64,000 nucleotides of DNA. Source: Bilabrum cf. latius (Eukaryota). The notes under the pieces were generated by a model. That model was not told where the DNA came from and searched no databases. It saw only the letters and a list, made by a program, of their open reading frames with translations. Shown piece by piece: positions 1-64,000 of this stretch. Where the stretch lies: contig OZ237747.1 in NCBI GenBank assembly GCA_965178125.1, forward strand, positions 248,001 through 312,000. The letters run 5' to 3'. Made by a program: the position numbers and the translations under genes. Position 1 is the first letter of the stretch. Every line of letters begins with the position of its first letter.

Positions 1-1
1 T

Positions 2-661
2 ACTGGGGTGCTCCGCAGCCACCAGGTGCTTGGGTTCAACGTGACCAGCGGCCCATGGGAGCTGGACGGGACCCGCAATCCGGACGGATGGCCCTTGTCT
101 CGGCACGACCTCTTCCCCGTGCCTGATGTGTCTGTGCCTCTCGTATGGAGGGCGTGGTAGCCGCAGGGACAGGCACGCGGCGCCGCACTGCCCGCTGCGA
201 GCAGCACTGCGGCGTGCGTCGAGGGCGCGGTAATTGCCATCACGCATGGTGGTCGTGCTGGCGGGGAATCGTGTGCGTTTCTGTGGCCGGCAGGAGTGGA
301 CACAGGGCCGACCATCTCGACCGGGACGGCCAACCGCACCACCGGCCGCATGGACGACGTGCTGGTGCACGTGCACGAGGCCACGGAGGGCTGGGTGCTG
401 CTGGGCGAGCTGGACAAGTTTGTCCCCGCATCTCCTGATCGGGTCACTGGGTATTCCATCACAGCGTCAGGGTGTGGTACTACCACCGGTGCTTCCTTGC
501 GCGCAGGAGCGGACAAGGTGCTGCGCGTGACGGTGCTAGGTTCGGAAGGAGAGGTTGTGAGGATGGTGGCGGCGGCGGCAGGTTCAGATGGGGCGTGGAC
601 GGTGCGGGTGCGGCAAGTGACCTTGCCTGGCTCGGGCACTGCTGAGATTTGCTTTGAGTGA
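2..661 (+). CDS. 3' end of an uncharacterised protein, 5'-truncated by the window edge
   Basis: The frame is open from base 2 to TGA at 659-661 apart from one TAG (158-160). It ends ...GWVLLGELDKFVPASPDRV...AEICFE. Confidence 0.6.
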
Positions 662-1047
662 CTCTGAAACCACCACGGTTGAGACAAACTGATGTGTCCA
701 GCAAGATTTTTGGATCACTGAACGTACGCCACCGTGGACGGCAGGACGTTGCCATCCGGATGGAGGCGTTGCTTGCATTGCAATGAGCTCGCCTCTGATG
801 CGGGCATCTCCACGCCTCTTCCGCCCTACATTGCTTCATGCCACCAGTGTAGCCCCGATCCTCTTGGCATCACTAGGGCCTACAGAGCGCAATACGCTCA
901 GTGAGGCCGAGGATACCGGGGGGTATACCATACCGGGCACCTGACTCACCATCCACCATGCTTGCTCCCACCCACTGCCTTGCTGCCCCACCCCCTCGTC
1001 CCGTGACCCACTCACTCGGCCTGTCCCTCTCTTACTCGCGAACCCGT

Positions 1048-2357
1048 TCACTCGGGATCGGTCGGAATCCGCTTCCTGCGACGAACGCTCCCCGCCCGGC
1101 TGCCTGACTTCCGGCTGCTGCTGGCCCCGGGACCGTCGTTCGTCTGTCGCGGTGGGTCCTCGTCCTCCGTAGAGTCCTCAACCTTCGATGCATGGCCTAC
1201 GTTGGCGTCAGCCTTCTCCCCCTTCTTGCCGCCGAACGGAGGTGGAAGGAACCTCGCCACGATCTTGTCGTACGCGATGGCCCCGAACACGAGCACCACG
1301 CTAGCCCACTGGCTGCTCTTGAGGCCGTGCTTGAACTTGAGGTCCGAGACCACGATCGTCATGAATTTGCGGACCGTGGTGACCGTGGTGAGCAGGAGAG
1401 AGTCGAAGTAGTAGAGCATCGCGAACACGAAGAGCTGTCCGATGGCAGACGCGGCGCTGAAGATCAGCACTGCCTGCAGGACCTGCGGGTGATCCAGCAG
1501 GTACTTGGGGCCCTCGATCAGCTCTCCCTTGACTGCAAGCATCGCGATTGCCGCCAGGGCGCCGAACAAGTTCTGCACGGCCATCAGCTGGCGGTTGCTG
1601 CCAGCGTACTCCTTCAGCACTCGGTCCTGGTTGGGGCCCGTGTACATGTCGCACAGCAGAGAGCCAGCAAGCAAGGACATGCCAATGGCCTCCTGAAGAA
1701 CCGGGCTCATTCCATCCTCGCCTTCTTCTGGGTTTCCAGAGCCTGCCGCCTTCTTCTTCATGCGCAGGAGGTTGAAGGCGGCCACCCCAGCGGCCATCAG
1801 CACGACGCAGACGTACTTGTACGCTGGGTGCGTGCGTCCGTCAAATACTACCTGCCCAATCATGACTGGAATCATCTTGCAGCTCTTTCCTAGAGTTTGC
1901 ACGGGATAGCTCACATACTTGATGGCCTCGTTGGAGCACCACATTGCGAGCATGTACACGGCAGAAATCGGCGCGATCTCTGCGTAAGTGCGAGAATCGA
2001 AACCGTAAATGATTGCAGGACAATCCGTATGCAAAAGAAAAAGCTTTCGGGGTTCGCGGAATCATTCTCACGCTATGCTCCGTCGAGCGACAGAAGGGTT
2101 TTCTGTTTAGACGGCGGCACCTCAGCCTGGCTTTGTTGACTGAAGGCATGGAGCACAAGTTCTACCGCAGATGCCAGGATGAAGCTTACAATTAGCTGAA
2201 CGGCCAGCAGAGTTGACACAGAGCTAAACTTGGTGCCGTCATCCTGCACGACGTAAAGGCCTTCCTACAGAACCCCGTAGACCGAGTACATCCCAATAAT
2301 ACCACCAGCCAAGAGAACAAACAGGAAGAGACCGCCCGTCTTCGACTGCCCAGGCAT
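1048..2357 (-). CDS. SLC35B1: UAA-family nucleotide-sugar (UDP-Gal/ATP-ADP) transporter, SLC35B1-like; intron 1980-2071; 2 in-frame TAG
   Basis: ATG at 2357 gives MPGQSKTGGLFLF...YGVL(TAG)EGLY, matching the family YGxLQE motif. A GTGAG..CGCAG intron joins it to SNEAIKYVSYPVQTLGKSCKMIPVM, TGPNQD and TTVTTVRKFMTI. Ends in TGA. Confidence 0.9.
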
Positions 2358-3072
2358 GGCTACAGCTGTAATCTGCGAAGGAAACTGCATGCAAGGAATA
2401 CACGTGGAGGAGCTATGCTGGCGACAATACACCACCGGCATGCATCTATCGCATGGTCTTGCTGGCCTATACCTGCATTAAGGCATTTCACATCAATGAA
2501 TTGCGGGAGATGCCTACGAACTCACTAGAGTTATCCAACAGTGACTCAAACCTGGCACAGCTTCGATTTTTTTGAACTACAGTGCACTGCACAATTCGTC
2601 AGCTCGTTTTTGTCATTTCATTTGAATTGTTTCTGAGTGCCAGTGGTGGGCAAATCGGAGGAAAGATGCTACCTGCACGATTCAGGCATGCTTTAACACG
2701 GTTCAAGCTGTACGATACGTGCCAGCCACTATCAGAAGGAGAGGCAATGCCTGGTCTCGAGTCTACTCCATGTGTTTGGCCAACCGCAAAGGCATGCTTT
2801 AGCGAATGCCCTGCGAAGCTGAAAGCATATGGAGGAGCTCACTAGTGTCGTTCAGCAGAATTTCAATAGTGTAGGCTATAGATTGAGCAGCCGGCGGGGG
2901 CATGCACCCACCCCACGACCCTCTGAGATCATGCTAGTCGCCCCAGTGGGGGCTGGCGCAGTCGCCGGCACTGCATTCGATCTAGAGGTGGAAGGTGCTT
3001 GCGCCACACTCCACGCATGGAACGGAACCTATTATCCTAGAGATGCTAGATGGCGATCAATTAAATCCTTCT

Positions 3073-3538
3073 TTACGAGGCAAACGCACAAACGCCAATC
3101 TGTCCCAAATAGAAGTAAATGTAGGTAGCCCCCTTGTATGTCACATAGCTGCTGAATTTCCGCCCCACAAATACATGCCAAGTATGGGCTGGGTATGAAT
3201 CCTTGAGGTTCTATCGGATGATAGATGCCATCTCCTGCAACGAGAACGGAAGCGAAACAAACACAGGTGCACTTGTGCAATGCGAGTGTTAGCATTGCAA
3301 CAAATATGCCCAAGCCCGCCAGCTCACCTATTCTGTGAACCCATCATCAACGGCCTTCTTCGCAAAACCTACGGTCGACGCAGCCATATCTTTCTCCATT
3401 GAGCTGCGACGCAAGCAAAAATCGATGCAGCAATTCATCTGTACAATAGGTGCGTTCTCCATGGATTCGCTGTCTTGGGACGCCTCACCATATATTTACA
3501 ACCGCAGTATCAAGCTTAAACCTTTTCTTATCACTCAT
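3073..3538 (-). CDS. Dynein light chain LC8-family protein; introns 3404-3488 and 3235-3327; 2 in-frame TAG; absent from the ORF track
   Basis: The spliced product MSDKKRFKLDTAVVNICSMEKDMAASTVGFAKKAVDDGFTE(Q)EMASIIR(Q)NLKDSYPAHTWHVFVGRKFSSYVTYKGATYIYFYLGQIGVCAFAS matches the LC8 motif WHCIVGRNFGSYVT..FIYFYLGQ. Ends in TAA. Confidence 0.88.
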
Positions 3539-3990
3539 GATGCGGCGAAATTCGTGCGTTTGTACGTGGCTTTCCGTTGCGAAGAAATGCCACTTTCAAA
3601 ATGACACGTTTCAAACCCGCTCCCGAGCCCGAGTGGAATTCTCCGTACCTTCACAGTAGCAGAGATCTTTGAAAGCTCTCGGCAGGCCAGCATAGCAAAT
3701 CCGATAGTTTGTGAGAGTTCGCAGGGTAGAACTGCTCTTTGCACGGTTTGTCAAGGCCCCGTACTTGCTCTCCGAGGCACCTGGTTTACCTTTGGAGGGC
3801 CCATTTTTTGCCGTTTGACTCGTGATTAGCCATTGTCTCGGGAAGACCGAACTAAAAACTAGTCAATTATTGTGTTTCCTCGGCTCGTCAACTCATCGTC
3901 CCTCGAATCAGACTCGGTACGTGGGTCGCACCAGGGATAGATTTGGTTGGACCTCGCTCGCCAGTCTTGCATCGCAGATAATTGCTGAAA

Positions 3991-4782
3991 ATGGCAGGTG
4001 CAAGTGGCGCAGCTGCTGCCGGTGGCTCTGACGCTCAAGATTTTGCAAAAGTGACCCTGCTTGGCAACCCCAGCGTAGGCAAGACGTGCTTGATGAAGAA
4101 GTTCGTATATAGCAAGTGGGATCCTAGTTACAGAGTCACCCTAGGTGCTGACTTTGGCACCAAAGAAGTTACATTGCCGAACGGTAAATCCGTGACGGCG
4201 CAAGTTTGGGACACTGCTGGCCAGGGTGAGGCGCACGCGGCATCCGAACATGGTACAAATGCCTCCTGTACATGCTCTCCGCGATTCGTGAAGCAATACA
4301 GCCAAACGCACTCGCGTTCGTATTCGCATTGAATCTACATCCCATGCTTCGCAGAGCGATTCTATTCCCTTGGCAGCTCGTTCTACCGCAACTCTGACGC
4401 GTGCATGCTTGTGTACGACGTGAAGGACCCGGAGACGCTCAAGAACCTGGGCCGCTGGAAGCAGACCTTCCTCTCCAAGACATCGGGGGACAGGGGACAG
4501 GACGTCATCTTCGTGCTGCTGGGGAACAAGAGCGACCTGCCCACGGACGAGCAGGCGGTCTCGAAGGAGGACGGGGACGCGTGGTGCAGGGAGAACGGGT
4601 GCATCGCGCACTTCCGGGTTAGCGCCAAGTCGGGGGAGAACGTGGACGGCGCCTTCGCCAAGGCTCTGGAGGAGGTGGTCTCGGCTTCTAGGGGGCCCGC
4701 AGTGAGGGGAGACGAGATCCCGGACAAGGTGGTGCTGGATGACCCGGAGCCCGAGCCCCAGGCCAACGGATGCCCCTGCTGA
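3991..4782 (+). CDS. RAB7: Rab7-like small GTPase; intron 4226-4354
   Basis: GNPSVGKT, TLGADF, WDTAGQ|ERFYSLGSSFYRNSD, GNKSD, SAK and C-terminal CPC prenylation motif. Ends in TGA. Confidence 0.85.
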
Positions 4783-5302
4783 TCCGCGGTTCATGATCCG
4801 ATCGTACCGCTGGTCCTAGCGGTGGGCCAAAGAGGGCACCTGCTCGGAGCAGGGGGTCTGGAGGAGGGGGTATGTGTTTGGTTGGGGCCACTGGCACGTT
4901 TGGAACCGGATGAGTGGCCGGGTGGATCGGATGGGTGGATCTGGAGTTGCAGGTGGCCCCGTGGCGGTGGCATGCCTTGGCGCCGATTGCAATGGGCGCG
5001 CCTATTGCGGGATCGGCGACGATTGCGTGAGCCGGAGTGTCGCATTCTCCTCGGTTGGGGCAGGACAGGGTGGAGGGCGCGGCCTTGCTGCCTGGCGAGT
5101 GGCGAGGGGGGTGGGCATGGGACCAACGGGGCCTGGGCTGTCGGGCCAGGACCAGTGGTATGTATCGAATGATAGAACGTATTATTTATTTTCTGTGTTC
5201 TGCATGCTTCTCGTTGTCGTGAGTCTTGCCAGACAATTTGGTCGTCTGGATACACGGAGTCAGCTGCTCTTCTCATACAGACAAGGAACACGCCACGATT
5301 CA

Positions 5303-6148
5303 TCAAGAGGCTTTGTTACCCCCGGTTCCTGTTTGCGCTTCGTGCCTCGCGAGCTGGGTCCGCCAGCTCAGGTGATTGCGAAGTGGCTGCGGCACGCTTC
5401 CGCCTCCCACCACCCTGCTCTCGCCGCCGCGGCCGCCCGGCCTGCCTCTGCCCAATCCATGGTCTTGAGCGTGAGATGCACCCGCGGAAGAACTGCCAAT
5501 CAATCCGGAATCGCTAGGTGCTGCAGCGGCTGAGCTTTGGGCTCCCCCTGATGTACGCCTTTTCTTCGAATCGCTTCCACCTGCCGTGGCAGCGCCTGCT
5601 GGCTCGCCCGGCTTGGAAGTTGCGTTAGAAGCCATTTCATCGCGCCCTCGTTTTCGTCTCTTGCCTCTGTTTTTGGGCTTAACAGAGTTGCTTGCGCGTT
5701 TCTTGGTGGCAGGCGCCGCGTCCTGTGCCTCGCCAGCCCACAAGTCTTTCGTCGGCTCTGGTCCCAGTGAAGCTTGTGCGCTTGATTTTGAATCCTTAAA
5801 CGATATGCTAGCCTTCACCAGGCGATCGGCAGCTGTTTTGTTCAACCGCAGTGCTTGCTGCCTCGCCTTAATTCTCTCGATGCTTGATTCAATCCGTTTC
5901 ATGTATTCCTTGACACGCGCTATGCCTTCTCGAACTGGGTGCTGCTTGACATCCTATTTGTGAAGCTACAGGTACGCGAACAACATGGTTTGCATGGAGA
6001 ATGACAACAATGAAAGCAGCCGAGCCTGCGCTATGCAAGCCTACTGCAACTCCCCACCAGCAGCCTTCTCTATGGCCTCAAAGGATTCAACCAGCGGCCT
6101 TGATAAGAATGGATCCAATTTGTCTTTGATCGCTAGAAACGTCTCCAT
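5303..6148 (-). CDS. C1D: C1D/Rrp47 (Sas10/C1D family) exosome cofactor; 3 in-frame TAG
   Basis: QARLLSLLSFSMQTMLFAYL(Q)LHK(Q)DVKQHPVREGIARVKEYMKRIE...LRLNKTAADRLV resembles the C1D core (HPVxxELxRVxxYM). Basic C-terminal tail; ends in TGA. Start codon uncertain. Confidence 0.75.
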
Positions 6149-6239
6149 GCCTGCTTCTCTGCTTCTGCAAGGAAACAACGCCGCAGTACCCAGCGCTGGC
6201 TGTGACGACCAACCAGCACGCAACCCCCGGAACCACCAT

Positions 6240-7670
6240 TCAGCCCGTGCTCCATGGCGGCTCCTTTATTAGTCTCTCGCCGCGCTCTGGGGATATGTTG
6301 CCGTCCCCCACCCCTTGCTGCACTTCGTGGCTCCACATCTGCTCCCTGTGCATGGCCAGAGGCACGTGCTCCTGCTCCACCATGTCGTCGATATCGTCCG
6401 ACAAAAAGGCCCACACGGGGTCGGACAGAGGCACGAACCGGTCCAGATCTACCCCTTCACCAGCATCAATGCCCATCCCTGGTTCCTGCTCCTCCTCCTC
6501 CGCCTCTGTCCCCACGCATGCATCCAGATACCTCTCTCCGTACACCTCCCGCAGCAGGCCCTCGAGCTCGGGCTTGTCCTCAAGCCGTGCAATGTCGTCA
6601 TGCTCGTTCGATGCCTCTTCTCCCGCCCGGATGCGGCTCCAACTGTCTTGCATCCCCTCGATTGCCTCCAGGTGCTGCCTGCAGGACCTCTCAGTGGCTT
6701 GCAGCCGGGGCATGAACCAAACGTTGGCCGCAGTGGAGCGGCCCACCGGAGACCGCACCGCGTGCATCCACGCGTACGGGATGTATACGCAGTCTCCCGC
6801 CCGCAGGAGCACGTCGTACCACGTCGTCTCCTGCACTCTAGGGAGCGCCTCCAGGTCGACGGCATCCACGTCGATCGTGGACCGCATGCCGTATCCCGCG
6901 TGGTGGCCCGTGTTGTTCACGTGGGACGAGTAGGACGCGTTCATGAGGACGAGCCGCTTCTCACCGGATATGACGCAGTTCAAGTTGTCCTCTCCATCGT
7001 TGTGCAGCACCGACGACGTGTTTCCTGTGGATGACATCCAGAGCGAAGGCTCGCGCAGGTACAGCGAGTAGTGCCGGAGGCCCAGCGGCAGCGACATGTG
7101 CTTCCTTAGGCTTTGGGGAATCGAGTTTATGAGGTAGAATGCACGATTGCCAGCAACCTAGCCAGTGCGTGCGCTCCTTGATCCGAGCTTGCTGCTATCC
7201 TCGTCTCCCAGTGGCTCCAGGCCGGCATCGCGGCGGCTCAGCGTGATGTACTCGAGCAGGCTTCCGTGCACACCTGCGCCGCTCCTGTCCTCCTTCATCT
7301 TGAGCTCTCTGCAATAAATGGAGACATGCTTTTTGTGTACTCGGGATACCAGACAGGTAGCGCAGCTTGTTTGACAGCTGAGAGCGCATGCAAGAGCTCA
7401 CATGTCTACTTTAGCCTCTGCAGCGGCTGTATCTATGATACGAGCATCGGCCCAAAAATCAAATGCAGACCAGTGTGAAACAGCGTCTCGAATGAGAAGG
7501 GGGCGATTCAAGCGGACATACTCGAGGAAAAAGTCCGTCATTGCCGGAAACCCGTGGAGAATCGGCAAGTCTGTAGATGGATTCCTGTGAGCTCCGAGGG
7601 GCTCATGTGCCAGTGCAAGAAGCGACATGTCGTACAAAACCAATAGTATCATTCCAAGCGGGAGGGACAT
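6240..7670 (-). CDS. JmjC/cupin-like 2-oxoglutarate oxygenase with a probable signal peptide; intron 7309-7401; 1 in-frame TAG
   Basis: Hydrophobic N-terminus, FFLEYVRLNRPLLIRDAVSHWSA, metal-binding HxD (LHNDGEDN) and distal His (GDCVYIPYAWMHAV). TAG at 7158-7160; ends in TGA. Confidence 0.8.
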
Positions 7671-7844
7671 GGAGTAATGCTGCCATATGCTTGCTGCACT
7701 GCCGAGCAACGCGGGAGCAGCCAACCCCGGCGGTTGCGACCCCTGTAGGCGAGCAGGTGCCACAGTGCTGCGTGTGCACAGGCTGGGGTGGTGAGTAACC
7801 AAGCAGAATCAAAATATGGCGCTGCAACAAAATAGATACACGTT

Positions 7845-10800
7845 TCAGTAGTCAAAATCGTCCAAGCTATCATCGTCGTCGGGGCGTTCCGTCGTCTTTG
7901 TGGCTTCTTGCGGTCGAGCATCAGCTCCCGCTGTCTCAATGGCCCCACCGCCCTCAATCGCACCCGAAGCAGACGCTTCGAAGTCTGAATCCCCCTCATA
8001 GGCTGAGACCCCGGACAGCTCCAGCCTGGCCGCAGGAGAAGGCAGCTCCATGCGGCCCAGCTGCCCGCCGACGCCGACGAAAGGCTGAGCCGCAGCCCCA
8101 CCGCTCTTCTCGGAACCGCCTGAGGATTCGCTTCCTGGCACCGTGGCCCGCACACCCCTGACTAACTGCTGGGCAGCGGCAGTTCCGATGGACCCGCTCC
8201 CTCCCTGGCTTGCCGCCTTACCCCCTTCCAGTTCCCCGCCTCGGGAGCCAGACCCGGAGTCAGCACCCCCCGAGGCACCACTCTCGCGATCCGACGAATT
8301 TCCGCGACCACTCGGCCCAAACCCGAAGGAGGCCCCCGCTCCCTGCCCCGGCCCGATCCCCCTAACGCCGCCACCACCTCTTACGCCAGGAGGAGAGTCG
8401 TCCAACCCCCTTTCGATCGAGCTCAGTGCGCCCCCGAAGGCAGGGCTGAAGACGGCACCGTCGATGTCCGCCATCTCGTCCTAGATGCCCCCTTCTTCTT
8501 CTTCGTCCTCCCCCGCTCCCCCCATCGGCCTAGCTCCAGTCCCCCCATTGACAGGAGCGCCCTCCCCACCGACTGCAGGCCCACTGGCCCCAGAGCCGCT
8601 GCCCCAATCATCTTCGTTCTCCTCCTCTCGCTCCGACTCCGCCTCAGGGTGCGCCGCGGGATCAAATTCGGAGCCAAAAGACGTGCCCGTTCGCCCGGTG
8701 AAGCTCCGGGTTCCTCTCAACACCGGGCTCTGGGGCTGGCTCTGGCTCTGGCTCCGGCCATGGCTAGAGGAGGCCCCGCCCATCTGCGAGCTGTCCAGCG
8801 AGTCGTAGTCCCGCAGGGGAGACCCTTGTTCCCTGGGCCCCGCCCCGCCCCCGAGGGATGGCCTCTGAAGACGTCCAGTGGAGCTCGCCGCGCGAGAGCG
8901 GTGCATGGGGGAAGATCCCCCGGACACTGCTCCCGACCTGGATCGCGCCCTGCCAGCCGCCGCCAGCCTCGCCATCATCTGCATCCGGGAGCCGTCGCTC
9001 CTCGCACTCCTTGCGCTCCTTGGGCTGTCAATAGACCCACCCGTGGCCCGCGCCCTGGCACCCAGCCCCAGCCCACTGTCCGTCCTCTTGAGCGGAGAAC
9101 CGTCCGAACCCCCCTCCCCCTCCCCCTCCCCCTCGCCCTCGCCCTCGCCCGTCCCAGCCTCCGGGATCGAAGTGGTGGTAGAGGAGGTCAGGGCGCGCCG
9201 GCGGCGGAAGCTCGACAAATCAGGGGGCGAGTCCACGGCCCCGCTCCTCTTGCGGCTCCTGGTGGAGGCCATAGGGGGCGCCCCCTCCGAGGTGGCTTCC
9301 TGGGAATCGCTCCCCGGCGGCGGTGCTTGGCTCCCTCCTGCGCCCGCGCCACTCTGGGCTGCTTCCGAAGAGTTGTCGTCCTAAGGCGATGGGCCGGCTG
9401 CCTGCGTCACGTCTTGCTACTGCTGCTGCTGCTACCCAAACGGCGTGGCAGTATGACCCCAGCCGCTGCTCTAGCTACCAAACCCGCCGCTTCCTCCACT
9501 TCCCCGACCCGTGCCCATGCCCATGCCCATGCCAGTACCACCGAAACCGCTGGAGCCCCCGCTCCCGCCGAACCCACCACTACCTCCGAACCCACCACCC
9601 ATGCCCATACCCACGCTCTTGCCGCCAAATCCACCTCCGAACCCGCCCCCAAATCCACCCCCAAATCCGGTGGAGGGCTAGGACATGCTGCCGGCAGCGG
9701 TAGGCGCAGGTGCCGGAGTCCCAATGCTAGTGCTGGCAGGCGTCAGGTACTCGGCCCCAGAGGACGCCGATGAAGCGGAGGGCACCTGCTAGGCCAAACC
9801 CCGCGCCCCCGCGGATACCTGAGGGGCATGGATGCGCGAGGGCGGGGAAGATGACTTTTTCTTTTCCTAGCTGCCGTCTGCACTGCCGACACTATCTACC
9901 AGCTCTCCCGACAGGTCGATGTCTTCCTCCTCAAGGACCTCGCCCTGGTCCTGGTCCTGGTCCTTGCCATGCTGCTGCTATTGCTCCTCATCCTGGCTGC
10001 CGCTCTCCTCGTTCAGGTCAGCCATAGACACGGGCTGCACCGATGTTCTGGTGGTGCCATCATCACCGCTGCCTTGCTTGAAGCCCTATGGCCGTAATGG
10101 GGAGCCCCCAGCCGAGCCCACACCTGCACCGAACGCCTCCGCTGCAGGCTACCCCAGCCCCAGCCCGGCGCCGTGCACTCCACCATCGCCACCCTCTCCG
10201 TCCACCGACGACGCCACACTCTGCGGCTCGCTCTGCACCGCCACGGCCCCAATCTCTTCGTCCAGCGTGAGAGACACGGGGCCGGTAGGGGGAAACGGAC
10301 GGGCGCCACTGCTGTCCCCCGGCCGGCCCAGAGAGCCAGTACCAGCGGCAGAGCCAGGGCCCGGCGAATGCACCCGGGACTGCCTCGCAACTGGACTCTT
10401 CCGGTAGTCGGCCAGACTGGCAGCTGTGGATTGCCGCGAGAGCACACCCATGGCCTGGCCCACCAGCGCCTCTGCCACTTCTTTCCTCTTGTGCTGCTGC
10501 TGCTTCTGCTGCAGATGCTGGCTGCCGGTACCCCTATGCCGAGACTCATGCACGTCCTCATGCATCTATCGCGGCGTGGACGCGGGGGAAGCGCCGGCTC
10601 GCTGCCACATCCCCTTGCCCCCCGCGCCTCGAGAGGGGGACTGCGCCTCCCTGGCGCTCACCTGCGAGGCAGCTGCCAGCATAGGTGCGCGCCTGTCTCC
10701 GGCGGTCACCGAGACAGTCGGGTGATCCGCGCAGCCCATTCGCCGCCCTGCCTCCGCAGCCGCTGCCGCAGCTTCAGCCTTTGCCTCTGCGAGCATTCGC

Positions 10801-13800
10801 CTGCGCTGCTCCAAGCCCGCCGCTCCACGCGCACGCGCCGCGTCGGCGTCGCTGGCGGCCTGCGCAGCCTCCGATCTCGCCTGCAGCACCTCACGCTGCG
10901 CCAGCTCCTGAAGCTCCAGCAGCCTCCGGTGGGCCGCTTCCGTCTGCTCCTTGTCGCGGCGGGCCTGTTCCAGCTGCAGGACTGCCTTCTCCGCGGCAGC
11001 CTGTCTTCGCCTCGTCTCGGCCTTCACGGCTGCTGCCGATTCTGCCCTGATGCTGGCAGCCCCACTGCTCTGCGCGGCAGCGGCCGACACCACCGCGGCT
11101 CGAGCGGCTGCCGCCCGGTCTCGCAGCTCCTACTCCGCCAGCGCCGCCCGCTCGGCTGTTCTGCGCGAGGCGGTCCACAGCCCCTCGGCTGTGGGCGCGG
11201 GCAACCGGCCCCCAGAGACCGTAACCTCCTCGCCCCCATCCCCCTCTTCCCCTCGCTGGCTCGCGCCCGACTCCCCCAGGTATGCTGTGGATCCCACCGC
11301 GGTCACGCTGCGGGCGCCGTGACGGCCCGCCACGGATTCGATCAGGCGGTGCAGGGCAGTGTAAGCCACTCCCACCGCTTCTCCACGCTGGTCCGCGCGC
11401 GCGATCCGAGCCGACACGGCAGACTCGGCCGCCCGAATCCTGCCCGCCAACGGGGCCACGGTCCCAGCCGCAGGCGCGCCCACCTGTCTCTCTGCCTCGG
11501 CATCCACGGCCGCGGAGAGCTGCGCCACGCGGTCCAGGACCGCCCCTCGAGAGTGGGGCTGCAGGGACAGCACAAAGGGGCTGGAGGGAGCGAGAGGCCC
11601 GCAGAACTCCCCCTGCTGCCCCTGCTAGTCCACTGGATCGCTGGCGGGACCACGGCTGCCAGCGGGTGCCCCATCCCTACCGATAGACCCAGACCCGTAC
11701 CCCGCCGCTGGACGAGAGAACTTGCCCCTGCGACCGGGAGGGGGCAGCTCGAACCCCTTGCGACCACCAACCGAATCGTCCAAACCCCTGGCTGAGGCTG
11801 AACGGGCGGCCGCGGCCGCTGCTACGTGCGCCGCGTCGGCCTCGTCGTATTCCACAGCACGCCTGGCCACCGCCTCGGCTGCCTCGCGGGGGTCGAACCG
11901 CCTCTCGCCCAGCCGAGGGTGCCTCGACACCGGCACGGCCCCACCGCTGCCAGGGAACACGCGCGCGTCCACCTCGGCACCCACGGTGCCCAGCGCCTCC
12001 GGGAGCTCCTCGTCCTCCTTGATGCTGGCCGGGCCCCGTTCCTGGTAGTGCGCCACGGCAGCCTCCACCGCGCCCGGCTGGGTAAAGTCGATCCTCGCGA
12101 GCAGGGCCGCCCGTATGGCGGTTCTCCTCCTCCTTCCCTCGCTCTCCACCTCCCTCCTCAGGTCACTCAGCTGCCTCTCCGCCTCTTGTGCCCTGGCCAG
12201 CGAGTCCTCCGCCTCGTGCTGCGCCCGGGACAGACGCTCCCTCGCCTCCTCTCGCGCGCGACGGGCCACGAACCGACGCCACACCACCAGGGCGTCTGCT
12301 TTGGCCTTCCTCGCGCGACCATTGAGCAGCTGCCTGGCGGCGAACCGAGTTGAGAGCTGCTCGATGTGACGAGCGCGCGCCTGCATGCGGCGAGAGGCAT
12401 CCGCAGACCTCCTGATCGCCGCGCTGGCGATGACCCTGGTCTTGGTGGCCTCCAGCTCCGCCTTGGCCGCCCTGCTCATGTGCCCTGCAGACTGCTGCTC
12501 GGCCTCTCTGGCCGCCTGCTTTGCGTCCTTCAGCATCTCTAGCAGCTTGAGCCTGTCCTGCTCCCACCGGGTCTCGACCCCGTGCACCGCATCCCTGGCG
12601 TGGTGCTCGGCCTTGCCCATCGCTTTCTTGGACCGTGCCCGCTCCTCCTCCAGGGCCTCTTTGTACACGTCCCTCTGAGACCTTGCCTGACCCAACCCCG
12701 CCTTGAGCTCCGCCAGCCGGGCCCGAAGACGGTCCAGCTCCAGCTCAGCCTCGTCCAGCCGGTCGTGCAGCTGCTCCGCCTCGGACTCCCGAGCCGCCAG
12801 CTCTGCACGCGCCCCCGCTCCATCCCCATCTACCCCCTGATCCATGCTGTCGTCAACCCCGTCCACAGACAGATCCAAGCCGCCGGTCTCTACCCCAAAC
12901 CCGACTGGTTCGATGGCCAGCTGCTTGCAACCGGCCTGCACACTAGTGTGCTGCCCCCCCGCAGCAGCACTGGGCGTGATGCCGGTGCCGACGTCCTTGA
13001 GCGTGGATCGCCTGCGCTGGAGCTAAAAGCTGTTCATGCGGCGGTGCGGGCTCGGCGGCGGGGGCACCAGCGCCTGCTGCCCGACGTGGGTCTGCCTCTG
13101 GCAGCTTGACATAGCCGCAGACCTACGGCGGGAAGCGGCCCCTCCTGCCCAGCCCCGGGCCCCATCGAGCATGCTCCGCATCTAGTCAAGAAAGACTCCC
13201 ATGTTGGATCCCTCGCCGCCGCCTTGACCTGTCGGGCCCTCCCGACGGCTTGATATAGCCGGCATCGAGGGTGGCACCATGCCATGGTGCCTCCTCGAGT
13301 GGTGCGACAACAGGGCATCAAACGACACGAACCGCTTGCGGCAGTGCTCGCACGGAAACACAGACACGTCCACCGTGCCGTTGGTTCGAAGCACCCGAGA
13401 ACCGCCATCCAACGTGCCCCTGCCTCGGCTTGTTCTCCCTGTTGCTCCCCCCAGACCCCCCATTTCCCCTTCCATCCCTCGCATGGTCCTGTAGGCCTGC
13501 TCCACGTACTTGCCGATCTGTACCAGGGCCTTGTGCGAGGCAGCCAGAGAAGTGGCATCCACCGCCCATGGCTGCGGCTCGCCCCCAGGCACCGTCACGT
13601 GCCCCGCCCCCGCGCTGAGCACGCCCGCATCGAGCGCAGCGCCCAGCACCTGCCTGAGGGACCTGACGGCCCTCCTCGCCTGCTCGTCCCTCTCCTCGAG
13701 GCGGGCGACCCGGGTGTTGGCAGCTCGCAGGTCTCTCTCCATCTAGGCCAGAAGGACGTCTCCTCCTGCGGTGCAATGCAGTGCACATGAAACGGATCGG

Positions 13801-14770
13801 AGTGGGGGGGGGGGGGGGTGGATCGTTGTGGGAGGCATGGCAGCTGCAATGTGCTGACAGGCGCGTGCACTGGCAAATCGCGGCCCAAATGGAGCCAGGA
13901 AAGCAATGATCAGAAGTCAACAATGTTCTTCTGGCGTGATTCGAACCCCAGCTCACTCCGTAGGTCGGCAGCCATGGACTTGCTCGCAGCTCGAGCCCTC
14001 CCACCCTCGTAGCGCCACGCCTGCAGGCACAGCTGAGTCAACTTGAAAAGCCGCACTGTATCCTCCGGAGGCCTTTCTTCCACTTCTTCCGGGCGAAGAT
14101 ATCCCCGTGCGAGCCACTGTGCCATGGACAGCACGGCTGGCGGCGGGGCGACGCCAATGCGCAGCTGCTTGCGAAGCAACGCATCGGCCTCTGTGGCCGT
14201 GAGGCCTTCGGCATCCGCCACCTTTTTGGTGTGTGCGGCAAGCTTCTTAATCCTCAGAGCATGCGCCCGAGTAAACTCGGCGGCGTCTGTCCTCAAGACT
14301 GTCCGCCAAGGTATGTGATCTCTTGACGCGGGGCTCTCAAAGGTAAACAGCGTCGAGGCCGGCAAATCGTCATCTGATGCATGCTTGGCTTCTGCATAAT
14401 TATTTGTCATTGAATTTGTCGTGCGGCTGCTATCGATGTTAAGTAGCTTCAAGACAGACCTAGCCCCAGCAATCGCAACGGCAGGTCGCCCAGCAGACAG
14501 TGCCTCTGAAGCTTTTCGTAGCGCCTGCGAGTCTGCAGATTCGCTCATTGATGAATCAAATTCTGAAAGGCTCTCTTGCCCAGATTCCGCTGTCACATTC
14601 GGATTCTATACACCCGGAACGGATGGACCCGTGCTTGGGCTCGAGACGCTACCTGACGAGGGCTTGGGCTGTAGAACTGGCGGCACAGAGTCTCTCGAGG
14701 TTCTGACAATAGAATCTATCTCCAGCAGCTGCAGCACGCCATCTGGTTTTGGCGCATCCATCGCTGCCAT
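7845..14770 (-). CDS. Large (~2240 aa) DZIP1/Iguana-like coiled-coil protein with a single C2H2 finger and a long low-complexity tail; intron 13766-13956
   Basis: Eight ORF-track fragments lie in one frame, separated by about 18 TAGs and one intron. N-terminal FTFE..IPWRTVL..LFKLTQLCLQ, then coiled coil, then FPCEHCRKRFVSFDALLSHHSRRH follows the Dzip-like_N + C2H2 order. Ends in TGA. Confidence 0.65.
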
Positions 14771-15129
14771 GGCTTAGAGTTTTGACGACCGTTGGCTACG
14801 CCTATTTATCTTCATCATTGCGAAAAGATCATCGTGGAGTGCGTTGCATGGGTGGAGGTGGTGTTTCGGCGGGTTCAAAAGTCATACTCATGACATACAT
14901 ACAGAAAAAGGGAGAACAGAGGGGAACTCGGTGAGAAGCGTGGACATGCCGAAACGCGCGGGCGCGGACCCCTCAGCACTCGAAGAGCACGCGACTCGTC
15001 TGCCGCTCATGTCCAGATATGACATCCCAGAATTCCTCCTCTGCAGCTTGTGGTCGGGCGATCCGATCCCCACTCGGAGCCGCTCATGATCCGGAATAAA
15101 CCGCCACCCACCCACGCGCACCAGCTTAC

Positions 15130-15774
15130 TGTTATATGTACTCGGACATCAGGATTGAAGCGACGGGGAGCAGAGGTGAGCCGGAAGACGAGGTGGGCGC
15201 AGGAGGACAGGAGGTGGAGAAGAAGAGGGGGACACCGGCACAGGCGACGACAGTGCGGTGTCAACAGGGAGAACACAACGGGAGGAATGGGGGCTCCAGG
15301 TGCAAGGCACGAGGGAGACGCGGGTGGCAGCGGGCTGCATGGCCAGCAGCACGCAGAGGGCCAACAGGTGGGTGGACAGATGTGGCGCACGGCAGGTCGG
15401 CCAGGACCGGCGCGTGCAAGCTGAAAGGATAGGGCCAAGGTGGCAATGCAGGGAGCAAAGCACACGGTCCCTAGGGCGCGGAACAGGAACAGGAAGCCAT
15501 GTGGCGACGAGGCCAGTCGGGTGAGCCTTTGCCCGGGGGGGGATCAGTCGGGTGCATTGGGAAAGTGGCGTGTACATTCGTAGTGTCAATTGAATACCGC
15601 ATTCAGGTGGACCGGTGAAGAACCAGTCGTTCGGGGTGAAGCCCAGTGGGTCCGCCGGACCGGGGGCAGGAATTTTCTTTTTGGTGGATGCCAACCAGTG
15701 TGGATTGCAGCAGCCGTGAGGATGAGCCAATGGGTGTGGTTGAAGGAACAAATCTGATCTGTAGTCTAGGTTCA
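15130..15774. mobile_element. Non-coding ~645-bp interspersed element, copy 1 (termini TGTTATATG...CTAGGTTCA)
   Basis: Interrupts a spacer that is uninterrupted in the paralogous unit at 21680-22080. Near-identical copies at 27673-28221 and, inverted, at ~32730-33033. Confidence 0.7.
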
Positions 15775-15903
15775 ATACCAGGTTCGTCTCCATCAGGCTA
15801 CCCATACCCCATATCAACCATAAATGCAGGAATACCGTTTTGCCACTAGTGCAAGCAGGCATGGCTTGATCAACAGGCCATGCACAGAGCGTACCCAAGC
15901 CTA

Positions 15904-17544
15904 TCAGTGCATTGCGACGATGTGCTTCTTGAGACTGCCTGCCTGCCCAAAGCGCTGGCCGCACACAGAGCACTCGTGATTGCGCTCCCCAAGGTGCACA
16001 GTCCTCATGTGCATCGTGAGAGTACCTGCTTGCCCAAAGCGCTTGCCGCACACAGAGCACTCGTGATTGCGCTCCCCCAGGTGCACAGTCCTCATGTGCG
16101 TCGTGAGACTGCCTGCCTCCCCGAAGCGCTTGCCGCACACAGAGCACTCGTGATTGCGCTCCCCAAGGTGCACAGTCCTCATGTGCTTCGTGAGATGGCC
16201 TGCCACCCCAAAGCGCTTGCCGCACACAGAGCACTCGTGATTGCGCTCCCCAAGGTGCACAGTCCTCATGTGCGTCTTGAGATTGCCTGCCTGCCCAAAG
16301 CGCTTGCCGCACACAGAGCACTCGTGATTGCGCTCCCCATGGTGCACAGTCCTCATGTGCTTCGTGAGATTACTTGCCTGCCCAAAGCGCTTGCCGCACA
16401 CAGAGCACTCGTGATTGCGCTCCCCATGGTGCACAGTCCTCATGTGCTTAGTGAGATTGCTTGCCTCCCCGAAGCGCTTGCCGCACACAGAGCACTCGTG
16501 ATTGCGCTCCCCATGGTGCACAGTCCTCATGTGCTTTGTGAGACTGCCTGCCTCCCCGAAGCGCGTGCCGCACACAGAGCACTCGTGATTGCGCTCCCCA
16601 AGGTGCACAGTCCTCATGTGCGTCGTGAGATGGCTTGCCTGCCCGAAGCGCTTGCCGCACACAGAGCACTCGTGATTGCGCTCCCCATGGTGCACAGTCC
16701 TCATGTGCTTTGTGAGACTGCTTGCCTCCCCGAAGCGCTGGCCGCACACAGAGCACTCGTGATTGCGCTCCCCAAGGTGCACAGTCCTCATGTGCATCGT
16801 GAGACTGCCTGCCACCCCAAAGCGCTTGCCGCACACAGAGCACTCGTGATTGCGCTCCCCAAGGTGCACAGTCTTCATGTGCTTAGTGAGATTGCTTGCC
16901 TGCCCAAAGCGCTTGCCGCACACAGAGCACTCGTGATTGCGCTCCCCATGGTGCACAGTCCTCATGTGCTTTGTGAGATTACCTGCCTCCCCGAAGCGCT
17001 TGCCGCACACAGAGCACTCGTGATTGCGCTCCCCAAGGTGCACAGTCCTCATGTGCGTCTTGAGACTGCCTGCCGCCCCAAAGCGCTTGCCGCACACAGA
17101 GCAATCGTATCCCTTGCTCCTATCGCTGGTGGGCACCCCTGCCGCTGGACTCGGCTCCCTTCTCCTCCTCTTCTTCTTCTTCTCGCTTGCACCGTGCTCG
17201 TCCACTGCATCGTCAGCTTCTACGGCAGCCTCCAAGTCTTCACGGACTCTCTTCTGCCCCAAGCGCGCACCTGTGCTGGGAGCACTAGATGACATCGATT
17301 CAGTTGACTAGACTCCAGAAGCCAAGGGCAATGCAGCTGTTGAACTTGGTGCTGACGACAACTCTGGACCAAATGCCCTCCTGCTGCTTCGCCCAGCTCG
17401 CCCACTCCGGGATACAACGGCACCTAGTCCAGATGATCCCTCTTCTGCACGATCACCAAACCCCATGCTTCCGCCGGGGCCGCCCTCAAACTCTTCTTCA
17501 CTATCACTGCTCACCAGGTCGATCACCTCATCTGGATCTGCCAT
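15904..17544 (-). CDS. Tandem C2H2 zinc-finger protein, copy 1 (14 fingers), with N-terminal SIM-like and NLS motifs; 1 in-frame TAG
   Basis: MADPDEVIDLVSSDSEEEF...ASGV(TAG 17308-17310)STESMSSS...KKKKRRRR, then 29-aa CSVCGKRFGxxxxLxxHMRTVHLGERNHE repeats. Ends in TGA. Confidence 0.9.
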
Positions 17545-18003
17545 GGAAAACACGCCAAGATGCAACAGAAAGCCTGCACTGTCTTACAAGCTTGTCTCCA
17601 CTTCAAGTTGATAGGACTAAACACCAATGTCAGCCGAGTCGAGATACACCACGGCTTCCAGTCTGCTCCAGTACTAGGTCAGGGGTTTCGGGGCCTTGCC
17701 TGGATATACCCAACTCGCCACAGTGATGGCAGCTGAAGAAGCCTATACAGACAGAGATTGATTGAAGTTACTCGATGACGCTTCTCGTACTATTCGATAG
17801 GCGCGATCAATTGCCAATGGAGAAGCCTTCCTGGCCTCGGGGTTCCGCAACGAACACGGACCCCGCGCACCGCCAGCACGCAGCCTGCAGTCGATCCAGG
17901 GTTTGCACAGATACCAAGGCTGACACTCAACAAGCACACATGCATACACATCCCCATGACGCCCACATGCTAAGCCCCCTGACCATTCCAAGCCGAGTTC
18001 CAA

Positions 18004-21000
18004 TCACACCATCCCCTCCAGACCCCCGGCACCTCGAGAAGCAAATGAGCCGACTCGGCCACGGCAGTGGCCAGCCGCTTCACCTCCCTCTTCTCCGTCG
18101 CCTTCCCTCGGGGACCACACTCCCACGTGAAGCACCCCCGCACCCCCGCGCTCGGCACACCCAGCGCCCACCCCTTGCCCTGACGGTCCCCCACGCTTAC
18201 CCCCTCCCCGCCCCCGAACACCATCGCCGCCCCCTCCCCGCTCCCGGACCCAGCCCCTTCGTCCACCGAGCCCAGGCCAGACCCAGCCCCAGAGCCCGGG
18301 CTCAAGACCCCCTGCCTCCTCCTGCTCCTGCTGCTCCTCCTGGACCCTGAGCCGATTCCAACGGAGCCCACAGCCACTGGACTCGGGCTGCCCGAGGAGG
18401 AGGACGAAGCAGCGCTCGCGGTGCCGATGCCGTCGGGGCCTGCCACAGCCGATCCCACCCGCATGGCGAGGCGCAGCAGGACGCACACCCTGTCGCTGCA
18501 GCGCACCGCATTCAACCTCGCGCCCAACGACCCACCACCTGCACCTGCACCTCCAGTGGCACAGCGCAGCGCCGAGACAGCCCCTCTGGAGCCCTGGTCC
18601 CCAGCCAAAGCGAGCATGCGCTCGAGCACCTGCTTCCTGCTCGCCTCCGCGCTTGTTCCCTCGCCGCCCCGGGGCACTCCCATCACGGCCTCTCCGCGCA
18701 CCAGGGGCATGGCCCACGCCGCACTGCGATGCATCACGTCGTGCATCATCCAGACCAGCTGAGGCACTACGGCCCGTCTCACCCAGCCGGCGGCGGGCAC
18801 GCGGCAGCACAGGGGGGTTGGGTCCCCCCCATGCCCGGACCCGGGCGCGAGTCCCCGGCCGCCCAGCCGCCCCGCGTCCAGCCCCAGGCCGGCCTCGTCC
18901 CATGGCCCGCAGTTGGCTCCGCGGGGCCGGGTCCAGTCGTTCTCCAGGCTCGCCATGGCCTGGCTCACCTCGCGGGCCGCGCCAGAGGACGGGTGCGTGG
19001 GCGCGGCGGAGGCGCCGCCGTGTTCCCCGAGCGACTCCTAGTCCGATTCCTAGTCCCAGTGCGTGCACGGACCAGGACTTGCGGGGGGCCAAGCCACGAA
19101 GACCGGAACCTACTTGATGCGCTCACGGCCTCGCCCTGCCCCTGCTCCTGCCCCTGTCGATGCCGGTGCCTCCAACCGCTCGTCCTCATCGCCCTCCTCC
19201 TGGTCTCGTGAGATGGGCCGCGAGGGAACCTGCGCGTGCGAACGGATGGACGGCACGCACAGGTCGGCACGTCCGGGCACCAGTCCTCCCAAGCCAGCGT
19301 CCTCGGGGCCCAGCACTCCGGCAGCAGCGGCCCCCGCTGCCCATCGAGTGCGAATGGCCTTCGCTCGCCTACCGCTGCTGCTGCTGCTGCTGCTGCTCCC
19401 GGTTGCATCTGCAGCACCCGAAGCCCCGCCGAGCCTTGCCCCCCAGCCGATCGCCCCTGTCTCTTCGGGCGCAGACCGGCATCCAGCCGCCACCTCTGCT
19501 GCCGCCTCCATGGGTGCCTGCAGCCACCCGCAGGCCCCGGCCCCTGCGCCCGCCACTGCCTCCGCCAGCATGGCCCACGCCCGCAGCGCCAGCAGCTCTG
19601 CCCGCCTGTACCTCCCGCTCGCCCCCTCCCTCCACCGACCCAGCGCGGCCTGCCAGTGCCCCCCCGCCAGTCCCACCAAAGTGGGGGGCCCCTCCAGGGG
19701 CTCCTGCACGGAGGCTTGCCAACGGCGGTACGCCCGCAGCGCGCGAGTCAACCGCCGCCAGCACAGGTGCTCAGACACCGCCAGGCCAAGGCTCGGATGC
19801 GCGGCGCCACTTCCGCACGCGGCCTCCCTGATCGCGTCAGCGGTCTCGTCGTACTTGAGGAGCGATCGCACCGGCGCAAATGGGCCGTAGGAAGGCTCCC
19901 CCTCGTCGTCGGCACCCTGTTCCCTCAGATCCGCAAGCGAAAGCTCCGCGGCCCGAGCCAAGTCACGCGCCTGCTAGGTGGACCCAACGCCCACCCCGTG
20001 GCCATGTGCAACCCCTTGCCCTCCCATGCCGTCCTCGCCATCCGCATCGCGATGCGCGCTCGCCCTGTCCTCTCCCTCTCCCTCTCCCTCTCCCTCTCCC
20101 TCTCCCTCTCCCTCTCCCTCTCCCTCTCCCTCTCCCTCTCCCTCTCCCTCTCCCTCTCCCTCTCCCTCTCCCTCTCCCTCTCCCTCTCCCTCTCCCTCTC
20201 CCTCTCCCTCTCCCTCTCCCTCTCCCTCTCCCTCTCCCTCGCTCTCGTCCCGCACAGACTCGCCCCCCGCGATGCACCCCACCGCGTGCAGCAGAGAGTC
20301 CAGCTCCTGCTCCGCTCTGTCTCCGACCGTGCGCCCGAAGCTAGAAGCACCCCACAGCCGCTCTCCAGCAGACGCTCCCAGCAGCAGAGGACCACCCGCG
20401 GGCGTGACACTGCCGCTCGGCACAGGGGTCCCCGTCGCGTCGCGGGGCCCCTCGCTTGGTCTCGCAAGCCCCATGGCCTTGAGGTGGTGCTCCACCATGA
20501 GCAGCCTGCACTGCGCGTTGGCAGCAGCCAGAGCGGCACGCGCGTCAGGCACGAAGGCAGACACACCTCGCGCGCTAGGCACGCAGGGAAGCGCCGCCGC
20601 GGCCACGGCGTGCACTCGGCGAGCGAGCCCGGGTGCCAGTCTCCATCGCCTGCAGAATGCAGCGCCGGCACTGCCCCCGAGCCCCACGCCCAGTGCGGCC
20701 GGTGCCATGGGCGGGGGCGGTGGCAGGCACCCCGCGCACCGCAGGTCCGCCCCGATCCCCCCCTTGCTGGATGATCCCCCCACGTCCACAAGCGCGGAAG
20801 CAGCCTCCCGCAACGCCTGCCTCGCGCTTGGATCCTCCACGGACCGCTCCCATCCCGGCAGCAGCCCGGCCACTGCGGCCCTCAGACCGGTCGGGGCCAG
20901 GGCAGGGAGGCTCCTCCTTGCGTGCAGAAAGGTGGACGCAAGGGCGCCCCCGTTGCAGCTCGCCCGCTGCAGCGCCGCCGTCAGCACGCCCAGCGCGCGG

Positions 21001-21671
21001 GGCCGCAGGAGCCCCGCCCGCACGTCCGAGGCAGCCCTGCTGTCCGCGCCTTTGGCCAGGTGCGCGATGCACGCGGCAGCATCCACAGCGCGCTGGCACT
21101 GACCCCCAGCAAGCAGGTGGCCCGCGTACAGCTCCAGGATGCGCACGGCGGACCCCATCGCGTGCATGTACTGCGAGCGACAGTCCCTGGCCTGCGCCTC
21201 CGCCTGCTCCCCACTTGTTCCCTGGGTCGCGTGCAGCACCGACCGCGCCAGGTCAGGGGCCACCGCCCGCACCGCGTCGTCGGACAACATGGCACCGCCC
21301 GCCGTCTCCGCGCCGGCACCCATCAGGCGCAGCGCCTGCGCCACGGTGCCGCCGCCGATGAGCCAGCCGGCCACGGCCCCTGCGATGGACCGCAGCACCG
21401 GCGCGTTGGCGGCGGCGAGCCTGGCCCGCGCCATGAAATCGCCGTAGGGGGCGCCCAAACGGCGGGAAGTGTGCGCCAACGAGGCTGCCGCGGCCTCCAG
21501 CTGCGGATAGGTCTCGCTCGACAGTGGGCCGCTGCTGCCTCCCTGCGCGCTACCCCTGACAGACGACACGACCCCCATGCCCCCGCTAGTGCTTCTGCTG
21601 TCCCCCACGGCACCGCGCGAGGGAGAGGAAGCCCCGGAACTCGCCGAGGTGCCCTCTGGAAGCGCCAGCCG
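18004..21671 (-). pseudogene. 5'-truncated duplicate of the 3' part of the Nup107-like gene (copy A), frameshifted near its 3' end
   Basis: Near-identical to 35183-38788. It lacks the 5' part, and a C-run near 18022 is 2 nt shorter than in the other copies, which changes the C-terminus. Confidence 0.7.
20071..20238. repeat. (TCTCCC)n microsatellite, ~28 units, encoding poly-(Glu-Gly) on the minus strand
   Basis: Read directly. Paralogous tracts at ~26195-26235 (degenerate), ~32075-32112 and ~37253-37356 differ in length. Confidence 0.95.
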
Positions 21672-22111
21672 CAAAACGCGCGGACGCTGGCCCCTCGGCG
21701 CTCGGAGAGCACCGCGACTCGATTGCCGCTCAAGTCCAGATGTGACTTCCCAGACTTCCTCCTCTGCAGCTTGTGGTCGGGCGATTCGATCCCCACTCAG
21801 TCTCGCTCATGATCCAGAACAGACCCCCACCCACCCACGCGCACCAGCTTCACCTCCCAGGGACGTCTCCGCCTGGCTATCCATTCCCCCTATCAACCAT
21901 ACCAGATCATCCCGCCGGTCACCTCCTTCACTGCAGTCGCCCTCCCACCAAACCACTTCTTGCCCTGCATAATCTTTACCAAATCCAGTTCTACGCACGA
22001 GACAGAGAAGACCGCGTCAGCAACAAAGCACAAATGCAGGAATACCTTTGACACTGGTGAAAGCAGGCATGAATTGCTAAACAGGTCGTGCACACAGCGT
22101 ATCCAAGCCTA

Positions 22112-23668
22112 TCAGTGCATCGCAGTTATGTGCTTCTTGAGACTGCTTGCCTGCCCAAAGCGCTTGCCGCACACAGAGCACTCGTGATTGCGCTCCCCAA
22201 GGTGCACAGTCCTCATGTGCTTTGTAAGACTGTCTAAGCGCCCAAAGCGCTTGCCGCACACAGAGCACTCGTGATTGCGCTCGCCAAGGTGCACAGTCCT
22301 CATGTGCGTCGTAAGACTGCCTGTCACCCCAAAGCGCTTGCCGCACACAGAGCACTCGTGATTGCGCTCCCCAAGGTGCACAGTCCTCATGTGCCTAGTG
22401 AGACTGCCTGCCACCCCGAAGCGCCTGCCGCACACAGAGCACTCGTGATTGCGCTCCCCAAGGTGCACAGTCCTCATGTGCTTCGCGAGATTGCCTGCCT
22501 CCCCGAAGCGCTTGCCGCACACAGAGCACTCGTGATTGCGCTCCCCAACATGCACAGTCCTCATGTGCGTCTTGAGATGGCCTGCCTCCCCGAAGTGCTT
22601 GCCGCACACAGAGCACTCGTGATTGCGCTCCCCAAGGTGCACAGTCCTCATGTGCGTCTTGAGACTGCCTGCCTGCCCAAAGCGCTGGCCGCACACAGAG
22701 CACTCGTGATTGTGCTCCCCAAGGTGCACAGTCCTCATGTGCGTCGTAAGACTGCCTGCCTCCCCAAAGCGCTGGCCGCACACAGAGCACTCGTGATTGC
22801 GCTCCCCAAGGTGCACAGTCCTCATGTGCGTCGTAAGACTGCCTGCCTGCCCAAAGCGCTGGCCGCACACAGAGCACTCGTGATTGCGCTCCCCAACGTG
22901 CACAGTCCTCATGTGCATGGTGAGATTGCCTGCCTGCCCAAAGCGCTTGCCGCACACAGAGCACTCGTGATTGCGCTCCCCAAGGTGCACAGTCCTCATG
23001 TGCGTCGTAAGACTGCCTGCCTGCCCAAAGCGCTGGCCGCACACAGAGCACTCGTGATTGCGCTCCCCAAGGTGCACAGTCCTCATGTGCTTTGTGAGAC
23101 TGCCTGCCTGCCCAAAGCGCTTGCCGCACACAGAGCACTCGTGATTGCGCTCCCCAAGGTGCACAGTCCTCATGTGCTTTGTGAGACTGCCTGCCACCCC
23201 AAAGCGCTTGCCGCACACAGAGCAGCCGGATCCCTTGCTCCTATCGCTGGTGAGCGCACCTGCCGCTGTACTAGGCTCCCTTCTCCTCCTCTTCTTCTTC
23301 TTCTTGCTGCTTGCACCGCGCCCGACCACTGCATCGCCAGCTTCTACGGCAGTCTCGAAGTCTTCACGGACTCTCTTCTGCCCCAAGCGCGCACCTCTGC
23401 TGGCAGCACTAGATGACATCGATTCAGTTGACTAGACTCCAGAAGCCAATGGCATTGCAGCTGTTGAACTTGATGCTGACGACAACTCTGGACAAAATGC
23501 CCTCCTCCTTCTTCGCCCAGCTCGCCCACTCCATGATACAACGGCACCTAGTCCAGATGATCCATCTTCTGCACGATCACCATCCCCCATGCTTCCGCCG
23601 GGGTTGCCCTCAAACTCTTCTTCACTATCACTGCTCACCAGGTCAATCACCTCATCTGGACCTGCCAT
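22112..23668 (-). CDS. Tandem C2H2 zinc-finger protein, copy 2 (13 fingers); 1 in-frame TAG
   Basis: Same architecture as copy 1 (MAGPDEVIDLVSSDSEEEF; TAG at 23432-23434). Ends in TGA. Confidence 0.9.
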
Positions 23669-24123
23669 GGAAAACACACCAAGATGCAAACAAAGCCTGC
23701 ACTGTCTTACAAGCTTGTCTCCACTTCAAGTTGATAAGACTCAAAACCAATGTCAGCCTAGTCGAGATACACCCCGGCTTCCAGTCTGCTCCAGTACTAG
23801 GTCAGGGATTTCGGGGTCTTGCCTGGAGATACCCAACTCGCCACAGTGATGGCAGCTGAAGAAGCCTATACAGACAGAGATTGAAGATACACGATGAGGC
23901 TTCTCGTACTATTCGATAGGCGCGATCAATAGCCAAGAGTGAAGCCTTCCTGGCCTCGAGGTTCCGGAATGAACATAGACTCCGCGCACTGCCAGCACGC
24001 AGTCTGCAGTCGATCCAGGATTTGCACAGATACCAAGGCTGACACTCAAACAAGCACTCTTGGATACACATCCCCATGACGCCCACACGCTTAACCCCCT
24101 GACCATTCCAAGCCGAGTTCCAA

Positions 24124-27100
24124 TCACACCATCCCCTCCAGACCCCCCGGCACCTCGAGAAGCAAATGAGCCGACTCGGCCACGGCAGTGGCCAGCCGCT
24201 TCACCTCCCTCTTCTCCGTCGCCTTCCCTCGGGGACCACACTCCCACGTGAAGCACTCCCGCACCCCCGCGCTCGGCACACCCAGCGCCCACCCCTTGCC
24301 CTGACGGTCCCCCACGCTTACCCCCTCCCCGCCCCCGAACACCATCGCCGCCCCCTCCCCGCTCCCGGACCCAGCCCCTTCGTCCACCGAGCCCAGGCCA
24401 GACCCACCCCCAGAGCCCGGGCTCAACACCCCCTGCCTACTCCTGCTGATCCTCCTGGACCCTGAGCCGATTCCAACGGAGCCCACAGCCACTGGGCTCG
24501 GGCTGCCCGAGGAGGACGAAGCAGCGCTCGCGGTGCTGATGCCGTCGGGGCCTGCCACAGCCGATCCCACCCGCATGGCGAGGCGCAGCAGGACGCACAC
24601 CCTGTCGCTGCAGCGCACCGCATTCAACCTCGCGCCCAACGACCCACCACCTGCACCTGCACCTGCACCTGCACCTCCAGTGGCACAGCGCAGCGCCGAG
24701 ACAGCCCCTCTGGAGCCCTGGTCCCCAGCCAAAGCGAGCATGCGCTCGAGCACCTGCTTCCTGCTCGCCTCCGCGCTTGTTCCCTCGCCGCCCCGGGGCA
24801 CTCCCATCACGGCCTCTCCGCGCACCAGGGGCATGGCCCACGCCGCACTGCGATGCATCACGTCGTGCATCATCCAGACCAGCTGAGGCACCACGGCCCG
24901 TCTCACCCAGCCGGCGGCGGGCACGCGGCAGCACAGGGGGGTCGGGTCCCCCCCATGCCCGGACCCGGGCGCGAGTCCCCGGCCGCCCAGCCGCCCCGCG
25001 TCCAGCCCCAGGCCGGCCTCGTCCCATGGCCCGCAGTTGGCTCCGCGGGGCCGGGTCCAGTCGTTCTCCAGGCTCGCCATGGCCTGGCTCACCTCGCGGG
25101 CCGCGCCAGCGGACGGGTGCGCGGGCGCGGCGGAGGCGCCGCCGTGTTCCCCGAGCAAGTCCGAGTCCGATTCCTAGTCCCAGTGCGTGCACGGACCAGG
25201 ACTTGCGGGGGGCCAAGCCACGAAGACCGGAACCTACTTGATGCGCGCCCCGCCTCGCCCTGCCCCTGCCCCTGCCCCTGTCGATGCCGATGCCTCTAAC
25301 CGCTCGTCCTCATCGCCCTCCTCCTGGTCTCGTGAGATGGGCCGCGAGGGAACCTGCGCGTGCGAACGGATGGACGGCACGCACAGGTCGGCACGCCCGG
25401 GCACCAGTCCTCCCAAGCCAGCGTCCTCGGGGCCCAGCACTCCCGCAGCAGCGGCCCCCGCTGCCCATCGAGTGCGAATGGCCTTCGCTCGCCTACCGCT
25501 GCTGCTGCTGCTGCTGCTGCCGGTTGCATCTGCAGCACCCGAAGCCCCACCGAGCCTTGCCCCCCAGCCGATCGCCCCTGTCTCTTCGGGCGCAGACCGG
25601 CATCCAGCCGCCACCTCTGCTGCTGCCTCCATGGGTGCCTGCAGCCACCCGCGGGCCCCGGCCCCTGCGCCCGCCACTGCCTCCGCCAGCATGGCCCACG
25701 CCCGCAGCGCCAGCAGCTCTGCCCGCCTGTACCTCCCGCTCGCCCCCTCCCTCCACCGACCCAGCGCGGCCTGCCAGTGCCGCCCCGCCAGTCCCACCAA
25801 AGTGGGGGCCCCCTCCAGGGGCTCCTGCACGGAGGCTTGCCAACGGCGGTACGCCCGCAGCGCGCGAGTCAACCGCCGCCAGCACAGGTGCTCAGACACC
25901 GCCAGGCCAAGGCTCGGATGCGCGGCGCCACTTCCGCACGCGGCCTCCCTGATCGCGTCAGCGGTCTCGTCGTACTTGAGGAGCGATCGCACCGGCGCGA
26001 ACGGGCCGTAGGAAGGCTCCCCCTCGTCGTCGGCACCCTGTTCCCTCAGATCCGCAAGCGAAAGCTCCGCGGCCCGAGCCAAGTCACGCACCTGCTAGGT
26101 GGACCCAACGCCCACCCCGTGGCCATGTGCACACCCTTGCCCTCCCATGCCGTCCTCGCCATCCTCGTCGCGATGCGCGCACGCCCTGTCCTGCCCCTGC
26201 CCCTCTCCCTCTGCCTCTCCCTTTCCCTTTCCCTCGCTCTCGCTCTCGTCCCGCACAGACTCGCCCCCCGCGATGCACCCCACCGCGTGCAGCAGAGAGT
26301 CCAGCTCCTGCTCCGCTCTGTCTCCGACCGTGCGCCCGAAGCTAGAAGCACCCCACAGCCGCTCTCCAGCAGACGCTCCCAGCAGCAGAGGACCCCCCGC
26401 AGGCGTGACACTGCCGCTCGGCACAGGGGTCCCGGCCGCGTCGCGGGGCCCCTCGGTTGGTCTCGCAAGCCCCATGGCCTTGAGGTGGTGCTCCACCACG
26501 AGCAGCCTGCACTGCGTGTTGGCAGCAGCCAGAGCGGCACGCGCGTCAGGCACGAAGGCAGACACACCTCGCGCGCTAGGCACGCAGGGAAGCGTCGCCG
26601 CGGCCACGGCGTGCACCCGGCGAGCGAGCCCGGGTGCCAGTCCCCATCGCCTGCAGAATGCAGCGCCGGCACTGCTCCCGAGCCCCACGCCCAGTGCGGC
26701 CGGTGCCATGGGCGGGGGCGGTGGCAGGCACCCCGCGCACCGCAGGTCCGTCCCGATCCCCCCCTTGCTGAATGACCCCCCCACGTCCACAAGCGCGGAA
26801 GCAGCCTCCCGCAACGCCTGCCTCGCGCTTGGATCCTCCACGGACCGCTCCCATCCCGGCAGCAGCCCGGCCACTGCGGCCCTCAGACCGGCCGGGGCTA
26901 GGGCAGGGAGGCTCCTCCTTGCGTGCAGAAAGGTGGACGCAAGGGCGCCCCCGTTGCAGCTCGCCCGCTGCAGCGCCGCCGTCAGCACGCCCAGCGCGCG
27001 GGGCCGCAGGAGCCCCGCCCGCACGTCCGAGGCAGCCCTGCTGTCCGCGCCTTTGGCCAGGTGCGCGATGCACGCGGCAGCATCCACAGCCCGCTGGCAC

Positions 27101-27623
27101 TGACCCCCAGCAAGCAGGTGGCCCGCGTACAGCTCTAGGATGCGCACGGCGGACCCCATCGCGTGCATGTACTGCGAGCGACAGTCCCTGGCCTGCGCCT
27201 CCGTCTGCTCCCCGTTTGTTCCCTGGGTCGCGTGCAGCACCGACCGCGCCAGGTCAGGGGCCACCGCCCGCACCGCGTCGTCGGACAACATGGCACCGCC
27301 CGCCGTCTCCGCGCCGGCACCCATCAGGCGCAGCGCCTGCGCCACGGTGCCGCCGCCGATGAGCCAGCCGGCCACGGCCCCTGCGATGGACCGCAGCACC
27401 GGCGCGTTGGCGGCGGCGAGCCTGGCCCGCGCCATGGAATCGCCGTAGGGAGCGCCCAAACGGCGGGAAGTGTGCGCCAACGAGGCTGCCGCGGCCTCCA
27501 GCTGCGGATAGGTCTCGCTCGACAGTGGGCCGCTGCTGCCTCCCTGCGCGCTACCCCTGACAGACGAAACGACCCCCATGCCCCCGCTAGTGCTGCTGCT
27601 GTCCCCCACGGCACCGCGCGCGG
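24124..27623 (-). pseudogene. 5'-truncated duplicate of the Nup107-like 3' part (copy B)
   Basis: Near-identical to 35183-38740. The frame is still open under UAG=Gln, but the 5' region is missing. Confidence 0.65.
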
Positions 27624-27672
27624 ACGCTGCCCCCTCAGCGCTCGAAGAGCACCGCGACTCGATTGCCGCTCA

Positions 27673-28221
27673 TGTTATATGTACTCGGACATCAGGATTG
27701 AAGCGACGGGGAGCAGAGGTGAGACGGAAGACGGGGCGGGCGCAGGAGGACAGAAGGTGGAGAAGAAGAGGGGGACACCGGCACAGGCGACGACAGTGCG
27801 GTGTCAACAGGGAGAACACAACGGGAGGAATGGGGGCTCCAGGTGCAATGCACGAGGGAGACGCGGGTGGCAGCGGGCTGCATGGCCAGCAGCACGCAGA
27901 GGGCCAACAGGTGGGTGGACAGATGTGGCGCACGGCAGGTCGGCCAGGACCGGCGCGTGCAAGCTGAAAGGATAGGGCCAAGGTGGCAATGCAGGGAGCA
28001 AAGCACACGGTCCCTAGGGCGCGGACCAGGAACAGGAAGCCATGTGGCGACGAGGCCAGTCGGGTGCATGGGGAAAGTGGCGTATACATTCGTAGTGTCA
28101 GATGAATACCGCATTCAGGTGGACCGGTGAAGAACCAGTCGTTCGGGGTGAAGCCCAGTGGGTCCGCGGGACCGGGGGCAGGAATTTTCTTGGAACAAAT
28201 CTGATCTGTAGTCTAGGTTCA
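27673..28221. mobile_element. Non-coding interspersed element, copy 2 (~549 bp, two internal deletions)
   Basis: Inserted within GCCGCTCA|AGTCCAGAT, which is contiguous at 21725-21741. This is a different site from copy 1, with the same termini. Confidence 0.75.
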
Positions 28222-28600
28222 AGTCCAGATGTGACTTCCCAGACTTCCTCGTCTGCAGCTTGTGGTCAGATGATCCGATCCCCAGTCCGAGCCGCTCATG
28301 ATCCGGAATAGATCAACATACACCCACGCACACCAGCTTCACCTGCCAGGGACGTCTCCGACTGGCTACCCACCCCACCCACCAACCATACCAGATCATC
28401 CCGCCGGTCACCTCCTTCACTGCAGTCGCCCTCCCACCAAACCACTTCTTACCCTGCAGGATGGTTACCAAATCCAGTTCTACGCACGAGAGAGAGAAGA
28501 CCGCGTTAGCAATGAAGCAGAAATGCAGGAATACCTTTGCCACTGATGGCAGCAGGCATGCATTGATCAACAGGTCATGCACACAGCGTATCCAAGACTA

Positions 28601-29548
28601 TCAGTGCATCGCAATTATGTGCTTCTTGAGATGGCCTGGGCGCCCAAAGCGCTTGCCGCACACACAGCACTCGTGATTGCGCTCCCCAAGGTGCACAGTC
28701 CTCATGTGCGTCTGAAGACTGCCTGCCTGCCCAAAGCGCTTGCCGCACACAGAGCACTCGTGATTGCGCTCCCCAACGTGCACAGTCCTCATGTGCGTCG
28801 TGAGACTGCCTGCCTCCCCAAACCGCTTGCCGCACACAGAGCACTCGTGATTGCGCTCCCCAAGGTGCACAGTCCTCATGTGCGTTGTGAGATGGCCTGC
28901 CTCCCCAAAGCGCTTGCCGCACACAGAGCACTCGTGATTGCGCTCCCCAACGTGCACAGTCCTCATGTGCGTCTTGAGACTGCTTGCCACTCCAAAGCGC
29001 TTGCCGCACACAGAGCACTCGTGATTGCGCTCCCCAAGGTGCACAGTCCTCATGTGCCTAGTGAGACTGCCTGCCGCCCCGAAGCGCTTGCCGCACACAG
29101 AGCAGTCGTATCCCTTGCTCCTATCGCTGGTGAGCAACCCTGCCGCTGGACTCTGCTCCCTTCTCCTCCTCTTCTCCTTCTTCTTGCTGCTTGCACCGCG
29201 CCCGTCCACTGCATCGTCATCTTCTACGGCAGCCTGGAAGTCTTCATGGACTCTCTTCTGCCCCAAGCGCGCACCTGTGCTACCAGCACTAGATGACACA
29301 GATTCAGTTGACTAGACTCCAGAAGCCAAGGGCAATGCAGCTGTTGAACTTGGTGCTGACGACAACTCTGGACCAAATGCCCTCCTGCTGCTTCGCCCAG
29401 CTCGCCCACCCCATGATACAACGGCACCAACTCCAGATGATCCATCTTCTGCACGATCACCAGCCCCCATGCTTCCGCCGGGGTTGCTCTCAAACTCTTC
29501 TTCACTATCACTGCTCACAAGGTCAATCACCTCATCTGGACCTGCCAT
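28601..29548 (-). CDS. Tandem C2H2 zinc-finger protein, copy 3 (6 fingers); 1 in-frame TAG
   Basis: Same architecture; TAG at 29312-29314; ends in TGA. Confidence 0.88.
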
Positions 29549-30007
29549 GGAAAACACGCCAAGATGCAACAGAAAGCCTGCACTGTCTTACAAGCTTGTC
29601 TCCACTTCAAGTCGATCGGACTAAACACCAATGTCAGCCGAGTCGAGATACACCACGGCTTCCAGTCTGCTCCAGTACCAGGTCAGGGATTTCGGGGCCT
29701 TGCCTGGAGATACCCAACTCGCCACAGTGATGCCAACTGAAGAAGCCTGTACAGACAGAGATTGATTGAAGTTACACGATGACGCTTCTCGTACTATTCG
29801 ATAGGCGCGATCAATTGCCAATGGAGAAGCCTTCCTGGCCTCGAGGTTCCGCAATGAACATGGACTCCGCGCACTGCCAGCACGCAGTCTGCAGTCGATC
29901 CAGGGTTTGCACAGATACCAAGGCTGACACTCAACAAGCACACATGCATACACATCCCCATGACGCCCACATGCTAAGCCCCCTGACCATTCCAAGCCGA
30001 GTTCCAA

Positions 30008-32607
30008 TCACACCATCCCCTCCAGACCCCCCGGCACCTCGAGAAGCAAATGAGCCGACTCGGCCACGGCAGTGGCCAGCCGCTTCACCTCCCTCTTCTC
30101 CGTCGCCTTCCCTCGGGGACCACACCCCCACGTGAAGCACTCCCGCACCCCCGCGCTCGGCACACCCAGCGCCCACCCCTTGCCCTGACGGTCCCCCACG
30201 CTTACCCCCTCCCCGCCCCCGAACACCATCGCCGCCCCCTCCCCGCTCCCGGACCCAGCCCCTTCGTCCACCGAGCCCAGGCCAGACCCACCCCCAGAGC
30301 CCGGGCTCAACACCCCCTGCCTACTCCTGCTGATCCTCCTGGACCCTGAGCCGATTCCAACGGAGCCCACAGCCACTGGGCTCGGGCTGCCCGAGGAGGA
30401 CGAAGCAGCGCTCGCGGTGCTGATGCCGTCGGGGCCTGCCACAGCCGATCCCACCCGCATGGCGAGGCGCAGCAGCACGCACACCCTGTCGCTGCAGCGC
30501 ACCGCATTCAACCTCGCGCCCAACGACCCACCACCTGCACTTGCACCTGCACCTCCAGTGGCACAGCGCAGCGCCAAGACAGCCCCTCTGGAGCCCTGGT
30601 CCCCAGCCAAAGCGAGCATGCGCTCGAGCACCTGCTTCCTGCTCGCCTCCGCGCTTGTTCCCTCGCCGCCCCGGGGCACTCCCATCACGGCCTCTCCGCG
30701 CACCAGGGGCATGGCCCACGCCGCACTGCGATGCATCACGTCGTGCATCATCCAGACCAGCTGAGGCACTACGGCCCGTCTCACCCAGCCGGCGGCGGGC
30801 ACGCGGCAGCACAGGGGGGTCGGGTCCCCCCCATGCCCGGACCCAGGCGCGAGTCCCCGGCCGCCCAGCCGCCCCGCGTCCAGCCCCAGGCCGGCCTCGT
30901 CCCATGGCCCGCAGTTGGCTCCGCGGGGCCGGGTCCAGTCGTTCTCCAGGCTCGCCATGGCCTGGCTCACCTCGCGGGCCGCGCCAGAGGACGGGTGCGT
31001 GGGCGCGGCGGAGGCGCCGCCGTGTTCCCCGAGCAACTCCTAGTCCGATTCCGAGTCCCAGCGCGTGCACGGACCAGGACTTGCGGGGGGCCAAGCCACG
31101 AAGACCGGAACCTACTTGATGCACGCCCCGCCTCGCCCTGCCCCTGCCCCTGCCCCTGTCAATGCCGATGCCTCCAACCGCTCGTCCTCATCGCCCTCCT
31201 CCTGGTCTCGTGAGATGGGCCGCGAGGGAACCTGCGCGTGCGAACGGATGGACACCACGCACAGGTCGGCACGTCCGGGCACCAGTCCTCCCAAGCCAGC
31301 GTCCTCGGGGCCCAGCACTCCCGCAGCAGCGGCCCCCGCTGCCCATCGAGTGCGAATGGCCTTCGCTCGCCTACCGCTGCTGCTGCTGCTGCTGCTGCCG
31401 GTTGCATCTGCAGCACCCGAAGCCCCGCCGAGCCTTGCCCCCCAGCCGATTGCCCCTGTCTCTTCGGGCGCAGACCGGCATCCAGCCGCCACCTCTGCTG
31501 CCGCCTCCATGGGTGCCTGCAGCCACCCGCGGGCCCCAGCCCCTGCGCCCGCCACTGCCTCCGCCAGCATGGCCCACGCCCGCAGCGCCAGCAGCTCTGC
31601 CCGCCTGTACCTCCCGCTCGCCCCCTCCCTCCACCGACCCAGCGCGGCCTGCCAGTGCCCCCCCGCCAGTCCCACCAAAGTGGGGGGCCCCTCCAGGGGC
31701 TCCTGCACGGAGGCTTGCCAACGGCGGTACGCCCGCAGCGCGCGAGTCAACCGCCGCCAGCACAGGTGCTCAGACACCGCCAGGCCAAGGCTCGGATGCG
31801 CGGCGCCACTTCCGCACGCGGCCTCCCTGATCGCGTCAGCGGTCTCGTCGTACTTGAGGAGCGATCGCACCGGCGCAAATGGGCCGTAGGAAGGCTCCCC
31901 CTCGTCGTCGGCACCCTGTTCCCTCAGATCCGCAAGCGAAAGCTCCGCGGCCCGAGCCAAGTCACGCGCCTGCTAGGTGGACCCGACGCCCACCCCGTGG
32001 CCATGTGCACCCCCTTGCCCTCCCATGCCGTCCTCGCCATCCGCATCGCGATGTGCGCTCGCCCTGTCCTGCCCCTCTCCCTCTCCCTCTCCCTCTCCCT
32101 CTCCCTCTCCCTCGCTCTCGTCCCGCACAGACTCGCCCCCCGCGATGCACCCCACCGCGTGCAGCAGAGAGTCCAGCTCCTGCTCCGCTCTGTCTCCGAC
32201 CGTGCGCCCGAAGCTAGAAGCACCCCACAGCCGCTCTCCAGCAGACGCTCCCAGCAGCAGAGGACCCCCCGCGGGCGTGACACTGCCGCTCGGCACAGGG
32301 GTCCCCGTCGCGTCGCGGGGCCCCTCGCTTGGTCTCGCAAGCCCCATGGCCTTGAGGTGGTGCTCCACCATGAGCAGCCTGCACTGCGCGTTGGCAGCAG
32401 CCAGAGCGGCACGCGCGTCAGGCACGAAGGCAGACACACCTCGCGCGCTAGGCACGCAGGGAAGCGCCGCCGCGGCCACGGCGTGCACCCGGCGAGCAAG
32501 CCCGGGTGCCAGTCTCCATCGCCTGCAGAATGCAGCGCCGGCACTGCCCCCGAGCCCCACGCCCAGTGCGGCCGGTGCCATGGGCGGGGGCGGTGGCAGG
32601 CACCCCG
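30008..32607 (-). pseudogene. 5'-truncated duplicate of the Nup107-like 3' part (copy C, shortest)
   Basis: Near-identical to 35183-37851. Identity breaks abruptly after GGCACCCCG at ~32607. Confidence 0.65.
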
Positions 32608-32729
32608 AGCGGCTACTGAATTCCAACGCGAGACCTCATACTCGGAGATCACAATGGCAGCACCATCCACGTCGTGGATGGGTGTTGTGCACACCCAACC
32701 GAATGTCACCGGGACATGCATGGGGTGTA

Positions 32730-33033
32730 GCCCTAGTTTTCAGCTTGCACGCGCCGGTCCTGGCCGACCTGCCGTGCGCCCCATCTGTCCACCCACCTGT
32801 TGGCCCTCTGCGTGCTGCTGGCCAGCCGCCCGCTGCCACCCGTGTCTCCCTCCTGCCTTGCACCTGGAGCCCCCATTCCTCCCGTTGTGTTCTCCCTGTT
32901 GACACCGCACTGTCGTCGCCTGTGCCGGTGTCCCCCTCTTCTTCTCCACCTCCTGTCTTCCTGCGCCCACCTCGTCTTCCGTCTCACCTCTGCTCCCCGT
33001 CGCTTCAATCCTGATGTCCGAGTACATATACCA
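32730..33033. mobile_element. Partial, inverted copy 3 of the interspersed element
   Basis: Reverse complement of ~15130-15435 (…CAGCTTGCACGCGCCGG…GATGTCCGAGTACATATACCA). Confidence 0.7.
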
Positions 33034-33170
33034 GAAATATACACACACCCCAGTTCTACGCACCAGAGAGAAGACCGCGTCAGCAATAAAGCAGAAATGC
33101 AGGAATACCTTTGCCACTGGTGAAAGCAGGCATGGATTACTCAACACGTCAAGCCCAGTATCCAAGCCTA

Positions 33171-34724
33171 TCAGTGCATCGCATTCATGTGCTTCTTGAG
33201 ACTGCCTGCCTCCCCGAAGCGCTTGCCGCACACAGAGCACTCGTGATTGCGCTCCCCAAGGTGCACGGTCCTCATGTGTCTCGTGAGACTGCCTGCCTCC
33301 CCGAAATGCTTGCCGCACACAGAGCACTCGTGATTGCGCTCCCCAAGGTGCACAGTCCTCATGTGCGTCGTGAGACTGCCTGCCTGCCCAAAGCGCTGGC
33401 CGCACACACAGCACTCGTGATTGCGCTCCCCAAGGTGCACAGTCCTCATGTGCTTCGTGAGACTGCCTGCCTGCCCAAAGCGCTTGCCGCACGCAGAGCA
33501 CTCGTGATTGCGCTCCCCAAAGTGCACAGTCCTCATGTGCGTCGTGAGATGGCCTGAGCGCCCGAAGCGCTTGCCGCACACAGAGCACTCGTGATTGCGC
33601 TCCCCAAGGTGCACAGTCCTCATGTGCTTCTTGAGACTGCCTGCCTCCCCGAAGTGCTTGCCGCACACAGAGCACTCGTGATTGCGCTCCCCAAGGTGCA
33701 CAGTCCTCATGTGCTTTGTAAGATTGCCTGCCTGCCCAAAGCACTTGCCGCACACAGAGCACTCGTGATTGCGCTCCCCAAGGTGCACAGTCCTCATGTG
33801 CGTCCTGAGACTGCCTGCCTCCCCAAAGCGCTGGCCGCACACAGAGCACTCGTGATTGCGCTCCCCAAGGTGTACAGTCCTCATGTGCATTGTGAGATGG
33901 CCTGCCATCCCAAAGCGCTGGCCGCACACAGAGCACTCGTGATTGCGCTCCCCAAGGTGCACAGTCCTCATGTGCGTTGTGAGATGGCCTGCCTCCCCGA
34001 AGCGCTTGCCGCACACAGAGCACTCGTGATTGCGCTCCCCAAGGTGCACAGTCCTCATGTGCTTCGCGAGATTGCCTGCCTCCCCGAAGCGCTTGCCGCA
34101 CACAGAGCACTCGTGATTGCGCTCCCCAAGGTGCACAGTCCTCATGTGCGTCTTGAGATGGCCTGCCTCCCCGAAATGCTTGCCGCACACAGAGCACTCG
34201 TGATTGCGCTCCCCAAGGTGCACAGTCCTCATGTGCGTCTTGAGACTGCCTGGGCGCCCAAAGCGCTTGCCGCACACAGAGCACTCGGATCCCTTGCTCC
34301 TATCGCTGGTGAGCAACCCTGCCGCTGTACTCGGCTCCCTTCTCCTCCTCTTCTTCTTCTTCTCGCTTGCACCGTGCTCGTCCACTGCATCGTCAGCCTC
34401 TACGGCAGCCTGGAAGTCTTCACGGACTCTCTTCTGCCCCAAGCGCGCACCTCTGCTGGCAGCACTAGATGACATCGATTCAGTTGACTAGACTCCAGAA
34501 GCCAATGGCATTGCAGCTGTTGAACCTGATGCTGACGACAACTCTGGACCAAATGCCCTCATGCTTCTTCGCCCAGCTCGCCCACCCCATGATACAACGG
34601 CACTTAGTCCAGATGATCCCTCTTCTGCACGATCACCAAACCCCATGCTTCCGCCGGGGTTGCTCTCAAACTCTTCTTCACTATCACTGCTCACCAGGTC
34701 AATCACCTCATCTGGACCTGCCAT
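33171..34724 (-). CDS. Tandem C2H2 zinc-finger protein, copy 4 (13 fingers); 1 in-frame TAG
   Basis: Same architecture; TAG at 34488-34490; ends in TGA. Confidence 0.9.
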
Positions 34725-35182
34725 GGAAAACACGCCAAGATACAAGCAAGCCTGCACTGTCTTACAAGCTTGTCTCCACTTCTAGTTGATCGGACTCAAC
34801 ACCAATGTCAGCCGAGTCGAGATACACCACGGCTTCCAGTCTGCTCCAGTACAAGGTCAGGGATTTCGGGGCCTTGCCTGGAGATACCCAACTCGCCACA
34901 GTGATGGCAGCTGAAGAAGCCTATACAGACAGAGATTGAAGTTACACGATGACGCTTCTCGTACTATTCGATAGGCGCGATCAATTGCCAATGGAGAAGC
35001 CTTCCTGGCCTCGAGGTTCCGCAATGAACATGGACTCCGCGCACTGCCAGCACGCAGTCTGCAGTCGATCCAGGGTTTGCACAGATACCAAGGCTGGCAC
35101 TCAACAAGCACACATTGATTCGTACCCCCATGACGCCCACATGCTAAGCCCCCTGACCATGCCAAGCCGAGTTCATTTCCAA

Positions 35183-38100
35183 TCACACCATCCCCTCCAG
35201 ACCCCCCGGCACCTCGAGAAGCAAATGAGCCGACTCGGCCACGGCAGTGGCCAGCCGCTTCACCTCCCTCTTCTCCGTCGCCTTCCCTCGGGGACCACAC
35301 TCCCACGTGAAGCACTCCCGCACCCCCGCGCTCGGCACACCCAGCGCCCACCCCTTGCCCTGACGGTCCCCCACGCTTACCCCCTCCCCGCCCCCGAACA
35401 TCATCGCCGCCCACTCCCCGCTCCCGGACCCAGCCCCTTCGTCCGCCGAGCCCAGGCCAGACCCACCCCCAGAGCCCGGGCTCAACACCCCCTGCCTCCT
35501 CCTGCTCCTGCTGCTCCTCCTGGACCCTGAGCCGATTCCAACGGAGCCCACAGCCACTGGGCTCGGGCTACCCGAGGAGGAGGACGAAGCAGCGCTCGCG
35601 GTGCCGATGCCGTCGGGGCCTGCCACAGCCGATCCCACCCGCATGGCGAGGCGCAGCAGCACGCACACCCTGTCGCTGCAGCGCACCGCATTCAACCTCG
35701 CGCCCAACGACCCACCACCTGCACTTGCACCTGCACCTCCAGTGGCACAGCGCAGCGCCAAGACAGCCCCTCTGGAGCCCTGGTCCCCAGCCAAAGCGAG
35801 CATGCGCTCGAGCACCTGCTTCCTGCTCGCCTCCGCGCTTGTTCCCTCGCCGCCCCGGGGCACTCCCATCACGGCCTCTCCGCGCACCAGGGGCATGGCC
35901 CACGCCGCACTGCGATGCATCACGTCGTGCATCATCCAGACCAGCTGAGGCACCACGGCCCGTCTCACCCAGCCGGCGGCGGGCACGCGGCAGCACAGGG
36001 GGGTCGGGTCCCCCCCATGCCCGGACCCGGGCGCGAGTCCCCGGCCGCCCAGCCGCCCCGCGTCCAGCCCCAGGCCGGCCTCGTCCCATGGCCCGCAGTT
36101 GGCTCCGCGGGGCCGGGTCCAGTCGTTCTCCAGGCTCGCCATGGCCTGGCTCACCTCGCGGGCCGCGCCAGAGGACGGGTGCGCGGGCGCGGCGGAGGCG
36201 CCGCCGTGTTCCCCGAGCGAGTCCTAGTCAGAGTCCTAGTCCCAGTGCGTGCACGGACCAGGACTTGCGGGGGGCCAAGCCACGAAGACCGGAACCTACT
36301 TGATGCGCGCCCCGCCTCGCCCTGCCCCTGCCCCTGCCCCTGTCGATGCCGATGCCTCTAACCGCTCGTCCTCATCGCCCTCCTCCTGGTCTCGTGAGAT
36401 GGGCCGCGAGGGAACCTGCGCGTGCGAACGGATGGACGGCACGCACAGGTCGGCACGTCCGGGCACCAATCCTCCCAAGCCAGCGTCCTCGGGGCCCAGC
36501 ACTCCGGCAGCAGCGGCCCCCGCTGCCCATCGAGTGCGAATGGCCTTCGCTCGCCTACCGTTGCTGCTGCTGCTGGTCCTACCGGATGCATCTGCAGCAC
36601 CCGAAGCCCCGCCGAGCCTTGCCCCCCAGCCGATCGCCCCTGTCTCTTCGGGCGCAGACCGGCATCCAGCCGCCACCTCTGCTGCCGCCTCCATGGGTGC
36701 CTGCAGCCACCCGCGGGCCCCGGCCCCTGCGCCCGCCACTGCTTCCGCCAGCATGGCCCACGCCCGCAGCGCCAGCAGCTCTGCCCGCCTGTACCTCCCG
36801 CTCGCCCCCTCCCTCCACCGACCCAGCGCGGCCTGCCAGTGCCCCCCCGCCAGTCCCACCAAAGTGGGGGCCCCCTCCAGGGGCTCCTGCACGGAGGCTT
36901 GCCAACGGCGGTACGCCCGCAGCGCGCGAGTCAACCGCCGCCAGCACAGGTGCTCAGACACCGCCAGGCCAAGGCTCGGATGCGCGGCGCCACTTCCGCA
37001 CGCGGCCTCCCTGATCGCGTCAGCGGTCTCGTCGTACTTGAGGAGCGATCGCACCGGCGCGAATGGGCCATAGGAAGGCTCCCCCTCGTCGTCGGCACCC
37101 TGTTCCCTCAGATCCGCAAGCGAAAGCTCCGCGGCCCGAGCCAAGTCACGCGCCTGCTAGGTGGACCCAACGCCCACCCCGTGGCCATGTGCACACCCTT
37201 GCCCTCCCATGCCGTCCTCGCCATCCGCATCGCGATGCGCGCTCGCCCTGTCCTCTCCCTCTCCCTCTCCCTCCCCCTCTCCCTCTCCCTCTCCCTCTCC
37301 CTCTCCCTCTCCCTCTCCCTCTCCCTCTCCCTCTCCCTCTCCCTCTCCCTCTCCCTCGCTCTCGTCCCGCACAGACTCGCCCCCCGCGATGCACCCCACC
37401 GCGTGCAGCAGAGAGTCCAGCTCCTGCTCCGCTCTGTCTCCGACCGTGCGCCCGAAGCTAGAAGCACCCCACAGCCGCTCTCCAGCAGACGCTCCCAGCA
37501 GCAGAGGACCCCCCGCGGGCGTGACACTGCCGCTCGGCACAGGGGTCCCCGTCGCGTCGCGGGGCCCCTCGCTTGGTCTCGCAAGCCCCATGGCCTTGAG
37601 GTGGTGCTCCACCACGAGCAGCCTGCACTGCGCGTTGGCAGCAGCCAGAGCGGCACGCGCGTCAGGCACGAAGGCAGACACACCTCGCGCGCTAGGCACG
37701 CAGGGAAGCGCCGCCGCGGCCACGGCGTGCACTCGGCGAGCGAGCCCGGGTGCCAGTCCCCATCGCCTGCAGAATGCAGCGCCGGCACTGCCCCCGAGCC
37801 CCACGCCCAGTGCGGCCGGTGCCATGGGCGGGGGCGGTGGCAGGCACCCCGCGCACCGCAGGTCCGTCCCGATCCCCCCCTTGCTGGATGATCCCCCCAC
37901 GTCCACAAGCGCGGAAGCAGCCTCCCGCAACGCCTGCCTCGCGCTTGGATCCTCCACGGACCGCTCCCATCCCGGCAGCAGCCCGGCCACTGCAGCCCTC
38001 AGACCGGCCGGGGCCAGGGCAGGGAGGCTCCTCCTTGCGTGCAGAAAGGTGGACGCAAGGGCGCCCCCGTTGCAGCTCGCCCGCTGCAGCGCCGCCGTCA

Positions 38101-41100
38101 GCACGCCCAGCGCGTGGGGCCGCAGGAGCCCCGCCCGCACGTCCGAGGCAGCCCTGCTGTCCGCGCCTTTGGCCAGGTGCGCGATGCACGCGGCAGCATC
38201 CACAGCCCGCTGGCACTGACCCCCAGCAAGCAGGTGGCCCGCGTACAGCTCTAGGATGCGCACGGCGGACCCCATCGCGTGCATGTACTGCGAGCGACAG
38301 TCCCTGGCCTGCGCCTCCGCCTGCTCCCCACTTGTTCCCTGGGTCGCGTGCAGCACCGACCGCGCCAGGTCAGGGGCCACCGCCCGCACCGCGTCGTCGG
38401 ACAACATGGCACCGCCCGCCGTCTCCGCGCCGGCACCCATCAAGCGCAGCGCCTGCGCCACGGTGCCGCCGCCGATGAGCCAGCCGGCCACGGCCCCTGC
38501 GATGGACCGCAGCACCGGCGCGTTGGCGGCGGCGAGCCTGGCCCGCGCCATGGAATCGCCGTAGGGAGCGCCCAAACGGCGGGAAGTGTGCGCCAACGAG
38601 GCTGCCGCGGCCTCCAGCTGCGGATAGGTCTCGCTCGACAGTGGGCCGCTGCTGCCTCCCTGCGCGCTACCCCTGACAGACGAAACGACCCCCATGCCCC
38701 CGCTAGTGCTGCTGCTGTCCCCCACGGCACCGCGCGCGGGAGAGGAAGCCCCGGAACTCGTCGGGGTGCCCTCTGGTAGCGCCAGCCGTTGGCCCGCCTC
38801 CCTCGCCCCCTGGATCAGCACCGCGCCGTCCCCCGCCTCGCTCCGCCCCGCGGCTGCATCTGCCAGGGCCAGCAAAATGTCAAGGGCGCGGGCAGCCGCC
38901 GCCCCGCGCCGCAGCACGAGGCTCTGCCTGGTGCCCCATGCGTCACTCGGTGGGTGCGCAAGCGTCTCGGCGAGATCAAACAGAACCATGGAAGCCTCCG
39001 TGTAGAGAGCGACGGGGGCCTCGGCCATCGAGCTGTTCCCCTGGCCCGCCGCCGGCCACCTCGGCAGCCCGCTCGAGGGGCTCCTCTCCAGGGCGAGGCC
39101 CAGCCCCTCCGCACCTGCGAGGAGGAAGGACGAGACGCCCCCCTCCGGGGCAAAGAGAGAGGCCACTCTCGCTGGGTCCGCAGGGCTCCCCTGCTCCAGC
39201 CTCTCGATCGCCTCGAGGTGCTGCTCCTGGCCCTCTCTGCGGCATGCGTCCGCGGGGTGCTGGTGCTGCTGCTGCTGTTGTTCCCCGGGCGCGGCCTCCT
39301 TGCTCTCCTCCTCGCCCCCGCCGAGCCCACGGGAGGAGCCCCCGGCGGTGTGAGACACGAGTGCCCAGGCAGGTCGGTCCTCCTCATCCTCATCCTCTTC
39401 GTTCTCATAGCTTGTACCACCATTCTACACGCCACCGATCGCACCATTCGCCCCGGGCGGCTGGACCCCCCACCCGGCGGCATCCACCAGCGCGCCGCCT
39501 CGGACCGACCCAGGTGCCCCGCCTGCCCCCGGCCGGAGAGCCACGTGCGGCCTCTCGTGCGTGTTCCTCAGGACCCACGCCAGAGCGGCGTGCAGCCAGC
39601 ACCGACTCAGCACCCACGCAGCATCCTCCTCCCCACCTTGCACCAGGCAGGCAGTTGTGCCGTTCCCCAGGTCGGCGCTCGGAGCCCTCACCGCGAGCCC
39701 GAGCGCCAGCACGGGCTGCGAGGCAAGCAGTGCCACCGTGGCCGCCGCAGACGGTGCGTGCCGCCACCCGATGCCGGCCTCAGCGGCTCCCGACTCCACG
39801 GTCCCGGCCACCACCGCAAGCGAGGCCTGCAGCCGTGCCCGCAGCGCCGCGCCGGAGCGCACCGCCCCATCCCGCCACCCGCCGGCAGGACCACCCAGGG
39901 AGTCCTGCCACGGCGACAGCGCCGCCTCGGCCGCGGCCAGCATCCAGCCTTCCTGGTCACCCCCACGCCCCCCACGGGCCTCCTCCTAGCTGCCGCCTTT
40001 GCCCACCATGCCCCGCCGGAGGAGCCACCAGACCCGCCTGCCCTCCTGCTCCACGCTGGAGCTGCCTGGGGCACACGCGGCCTCGCTCTCGCACCCCAGC
40101 TCCCACCGGAGCCTGGCTCCCGCCTCCAGCCACCGCACCAATACCCCCACCAGCGGGAGGGGTATGCCCCCAAGCGTCACCCCGCACCCCGCCCGCAGCG
40201 CCGCCCGGACCGCCCTGGCCTCGGCACCCAGCGGAAGTCCCACCGCAGCGATGTCACCAGGGTCCTCCTCGGGCCCCGCCCCCGCCACCGCGGCGCCCAC
40301 ATACCTGTCAAGCTCGGCGGCCAGGCGCACCACCGACGCGGCCCTCGCTGCAGAGGCCACGAACGGGTCGTGCGCCTGGCTGCCAGGTGCCACCGCCCGG
40401 GCCTCGCCCGTGGTGCCCCCTTCCAGCCGCAGGGCCGCGCTGTCTTCCGCCGCCACGCAGCCCAGGCCCTACCTGGCAGCGTCCTGTTCCTCGCCCAGCC
40501 CCTCCCCGAGCCGAGCCAGCCGACGGGCCGCGGCGGCGCGCCGGCGGGGCGCGCCCGCCATGGCTTCCGCCACCTCGTCCAGCGCCACCCGGCGGACCGA
40601 CGCACCCTAGGTGCGCAGGATGCGCCGCAGTGCGATGCACAAAGCCTCGTCGTCCGCTTCGACGGCTCCCCTGCTGCTGAGCGCGGGGCCCCTCGCACCG
40701 TCCGCCACGCAGGTGCCACTGGCGTGGTACCCCGCAGATGGCTCGCCCGGCATCGAGTCTCCCAGCCCCACCGCACCCGCGGCGCTGTCTGCGGCCCGCC
40801 GTGAAGATCCGCACCGGGGCCCAAGCCCGGCGGTCCCCGCGACCTCGATGCCCATAGAGGCAGCGGGGCCGTCCCCGCCAGCGATGGAGTCGGCGGGACC
40901 GTGCGTGGGCAGCGAGGGTCCGTGGGAGCCCAGCGTGCGAGGAGCCAGGGCCAGAGCCACGTGAGTCGGGGTGGCAAGGCACTGCGGGGCGGGGCGGCGC
41001 AGTGATCTGGAGGCGGAACTCGAAGCGGCCACAGCGCCAGCGCCAGCGCCTGCACCTGATTCGGCGTCGCTGGAGCCGTCTGCATCCACAGGCACCATCA

Positions 41101-41815
41101 ATAGGCTGTCATCCGATTCAGGGTCTGCCACGGCGTCCTGCGTGACTGCGTCCAGTCCATCACCACTTGAAGCAGCGGCCTGCCCGCCCATGCCCGGCTG
41201 ATGCAGCCCGGTGGTGCCCCTGCGACGGAGCACGATCGACGTGCCGTCCATGAGACCGGCCTCCAGCGCCGTCAGGTCGTCCTCTGTGTGTAGATCCTGA
41301 CCCATGGAACCCATTCGCGGGATGAATCCTGTACTTCCTGTGATTTGCGGCTGGGAAGAGTCTCCGCTCGCCTATGCTCTAGTCGCAATACGCAGCGTGC
41401 CTGGATCAAGCTTGCGTCGAATCGTCCGCATCGCCACCTCCGCCGCCCTCCGAACTAGTTCAGACAACGTATCGTAGGGAGCTACCTCGATTCGTTCTGA
41501 CAGCTGCGTGCCGTCGGGGAGCGAAATCAGCATTTGCTTCACTGGATTGAGGCTATTGGAAGCCCCCAGGCTGCCGTGCATCGATCCGTACATCTCGCTC
41601 TCATATCCACTAGCATGTGAGCCAAAAAGCTCGTTCACTGCCTGCAACAATCCAATTTTGGCCAAAATACGGGGCATGGGGGTGTTTTCGTTCGAATGAG
41701 GGTGAGTTTATCCAGACTACTGGTTCAACCGCTGGCAAGCACTCACCTTCGAGGCTGACTCATCAAAATCCTGACGAAGGGATACTACTGATGCGAACAA
41801 ATCATGATCCCCCAT
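35183..41815 (-). CDS. NUP107: Nup107/Nup84-like nucleoporin (~2170 aa, heavily expanded); probable intron 41642-41746; 8 in-frame TAG
   Basis: One frame from 41641 to TGA at 35183 is broken only by TAG. Nup107-like motifs appear in the expected order: VLVRWLE, VWWLLRRG, ILELYAGHL, SEHLCWRRL, VRRAVVPQLVWMMHDVMH, REVKRLATAVAESAHLLL. Family call is from recalled motifs only. Confidence 0.6.
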
Positions 41816-42001
41816 GCCAAAACGTCTTGCAAGTGCCGCCCAATTGGTATTCACGTCCCCTGGGCGGAACCAACTGCGACGAGCGGCGCCGCGCACGACA
41901 GACGAAAAATGAATGAATGCAATCGTGTGCTGGAACGCAACGGTGCATTGATTTGTCCGCCCAAACGATGGATCCAAGAGATTCACAAGCCCCCATTCAA
42001 T

Positions 42002-42967
42002 TCACGTACCGCCTGCCCCTCCCTTGGCTGCCCCTCCCGTGGCTGCCCCCGACGCCCCACCCTTCGACCCTTTCCCCTTCCCCTTTCCCTTGCCGCTGGA
42101 CCCCTTCTTCCCTTTTTCCCTGCCTGCTGGGAAGGCGTCGAACCCGATCCTCTTGCATACCTGCAGGTACCTCGTGTCCGTCAGCCGGTAGGCCCAGTGC
42201 AGCAGCAGCTGCCGCACCACGGGGGAGGTCGACTTGTCGTCCACCTCGCCTCCCCCCGAGGCGATCTTCTTCACCAGGTGCGTGATCCAGCGTCCCTTCG
42301 GACCCGCCACCCCGAACCACCTCGAGATCTGCCGGTCGTCATCGCTCGTCCGACGGCCCAGGAAATAGGCGCAGTACCACGCGAACCAACCCCTCGGGTC
42401 CGTGGGGCGGATCCAGCCGGAGGATTCCCATGCCTCAAGGCTTTGTCCCGTCTTGGCCTTGTAGTGATTGGCTTCCACCCGGTACTTGGAGCTGGTCAGG
42501 GTCTTCGCGACGGGCATTCCCTTGTACCAGCGCTCCGGCAGGAGGTCCTTGTAGTCTCCTTTGAGGTCTTCATGGATCACCCCGGAATGAATCGGGCGGA
42601 AATATCCGCCGCCGAACGCCCCTTTCCTAAGAATTTCCATGGGTGTCAGGTTTGGACGGAACTTGGAGCAGTCGCCAAAGACTATCGTGCCATCATCGTC
42701 GCTGCGCGTTGGCAAGTCTGCACCTATTAGTTCGCTGCCGCGCTTCTTTGCCTTGTAGTCTGCATTCCAGTCCACTTCCTCCTAGGACCACTCCATTCCG
42801 CCTCTCGATAGCACGATATCCGTTTTGCTGCCTCCGGAGCTGCCCTTCGTGGAACCAGCTTTTGACTGCTTATCGTGCCTAGCCCGCTTCTTTGTAGACG
42901 CCGGATCGCTGCCATGAGATTCTTCATCAGCTGTAGAATCCCGATCTCTCTTTTTTCCTCGCGGCAT
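42002..42967 (-). CDS. Conserved hypothetical protein (FRPNLTP..GAFGG.YFRP / DPRGWF.WYC.Y..GRR..DD.RQI.RW family); 1 in-frame TAG
   Basis: The basic N-terminus MPRGKKRDR joins the conserved core through TAG at 42782-42784. Ends in TGA. Confidence 0.75.
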
Positions 42968-43154
42968 AGCCTCGTATCCCGAAGTACGTCGAGTTGCACT
43001 TGGTGTGACGTGGTCGATATTCCGGGTTCCGTTTCGGCCAAGCCGCCACCCGGTCTCGAACCTTCGATGTCGCGGTCACTGAACGAATCCCCAAAAGCCG
43101 GCCCATTGTAGTGCCTCGCTGCCCGGTAACGCACCCAGATCTGACCCGGTATCA

Positions 43155-44504
43155 TCAGGCGCGCGAGCCTGCGCCACTGCCAGCGACGAGGAGCCTGTCC
43201 CTGCGCTCTGTCTCTCTCACGAGCAGCTGCTCGATCTCCAGCACGTTCACGTCCGGCACGTCTCCCCGCCTGGCGAACGTCACCGTGGCCGTGCACCCGT
43301 GCCCCGGCAGCGAGGACACCACGGTGCTCCCCCCCAGCAGCTTCGAGTACACGCGGCACCGTGGGAGACCCACCCCCATGCCGCTGAACGCGGCTCCGAA
43401 CGACTTGGAGAACTTCCAGTCTTCCCCCTCCTGCTTCTCTCTGCCCTAGGGGGAGGACGAACATCCCCCCGCGCCCGCCCCGCTCAGGAAATACGACATG
43501 GCCCCGTCCACGTCGGAGCATCCCCCCCCAGGGTCCACCACTCGGAACCCCGCGTGGGTCGCGCTCCCGCTCACCTGCACCAGCACGGGGGGGGCCTCGT
43601 CCACGTCCAGGGCGCCGAACCTTCGCACGGAAGCTTCGATCGCGTTCTTCAGGAGCTCCATCATCACGTACTGGACGTACCCCGCGGGCACGAGGGCAGT
43701 GGCGGCCGGGTGGAAGCGGGCCTCCTCAAGGCTTCTGGGGTCGGTCCTGAGCCCGAGTCCGGCAAGGGAGGGGGCACGCACCGCCTCGGGGGTGGGGATC
43801 GCCCGCCCCTCCTGCATCAGGTCCACCTCCACCTCCGGGGATTGCCCGAATTTCTCACGGGCAAAGGCCCTCGCCTCATCTGCGACGAACTCGCCCAGAC
43901 CCGCCACGCCCGTCCACTGCACCACCGAGCTCGGGGCCGACTCCATGTCGGTGCCGCCATCTTCAACGGGCGAGTCGGACGAATCGTCTCGTTCTCGTTG
44001 CTTTTCAGACACGACCAGAAGCTGCCTGGCCAGCAGCTGGCACGAAGTGAGCAGGCCGAGGTGCGTGTCGAGGACATCGCTGAGGCCTCCGCACGACTCT
44101 CCGCCCACTACTCTGCCAGACGCCCTCCTGGCGGCAGCGAAGCGCGGCCGCTATCGCTCCAAATGCCTTCGAAAGTCCTCGTTCAGTGAGGATAGCGAGC
44201 GATCCGCCTGCTCAGCTGCGTGCACCGCATCTTCCCACGATACCCCACCGATCTCGGCGGCTGTGTGAATCCTGTTGCCATGCTCGTAAATTTGGTGGCC
44301 GCACTAATCAATGCCCTCTAAATATGTCTGCGAGCCGACATCATCTAGCCTCAGCGCCTGCAGCTGCTTTGCAATCTCGAGCCTCTCCTGGACTTGCGCA
44401 AGAAGGAAAGTCGTGGCGCCTGTCGCCGTCAGCCGCCCGTACGCACCGCGAGCAAAGTCCCATAAATGTGATAACAAATACGGACGAACACTTCGGAGCG
44501 CCAT
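43155..44504 (-). CDS. Mitochondrial PDK/BCKDK-like (GHKL, HATPase_c) protein kinase; 3 in-frame TAG
   Basis: N box ELLKNA, G1 box DPGGG, G2 box GMGVGLPRCRVY..LLGG and GHGCT. TAG at 43446-43448 sits between G1 and G2. Ends in TGA. Confidence 0.8.
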
Positions 44505-44599
44505 TTAGGTTCTTCTGGCCCCAGTGGTGCCTACTTGCTGCCGCTCCGGATTGCAGGGAAACTCTGCATGATGAATGCGTCTGCAATAACCATGCCGGC

Positions 44600-47500
44600 A
44601 TGATCCGTTCTAGGCCCATGCAGTCTGTATTTCGTAATGTCTAGCGAGAGCTGCAGTGGTGTCAGCTCTCTGAGCCGCTCTTGAGCTACCCAAATAGAAT
44701 GCTGCCGACTGTCCCGTTTCATCAATCTCAAGATCGCGTGGAATTACAAAGAGAGTCCTAGGACCGCATTGCCACAGAAACACGTCTCGGCAACCGATAC
44801 GAATCGCTTTGGTCTCACATCCTTCGACGGCCGTCGAGTGACGACAACAAGGGAGTGCTGCTTCAGCAGCAGCAGGTAGTTGTGACTGAAGACCGCATCA
44901 ATCTCTGCAGCTCAGACATTGTTGCTGTTCTGATTCTGTATCGCAACCTTGGCGAAGCAATGCGGGTGCTAGCTGCGTCGCACCGTCGGCGCATCCGGGA
45001 GCGAGTTGCCTGCAGACTTGCTGATGGGGATGATGCACCGCATGCGAGTTCGCTACAGGCATCAGATGAGGGCACTGCCAGCAAGCCGCGGCTGCGCTGC
45101 AATTTACCGCTACTCTCTTGGTGGCAAGAACAGTGGGAGTCCACCGAACCTCTGGCTGGCCCGGTGCGAGCGGGTCACGGTGCTGCCACTGGGACTGCCG
45201 CTGGGACTGACAGCCCATCGTGCTCCCGCATCGACGCTGACGCGCCAGCGGTGCATTCAGCCGACCTGCAGACCCTACTGCATGCAAGCGCACCGCACGA
45301 GCCACTGGTACAGTCTCTCGTCGCACTGGGTCGCAAGGGCATCACCCGATCCGCCCAGCAGCTCGAGCTCTTGCTCCGGCCGCGCCCCGCCATCCTAGGG
45401 GAGATGGACTGCCTGCGAGCCGTACGAGGTGCCCAGCATGGAGGCGTGTTGCGCGGCGGCGGCCCTGAGATTGAAGGCCATGCAAAATCTGCCGGAACTC
45501 CCCCTGCAGAGAGTGAAGCGAGGCCGGCCATTGCAAAGAGTGAAGCGAGTCCGGCCATTGCAGCGGCTGGAGCGAGCGGTAGGACAGATGGTGCAGCGCC
45601 ACCCGAGCAGCTTCCTATCGAGCACATCGAGGTGTCTGTGAAATTCCTGCTATTTCTGCCCAAGCATTCGACGGGCTAGAGCACAGATGCGGCCGGCTAG
45701 CCGACCTTTGCAGATGAAGCCCGCACAGGAGTCCCAGCGGCGGGTGGCAGCAGCGATCGCAGGGGAGTGCAACCCATGCAGGCGCCCGACAGGAGGCCGA
45801 GTGCTGCCCTCGTGCGCCTCCGCTAGGCCCTTCGATCTGTCGTGGACAGCAGTGGTCCAGCGATCAGCAAGCCATCCCATGACGTACAAATGCTTTGTAC
45901 AGACCAGCTCAACGGAGCCTAGGTTGCAATGAGGACATTACTGGAGGGCGTCTTGAAGTTGAAACATGATTCAGTTCGATCCCCAACCACTGCCGTCCCC
46001 GCGGACCGCGACCTCAGCAGAGTGCAGCCCGCTAGTGCAGTGCCTGGCAGGACGTTCATGGGGTGGGGGCGGGAGGTAGAGGCAGGACTCAGGGCGCTGT
46101 TCCCTGCATGTCGGGCCGAGGGGTTGGAGCCCGATGAGAGTCTTAGCCGGGTGCCATCCAGCAAGTCAGCAAGTGTGGACCCAGAGTCATCGCGCGAGGA
46201 GCCTCATCCTAGCTAGACAGAAGTTGAGTCTCGATCTGCTTCCGCTGATGGGATGGATCCGGTGCCAGAGGTGCTCCGAAGGTGGGTGGGTCCGCACGGG
46301 CACGAGAACCTGCAGCGAAAGCTGAGGAAGGCGCAGGAACAGCTCGCGCTGCCTCGTTTGCCAGCCGCACAGAGGAAAATCAAGGAGCTTTTCGGTCCGC
46401 GTGCGGCAGTGCGTTCCAGTCGATTTATCCTGTAGGGGTGGCTGTTCTACCCTGCCGAGAGTTGTCTGGATGGATTCCAGGAGAATCTAGGGAAGAGCAA
46501 ACCGGCAGGGTCGCGGCCGGCCTCGGGCGGATCGCATGTGGTCTGGCGCGCGATAGAGTCTCCTCCTCGGAAGCGACTCAGCGGTGACTTGGGGTACACT
46601 CCGTTGGATACTCAGTACCGGTGGTATTTAGACCAAGAAGCGTGTGCACGTGTCGAGGCCAGGCTTCAGCAACTATCCAACGAGACAGGTGGTTCGCGAT
46701 CGGACAGAGCCGTGCCTGTGACTGAGTCGGTACCGGAGGGCCGCGTGCCTCACGTCTTCGATTGGACCAGCAGCCTGCTGGCCCCTTCCATCGGAAGCGA
46801 TGGCAGGATCACGGCACCTGCTATGCCTAGAGCTGCACGAGGCCTTTCAGATGCTGCTGTGCGCCGCCAATCGTCGGCTGGGTCTGCATGTGCAACTGCC
46901 CTCCCATCGCTGCCTGCGCCTATTTCACCGACCCACGCGACCGGCTGGCACACGTCGGATCCTCTTGCGCTCGTGCAGTCGAGGCCCCACTCAGGGTGGG
47001 TGGTGCTAGTCAAGCCGCATTGGATGGCTCCAGCCATGGTCCCGGTGCATGCAAGCATTCTCGTGGATGCTGCGCCAGATCCATCAGCACCGGCACGGGG
47101 CAGCGGCGTCGCAGCGCGAGGCTAGCTGCGCGTCGCGACAAGCCCAAAGCCCGAGGCTGGTCTCGCAGCGGAGTGGGCCGGATGGGATGCGGATATCGAT
47201 CTGCTTGACAGGCGCAGCAGGCGTATTTGGTGGGCCAACGAATTCCCAGTTGAGGCAGCTCAGGCGCCTGATACTGTTTGCAGCCCCACGATACATGCCC
47301 CAGGCAGCGACCAGAGTGCAGCTGGGTCACACGCAGGACTGAGTTCGTCTGCTGCCGCGCAGCCCGCACCACCCAGCGGAACTTGGTCTCGTATAGAGGT
47401 GCTTACAGGTGCCGCGCTGCTGCGTTTGCTGCGGCGGCACTACGCTGCAGCTGCAGCGGAGGCGAGATGGCAGTCGCAGCGACTGCTGGTTGCCGAGGTG

Positions 47501-47869
47501 CAGCTCCGGGTGTCCGACGGATCCAGAGACACCGCGGGTACAAAGGAAGAAGTGTGCTTGTCATCGAGAGAGCGGTTTGATGGAGATGGTGGCGGGGGGG
47601 AGTCCAAATCCAGCATGCGTGCAGGTGGTGCCTCAGGTCTGCCGGTGCGACTGGGGATGGATGTACCGGGCATGCCAGGTACTGCCGTCCAGTATCTTAA
47701 GTGTGGCACCGCGGGTGGCGAGAGTGATCTCTCGGACCCAGCTGCCTGTGGGAGCACACGGACTCTGGGCGAAGGGCGCGAGATGTGTTGGCGCGAGGTG
47801 TCCCGCGGGTTCGTTCTTGAGCCGGGCTGGGAGCAGTTCTCCAGAGAGTCCCAGGGGCTCGTGGAGTGA
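44600..47869 (+). CDS. DUF1853-like (predicted nuclease-fold) protein with large insertions, ~1090 aa; about 9 in-frame TAG
   Basis: Motifs in family order: V(Q)RELQW..SEPLL, RLGNRYESLW, LGEMDCL, HIEVSVKFLL, WVGPHGHENLQRKL, (Q)GWLFYP, KPHWMAP, EVSRGFVL..GW. Ends in TGA; alternative start at 44618. Confidence 0.65.
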
Positions 47870-47983
47870 GGTGGGGGTACTGGGAGCAGTTCTCCAGAGA
47901 GTCCCAGGGGCTCGTGGAGTGAGGTGAGGGTACTGGGAGCAGTTCTCCAGAGAGTCCCAGGGGCTCGTGGAGTGAGGTGAGGG
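47827..47983. repeat. 53-bp tandem repeat, ~3 copies, spanning the stop codon of the DUF1853-like gene
   Basis: CTGGGAGCAGTTCTCCAGAGAGTCCCAGGGGCTCGTGGAGTGAGGTG(G/A)GGGTA at 47827, 47880 and 47933. Confidence 0.95.
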
Positions 47984-48143
47984 TGTCAACAACACGAGCG
48001 GCGGAACCGTCGTAAGCATGCGTTCTTAATCATTCATGACAACATGCTTGAAAGAAACGAAGGGCAATCCAGACAACAACTACGCCAGTGTAACCTGCAG
48101 CTACTTGTTGGCACACGCCCGACCGCAAGCAACTGCAGTTACC

Positions 48144-49406
48144 TCACTCCTGCTGCAGCTGCTGCTGCTTGTCCAGCAGCCCACTTTCCACGTCGTCTTC
48201 CTGTGGACTCGCCCTCGCCGCCACGGCGCCCTTCTGGAGAGTCACAGTCGCGGGCTTGAGGGCCAGCTCCGTGCCTGTCCCCTCACCGTCGCCTGCCGCG
48301 GCACCAGCTGCTGCAGCTGCCGCTGCTCCAGCCCCCGGTGCTTGCGGGTCCTTCGGCTACTGGGCCTTCTGGTTGCGCTCGTGCAGCTTGACGGCAGCAA
48401 ATGTTCCGCCCCCCAGCAGCGATACGACCAGCCCAGTGACCTTGAGCGTCGTGGGCACAAAGTCACCGAATGCGATGGCTCCGATGACTGTCGCAACCAC
48501 GTCTTTCAGGTTGCCCGTGATGGACGTCAGCAGGGGAGAGTTCACGGTGGCCGAGAGGAATACCACGTAAGTCATGAACGTGCCTAGGGTGCTCGCCAGC
48601 ACAAAGGCGGCCCAGAAGAGCGGGTTCCAGATGTGGTCGAAATTGGCCGCCCTCTCGAAATCGCCCAGCACGATGGACCCGAGGAGCGCCAGCGGCACGG
48701 CAGTGATCGAGTTGTAATACACAAGGCCGAAACCTTTCGTCTATGTCCTATCGCTGAACCTCCTCGACACATTGAGGTAGAGAGCTGTCAAGACGTTGTT
48801 CATGAGGGTGTACATGTACCCCATGAAATCGTCACCGAGCTCGTCGTACCCAGCCACTATCGTTCCTGCCATAATTATCAGGACTGACAATACCACCATG
48901 CCGGACTGTTTCGTGCCAAGCAAGAAAAACTCCCCGACCATGGTCAGAATGGTCGTAGTCCGGCGCAGGCACAAAAACATAGGCACATCGATCAGTTGCA
49001 TGCCGTACCATCCGATGGCAATGTTGACGACAAACAGCACTCCAACAGGAATAGATTCAATGTATGTGTTCCAATCAAAGTCAGGGACGTACATCCCAGG
49101 GACTTTTTGCATCGTTTGTTGGGCTATGGTTGTAAAAACCAAGCCAACCCCAACTTGTCCAAGAAGCATAATGTACTTGCTGTCAAACTCCCATGAGCTT
49201 AGAAGTGCCTGCATGGATAGCTACAGCGAAGCATCTGCCACGAACAGTCGCAAAAACGAAATTGGTGCATCTCAATACCCACTCGAAGATGCGGGCGCTT
49301 GCCTTACCTTGTAACAGAGAGAAATCGAAATTGAAGTCACCGCATATAATGCACATATCTGAATAGTCCTCCAGCCTGCAGCGCTAATCGTTGGGCTGGT
49401 CGCCAT
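48144..49406 (-). CDS. SLC35D-type nucleotide-sugar transporter (TPT family); intron 49209-49307; 2 in-frame TAG
   Basis: SISISLCYK|ALLSSWEF, DVPMFLCLRR, YYNS, VNSPLLTSITGNLKD. TAGs at 48741-48743 and 48357-48359; ends in TGA. Confidence 0.85.
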
Positions 49407-49535
49407 TGCCTCTCGTTTGCGAGGCAGCTCTCCAAACTGCATAGCAATGCGATGCATTCTAAGGTGCACTGCATGATTCTGCGTCAATGTCGCGCTCCGC
49501 TCACCCGCCCACTGTAGGGCGCCCATCATGCCATC

Positions 49536-52203
49536 ATGAAGCCAACCGAGCACCAGAAAGCGTTGCTGTAGGGCCTAGTTGCCATTGGGCAGCACCGCGA
49601 AGAGCAGCGCAAACGGCAGCTGCACGCTGCGCGTTCCACGAGGGGTCGACTGGAGCGAACTCGGCTTGCATGGCTGGAGAAATCGCTTAAGGGCAGAGAA
49701 ATCGCTAGGAGGCGCAAAGAAGAACTGAAACGGCATGCGGCACTCCGTCTCTGGTTCGAATTCATCGACAAGGACGGGGGCGGATCATTGGACGCGGAGG
49801 AGCTAGAGGAGCCGCTGATCAGCGCCGGCCTGGCATTCAGCAGGGAGGAAGTCGTCCGCCTCATCAAAGAAGTGGACGACGACGGTTCCGGTGAAGTGGA
49901 GTTTGGGGAGTTCCTTCAGATCGTTGAGAATCAAGGAAGCAAGGCAAGGGAAGGAGGAGGGAAGGACCAGCGGAAGAGCGACAACCCCATCCAGGAGCTC
50001 GTGGCTCGGCTCGATTCGGGCAAGTTTGGTGACCCGGAGCAGCTCGATTTGGCCACTCGGCTCACGACGCACCGCCGTCGCCTCATCATGGAGGGCATGC
50101 TCGCCCAGCTGCGGGGACCAGCCGGCGGCGACGGGGGCGGCGAAGACAGCTCCCAGCGTGAGCAAGAGCAAGGCTAGAGCAACTTCAGCCGCTAGCTTGC
50201 TGCCAAGACCGTGGACGCCATAGAAAGGTATGCCCGCTGGCAGCGCGGCAAGCTGTAGAGCGACAGAGAGGCCGCGCGCCAGAAGGGAGAGCGCCGACTC
50301 AGGCGCAAGCTCAGGAGGCTGGGCGTGCGCAACCCAAGGACCGTGGACCCAGCAGAGTACCGTCGCTTCGTGACGAGAGAGGCTCTGGCCTCGCTCGGGC
50401 ACGCACCCGAGCAGCAGCGGCAGGCGCATGGCACTGCAGCTGCTGCAAGTCTGCCAGCAGATACTACCGCGCGCGGTGCAAGCGACTCCGGTCTGAGGCT
50501 GAAGACAGCCGCGGACCGGATGGCAGTGGACGTGTATGATGACCCGGCCACCGATGCAGAGGTTCTCAGGGAGCAGAAGCGAGATGAACGGCGCCGCGCA
50601 ATTGCGGCGGCCCAGCGGAACCGAGCCTGGGCCCACGCGCGGCACCGCCTGACTGCCTTGGCCAAAGAAGTGGTGCGCGACCGCAACGCGGAAGATGCGC
50701 GTGCCCTGCGGAAGAGGCGCGTGCTGGCAGACGCACAGCGTGAGTCAACCAATTTTGCTGTCTGCAGGTAGCCTAAAGGCACGTACGTGCTCCAGGATGC
50801 ATCTGTTCACACAATTAGGTTCAACAATAGTAACAGGAAAGAGACAAGACGAAGCAGAGCTTTCCTCGATCGCCCGCGCGGTTTCGATTGCCCCTCCCCG
50901 ATGGCGTGCCCCAGCTGACACCAGCCCCTCCTCCCCGCGATTTCACCTCCAACACCATGCCCCTCCTCCCACCGCAGCGGGCGAGACAACAGTCAGGCAC
51001 GCCCCACAGTCCGCCATGCTTGCCACGGGGCGGCCCACCCGCACCAGGGACTAGGCCCCCGAGGGGCCCAGGGCGCGGGTGGACCAATACGTGCTTAGGA
51101 AAGCAGTCGGGGCGGCAAGGCGGGCCAAGCTGCACGCAGCCAGCGCAAGGCCGCTGAGTTCAACGGTGTCGTCGACATCGGGACCGCAAGACAAGGCAGG
51201 GAGCGCCGCTGCAGACCCCAGCAGCTGCGGGGCCTGGCCTGCAAGGGAAGGACCCCCGCAGCCCGGGTCCGCCCCCCACTCCCCTGCCCCGCCCTGGGGT
51301 CTCGGTCCCGGACTGCTGGACGAGGTGCAGCAGGCGCGAGAGCTGCTGCCCTCGTACTTCGCCAAGAGCCTGCTGAGGAGGCGAGACACGGCCGGGCCTG
51401 TGCCGCAGGTGCCAAGCGAGATCATGGCTGTGGCGAACCCCAGCCGGGATCCGAGCAGGGGCAGGGGCGGGGGCAGAGGGCGCGGTTCGGGCGGGGCTGC
51501 AGCAGCGCCCAGCGATCCACCATCATCGTCTGGAGAGCCTCCTGAGCGGCAGGCTGGGGCCGGCAAGTTGCTGCAATCAGGCCAAGCAGCAGGAGGCAGC
51601 CGATCCACATTCCGCAGCGAGCTCACCGGCGTGCAGGTGGACCTGACTTGGGACAGCGGGGCGGAGACCGCAGGAGGGTCCACAGGCAGCTTGCCAGGAA
51701 CACAGCGGGCTAGTGCAGCAAGCCAAAGCCACGGTGTTGGTGTTGGGTTCGATGCCGGCAGTGGGCCCAACACCAGCCAACTCGGGGCTCCAGCTCCCGA
51801 TGGCCCCGCCTCACACAGTGCTCCAGATGGTCCACACTTGCTTCGACCCATGCCCCCTGGCAGATCCGCGCTGGAGGGCAGCATCCGGGCGAGCCTGCGG
51901 CGGGTGCCCATCGCAAGAGCAGTGTCCCTCCTCGGCGCGGACTCTGCCCTGGGGAGGTCACTCGCCAAAGCAAGGGCGGCCAGCCTGAGTGAATCGGGCG
52001 GTGGCGCAATGCAGTCGCAATGCCCTGCCCCGTTAGCACCCGCGCAGTCTCTCAGTGGCACTGGCAGAGGCAGGTCGAGTACGAGGGCGCATCATGATAG
52101 GACTGCGCTTGCAACCAAAGAGCCTGGCCGCTATGCGAGGCGCGGTCCACTCGGAGGCAAACTTTCGCTTGCAGCCCGCAGAGGGCAACGCGTGGTATCT
52201 TGA
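49536..52203 (+). CDS. EF-hand pair protein with coiled-coil and low-complexity C-terminus; probable intron starting at 50740; about 5 in-frame TAG
   Basis: DKDGGGSLDAEE and DDDGSGEVEFGEF loops. The C|GTGAGT donor has phase-compatible acceptors (e.g. 50818) leading to a frame ending in TGA at 52201-52203. The 3' exon structure is uncertain. Confidence 0.6.
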
Positions 52204-52280
52204 CGTAAAAAAGGTTGTGTAGCTGTGAATGCCACCGAGGCTCTCAGGTAGCCGGGGCCTCAAAAGGTCGTCCCGCTCGT

Positions 52281-52865
52281 TCACGATCTGCCCGGTGTGC
52301 CTGTGGTGCCGTCCATCTGATTCATGACGGCAAGTGCTGTTCGCTGAGCCAACGCCCAGTGCCACCCTTTACGTATGAGAAACTAAGTCAGGCTCTCTAA
52401 GGACCTCCGTCCGATTCGATACGCTCGTGAAGCCTCTCGTTGACAAGCTGCCGAGTCATCGTAGCTTTCGAGCGCATCTGTTGCCGTGCTGCCACGGACA
52501 CCTGCTTTCGACAGCTCTCCCATGATAGCAACTTTGCTCTTGGGCTTATAGCGCTGCCGTTGCTGAACCATCCAATCCGCGAATTCGCTGTCGTCAACTA
52601 GACGGGCTGTCTTCAAATGCTCGACAACCGATTCGGCTCGAGACTTGCATTCGCTGCTGATGCGCGACATATTCGTACTTGTTTCATCCGAATCCTCCTT
52701 GTGGACTCTCATCAAGCCGTGGTACCTGTGCTTGGGTTTCATCGCTGTCCGAACGCACAGCTACTACAACTTCCGAGACAGCTCACCGCTGCTTTGAGGT
52801 CGTTGACCCAACAGCCGCAAGCTATGCATATACATGTGTTGAAACCACGGTGGGCGTTTTGCCAT
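52281..52865 (-). CDS. recX: RecX-family RecA regulator; 3 in-frame TAG
   Basis: SLRLLGQRPQSSGELSRKL(QQ)...VVEHLKTARLVDDSEFA...IMGELSKAGV...LT(Q)FLIRKGW covers the three RecX helical repeats. Ends in TGA. Confidence 0.8.
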
Positions 52866-52920
52866 GCTGGCTCGGACACTACTAGTATGGGAGAAAATTG
52901 AGATCTGAAATCTGGTCAAA

Positions 52921-53014
52921 AGCCCGTTCCAAACCCGATTTGTGTGCAAATCCGATCGGATTTGCGAATCAAATCGGATCGGATTTGCGAATCAAATCGG
53001 GTTTGGAACGGGCT
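52921..53014. repeat. 94-bp MITE-like hairpin with perfect 22-bp terminal inverted repeats
   Basis: AGCCCGTTCCAAACCCGATTTG (52921-52942) pairs with CAAATCGGGTTTGGAACGGGCT (52993-53014). Internal 20-bp palindrome GCAAATCCGATCGGATTTGC. Confidence 0.85.
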
Positions 53015-53314
53015 ATAAGTTGAAGGTCTGACCTCAAGGTCAAGCATAACCGAACCCAACCTTCGGGCCTAAGCTGCTTGGCTGCTGACGTGGGCATTGT
53101 TCTTGCTGTGCATGCTGCAATTTTGTGCCTGCCCGTTAACAATAAGCCTGTTTTTGGGCCTGTGTCTCATTCGAGGTAACTGTCGTCATCGAACGCAGTG
53201 GGGGGCGCTGCCCCGCCGGCGCCCGCCCACAAGCTGTGCATATCCGCATTCCAAATGCCCACCTGCTCTCGCCCCGAGTTGCTGCGGTGCGGCACCGGGC
53301 GCGACCCGAATCAC

Positions 53315-55618
53315 TCACTCCATAACAGGGGGCCAACGCTGAGACACGAGACCCCCACCTGTCGCATGAAAGTAGTACAGGCTCGGGACACCCCCAGGCA
53401 CCCCGGGGTCCAGCTTCCCCAACCACCCCCTCTCCAGGTCCCCAGGAAGGGGTCCTTCCCTTGTAAAGGGCCCTTCGTAGAACCTCTGTAGATGCGGTGG
53501 CACTGGCCGAGACCCTCCCCTGTCTCCATTGCCATTACCCTATCTGGCTCCTCCGCTCACGTGTATCACGCGGGGCACACCTATCTAACTGTTCTGGGAA
53601 GCAATCGGCACGGTGCCAGGCAGTATGGGCGGCGCTGTGGGGGCACCGCACCTGCGGGGCACCGCAGCCCCAAGACCCGATGGCCCCCCGGCAGCAGCAC
53701 CGTGACCTGTGCCAGAGCTAAGCAACCCATTTCGTTGCGAGGCCTCGGCCGCACGACCAGAACCATCGAAAGGACCACCCCGGGCCGAGGGAGCGGTGCC
53801 TTTGTCTCCTTTCTGGCGTGTAGGCACGAACACCTGAGGGAGCCTCGCCATCTGCGTCGCGTCGGGCCGTTGCACCAGACCGCCGATACTCCTCTACTGA
53901 CCTAGGCCGGCGCCAGTCTCTGTGCCGCATGGCATCCAGGCAGCAGTCGCGGAAGCCGGAGGGGCACTCGGCTCCGGGCCGCCCCAGGCTTGTTGTTTGG
54001 AGCCTCGTGCAAGTTGCTGCTATGGCTGCCGCTAATGCAAGGCTGGATCTGCCGGTGGTGCCGACGGTTCGGGCTACCTCGTTTCAGAGCCTACTCCTCC
54101 TCCACCTCGCCGCCTTTCTCCCTCTCCACCCGCCGTTCCACCGCGAGCCACTCGTTTGCCTGGATTGCTGCCACTCCTGGCGGCATGCGCGCTCCTCGCA
54201 GCTTCTGCATCGACAGCGAACGGGTCCACGAACCTCACCACCAGAGGCCTCTCCCTGTGCCTCATGATCGCTTCCCTTACGTGCACGTACACCATGTGGC
54301 TAACGTCCTCCCCGCCTACGGACAGCAACTTGTGCCCGGGACCGATCTGACCCATCTCCCTCCTCTACTCCACGGGGCACTGCGCGCTCCCCACGTCTGC
54401 CTGCGACTCTGGCACGATTCTGGACACGATCGTGGTCGAATCCTCGGCCTGCAGGATCCCGAGGCCTAGCTTGCCTTTCCGGCGAAAGGTGCACGTGTAC
54501 TCCCGGCGGGTTGGCAGGTCCCGGCGCAGCAGGCCTGACTCAGTGTTGCGGAACCACCATGCGCCGCTCCTGCGCTCACATTCCCAACGCCACGGGGACG
54601 GGAGGGCGCAAGCGGGAGCAGGCCCGGACCATCGCGTCGACGGTTTCTCTGCGGAGGGCATGATGTGCGAGCCTCCCACAATCACGTTCCCGAAGTTGGT
54701 ACCACCCTCGAGCTGCAGGAAAGTGGGCCCTCCGGCAAGGACCAGCTTGCCGCTCACCGTTGCATCCGCGGGGCCCGATGGCTCCCTTCCGGGCGCTAGG
54801 AGCGGAATCGTGACCTCGCATTCAATCGCTTCCTTGCTCCCGCGCTTTTGGAGCCTCGCGAATTTCCCCAGCCGCAGCTCGCCCTCAAGGACCACTGGCT
54901 ACCCCGCGAAGAACCCAGCATACTTTCCCACCATGCGGACCGTGAGCACCCCATCACGCACTTCGGAGGGTACCAGCGGCAAGCGCAGGGCCGACAATTG
55001 CGGGATTCGTATCTAAGACCCGGCTGGCTGGGGATCTGGTACTTTGGTGATCGCGATCGACTGCTGTCTGTGGGTCTGTGCCAGCGGGCTCCTCCCGGAG
55101 CGCCCTTGGAAGGCTGAAGCGGGCATGCTCAGTTCAAGCTATCCACCCGTTGGGATACCGCTGAGAACAACATTCTTCATGCTTATAGCGATATGACGCA
55201 CGTGCTTCATCTGCACCTGTAGACGTAGGGTGGCGATATGAGCGGCTGCTGGGCCACTGCGCATGGGAATTTCGAGCTACTCTGGGCCTGTTGCCAAGCT
55301 GTGAATATCGACAGTAGACTACGCAATGACATCCACTTGGCTGCGAATGTAACCATATTTCACCAGGACTAATTGAAGAGCAAGCCGCCTGGTCTTCAGC
55401 GCAGTGTCCGCCGTTGTGACGTACGAGAACGTCTGCATAAATCTCTCGAAGGAGATGTTGGCCTCTCTATTGTGATATAAGGCTTCCGTTCTTTTAGTCA
55501 TCTACCCATCAAAGTCCAGTCGAAGTTCGATCCTGAATCCTTCTCGTAAAACAGTTGTGTCGGCAATGGTCACCCTCAATCTGCCTAGTCTGACCCAAAA
55601 CTCGTCTCTCTCTGCCAT
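53315..55618 (-). CDS. Multidomain scaffold protein: C2-like region(s), WW, PDZ and C-terminal WW-like domain; 767 aa; about 13 in-frame TAG
   Basis: A 768-codon frame with no internal TAA or TGA. WW: LPSPWRWECERRSGAWWFRNTESG..P. PDZ: GKLGLGIL..IVSRIVPESQA..(TAG)..IGPGHKLLSVGGEDV..RPLVVRF. Ends in TGA. Confidence 0.7.
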
Positions 55619-55844
55619 AACGCACAACTGTATAGATCAAATGCAGCACAGTCGCCTGGTTGATGTGAGATAGATTCCGTACCTGGCGCTGAAACTCGAC
55701 GAGAATAGGGTGGATTAATTGGACAAAACAGATTTGCAGCGTTCATAAGTACACTGTACAATAAGAATGATGCCCGGCAGGACGAACGGCACAGAAAGCG
55801 CGACACTTGCACTCGGCGCATTGCAAGTTGCACAAACATCTAAG

Positions 55845-56637
55845 ATGGCATCTGCCGGAGGTGCCTTGCAGCGCAAGGTTGTATTGGTTGGAGATGCCGC
55901 CGTCGGCAAGTCCTGCATTGCAGTCCAGCTTCAGCGAGGCGAATTCTATGATTTTAGCGAACCCACGATCGGAGGTGCGACACACACTGCTACACGCCTA
56001 AAAGATGTCGTTCTGGGGCGCAGCGGTACTGTTAAGCCTTATCCAGATTGCCATACCGACCTGTTTCGCAGCCGCATTCGTCACCAAGGAAATCGAGCTT
56101 CCAGATTGCACAATTAGCATGGAGATTTGGGACACGGCAGGACAAGGTAGGAATTAAGCGCACTTTTCCATCATCACGCCCAGTGCATCTACTTCTGCTG
56201 CTATACCACCTAATAAGGCCTTGCTGCTTGCACTGTCTTGCCGAATCGCAGAAAGGTATCGATCCCTCGCACCGCTGTACTACAGGAATGCGAACGCTGC
56301 ACTCGTCGTCTACGATGTAACAAACTCTGAGAGCTTTGACGGTGCGAAGCGCTGGGTGAACGAGCTGAAGCGGCAGGGCGACCCCGGCACGCTAATCGCG
56401 ATCGCCGGCAACAAGTGTGATCGAGACAGCGAGAGGCAGGTATCCGCCGACGAGGCCAGGGAGTTCGCCGAGCAAGACGGCCTCGTGTTCATGGAAACCA
56501 GCGCGAAGACGGGCACGAACGTGAAGGAGATCTTCGAGGAGATGGCCCGGCGCATGCCCAGGGACTCCAAGGACAGCGAGGGCGTTGACGTGGCGGCGGC
56601 GGGCGGGGACAAGGCGGCCGGGGGGTGCTGCAGCTGA
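55845..56637 (+). CDS. RAB5: Rab5-like small GTPase; introns 55975-56071 and 56147-56251
   Basis: GDAAVGKS, EPTIG|AAF, WDTAGQ|ERYRSLAPLYYR, GNKCD, ETSAKT and C-terminal CCS. Ends in TGA. Confidence 0.9.
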
Positions 56638-56784
56638 ATCCGCACCGGCTTCGTGGGGTGGCCGATTTGTAGTGTTTGATTCGCATGTTGCCTTGTCTGA
56701 TACTTTTGTCTGCAAAAAAATACCTATATATCTTGCGGCGCTGCTTCGGCCAGGCCTGATCTCCGATCGCCGCTGATCCCGCAG

Positions 56785-59772
56785 TCAACCAGCACCCGGC
56801 AACTGCTTCAGGTCCACCCGCTGCGTCTTTGGGCGCTTGCACACTCGCAACTTGCCCAGTTTCTTGGCCTCCATGGCCTCGTAGTCCGCCCCCGACATGC
56901 CGTACTCGTTGGCACGGTTGGGGTCCACGGGGTAGAGGTACCTCTGCCACAAGAAGAGGAGGAAGACCACGTCGTCGCGGAAGCAGGCGATCCTGTGCAG
57001 CGTGGGCATGCGGATGACAAAGGCGAAGAGGTCGTCCACTACAGTGTTAAGGGAGCGGTACACCATGGCCTTCCACGGCATGTGCGCGACGCTCTTGAGC
57101 TTGTAGTTGATGAACAGCTGCGGGGTCATGAGGATGAAACCGAAGGCGTACACGAATCCCGTCAGCGAGGAGAGAACCCACGAGTAGTAGCTCTTGTGCT
57201 GGTCGTACAGCAGCGAGTAGCACGCGTACCCCACCACGAGAGGGAACGCCACAAAGCCCAGGTGGGACATTGCCATGTCGTCGAACTCCTTGGCCCTGGA
57301 CTTGGCGTACTCTTCCTGGTCCTCCCACGTGACAGACGGCAGCAGGCTTCCCTATTTCCACTCAACGGACACCTCGAAGGCGCGCCTCAGCTTCCACACC
57401 TCGATGGCCAGCCCCACCGCGCTGGAGCCCAGCACCATCCAGGACGTGTCATTGTCCCAGAGGTACAGGAGGATGACCCCCTGGAAGAAGACGTTCATGG
57501 CGATCTGCTTCATCGAGAGCCCCTCCACGCTCTTGGCGTTGCGCCAGAACGACACGTCGCTGCTGAATGCCGCAAATTCGAAGACCATGTGCAGCAGAGA
57601 CACGGTCCCGAAGACCGCGAGCAGGATGGGGTTGGCTTCGAGCAGCATGGCCTTGAGGATGTCTCCGTCCTGCTTGCGCTGGGTGCCCATCTGCTGCTGC
57701 ATACTCATGCTGGCCTCCGCCTGCGATAGCATCAGCCAGTACCAGCTCGACTGCACCTCCAGCCGGAGCTCGAGCGGCGCGTGGGTCACCGTTCGGTTCA
57801 CCTCGATCCAGTCCTCCATCAGGCCCCAGAAGTGATTCACGTACGTCACCGGCACGTACCCCGGGGCCCCCTCCCGCTCCACCGTGGCGCGGACAAAGCC
57901 AGGCCGCTCACCCCCCGCGACGCCCTTCCCTGTCTTTGCGCCTGGAGCACTCGCCGCCCCCCCTCCTTTCCCGCCGCTGCGAGGGACTCTCTTCCACACG
58001 GTGTGCTTCACCATTGGCTTCTCAGCGCGAATCCACTCGCCGTACGGCGGTTGCACGAAGCCCTTGCCTCTAACCGGCACCGGTGTATCGTCTTGCACCA
58101 TCGCGACGTGTAGGTTGGGCCGCCAGTACGGCAGCACCGGCGCATCTTCTTCTTCTTCTTCTTCTTCGACTCCACTGCCGCCCTGATTATCGCGTGCACC
58201 TTCCTCGCCCCCTTCCGCATCATCCTTGCTAGCCTGGATGCCAATCCCGAACCTAGGAACCACCCTATCGCCCGCATCTCCATCCTCGCCCTCTGCCCCT
58301 CCCTCTCCATCATCCCCGCCAATGCCCGTCACCAGAGACCTCAGCTTGCTCTCCTTCCGCTTGGGGTGAAAGACGACCACAGGGCTTACTCCTCGCGAGC
58401 AGTCCGCGGGCCGGTAGCCCGCGGCCGAAGGGTCGGGCGTGCTGCCCGATCTGGTTGCAACCACGTGCGCGAATACCGTCACGTTACCCCGCGCCAGCGC
58501 CGCGGGGATAGTCACGTTGATCGTGGCGGTGGCCTGATGGGTCCCCAGCCCGACACGCACTCTCCCAGCATTCGACACGGCCCCCCGGTCACTGCTGCCA
58601 TTTTCCTCCTCTTCCTCCTCCACGCCGAGAGCCAGGGCGGTGGTAAATCGCAGCCCCCTCCGCGCGAAAATAAGCACAGCCCCCGTGCCTTCTTCCTCTT
58701 CCTCCTCGCTGGCACTGCCGGTGCCTCCCACTGCTCTCGGTCCTGAAGCGGGCTGCTGCTCGGCCTCGGGTGCTAGAACCCCCCACTCTTCGTCTTGATC
58801 ACTTTCACTACCAGCACTCTATAGGGTGCTATCAATGGGCTACTGCTTGCCACCTGCGCCTGTCCCAGGCAGCACCCCGTCATGCTCGTCCAAAAGCAGG
58901 CGCTGCTGCGCCCAAGCGACCTCCCAGCTCGGGCTAGTCGCAGCCTGCGCTAGCCCGTCCCACGCTGGGATCGTGTCGACTTGCCCTCCAGTATCTCCCT
59001 TTCCCCCCTCGCTGGCTGTACTGCCGCTGCTGCTGCTGTTCTCTGCTTCTATGATTCCGAGTCCCTCGGCGGACCACCGGCACGCAGCGCTGATGCCGCT
59101 CCACGCCGCCCCTAGGAGGCTGAACGAGGTGCTCGCCTTATCGTCGCCATGCGGCACATCGCCCATTCCGAGCGTGGCAGCAGCCACCCCACCGCTGTGG
59201 CTGGACTGGAACGCACCCTCCCACGACACCCGAGGCACCTCCCGCTGGTAGCGTCCAGTCACAGCGTCGGGCAGGCCGAACGCGCGAGCCAAGTCGGCTG
59301 TCCCGGGAAATTTTTCGTGCTTGTTCGGTATTGACGCAAAATCGTTTCCCCTGGGAACCTCTGGCGTCGCAGATAAGAAGACGAACACGTCAAGCTCTTC
59401 CTGACCTGCTTGCCACAAGCTGCCGATGCCCTTCACACCTCCAAGCCTAGATAAGCTTGCAGCTCGATCAGCATCGTACTCATCCAGTAACGGCCCAACC
59501 ATATGGCTGGATCGAAACTTCATCTTCGTGGGGTCTACCCCTCCAGTCAACATCGAGAGTACACTGGGTGGGCTCTCTCGGTCTATACCTGGTCCTGATG
59601 GCGGAGACACTGATTCTTCTTCGGCCGCATCACGCTTTCGTATATCCTACTTCTTGCCACCAGATAAAAACTGGTACCCTAAGAATGCTAGCATGCCGCC
59701 TTGGAGCAAAATCCATATGACACTCACCGGCGGTGTCGGCTTGTTTGCCTCACCACCAGTACCCTGGGCCAT
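56785..59772 (-). CDS. CLPTM1: CLPTM1-family membrane protein (lipid scramblase-like), 995 aa; 4 in-frame TAG
   Basis: Motifs ILKAMLLEANPILL..SLLHMVFEFAAFSSDVSFW, IEVWKL, FGFILMTPQLFINYKLKSVAHMPW and HRIACFRDD. TAGs at 59647, 58840, 58819 and 57352; ends in TGA. Confidence 0.9.
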
Positions 59773-59949
59773 CGCAATCGTGATTCAGCTGAAAATCCCG
59801 AGATGTCAACGAAGTTGTTGTAGACTAATGGTCTATTTTGCTCACAAATGCCGAATGCACACACTGCACCGATCATCACACCGGTTCGCCAACTGCAACT
59901 CGGGCCTTGCAGCGACAGAAACCAAGTGTCAAACGCAAAGTAAAACAAT

Positions 59950-60789
59950 ATGGCTGCTGTATCGTCTAGTTCCGCCAAGGCATCCGCGAAAGTTATGCGA
60001 AGGGCGCTGATTACTGGTGCAAATCGGGGCATTGGTCTGGACACCGCACGGAAGCTCGCAGTCGCTGGCTGGGAAGTGATCCTTGCAGGACGTTCAAAAG
60101 TGTTCGTGCTAGAGGCAATCAAAACGTTGGAGGATGCGGCAAGCACTCCTATCCGTGTCAAGCCTCTCGTTCTTGACGTGGCGGACAAGGATTCAATTGC
60201 CACGTCGCTTGGCGGAATCAAGTTAGACTGCGTGATTAACAACGCCGGTATATACGAAGATGGTTGGGATGCATCACTATGGAGACGTACCATGCAGACA
60301 AACACGCTGGGGCCGATGAGGGTGATTTCTGCGTGTGCTGATGGGATGGCCAAGGACGGACTTTTTGTGAACGTTTCGAGCGGCTACGGCGCGGACAGTG
60401 AATGCCCCAGCGCAAAATACCTGAGCCGCGTAGCTGCTTGCAAGACCTATGATGATATCGTTTCGTTTGCAGAGAGCAGCTTCGATCCGGAAGAGCCCAG
60501 CAAGGCCGAGTATGTGCCCATCTACAAGCTGAGCAAGAACGCGCTCAATCGCGCCACCAAGCTGTACGCAAGCGACCCAACCCTGCGGTCGAAAGGAGTG
60601 GCTACTGTAGCGTGCTGTCCGGGTTGGGTTAGAACCCGCATGGGGGGCAGCTCCGCGTCTCGTTCTGTGGACGAAGGGTCGGCCAGCGTGGTCGCATGCG
60701 TTGAGCTGCACTTTGAGGCCATCGACAGCGGGGCTGCCTCTCCAGTGAATGGGAAGTTCATGCGAGATGGAAAGGAACTTCGTTGGTAA
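59950..60789 (+). CDS. Short-chain dehydrogenase/reductase (carbonyl reductase-like)
   Basis: TGANRGIG, INNAG, NVSS, YKLSK, CPGWVRTRMGG and the typical terminus GKFMRDGKELRW followed by TAA. Confidence 0.92.
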   Translation: MAAVSSSSAKASAKVMRRALITGANRGIGLDTARKLAVAGWEVILAGRSKVFVLEAIKTLEDAASTPIRVKPLVLDVADKDSIATSLGGIKLDCVINNAGIYEDGWDASLWRRTMQTNTLGPMRVISACADGMAKDGLFVNVSSGYGADSECPSAKYLSRVAACKTYDDIVSFAESSFDPEEPSKAEYVPIYKLSKNALNRATKLYASDPTLRSKGVATVACCPGWVRTRMGGSSASRSVDEGSASVVACVELHFEAIDSGAASPVNGKFMRDGKELRW

Positions 60790-60892
60790 AGCGATATGAT
60801 TTTCGTAAATTTTAGTCGTTTGTACGATCGCAGCAATATGTCGCACCGCTGCGCTGCACCCCTCTCTCTCCCTTGTGCCGTGAATGTTGCGA

Positions 60893-63800
60893 TCACTGCC
60901 CCCCGTCGCTACCGTCGTCATCCAGCGAAATCGCAGCAAGTACCTCGGGATCGTAGTCGTTCTCCATGCTGGCAAACCCGACAGATCTTTCGTCTTCGCT
61001 GCACCCCCCATCGCCAGTCGAGCCGTGCTCCTCCTCGCCGCAGCCACTGACCATGGCGCTTGACGCCCCGACAGCTGCAGCCGGCTGTTGCGCTCCCACC
61101 CTCTTATTCTCAGACCTCAGTAGGCAAATGATCTTTCCATGCACTCCTGTAGCATGCCGGATAGCCATTCCATTGTAGTTCGCAAGTACGCTGCGCACAG
61201 ACGACGCGATTGGCCAGTTCGCCAGCTCTTGCTCGAAAGCATGCATCACTGCCAGTGCCGATGGCTGCTCGTGCATTGACAGCGAACTGATCGCCAATGA
61301 TTTGCGGCGCGCCAGTCCCCGGGCATCGGCTGCGGGTATGCCGAGCACTAGGGCGTGCAGCACAATTCCAATCGGGCCGAGCGCCGCGCGCGCATTTGAC
61401 AACCTGGCCCACTGCCCTGCAAGATCCTGCTTTCCGCTTGCGCTACGTGCAACTGCCTGCATCAGATCCCCTAGGTATTGCTGCAACTGCTCGTTCCGCA
61501 ATGATGCTAGCTTGGGGAATACGCTAGCGTGGCCCGCGTGCTCCGTAACGGAACCAAGCAGCCCAATCGGGGTCTCGGGTTCACCAGCCGACCTGCACAG
61601 TGCCATTAACACAGCCGATGCTGGCTCTACCGAGCACATGCATGAGTCTCCATGGGCCACTTCTAGAGGAAAAGCGAACGTTTCTTGGCATATCTTCTCT
61701 CTTAATTCTGCTGCTCGAATACAGCCAAGTGCACGAGCCACCACCTCGCGTAGCCGTGTCCAAGCAGACGGCCGCAGATCGCCTTCCACATCCGGCACCG
61801 CTCGCACCATCACTGCTACTGGAGATCCTACGGCCTCTTTACGGCTTGCACGATCGCGCGTTGTTCTTCGGAGGATTAGTTGCCCCGACACGGCAGCCCG
61901 CGCTTCGAGAGCCATCGCTGCCGCAGTCTCCGCCCGCACCTAGCCCATGGCTGACGAGTCGCTCGCCTGGACGACTTGGCTTCTTGTCGACGATGAAGAC
62001 GATGAGGAGGATGCGGATAGTGGTGACGAGGATGCATCGCGCTGTAGCTGCGATGCAGCTGCTCGAGTCACCGATTCGACGGCACATTGGGATGCGCAGT
62101 GGAGCAGCAAGACACGCTCCACATCGCTCAGGCTCGCAGTGGCAGCCACCTCCTCGGCAATCTGTGCGCACCAAACCTGAGAATAGACCATTGGATCGCA
62201 CTAAACAGTACCGCTAATGCTATCATATGCCTGCTGTGCCATTTCCCGAAGGACGCAGGGAATGGCTTGCAGAGACACTCCCGCATTGGCCTGGCCGACC
62301 AAACTTGTGCGGTTCAGAGCCACGCCTGCGACGCTCCATGGCAGCAAGTCTCCTACTGATGCTGCAAAGTCGACACACTGCGCGGTTTGCATTTGATCTA
62401 ATGCGAGAGCTGCATAACGGACAAACAGCTTCGGGCCGACCTAGCACAGACTTCGATTCAACTTGCTGCCCCCCTGTTTCTGGCTCATCTCCAAAACGTT
62501 GCTTCCTAGCAAGGAACCAAACGACACTGCAACTAGACTCACTGCAAGGCTCGCAATGTCATTGTCGTGGGAGTGCTCACTTGGGACTAGGTCCAGCGCC
62601 AGGACTTCTCGAGCGGAAGCGGAAATCGCGCCTCGATCCGCGCTTGTGGCGTCAGGCCTCCTTGCGAGCACTTGCGCCAGAATCATCCATGATAGCCTAG
62701 CTAGTAGTGCGCGCCGATGCGGCAATCCGTCATAGGCGGCTGTTGCGCCAAGGCAGACACGTCGGCACAGGCTGACCAGTCCTTGCCCAGTCTCCTAGAG
62801 GTGGCCATGCAGGGCCACGTCGACGACAGTCTGCACCATGGAACGACCCAATCGCGTGCAAAGCAGCTCCATTCCGCTAGTAGAGTCTGCGTACACACAA
62901 ATTTCTCCGGCAACTAGTTCTAGAGCTCGCACACCTCGTTCATTTGCCAGCATCTCGTTGGTCTGCTCCTGAATGAAGCCACTCACCGCAAGACAGCACG
63001 CGCTGACTACCGCGGCCCTCACCTCGTCTCGAGGGAGCTGGCTGCACATTCTGCCCCTCTGGTGGGCTACTACAGATGCTACGAGGGCGAGCTCGGGGAG
63101 AGATGTGGCTTCGAGCCCAAGAAAAAGCCCGAGTATTTCGCGCACCTGCTCGAACTGCTTCCAGGTGTGGCTCGAAGTGGATCGAAGCTCGCTCTGAAAC
63201 CGCCTCGACTGAACCAGTAGGGTCGCGCTTGCACTACTTGTCTCGAAATCACCCTTGCCTTGCAGCATGACTGCCTTGGGTCTCTGCTAAAGGATCGCAA
63301 GGAACATCAAGGCCGCCTCCCGCAGGTCGTCCACCTCTGTGGTTGACAGCCGCTCGGCAGACTTCAGGCATTTCAATGACAACCGCAAGATGTCCGTCAC
63401 GAGGAGGAGCTGTGATTGCGTCCAAAGAAGCCTTGGCAACGCCAAGCATCCCATTAGATGCTTGAGGGAGCCAGCAGCAATGCGAGACATGGTGGAGCTC
63501 CACACTGCACCAGTTGCTCTGTCATCGTGCTCACCTAGGGACACCAGCATGACTCGAAGCAGCTTTCTCCCCCGTACCATCGATTGCCGAACAACGGTCT
63601 CTTTGTCGTGAATGGGCTAAAGATCATGCGCTGTTTGTGCAGCAGCACCCTGCCGTGAGCTGCTGGTGAACGCTAGCCCAATGCTGGCTGCCTGTAGCGA
63701 CATTCCCACGTCCTTTACAGCCCTAGCACAGCCTTGGCTAGGACTTCTTGCGAAGTGCTCTATCAGTAAATGTAGTATTTGCTCATTGTCGTGGTCGAGC

Positions 63801-64000
63801 CGATTGGCACACGCCCTCCCGCGCCATGGGTGCCAGCCCAATGCAGTGCTGTCGTCCACACTGAGACTCCCAGGCGCAGAAGCATCCCAGCGCTCCTGCA
63901 AGGGCCAGCTTGACTCTGCAGCCCCTCCAATTGATAAATGTAAAGCAGCCATTGCGGTTCTGGTCTTAAGTGCTTGGCTCGTGGTGTCCGTGACGGACTG
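60893..64000 (-). CDS. 3' part of a large uncharacterised helical protein, 5'-truncated by the window edge; at least 6 in-frame TAG
   Basis: Seven ORF-track fragments (63617, 63287, 62795, 62441, 62201, 61940, 60893) share one frame, joined by TAG. Open to base 64000; ends in TGA. Confidence 0.7.

What the first reader, a model, noticed from the sequence alone, without database searches (positions are those of the whole stretch)
2..64000. Non-standard nuclear genetic code: UAG is a sense codon, most likely Gln
Seen in the sequence: more than 70 in-frame TAGs by my manual count, in nearly every gene, with no accompanying frameshifts or internal TAA/TGA. They fall inside indispensable domains: between the G1 and G2 boxes of the PDK-like kinase (43446), within the CLPTM1 membrane core (57352), within a PDZ domain (54365), and in the LC8, C1D and RecX cores. 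TAG at 2265-2267 occupies the conserved Q of the SLC35B1 YGxLQE motif, and TAG at 46433 gives (Q)GWLFYP. Established knowledge: UAG-only reassignment in nuclear genomes is rare (e.g. UAG=Gln in the fornicate Iotanema and a few ciliates; equivalent to NCBI table 15). Inference: this GC-rich, intron-poor flagellate does not look like those AT-rich lineages (it resembles bicosoecid-type stramenopiles in style), so this may be an independent, possibly undescribed reassignment.
Basis: partly seen in the sequence, partly recalled or inferred. Interest (0 to 1): 0.95.

Follow-up and report, generated by a model that had tools for sequence, protein, structure and literature searches.

The report
UAG read as glutamine, nuclear genes
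This GC-rich stretch of a protist's nuclear genome uses the stop codon TAG as an ordinary codon inside nearly every gene, most likely for glutamine, which would add a lineage to the few eukaryotes with this altered genetic code.

Summary
In 17 supported coding segments (8,905 codons) frame 0 holds 67 TAG, 0 TAA and 0 TGA. The other two frames hold 54-73 TAG, 18-22 TAA and 134-151 TGA. Of 19 genes, 18 end in TGA, one in TAA and none in TAG.

Public runs carry spliced contigs of this locus, so they are transcripts. These contigs keep 38 of 45 in-frame TAGs between 43000 and 62999 unchanged, which argues against editing, splicing-out and assembly error.

Glutamine is the best reading.
- TAG 2265-2267 sits at the Q of the SLC35B1 "LQE" motif, which is Q in 6 of 6 homologues.
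- A 79%-identical metagenomic CLPTM1 orthologue also has in-frame TAGs. One lies where the window has CAG and 112 of 120 homologues have Q.
- In 82-88% identical orthologue fragments, four window TAG sites align with Q, Q, E and E.

TAA looks like a stop, so the code resembles NCBI table 15. No tRNA, eRF1 or whole genome was available, and the organism's lineage is unresolved. My literature searches found no report that fits.

The parts
2130..2357 (-). SLC35B1/UAA-family transporter, first coding exon (approximate 3' end). TAG at 2265-2267 in YGVL-x-E.
   Evidence: the column is Q in 5 of 5 homologues that have the N-terminus and in human SLC35B1 (PDB 9grz).
1048..2061 (-). SLC35B1-like exon 2 ORF. 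No TAG in 337 codons; stop TGA.
   Evidence: the top hit is a 91%-identical relative (P0122), and Pfam PF08449 is recorded on the hits.
3073..3399 (-). LC8 dynein light chain. Exon 1 is 3399-3328, with TAG as its last codon (3328-3330). Predicted GT..AG intron 3327-3235. Exon 2 is 3234-3073, with TAG at 3211-3213 and TAA stop at 3073-3075.
   Evidence: Dynein_light 51.9 bits. The TAA falls at the family's usual C-terminus. The intron is predicted from the sequence only.
5303..6148 (-). C1D/Sas10-family gene with 3 in-frame TAGs (6041, 5966, 5954); stop TGA.
7845..13838 (-). 1,997-codon gene of unknown family with 17 in-frame TAGs, some inside polyQ runs; stop TGA.
   Evidence: orthologue fragments from relatives at 82-88% identity.
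15904..41677 (-). Tandem array of 4 units, each with a C2H2 zinc-finger gene and a long GC-rich ORF. TAGs are kept at the same columns in all copies. The coding status of the GC-rich ORFs is unproven.
43155..44504 (-). BCKDK/PDK-like kinase with TAGs at 44304, 44151 and 43446; stop TGA.
45434..47869 (+). DUF1853-domain gene with 7 TAGs in the RNA-supported part, including 46433; stop TGA.
48144..49409 (-). GDP-mannose-transporter-like gene. The intron 49208-49306 is spliced in 3 runs. TAGs at 48741 and 48357; stop TGA.
49452..52203 (+). EF-hand gene. The intron 50740-50977 is spliced in RNA. 6 in-frame TAGs in the exons; stop TGA.
52281..52949 (-). RecX-like gene with TAG-TAG at 52761-52766 and TAG at 52383; stop TGA.
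53315..55627 (-). WW/PDZ-like gene with 13 in-frame TAGs, all inside one unspliced transcript contig; stop TGA.
55845..56637 (+). Rab5-like GTPase with 2 introns confirmed by RNA. Highest word depth of the stretch laid, no in-frame TAG, stop TGA.
56785..59772 (-). CLPTM1 with TAGs at 59647, 58840, 58819 and 57352; stop TGA. CAG at residue 764 is the site where the relative L001 has TAG.
60893..63952 (-). 1,019-codon gene of unknown family with 6 in-frame TAGs; stop TGA.

Best explanation
The window is nuclear DNA of a GC-rich eukaryote in which UAG is a sense codon, most probably glutamine. UGA is the main stop codon and UAA also terminates, so the code is equivalent to NCBI table 15. At least two to three related organisms share the change. 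The inferred mechanism, not shown here, is a dedicated tRNA-Gln with anticodon CUA, which reads UAG but not UAA, together with an eRF1 that no longer recognises UAG efficiently. UAG makes up roughly 15% of glutamine codons. It is scarce at conserved positions and in the most conserved coding stretches checked.
For: Sense codon:
- Frame 0 of 8,905 supported codons holds 67 TAG, 0 TAA and 0 TGA. The other frames hold 18-22 TAA and 134-151 TGA.
- Homology continues in the same frame across TAGs in BCKDK-like kinase, CLPTM1, C1D, RecX and DUF1853.
- 18 of 19 genes end in TGA, 1 in TAA and 0 in TAG.

Not an artefact, editing or splicing:
- Contigs of runs X5, X6 and X7 (2 studies) carry four GT..AG joints that the DNA run X1 lacks.
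- Their listed pieces cover 38 of 45 in-frame TAGs in 43000-62999 with no differing letters. 12 of these are covered in two or more runs.

Glutamine:
- TAG 2265-2267 aligns with Q in 6 of 6 SLC35B1/UAA homologues.
- The 79%-identical orthologue L001 has TAG where the window has CAG and where 112 of 120 homologues have Q, 6 H and 2 M.
- In relatives' fragments, window TAG sites align with Q (219, in two relatives), Q (903), E (738) and E (1786). One relative's ORF stops where the window has CAG.
- The window-to-relative substitution rows are Q->Q 75 of 88 and Q->E 3 of 88, against E->Q 1 of 155.
- TAG occurs inside polyQ runs.
- 11 of 67 TAGs (16.4%) lie next to a Q, as do 15.6% of Q residues. 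Every other residue is at or below 10.5%.
- Pfam scores favour Q over E by a summed 3.6 bits across five domain matches.

UAA as a stop:
- LC8 ends in TAA at the family's C-terminus.
- L001's CLPTM1 ends in TAA.
Against: - Translation itself was not observed; there are no peptides and no ribosome data.
- Only two strongly conserved columns support Q, and one of them is in a relative, not the window.
- Two of four orthologue comparisons give E.
- At variable columns the solved homologues have K (LC8), N (GDP-mannose transporter) or R (BCKDK lid).
- The C1D domain scores best with K: 38.1 bits against 35.8 for Q.
- A crude neighbour-profile score ranked K and L above Q.
- Two paralogue columns show TAG opposite TCG (Ser), in a low-complexity ORF whose coding status is unproven.
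- The absence of TAA from frame 0 is partly built in, because the ORFs were delimited by TAA and TGA.
- The kind of the runs (RNA or DNA) is the tool's guess, and X5 was labelled 'probably DNA'. My reading of them as transcripts rests on the spliced joints.
- No tRNA gene lies in the window and no genome is held.
Confidence: 0.82

Rival explanations
1. UAG is a sense codon but encodes another polar residue, glutamate or lysine, rather than glutamine.
For: - Relatives have E at 2 of the 4 window TAG sites that could be compared.
- LC8 homologues have K at the exon 2 TAG.
- The C1D Pfam score is highest with K: 38.1 bits, against 35.8 for Q and 34.0 for E.
- Several TAGs lie in acidic contexts.
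Against: - The two conserved columns are Q in 6 of 6 and 112 of 120 homologues, with no E or K.
- The window has CAG where relatives have TAG or a stop, at two sites.
- E->Q changes are rare between these relatives, 1 of 155.
- Q beats E by 3.6 bits summed over five Pfam matches.
Confidence: 0.1
2. Both UAA and UAG are reassigned (table 6-type, UAR=Gln). UAA is simply too rare in this GC-rich genome to appear in 64 kb.
For: - 18 of 19 genes stop at TGA.
- A-ending glutamine codons are in the minority: CAA 108 against CAG 453.
Against: - LC8 stops at TAA exactly at the family C-terminus.
- The relative's CLPTM1 stops at TAA.
- With CAA about a quarter as frequent as CAG, roughly 16 in-frame TAA would be expected beside 67 TAG, and 0 are seen. 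The ORF definition biases this count.
- Allowing TAA as sense lengthens only the longest of the 15 longest ORFs listed, from 2174 to 2272 codons.
Confidence: 0.04
3. The code is ambiguous. UAG is read as an amino acid inside genes but also terminates some genes depending on context, as in Condylostoma or karyorelict ciliates.
For: It cannot be excluded from 19 genes. Any gene that truly ended at TAG would have been read on to the next TGA in my ORF calls.
Against: - 0 of 19 genes need TAG as a stop. Where C-termini can be judged (Rab5 CC tail, LC8, CLPTM1, SLC35B1 against its relative) they end at TGA or TAA.
- No special base context follows TAG. The +4 base profile resembles that of CAG.
Confidence: 0.04
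4. The TAGs are not translated. They would be pseudogene lesions, unannotated in-frame introns, RNA-edited sites or assembly errors.
For: One raw-ORF TAG (50769) does lie in an intron.
Against: - All 67 interruptions are TAG and none is TAA or TGA.
- The transcript contigs keep the TAGs with no gaps or differences, while genuine introns are spliced out of the same contigs.
- Four DNA runs and three other runs agree.
- Relatives carry TAGs or stops at the same or nearby positions.
Confidence: 0.01

Closest known systems
Iotanema spirale (Fornicata) nuclear code: UAG=Gln, UAA stop (PMC5304391; passages read)
   Same: It is a non-ciliate eukaryote in which only UAG is reassigned to glutamine while UAA stays a stop. 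The proposed route is the same: tRNA-Gln(CUA) plus an altered eRF1 (T32G in the GTS motif in Iotanema).
   Different: The window's genes do not look fornicate-like, although the lineage is unresolved. The window is GC-rich (56-73%) and UGA is the dominant stop. eRF1 and the tRNA could not be examined here.
Ciliates with UAG=Gln only: Protocruzia tuzeti and two phyllopharyngean lineages (PMC11687900; Discussion passages read)
   Same: They have the same codon table (UAG=Gln, UAA not reassigned), and the change arose repeatedly and independently.
   Different: From my own knowledge, ciliate macronuclear genomes are AT-rich. This locus has 62% GC, ~100-240-nt GT..AG introns and sits on a contig of at least 212 kb. 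Its CLPTM1 groups with unnamed environmental sequences.
UAR=Gln codes (NCBI table 6: many ciliates, Hexamita, Streblomastix, ulvophytes, Amoeboaphelidium; listed in PMC11687900)
   Same: A stop codon is captured by glutamine.
   Different: Here TAA behaves as a stop and is absent from frame 0.
Other UAG-only reassignments: uncultured rhizarian exLh (Leu), Scotinosphaera (Ser), ciliate PL0344 (UAG=Glu, UAA=Lys) (PMC11687900, PMC5304391)
   Same: UAG is decoupled from UAA.
   Different: Hydrophobic and aromatic readings score worst in the C1D domain (L 29.9, Y 29.6, W 27.7 against Q 35.8 bits). The conserved columns are Q. Ser is suggested only by two paralogue columns in an unproven ORF.

Membership tests
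UAG=Gln, UAA/UGA=stop nuclear code (NCBI table 15 equivalent) | UAG occurs in frame inside conserved, expressed genes | tested here: met
   67 TAG in frame 0 of 8,905 supported codons. 38 of 45 TAGs are kept in transcript contig pieces. Homology runs across the TAGs.
UAG=Gln, UAA/UGA=stop nuclear code (NCBI table 15 equivalent) | UAG aligns with glutamine at conserved columns | tested here: met
   The SLC35B1 column is Q in 6 of 6. The CLPTM1 column, where the relative L001 has TAG, is Q in 112 of 120 and the window has CAG. Only two such columns exist. Orthologue sites give Q, Q, E, E.
UAG=Gln, UAA/UGA=stop nuclear code (NCBI table 15 equivalent) | UAA still terminates | tested here: met
   LC8 has a TAA stop at the family C-terminus. 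L001's CLPTM1 has a TAA stop. There are 0 TAA in frame 0 against 18-22 in the other frames (partly by construction). The sample is small.
UAG=Gln, UAA/UGA=stop nuclear code (NCBI table 15 equivalent) | UGA still terminates | tested here: met
   18 of 19 genes end in TGA. There are 0 TGA in frame 0 against 134-151 in the other frames.
UAG=Gln, UAA/UGA=stop nuclear code (NCBI table 15 equivalent) | A tRNA-Gln with anticodon CUA | not testable with these tools
   There is no tRNA gene in the window and no genome is held.
UAG=Gln, UAA/UGA=stop nuclear code (NCBI table 15 equivalent) | eRF1 N-domain changes that weaken UAG recognition | not testable with these tools
   eRF1 is not encoded in the window and no genome is held.
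UAR=Gln code (NCBI table 6) | In-frame UAA as well as UAG | tested here: not met
   There are 0 in-frame TAA, and TAA stops are seen in LC8 and in L001's CLPTM1.
Ambiguous stop/sense codes (Condylostoma type) | The reassigned codon also ends genes | tested here: inconclusive
   0 of 19 genes end at TAG, but my ORF calls read through every TAG.

The most novel reading that the evidence does not exclude
This is an independent, undescribed UAG-to-glutamine reassignment shared by a small clade of GC-rich protists outside ciliates and fornicates. The clade would hold the window's organism, relatives at 82-91% protein identity in public assemblies, and a 79% relative in a metagenome. UAG would be a young, still disfavoured glutamine codon, kept away from conserved sites and from the most conserved genes.
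Probability: 0.45. Interest if true: 0.75.

Novelty: new member of a known kind. Interest (0 to 1): 0.66.

Why it matters
Nuclear codes in which UAG and UAA mean different things are rare. The papers I read list about eight lineages, most of them ciliates. A GC-rich, intron-bearing non-ciliate with UAG=Gln and UGA as the main stop would add an independent origin. It would also test the view that stop-codon capture is driven by AT pressure.

There is a practical consequence. Standard-code gene callers cut this organism's proteins at every TAG. The database entries of its relatives are such fragments, so annotation and phylogenomic use of these assemblies need the right table.

Tried and rejected
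- Whole genome and relatives: none is held for this window, so no search for tRNA(CUA), eRF1 or rRNA was possible. ARAGORN found no tRNA in the window and Rfam found no family.
- CLPTM1: all four window TAGs fall in gap or variable columns and say nothing about the residue.
- PDB searches: SLC35B1 exon 1 alone found nothing. C1D found only a chance hit.
- The neighbour-profile likelihood was inconclusive, ranking K, then L, then Q.
- Paralogue comparison in the tandem array gave mostly conserved TAGs plus two TAG/TCG columns, in an ORF of unproven coding status.
- L001 carries no Rab5 orthologue downstream of its CLPTM1, so it gave no further conserved gene to test.
- The genome-contig scan with SLC35B1 exon 2 found no relative.
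- A dinoflagellate spliced-leader motif (recalled) has no match in the window with up to 3 mismatches.
- Sequencing runs: no listed holder is on record as RNA. 7 of the 45 TAGs are not covered by the listed pieces.
- Literature searches found no report of UAG=Gln in a GC-rich non-ciliate. Supplementary files were not consulted.

Full report
**What the window is.**
The 64 kb are GC-rich (56-73% per 4 kb) and encode typical eukaryotic nuclear proteins. Pfam matches, read with TAG as sense, are:
- CLPTM1 (1.3e-96)
- Cupin_8
- Sas10/C1D
- arrays of C2H2 zinc fingers
- a HATPase_c kinase that aligns with solved BCKDK/PDK structures
- EF-hand
- RecX
- DUF1853

Inspection and further searches added four genes:
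- an LC8 dynein light chain
- an SLC35B1/UAA-family transporter
- a GDP-mannose-transporter-like gene
- a Rab5-like GTPase

No tRNA and no Rfam family lies in the window, and no whole genome is held for it.

Under the standard code the longest ORF is 755 codons. With TAG as sense the longest are 2174, 2023, 1375, 1261, 1181, 1035 and 999 codons. That alone proves little, because in this GC-rich DNA a TGA-sense reading also lengthens ORFs.

The informative test is frame specificity within frames supported by homology, RNA cover or orthologues. I used 17 segments with 8,905 codons in all.

| Frame | TAG | TAA | TGA |
|---|---|---|---|
| 0 | 67 | 0 | 0 |
| 1 | 73 | 18 | 151 |
| 2 | 54 | 22 | 134 |

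TAG is therefore as common in frame as out of frame, while the other two stops are excluded from the reading frame. The zero for TAA and TGA is partly built in, because the ORFs were delimited by them. However, the frames are many times longer than the roughly 78 codons expected between random TAA or TGA triplets (triplet counts). They also span full-length homologous domains in a single frame.

TAG occurs in 14 of the 17 segments and makes up 0-33% of putative glutamine codons per segment. Of 19 genes, 18 end in TGA, one (LC8) in TAA and none in TAG.

**RNA and independent reads.**
Eleven public runs hold part of 52200-60000. Four runs of one sample hold all of it, and that sample may be the window's own source. 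I laid X1 and three other runs (X5, X6, X7; two studies) on 43000-62999.

The tool could only guess what kind of run these are, and it labelled X5 'probably DNA'. But X5-X7 carry contigs with four joints that have GT..AG ends and are absent from X1:
- 49207>49307, on the minus strand, in three runs
- 50739>50978
- 55972>56070, in three runs
- 56144>56250, in three runs

Their depth is also strongly uneven, up to 473 on the Rab5 gene. I therefore read them as transcripts.

No differing letters, insertions or deletions were listed for any run. The listed contig pieces cover 38 of the 45 in-frame TAGs in this stretch, 12 of them in two or more runs. That includes all 13 TAGs of the WW/PDZ gene within one unspliced 2,542-base contig, and 10 TAGs inside contigs that are themselves spliced.

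One TAG of a raw ORF (50769) lies in the intron 50740-50977 and is removed. This shows that real introns are spliced out of these contigs while the other TAGs stay. Contigs can hide rare variants, so low-level editing is not excluded.

**Which amino acid?**
Most window TAGs fall in variable columns.
- CLPTM1's four are in gaps or loops.
- The kinase's 43446 is in the variable lid between the G1 and G2 boxes.
- LC8's exon 2 TAG aligns with K.
- The transporter's 48741 aligns with N.
- The PDZ-region TAG is in a variable column.

Two columns are strongly conserved and both are glutamine.
- TAG 2265-2267 in 'YGVL-x-E' aligns with Q in all five homologues that have the N-terminus, and in human SLC35B1, PDB 9grz.
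- A metagenomic contig, L001, encodes a CLPTM1 orthologue 79-80% identical to the window's. It has two in-frame TAGs. One sits in 'NVFF-x-AVILLYL', where the window has CAG and 112 of 120 homologues have Q, 6 H and 2 M.

Six other metagenomic CLPTM1 loci (44-54% identity) have no in-frame TAG in the domain.

Protein databases hold fragments of closer relatives, cut by standard-code gene callers:
- P0122, 91% identity (SLC35B1)
- P0131, 86% (WW/PDZ gene)
- P0140-P0143, 82-88% by BLASTP (the 1,997-codon gene)

In their best alignments, window TAG sites face Q (site 219, in two relatives), Q (903), E (738) and E (1786). One relative ORF stops where the window has CAG (Q1066). Three fragments stop exactly at window TAGs: site 272 twice and WW/PDZ site 421. 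I could not see the relatives' DNA, so that those stops are TAG is an inference.

From the same alignments, window Q faces Q at 75 of 88 sites and E at 3 of 88. Window E faces Q at only 1 of 155. My own rough likelihood from these rows favours Q over E about 26-fold for the four sites. It favours Q by about two further orders of magnitude when the sites where a relative has a stop or TAG opposite window CAG are added.

Supporting, weaker signals:
- TAG lies inside polyQ runs, for example 'FG-x-QQQQ-x-QD' and 'EEQ-x-QQH'.
- 16.4% of TAGs are adjacent to a Q, like Q itself at 15.6%. All other residues are at or below 10.5%.
- The base after TAG has the same profile as the base after CAG.
- Pfam bit scores are higher with Q than with E by 1.7, 1.3, 0.2 and 0.6 bits, and lower by 0.2, in five matches.

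Signals against:
- The C1D domain scores best with K (38.1), then Q (35.8), A, R, E and S. L, Y and W score worst.
- A crude neighbour-profile score ranked K and L above Q.
- Two paralogue columns in the tandem array show TAG opposite TCG, in a low-complexity ORF whose coding status is unproven.

Overall I put glutamine at about 0.85, given that UAG is sense.

**UAA and UGA.**
UGA ends 18 of 19 genes. LC8 ends in TAA one residue beyond the end of its alignment to solved LC8 chains, which is the family's normal C-terminus. L001's CLPTM1 also ends in TAA. No TAA is in frame. With CAA about a quarter as frequent as CAG, some 16 would be expected if UAA were also glutamine. Allowing TAA as sense changes only the longest of the 15 longest ORFs listed. 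The code therefore looks UAG-only, though 64 kb is a small sample.

**How it most likely works.**
The following is inferred from established knowledge, not shown here. A tRNA with anticodon CUA reads UAG but not UAA, as shown for Tetrahymena tRNA-Gln(CUA). UAG-only lineages carry eRF1 changes near the residues that contact the third stop-codon base, such as T32G in Iotanema (PMC5304391, passages read).

No special context follows the TAGs. This argues for general decoding rather than motif-dependent readthrough.

TAG is absent from the two most conserved coding stretches checked, Rab5 exon 3 and SLC35B1 exon 2, and also from the Cupin_8 segment. It is mostly at variable sites elsewhere. That fits a codon that is tolerated but still disfavoured.

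**Who is it?**
This is unresolved. In a FastTree of 43 CLPTM1 sequences, the window and L001 form a pair (100% support) on a long stem. The pair sits inside a 17-sequence clade (100% support) made of unnamed environmental proteins plus one labelled Symbiodinium sp. KB8. That clade is separate from oomycetes, Chattonella, plants, Capsaspora and Acrasis.

This is a single gene with local support values only, and bicosoecids were not among the named sequences. A recalled dinoflagellate spliced-leader motif is absent from the window.

**Comparison with what is known, and novelty.**
According to the Discussion of PMC11687900, UAG-only nuclear reassignments are known from:
- an uncultured rhizarian (Leu)
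- Iotanema spirale (Gln)
- Scotinosphaera (Ser)
- Protocruzia tuzeti (Gln)
- several phyllopharyngean ciliates (Gln twice, Leu)
- a ciliate that reads UAA as Lys and UAG as Glu

The codon table inferred here is therefore already known. What may be new is the lineage.

Four full-text searches found no report of UAG=Gln in a GC-rich non-ciliate. I saw only search listings and abstracts, apart from passages of the two papers named above, and supplements were closed. The depositors of the 2025 runs may already know of it.

I rate this a new member of a known kind. My confidence is high that UAG is sense, good that it is glutamine, and about even that the case is undescribed.

Noticed in passing
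window 15904-41677: There is a tandem array of four units of roughly 5-6.5 kb. Each unit has a C2H2 zinc-finger gene and a long GC-rich ORF containing (GAG/GGC)-type 'GEGEGE' repeats. Where fully scanned, the zinc-finger genes have 13-14 fingers, and the copies are 84-86% identical. The GC-rich ORF copies are 96-97% identical. Several long ORFs overlap on both strands, so the true coding frame of the GC-rich part is unproven.
   Followed up: partly
window 8000-44000: GC skew is strongly negative (-0.14 to -0.23 per 4 kb, apart from -0.05 at 12-16 kb). This coincides with a run in which every recognised gene from 1 to 44.5 kb is on the minus strand. After 44.5 kb gene orientation is mixed and the skew is near zero.
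   Followed up: no
window 55845-56637: The Rab5-like GTPase has by far the highest word depth in the transcript contigs (up to 473). It contains no TAG. SLC35B1 exon 2 (337 codons) also has none. TAG appears to be avoided in the most conserved or most highly expressed coding sequence.
   Followed up: partly
window 49523-52898: One transcript contig spans the EF-hand gene (+ strand, spliced) and runs on over the whole RecX-like gene on the opposite strand. This suggests overlapping convergent transcripts, or a long 3' UTR antisense to RecX.
   Followed up: no
window 44186-47869 and 52281-52949: Two families that are mainly bacterial, DUF1853 and RecX, are encoded in this eukaryotic contig. Both carry in-frame TAGs and have transcript cover, so they are resident genes and not bacterial contamination.
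   Followed up: partly
L001 1-3102: The 79% CLPTM1 relative shares the TAG usage and ends its gene in TAA. Downstream of its CLPTM1 there is no Rab5 gene, so local gene order differs from the window.
   Followed up: partly
window 53315-55627: The 770-residue protein with 13 TAGs combines an N-terminal C2-like region, a WW-like motif, a PDZ-like domain and a C-terminal WW-like motif. Only 9 representatives match it in 1.84 billion proteins, and Pfam matched no family at E<=0.01.
   Followed up: partly

Follow-up and report, generated by a model that had tools for sequence, protein, structure and literature searches.

Poly-zinc-finger families that diversify rapidly are seen as peculiar to animals and are tied to either transposon control (KRAB, FiNZ) or recombination (PRDM9). 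A cluster of four genes encoding C2H2 arrays, located in 64,000 nucleotides of DNA from Bilabrum cf. latius (contig OZ237747.1, positions 248,001 to 312,000; here, the window), raises the question of whether this evolutionary mode also operates in a genome that does not look animal and, if so, which of the known systems the arrays resemble.

The gene cluster and its finger unit

Four minus-strand ORFs, referred to as Z1 to Z4, carry 14, 13, 6, and 13 C2H2 fingers, respectively. These counts, which derive from the assembly sequence, were obtained from the ORF list and by counting fingers, and they agree with those given in a preliminary description of the locus. The genes and their arrays, the latter delimited with Tandem Repeats Finder, are as follows.

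15904..17295, minus strand: Z1, poly-C2H2 gene, ORF of 463 aa, 14 fingers
15920-17108: 87-bp array of Z1
17104-17295, minus strand: N-terminal 64 aa of Z1
22112..23419, minus strand: Z2, poly-C2H2 gene, ORF of 435 aa, 13 fingers
22128-23224: 87-bp array of Z2
28601..29299, minus strand: Z3, short paralogue, ORF of 232 aa, 6 fingers
about 28617-29109: 87-bp array of Z3
33171..34475, minus strand: Z4, poly-C2H2 gene, ORF of 434 aa, 13 fingers
33185-34290: 87-bp array of Z4

All four copies retain the start context and, 15 nt upstream of the start, an in-frame stop; the stop positions are also conserved. Z3 has GTG instead of ATG at the start codon position; this short paralogue may be a decaying copy that has lost its ATG. 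Pfam zf-C2H2 matched each protein in 6 to 14 stretches (Z1, E 2.8e-85, 14 stretches; Z2, 2.2e-78; Z4, 9.7e-75; Z3, 1.3e-37), with scores of 126 to 276 bits (cutoff, 25.2), and zf-H2C2_2 scored 131 to 319 bits (cutoff, 40). By profile match, the arrays are canonical Krueppel-type C2H2 fingers (PF00096/PF13465).

Tandem Repeats Finder reported a period of 87 and 13.7, 12.6, 5.4, and 12.7 copies in Z1 to Z4, with 91 to 93% matches and 0 to 2% indels. The finger-to-finger interval is exactly 29 aa (87 bp) in 42 of 42 cases. The 87-bp register is therefore as first described, but the unit is not almost invariant, given the 91 to 93% identity and the fact that 40 of the 42 full units are distinct at the DNA level. 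An invariant 33-nt part of the unit matched the window 42 times (at most 3 mismatches), always within Z1 to Z4, and had matches in none of 100 shuffles of the window. The zinc ligands Cys2, Cys5, His18, and His23 (C-X2-C-X12-H-X4-H) are kept in all 46 fingers, and Phe9 and Leu15 are invariant across the 42 full ones. Apart from one residue more between the two histidines (H-X4-H), the fingers are canonical. A conserved 7-residue linker of the TGEKP type is typical of DNA-binding polydactyl arrays; in Z1 to Z4 the linker (L/H/V-G-E-R-N-H-E) retains this length and the G-E core, with T, K, P, and Y replaced. An AlphaFold2 single-sequence model of Z3 displayed six beta-beta-alpha modules (pLDDT, 70 to 80) preceded by a disordered N terminus, with a global pTM of 0.21, a value in line with a beads-on-a-string arrangement. 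Among solved structures, the nearest chains belong to arrays bound to DNA: ZNF568 (5v3m, E 1.5e-72), followed by Aart, CTCF, and the zinc-finger domain of PRDM9 (5v3g, E 4.9e-26).

These matches bear on whether the arrays might instead bind RNA or protein, or build a structural repeat protein, in which case the helix variation would track other partners. The departure of the linker from TGEKP and the H-X4-H spacing would fit such a role, as would a weaker match to the double-stranded-RNA-binding family zf-C2H2_jaz (E 5e-21 to 1e-34, with no stretch passing alone). We nonetheless regard it as improbable, as the best matches are DNA-binding Krueppel-type models and DNA-bound solved arrays, the length and G-E core of the linker are canonical, and the variation falls on positions that contact bases in known complexes.

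In the N terminus of about 64 aa, an acidic stretch precedes a basic patch of the KKKKRRRR type, which we interpret as a putative nuclear localization signal. At E ≤10, the N-terminal peptides of Z1, Z2, and Z4 yielded no Pfam match other than one at 0.1 to an unrelated family. SET, PR, KRAB (PF01352), SSXRD, ZAD (PF07776), SCAN (PF02023), and BTB domains were found neither in these peptides nor among the best 25 of the 27 to 35 Pfam matches, which upholds the earlier statement on the absence of SET and KRAB.

Tandem duplication and turnover of the finger units

Z1 to Z4 sit in a four-copy tandem duplication with units of about 4.4 to 5.8 kb, each gene lying beside a block of orphan ORFs with 72% GC. 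The duplication units and the other repeated feature of the cluster, an element of about 546 bp identified by BLAST, are located as listed below.

15813..21671: duplication unit 1, Z1 plus neighbour block (ORFs 17970-18968, 19110-19961, and 19974-21674, minus strand)
21985..27623: duplication unit 2, Z2 plus neighbour ORF block
28219..32607: truncated duplication unit 3, with Z3 and a portion of the neighbour block
33050..39358: duplication unit 4, Z4 and the neighbour block in its longest form (35183-36154, 36296-37144, and 37157-39358, minus strand)
27673..28218: TE-like element of about 546 bp, high copy, just 3′ of Z3
15130-15679: second copy of the 546-bp element, 3′ of Z1
32738-33030: inverted partial copy of the 546-bp element, 3′ of Z4

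Self-BLAST aligned unit 1 with unit 4 at 95.4% (16005-20184 versus 33185-37368) and 98.6% (20124-21671 versus 37242-38788). The corresponding values were 94.5% (21985-26252 versus 33050-37313) and 98.3% (26195-27623 versus 37311-38739) for unit 2 and 95.5% (28617-32124 versus 33796-37307) and 98.4% (32058-32607 versus 37301-37851) for unit 3. Since the flanks of the four units are 94 to 98.6% identical, the cluster is young. The neighbour-block ORFs, which are candidate coding sequences, had no Pfam domain, and substitutions between their copies are too sparse to prove coding. The 733-aa ORF of unit 4 matched only three library proteins at E ≤1e-10, each a short fragment, and its best-scoring Atlas family, at 0.76, was not convincing.

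Against this collinear background, the fingers behave differently. Terminal fingers are orthologous and flanks are collinear between paralogues, whereas the internal fingers lack collinear orthology, so the units have been shuffled. The mean distance between fingers was 6.9 nt per 87 within arrays and 7.1 between arrays, with no diagonal of orthology. Identical or near-identical units are scattered at shifted positions; for instance, Z2 finger 9 and Z4 finger 3 have no differences. Cross-paralogue comparison thus supports the claim that each paralogue has its own finger order. Spread within a single array is indicated by CAT at codon 24, a variant exclusive to Z1 that recurs in five of its fingers.

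The site 3′ of Z2 that corresponds to these insertions (about 21732) is empty, lacking the 546-bp element. We also compared Z3 (six fingers) and its flanks with short-read contigs of sequencing runs, of which run X1 had no cover at 27001-27338. In X1, summed contig depth over the element was 40 to 100 times that of neighbouring bins, and contigs of runs X5 and X7 skip 27669-28219. Adjacency of the element to the genes is no evidence of its being their target. The Rfam and tRNA scans returned no matches and no genes, respectively. The genome around the cluster is clearly that of a GC-rich, gene-dense eukaryote; a CLPTM1-based protein search had its best named match in a green alga (45% identity), followed by basidiomycetes (31 to 43%).

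Variation and apparent selection at the DNA-contact positions

In zinc finger-DNA complexes, bases are contacted by helix positions -1, 2, 3, and 6. Over the 42 full fingers, the residues found were E/Q/V/R/A/M at -1, G/S/D at 2, S/N/H/T at 3, T/K/A/Q/R at 5, and T/K/M/R at 6; further variation was seen at position 7 (K/Q), at position 8 (R/H/C), and at the residue that begins the linker (L/H/V/F). Amino acid entropy reached 2.07, 1.52, and 1.64 bits at -1, 3, and 6, compared with 0 to 0.2 at most scaffold positions, and the 42 fingers include 33 distinct helices. The contact codons (-1, 2, 3, and 6; 4 of 29 codons) accounted for 56% of the pairwise nonsynonymous differences, a share reached by 6 of 23,751 four-codon sets. 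Their dN/dS was 2.6 relative to their own dS and 3.2 (bootstrap, 2.5 to 4.0) relative to the dS of all codons, and that of the scaffold was 0.31 (0.22 to 0.43, bootstrap over fingers), values that do not constitute a clean test because the fingers are paralogous repeats exchanging sequence by conversion and hence nonindependent, the contact codons number only four, and relatedness is ignored. Per-position counts, the 56% share, and dN/dS all bear out the preliminary claim that variation concentrates at recognition-helix positions. Homogenization of synonymous sites had been overstated, as it is not full: pS over units was 0.106, mainly owing to codons 9, 15, and 16. Judging from these ratios, the scaffold is under purifying selection, and the DNA-reading residues are apparently under diversifying selection.

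The same pattern could arise among young duplicates under relaxed constraint, either ordinary transcription factors or decaying genes, whose helix positions would merely tolerate change with no adaptive diversification. The 94 to 98.6% identity of the flanks marks the cluster as young, the truncated Z3 has lost its ATG, and the N-terminal 63 codons have more variable columns at codon positions 1 and 2 (8 and 12) than at position 3 (5), all of which would suit this scenario. The distinct variants do so as well: with 13 nonsynonymous and 4 synonymous variants at the contact codons and 22 and 14 at the others, contact codons are not clearly different from the rest by such counts, and the signal lies in the variant frequencies. 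In all four arrays, contact-site variants occur at intermediate frequency, whereas scaffold variants are nearly all singletons. This distribution speaks against relaxed constraint, which further predicts a dN/dS of ≤1 where the contact codons gave 2.5 to 4.0, and ligands and reading frame are intact in 46 of 46 fingers. We therefore consider relaxed constraint unlikely as an explanation, and diversifying selection on the contact residues remains the reading we pursue below.

Relatives, comparison with known systems, and proposed explanation

Contigs from four runs, each labelled as a different organism, contained array words at 90 to 100% identity together with the flanks. Sequencing runs that had been guessed to be RNA are probably DNA. 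Summed contig depth over the array words was about 10 to 60 times that of the flanks, which, depth being no copy number, hints at further arrays elsewhere in those genomes. No relatives were found outside these few related sequencing runs. A full-length protein search (8,000 candidates sharing most words; 254 to 811 aa) recovered animal poly-ZNFs at ≤54% identity among the best 120 and nothing near-identical among them. The N-terminal 66 residues of Z3, searched against a collection of 5.8 billion proteins (127 to 406 aa), brought up 40 candidates, of which not one reached E ≤0.001. The invariant 33-nt part of the unit had no exact match in JGI metagenome contigs or in IMG/VR viral contigs. 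Eighty metagenome loci from an alignment-based scan were rejected as family members, being generic poly-ZNFs with ≤50% identity in every case. In the main texts of openly available papers, we found no account of C2H2 arrays from outside animals that are both minisatellite-like and positively selected.

The lack of an N-terminal match in the 5.8-billion-protein collection and of near-identical proteins among the best 120 would be expected if there were no working gene family but an untranslated minisatellite, pseudogenes, or an artefact of collapsed or expanded repeats, and array lengths do rest on the assembly, with only short-read contigs to compare. Such an origin is nevertheless highly unlikely. 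The scaffold dN/dS of 0.31 applies in exactly the C2H2 frame, the only one that is stop free across all 42 units; start and stop positions are conserved; indels amount to 0% in three of the four arrays, unlike in error-prone repeat assembly; and independent runs labelled as four organisms carry both array words and flanks.

Several systems offer points of comparison for a working family. The KRAB zinc-finger proteins (KZFPs) of tetrapods, whose arrays are encoded by a single exon, share with Z1 to Z4 long Krueppel-type arrays in a single ORF, tandem gene clusters, TE-like insertions within the cluster, contact residues diversified on a conserved scaffold, and the CxxCGKxF...L..H...H consensus. 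In contrast, Z1 to Z4 lack KRAB, their unit is 29 aa with H-X4-H and the linker LGERNHE (28 aa, H-X3-H, and TGEKPYx in KZFPs), and their host is GC rich, gene dense, and not animal looking.

The array of PRDM9 is described (e.g., PMC3890296 and PMC8925151) as a coding minisatellite of units that are alike except at -1, 3, and 6 and shuffled in order; Z1 to Z4 are likewise a coding minisatellite, hypervariable between fingers at -1, 3, and 6, with shuffled units. These likenesses, together with the place of the PRDM9 zinc-finger domain in the set of solved relatives (5v3g, E 4.9e-26), are what would recommend a true PRDM9-type system, with arrays designating meiotic recombination sites in a hotspot-erosion Red Queen. 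Yet the PR/SET, KRAB-related, and SSXRD domains are absent, leaving a 64-aa N terminus only; ZNF568, Aart, and CTCF are better-ranked matches than the PRDM9 chains; and PRDM9 is one highly polymorphic gene with many alleles, whereas Z1 to Z4 form a multicopy tandem family, probably with more members elsewhere. A 2026 preprint also places the origin of PRDM9 function inside eumetazoans. We hence judge a recombination-designating role very improbable, and the term "PRDM9-like," applied in the preliminary description, stands as an evolutionary analogy but not as membership, given the missing domains.

Wells et al. (2023; PMC10547256) depict the FiNZ-ZNF genes of cyprinid fish as a large lineage-specific family with a short acidic N terminus lacking similarity to known domains, arranged in tandem clusters, under positive selection, expressed at zygotic genome activation, and experimentally shown to repress TEs. 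By that description, Z1 to Z4 are alike in the acidic composition of the N terminus before the array, the tandem clustering, and positive selection; they differ in that the FiNZ stretch has 28 aa and their own N terminus has about 63 aa, including the basic patch. Non-metazoan C2H2 proteins are fewer, limited in base-contacting diversity, and slowly evolving, according to Najafabadi et al. (2017; PMC5588721). Z1 to Z4 resemble the factors described there in falling outside the canonical animal effector-domain families but depart from them in having up to 14 fingers, 33 helices in 42 full fingers, and a contact dN/dS of >1. Altogether, Z1 to Z4 are analogous to the PRDM9, KRAB, and FiNZ genes and, as judged from Pfam domains, members of none.

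The explanation we favour, and hold to be reasonably probable, is that Z1 to Z4 make up a lineage-specific family of nuclear, sequence-specific DNA-binding poly-C2H2 proteins in which units are re-dealt and contact residues are diversified by selection. Each protein would comprise a short disordered N terminus and a string of Krueppel-type fingers and no more, with each array encoded by one exon that is a coding minisatellite of 87 bp. The scaffold would be kept uniform, and the finger order re-dealt, by gene conversion and unequal crossing-over, both inside each tandem copy and across copies, and selection would retain new combinations of contact residues. Each array would thereby read a different long DNA word, at up to about 3 bp per finger, although Ser at position 3 and Thr at position 6 render motifs predicted from a recognition code too degenerate to tell much. 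More tentatively, the targets may be DNA that itself changes fast, with repeats or selfish elements, the 546-bp element for example, as the most plausible candidates; with such targets, the functional counterpart of the family would be KRAB/FiNZ rather than PRDM9. Weighing against the proposal are the absence of an effector domain, a linker that departs from TGEKPYx, the H-X4-H spacing, and the lost ATG of Z3.

A bolder version, in which a non-animal eukaryote independently evolved a re-programmable recognition family in the style of KZFPs and PRDM9, with possibly at least ~100 finger units per genome and possibly directed against selfish DNA, is conceivable but doubtful. Such an independent non-animal origin, if true, would contradict the view of Najafabadi et al. 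(2017; PMC5588721) that only in metazoans does C2H2 specificity diversify rapidly. If the genes are silent or constraint is relaxed, the cluster would be an ordinary young tandem duplication. If the host is non-animal and the genes are expressed, it would show this evolutionary mode in compact form, free of introns and effector domains, and could serve to ask whether minisatellite-coded re-targeting arises whenever a genome faces fast-changing DNA and what minimal protein it takes. Natural variation at the contact residues also makes the 29-aa H-X4-H unit a library of finger variants that is ready for use.

Zinc-finger genes and their repeat unit

Four minus-strand ORFs at 15.9-34.5 kb of the window, here termed Z1 to Z4, encode the C2H2 arrays.

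Poly-C2H2 genes of the window, with repeat copies from Tandem Repeats Finder and fingers from the translated ORFs
15904-17295, minus strand: Z1, 463 codons, 13.7 copies, 14 fingers
22112-23419, minus strand: Z2, 435 codons, 12.6 copies, 13 fingers
28601-29299, minus strand: Z3, 232 codons, 5.4 copies, 6 fingers
33171-34475, minus strand: Z4, 434 codons, 12.7 copies, 13 fingers

Tandem Repeats Finder set the period at 87 bp (matches, 91-93%; indels, 0-2%), and translation equated one unit with one 29-residue C2H2 finger (E-C-S-V-C-G-K-R-F-G-x-A-G-x-L-x-x-H-M-R-T-V-H-L-G-E-R-N-H). The three analyses together reproduced the 14, 13, 6, and 13 fingers on an 87-bp unit reported in the preliminary description, in both count and register; the unit is not "almost invariant," as had been stated there, since 40 of the 42 full units have distinct DNA sequences. 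Finger-to-finger spacing is exactly 29 residues in all 42 intervals, and both cysteines and both histidines are intact in 46/46 fingers, with the spacing C-X2-C-X12-H-X4-H. The animal C2H2 unit commonly has 28 aa, and the extra residue of Z1 to Z4 thus sits between the histidines. The linker, LGERNHE, has the canonical length of seven residues. Each protein matched the Pfam family zf-C2H2 over 6 to 14 separate stretches (E of 1e-38 to 3e-85), and a single-sequence AlphaFold2 model of Z3 predicts six beta-beta-alpha modules (pLDDT, 70-80) behind a disordered N terminus. The closest solved chains were DNA-bound arrays, namely ZNF568 (E of 1.5e-72) followed by Aart, CTCF, and the zinc-finger domain of PRDM9; that these arrays bind RNA or protein instead is improbable in our judgment. 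All 42 matches of the window to a 33-nt invariant part of the unit (up to 3 mismatches) fall within Z1 to Z4, and 100 shuffles produced none. The arrays are real, well past chance expectation, and we regard it as very unlikely that they are non-functional or artefactual.

All four copies have an in-frame stop 15 nt before the start position, indicating that the ORF begins there. Z3 has GTG in place of ATG as its start codon, a feature that, taken with the count of six fingers and the truncation of its duplication unit, suggests a decaying copy. All four proteins stop at the last zinc-binding His. Their N-terminal 63-65 residues, predicted to be disordered in the Z3 model, combine an acidic stretch with a basic patch of KKKKRRRR type, read from its composition as a putative nuclear-localisation signal. 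The N-termini of Z1, Z2, and Z4 matched no Pfam family at E up to 10, bar one unrelated match at 0.1. No SET, KRAB, SSXRD, ZAD, SCAN, or BTB domain was found among the best 25 of the 27-35 Pfam matches of the proteins or in the N-termini of Z1, Z2, and Z4, so the reported absence of SET and KRAB holds. Of 189 aligned columns in the N-terminal 63 codons (17107-17295 in Z1), 25 vary among the four paralogues, distributed as 8, 12, and 5 over codon positions 1, 2, and 3. The greater change at positions 1 and 2 implies that the disordered N terminus evolves faster in protein than the adjacent DNA.

Contact-codon variation and probable array turnover

Variation and dN/dS were computed on the 42 full fingers, the four terminal linker-less fingers being left out.

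Residues at the variable sites of the 42 full fingers
Helix position -1: E16, Q14, V6, R3, A2, M1
Helix position 2: G35, S6, D1
Helix position 3: S24, N9, H8, T1
Helix position 5: T30, K8, A2, Q1, R1
Helix position 6: T20, K15, M4, R3
Residue 7: K32, Q8, T1, R1
Residue 8: R37, H4, C1
First linker residue: L32, H5, V4, F1

These counts reproduce the variation previously assigned to helix positions -1, 2, 3, 5, and 6 and add three sites that the earlier list lacked (residues 7 and 8 and the first linker residue). Thirty-three different helices occur among the 42 fingers. The four contact codons (helix positions -1, 2, 3, and 6) hold 56% of the pairwise non-synonymous differences, a share equalled by only 6 of 23,751 four-codon sets. 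Per-site diversity and dN/dS, the check proposed in the preliminary description, thus place the variation at the contact codons: Nei-Gojobori dN/dS there was 2.6 with dS taken from the same codons and 3.2 with dS taken from all codons (2.5-4.0 in a bootstrap over fingers), versus 0.31 (0.22-0.43) for the 23 scaffold codons, ratios to be read with caution because the contact set comprises just four codons and the fingers share ancestry and exchange sequence, a kinship that the bootstrap does not take into account. No frame other than that of the zinc fingers is open throughout all 42 units. In a simple tally of distinct variants, the contact codons had 13 non-synonymous and 4 synonymous changes versus 22 and 14 elsewhere, a difference that is not clear. 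All four arrays carry contact variants at intermediate frequency, whereas scaffold variants are nearly all singletons; the signal hence comes from contact-variant frequencies rather than from the number of distinct variants. Relaxed constraint in young duplicates is an alternative that we consider rather unlikely. Homogenisation of synonymous sites, as first described, is not complete: pS is 0.106, with differences mainly at codons 9 (TTT/TTC), 15 (CTC/CTT), and 16 (ACN).

Self-comparison of the window placed each gene within one copy of a four-copy tandem duplication.

Tandem duplication units (about 4.4-5.8 kb each)
15.8-21.7 kb, containing Z1
22.0-27.6 kb, containing Z2
28.2-32.6 kb, containing Z3
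33.05-38.8 kb, containing Z4

Every unit comprises one zinc-finger gene and a same-strand upstream block of long ORFs, and flank identity among the units is 94-98.6%. Between units, identity falls from 96-100% in the neighbour block to 93-96% over the 700 nt that precede the start codon, 91-95% across the N-terminal coding region, and 86-89% in the terminal finger, and it vanishes about 100 nt past the stop. Array interiors have no collinear orthology, which bears out the differing finger order claimed for the paralogues; orthology is clear for the terminal finger only. Mean finger distance is 6.9 nt per 87 within arrays versus 7.1 between arrays. Shifted matches link Z2 fingers 8-9 with Z4 fingers 2-3 (3 and 0 differences) and Z3 finger 3 with Z4 finger 4 (1 difference). 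An array-specific signal at non-helix sites is weak, being reached by 25 of 1000 label permutations; for instance, CAT at codon 24 occurs in five Z1 fingers and no others. We infer from this pattern that the tandem copies have undergone unequal crossing-over and gene conversion, both internally and with one another, processes that would be expected to generate it. Unit exchange together with purifying selection would account for the uniform scaffold; finger order would be re-dealt, and selection would retain new combinations of contact residues.

Genomic surroundings and related sequences

The co-duplicated neighbour block has a GC content of 72% and harbours a CCTCTC microsatellite.

Features adjoining the zinc-finger genes
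17970-21674, minus strand: neighbour block of long ORFs
24124-27609, minus strand: neighbour block
30008-32626, minus strand: neighbour block
35183-39358, minus strand: neighbour block
20069-20240, 32073-32113, 37252-37357, and about 26.2 kb in unit 2: CCTCTC microsatellite within the neighbour ORF
15130-15679: second copy of an element of about 546 bp, just 3′ of Z1
27673-28218: high-copy element of about 546 bp, just 3′ of Z3
32738-33030: inverted partial copy of the element, 3′ of Z4

The block is more uniform across units (96-100%) than the adjoining zinc-finger genes (86-95%). It matched no Pfam family, only three library proteins at E up to 1e-10, all short fragments, and no convincing relative in Atlas. 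When its copies are compared, the internal gaps mostly have lengths in multiples of 3. It may be either one putative orphan gene with short introns or non-coding. On the minus strand, the microsatellite encodes a (GE)n run; its copy numbers of 28.7, 6.8, and 17.7 in three duplication units, with few in unit 2, indicate that its length changes faster than its surroundings, which are 96-100% identical.

The element of about 546 bp has TG at its start and CA at its end, and its two junctions share a 3-bp overlap (TCA); it looks like a putative solo LTR or other short high-copy mobile element. The equivalent site 3′ of Z2 (about 21732) is empty, contigs of two related sequencing runs (X5 and X7) skip the element, and its summed contig depth in a third run (X1) is 40-100x that of neighbouring bins. 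Copies, empty site, and depth show selfish DNA to be active around the cluster, and the position of the element is no sign that it is a target.

A full-length protein search, which scored only the 8,000 candidates sharing most words, gave no near-identical protein among the best 120 of 2,342 matches; the best were animal poly-ZNFs at ≤54% identity. The N-terminus was absent among proteins of 127-406 aa (E up to 0.001). The 33-nt invariant part of the unit had no exact match in JGI metagenomes or in IMG/VR. A degenerate scan returned 80 metagenome loci, which were generic poly-ZNFs (≤50% identity) and were not counted as family. Eight sequencing runs, from four studies and with four coded organism labels, contain 20-65% of the words sampled along 10 kb that include Z1 and Z2. 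Over 27001-32050 (Z3 and flanks), flank and array words were found at 90-100% identity in contigs of all four runs compared, and summed word depth, which is not copy number, was about 10 to 60x higher in array bins than in flanking bins, a hint that finger units in these genomes clearly outnumber the 46 counted here. In contigs of two runs (X6 and X7), position 31702 is followed, after 24 letters of other sequence, by 28219. The junction implies a tandem unit of about 3.5 kb whose boundary is unlike that in the window, a hint that the cluster varies structurally among related organisms.

Eukaryote-type genes in the window encode CLPTM1, a UAA nucleotide-sugar transporter, and a cupin/JmjC-like protein. 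CLPTM1 has a 95% match in a sequencing-run assembly; its best named relative is from a green alga (45% identity), followed by basidiomycetes (31-43%). The window is gene-dense, with a GC content of 50-73% and long uninterrupted ORFs mostly on one strand, and nothing in its sequence has the look of an animal genome. Atlas, protein-cluster, Rfam, and tRNA scans did not help in placing the host; because neither relatives nor scans placed it, a protist is plausible only. Genes run co-directionally over a long distance at positions 1-44000: almost all long ORFs of recognisable content are on the minus strand, for example the UAA transporter at 1048-2034, the cupin-like ORF at 6240-7097, the ORF at 42002-42775, and the zinc-finger genes plus their neighbours, and GC skew is negative throughout. 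Three copies of a 53-bp repeat, 99% identical, occupy 47827-47984.

Relation to known poly-zinc-finger systems

Poly-C2H2 genes that lie in tandem, turn over in the manner of minisatellites, and have diversified contact residues are a known kind of system; unusual in Z1 to Z4 are the 29-aa H-X4-H unit, the lack of an effector domain, and the probably non-animal host. The animal PRDM9, KRAB-ZNF, and FiNZ-ZNF genes share this evolutionary mode. Membership fails for the first two, as the defining PR/SET domain of PRDM9 and KRAB domain of KRAB-ZNF are absent from these proteins. The preliminary interpretation as a PRDM9-like minisatellite family therefore stands for turnover and contact residues but not for family membership, and a true PRDM9-type role in recombination is most improbable. 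The nearest analogue in architecture, by published description, is FiNZ, which has a short acidic N-terminal sequence without known homology before a positively selected array and lies in tandem clusters (PMC10547256). Taken together, the sequence features make it fairly probable that Z1 to Z4 represent a lineage-specific family of poly-zinc-finger proteins that would be nuclear and bind DNA with sequence specificity, and whose arrays would be single-exon coding minisatellites with selected combinations of contact residues.

The host of these genes is probably not an animal. Non-metazoan C2H2 proteins are, according to Najafabadi et al., fewer, slow to evolve, and of limited contact-residue diversity (PMC5588721), a description with which 33 helices among 42 fingers would be at odds if the host is non-metazoan. 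Searches of the openly searchable literature turned up no account of such arrays beyond animals. The significance of the family would rise much if expression, strain-to-strain array variation, a non-metazoan host, and sequence-specific targets proved true.
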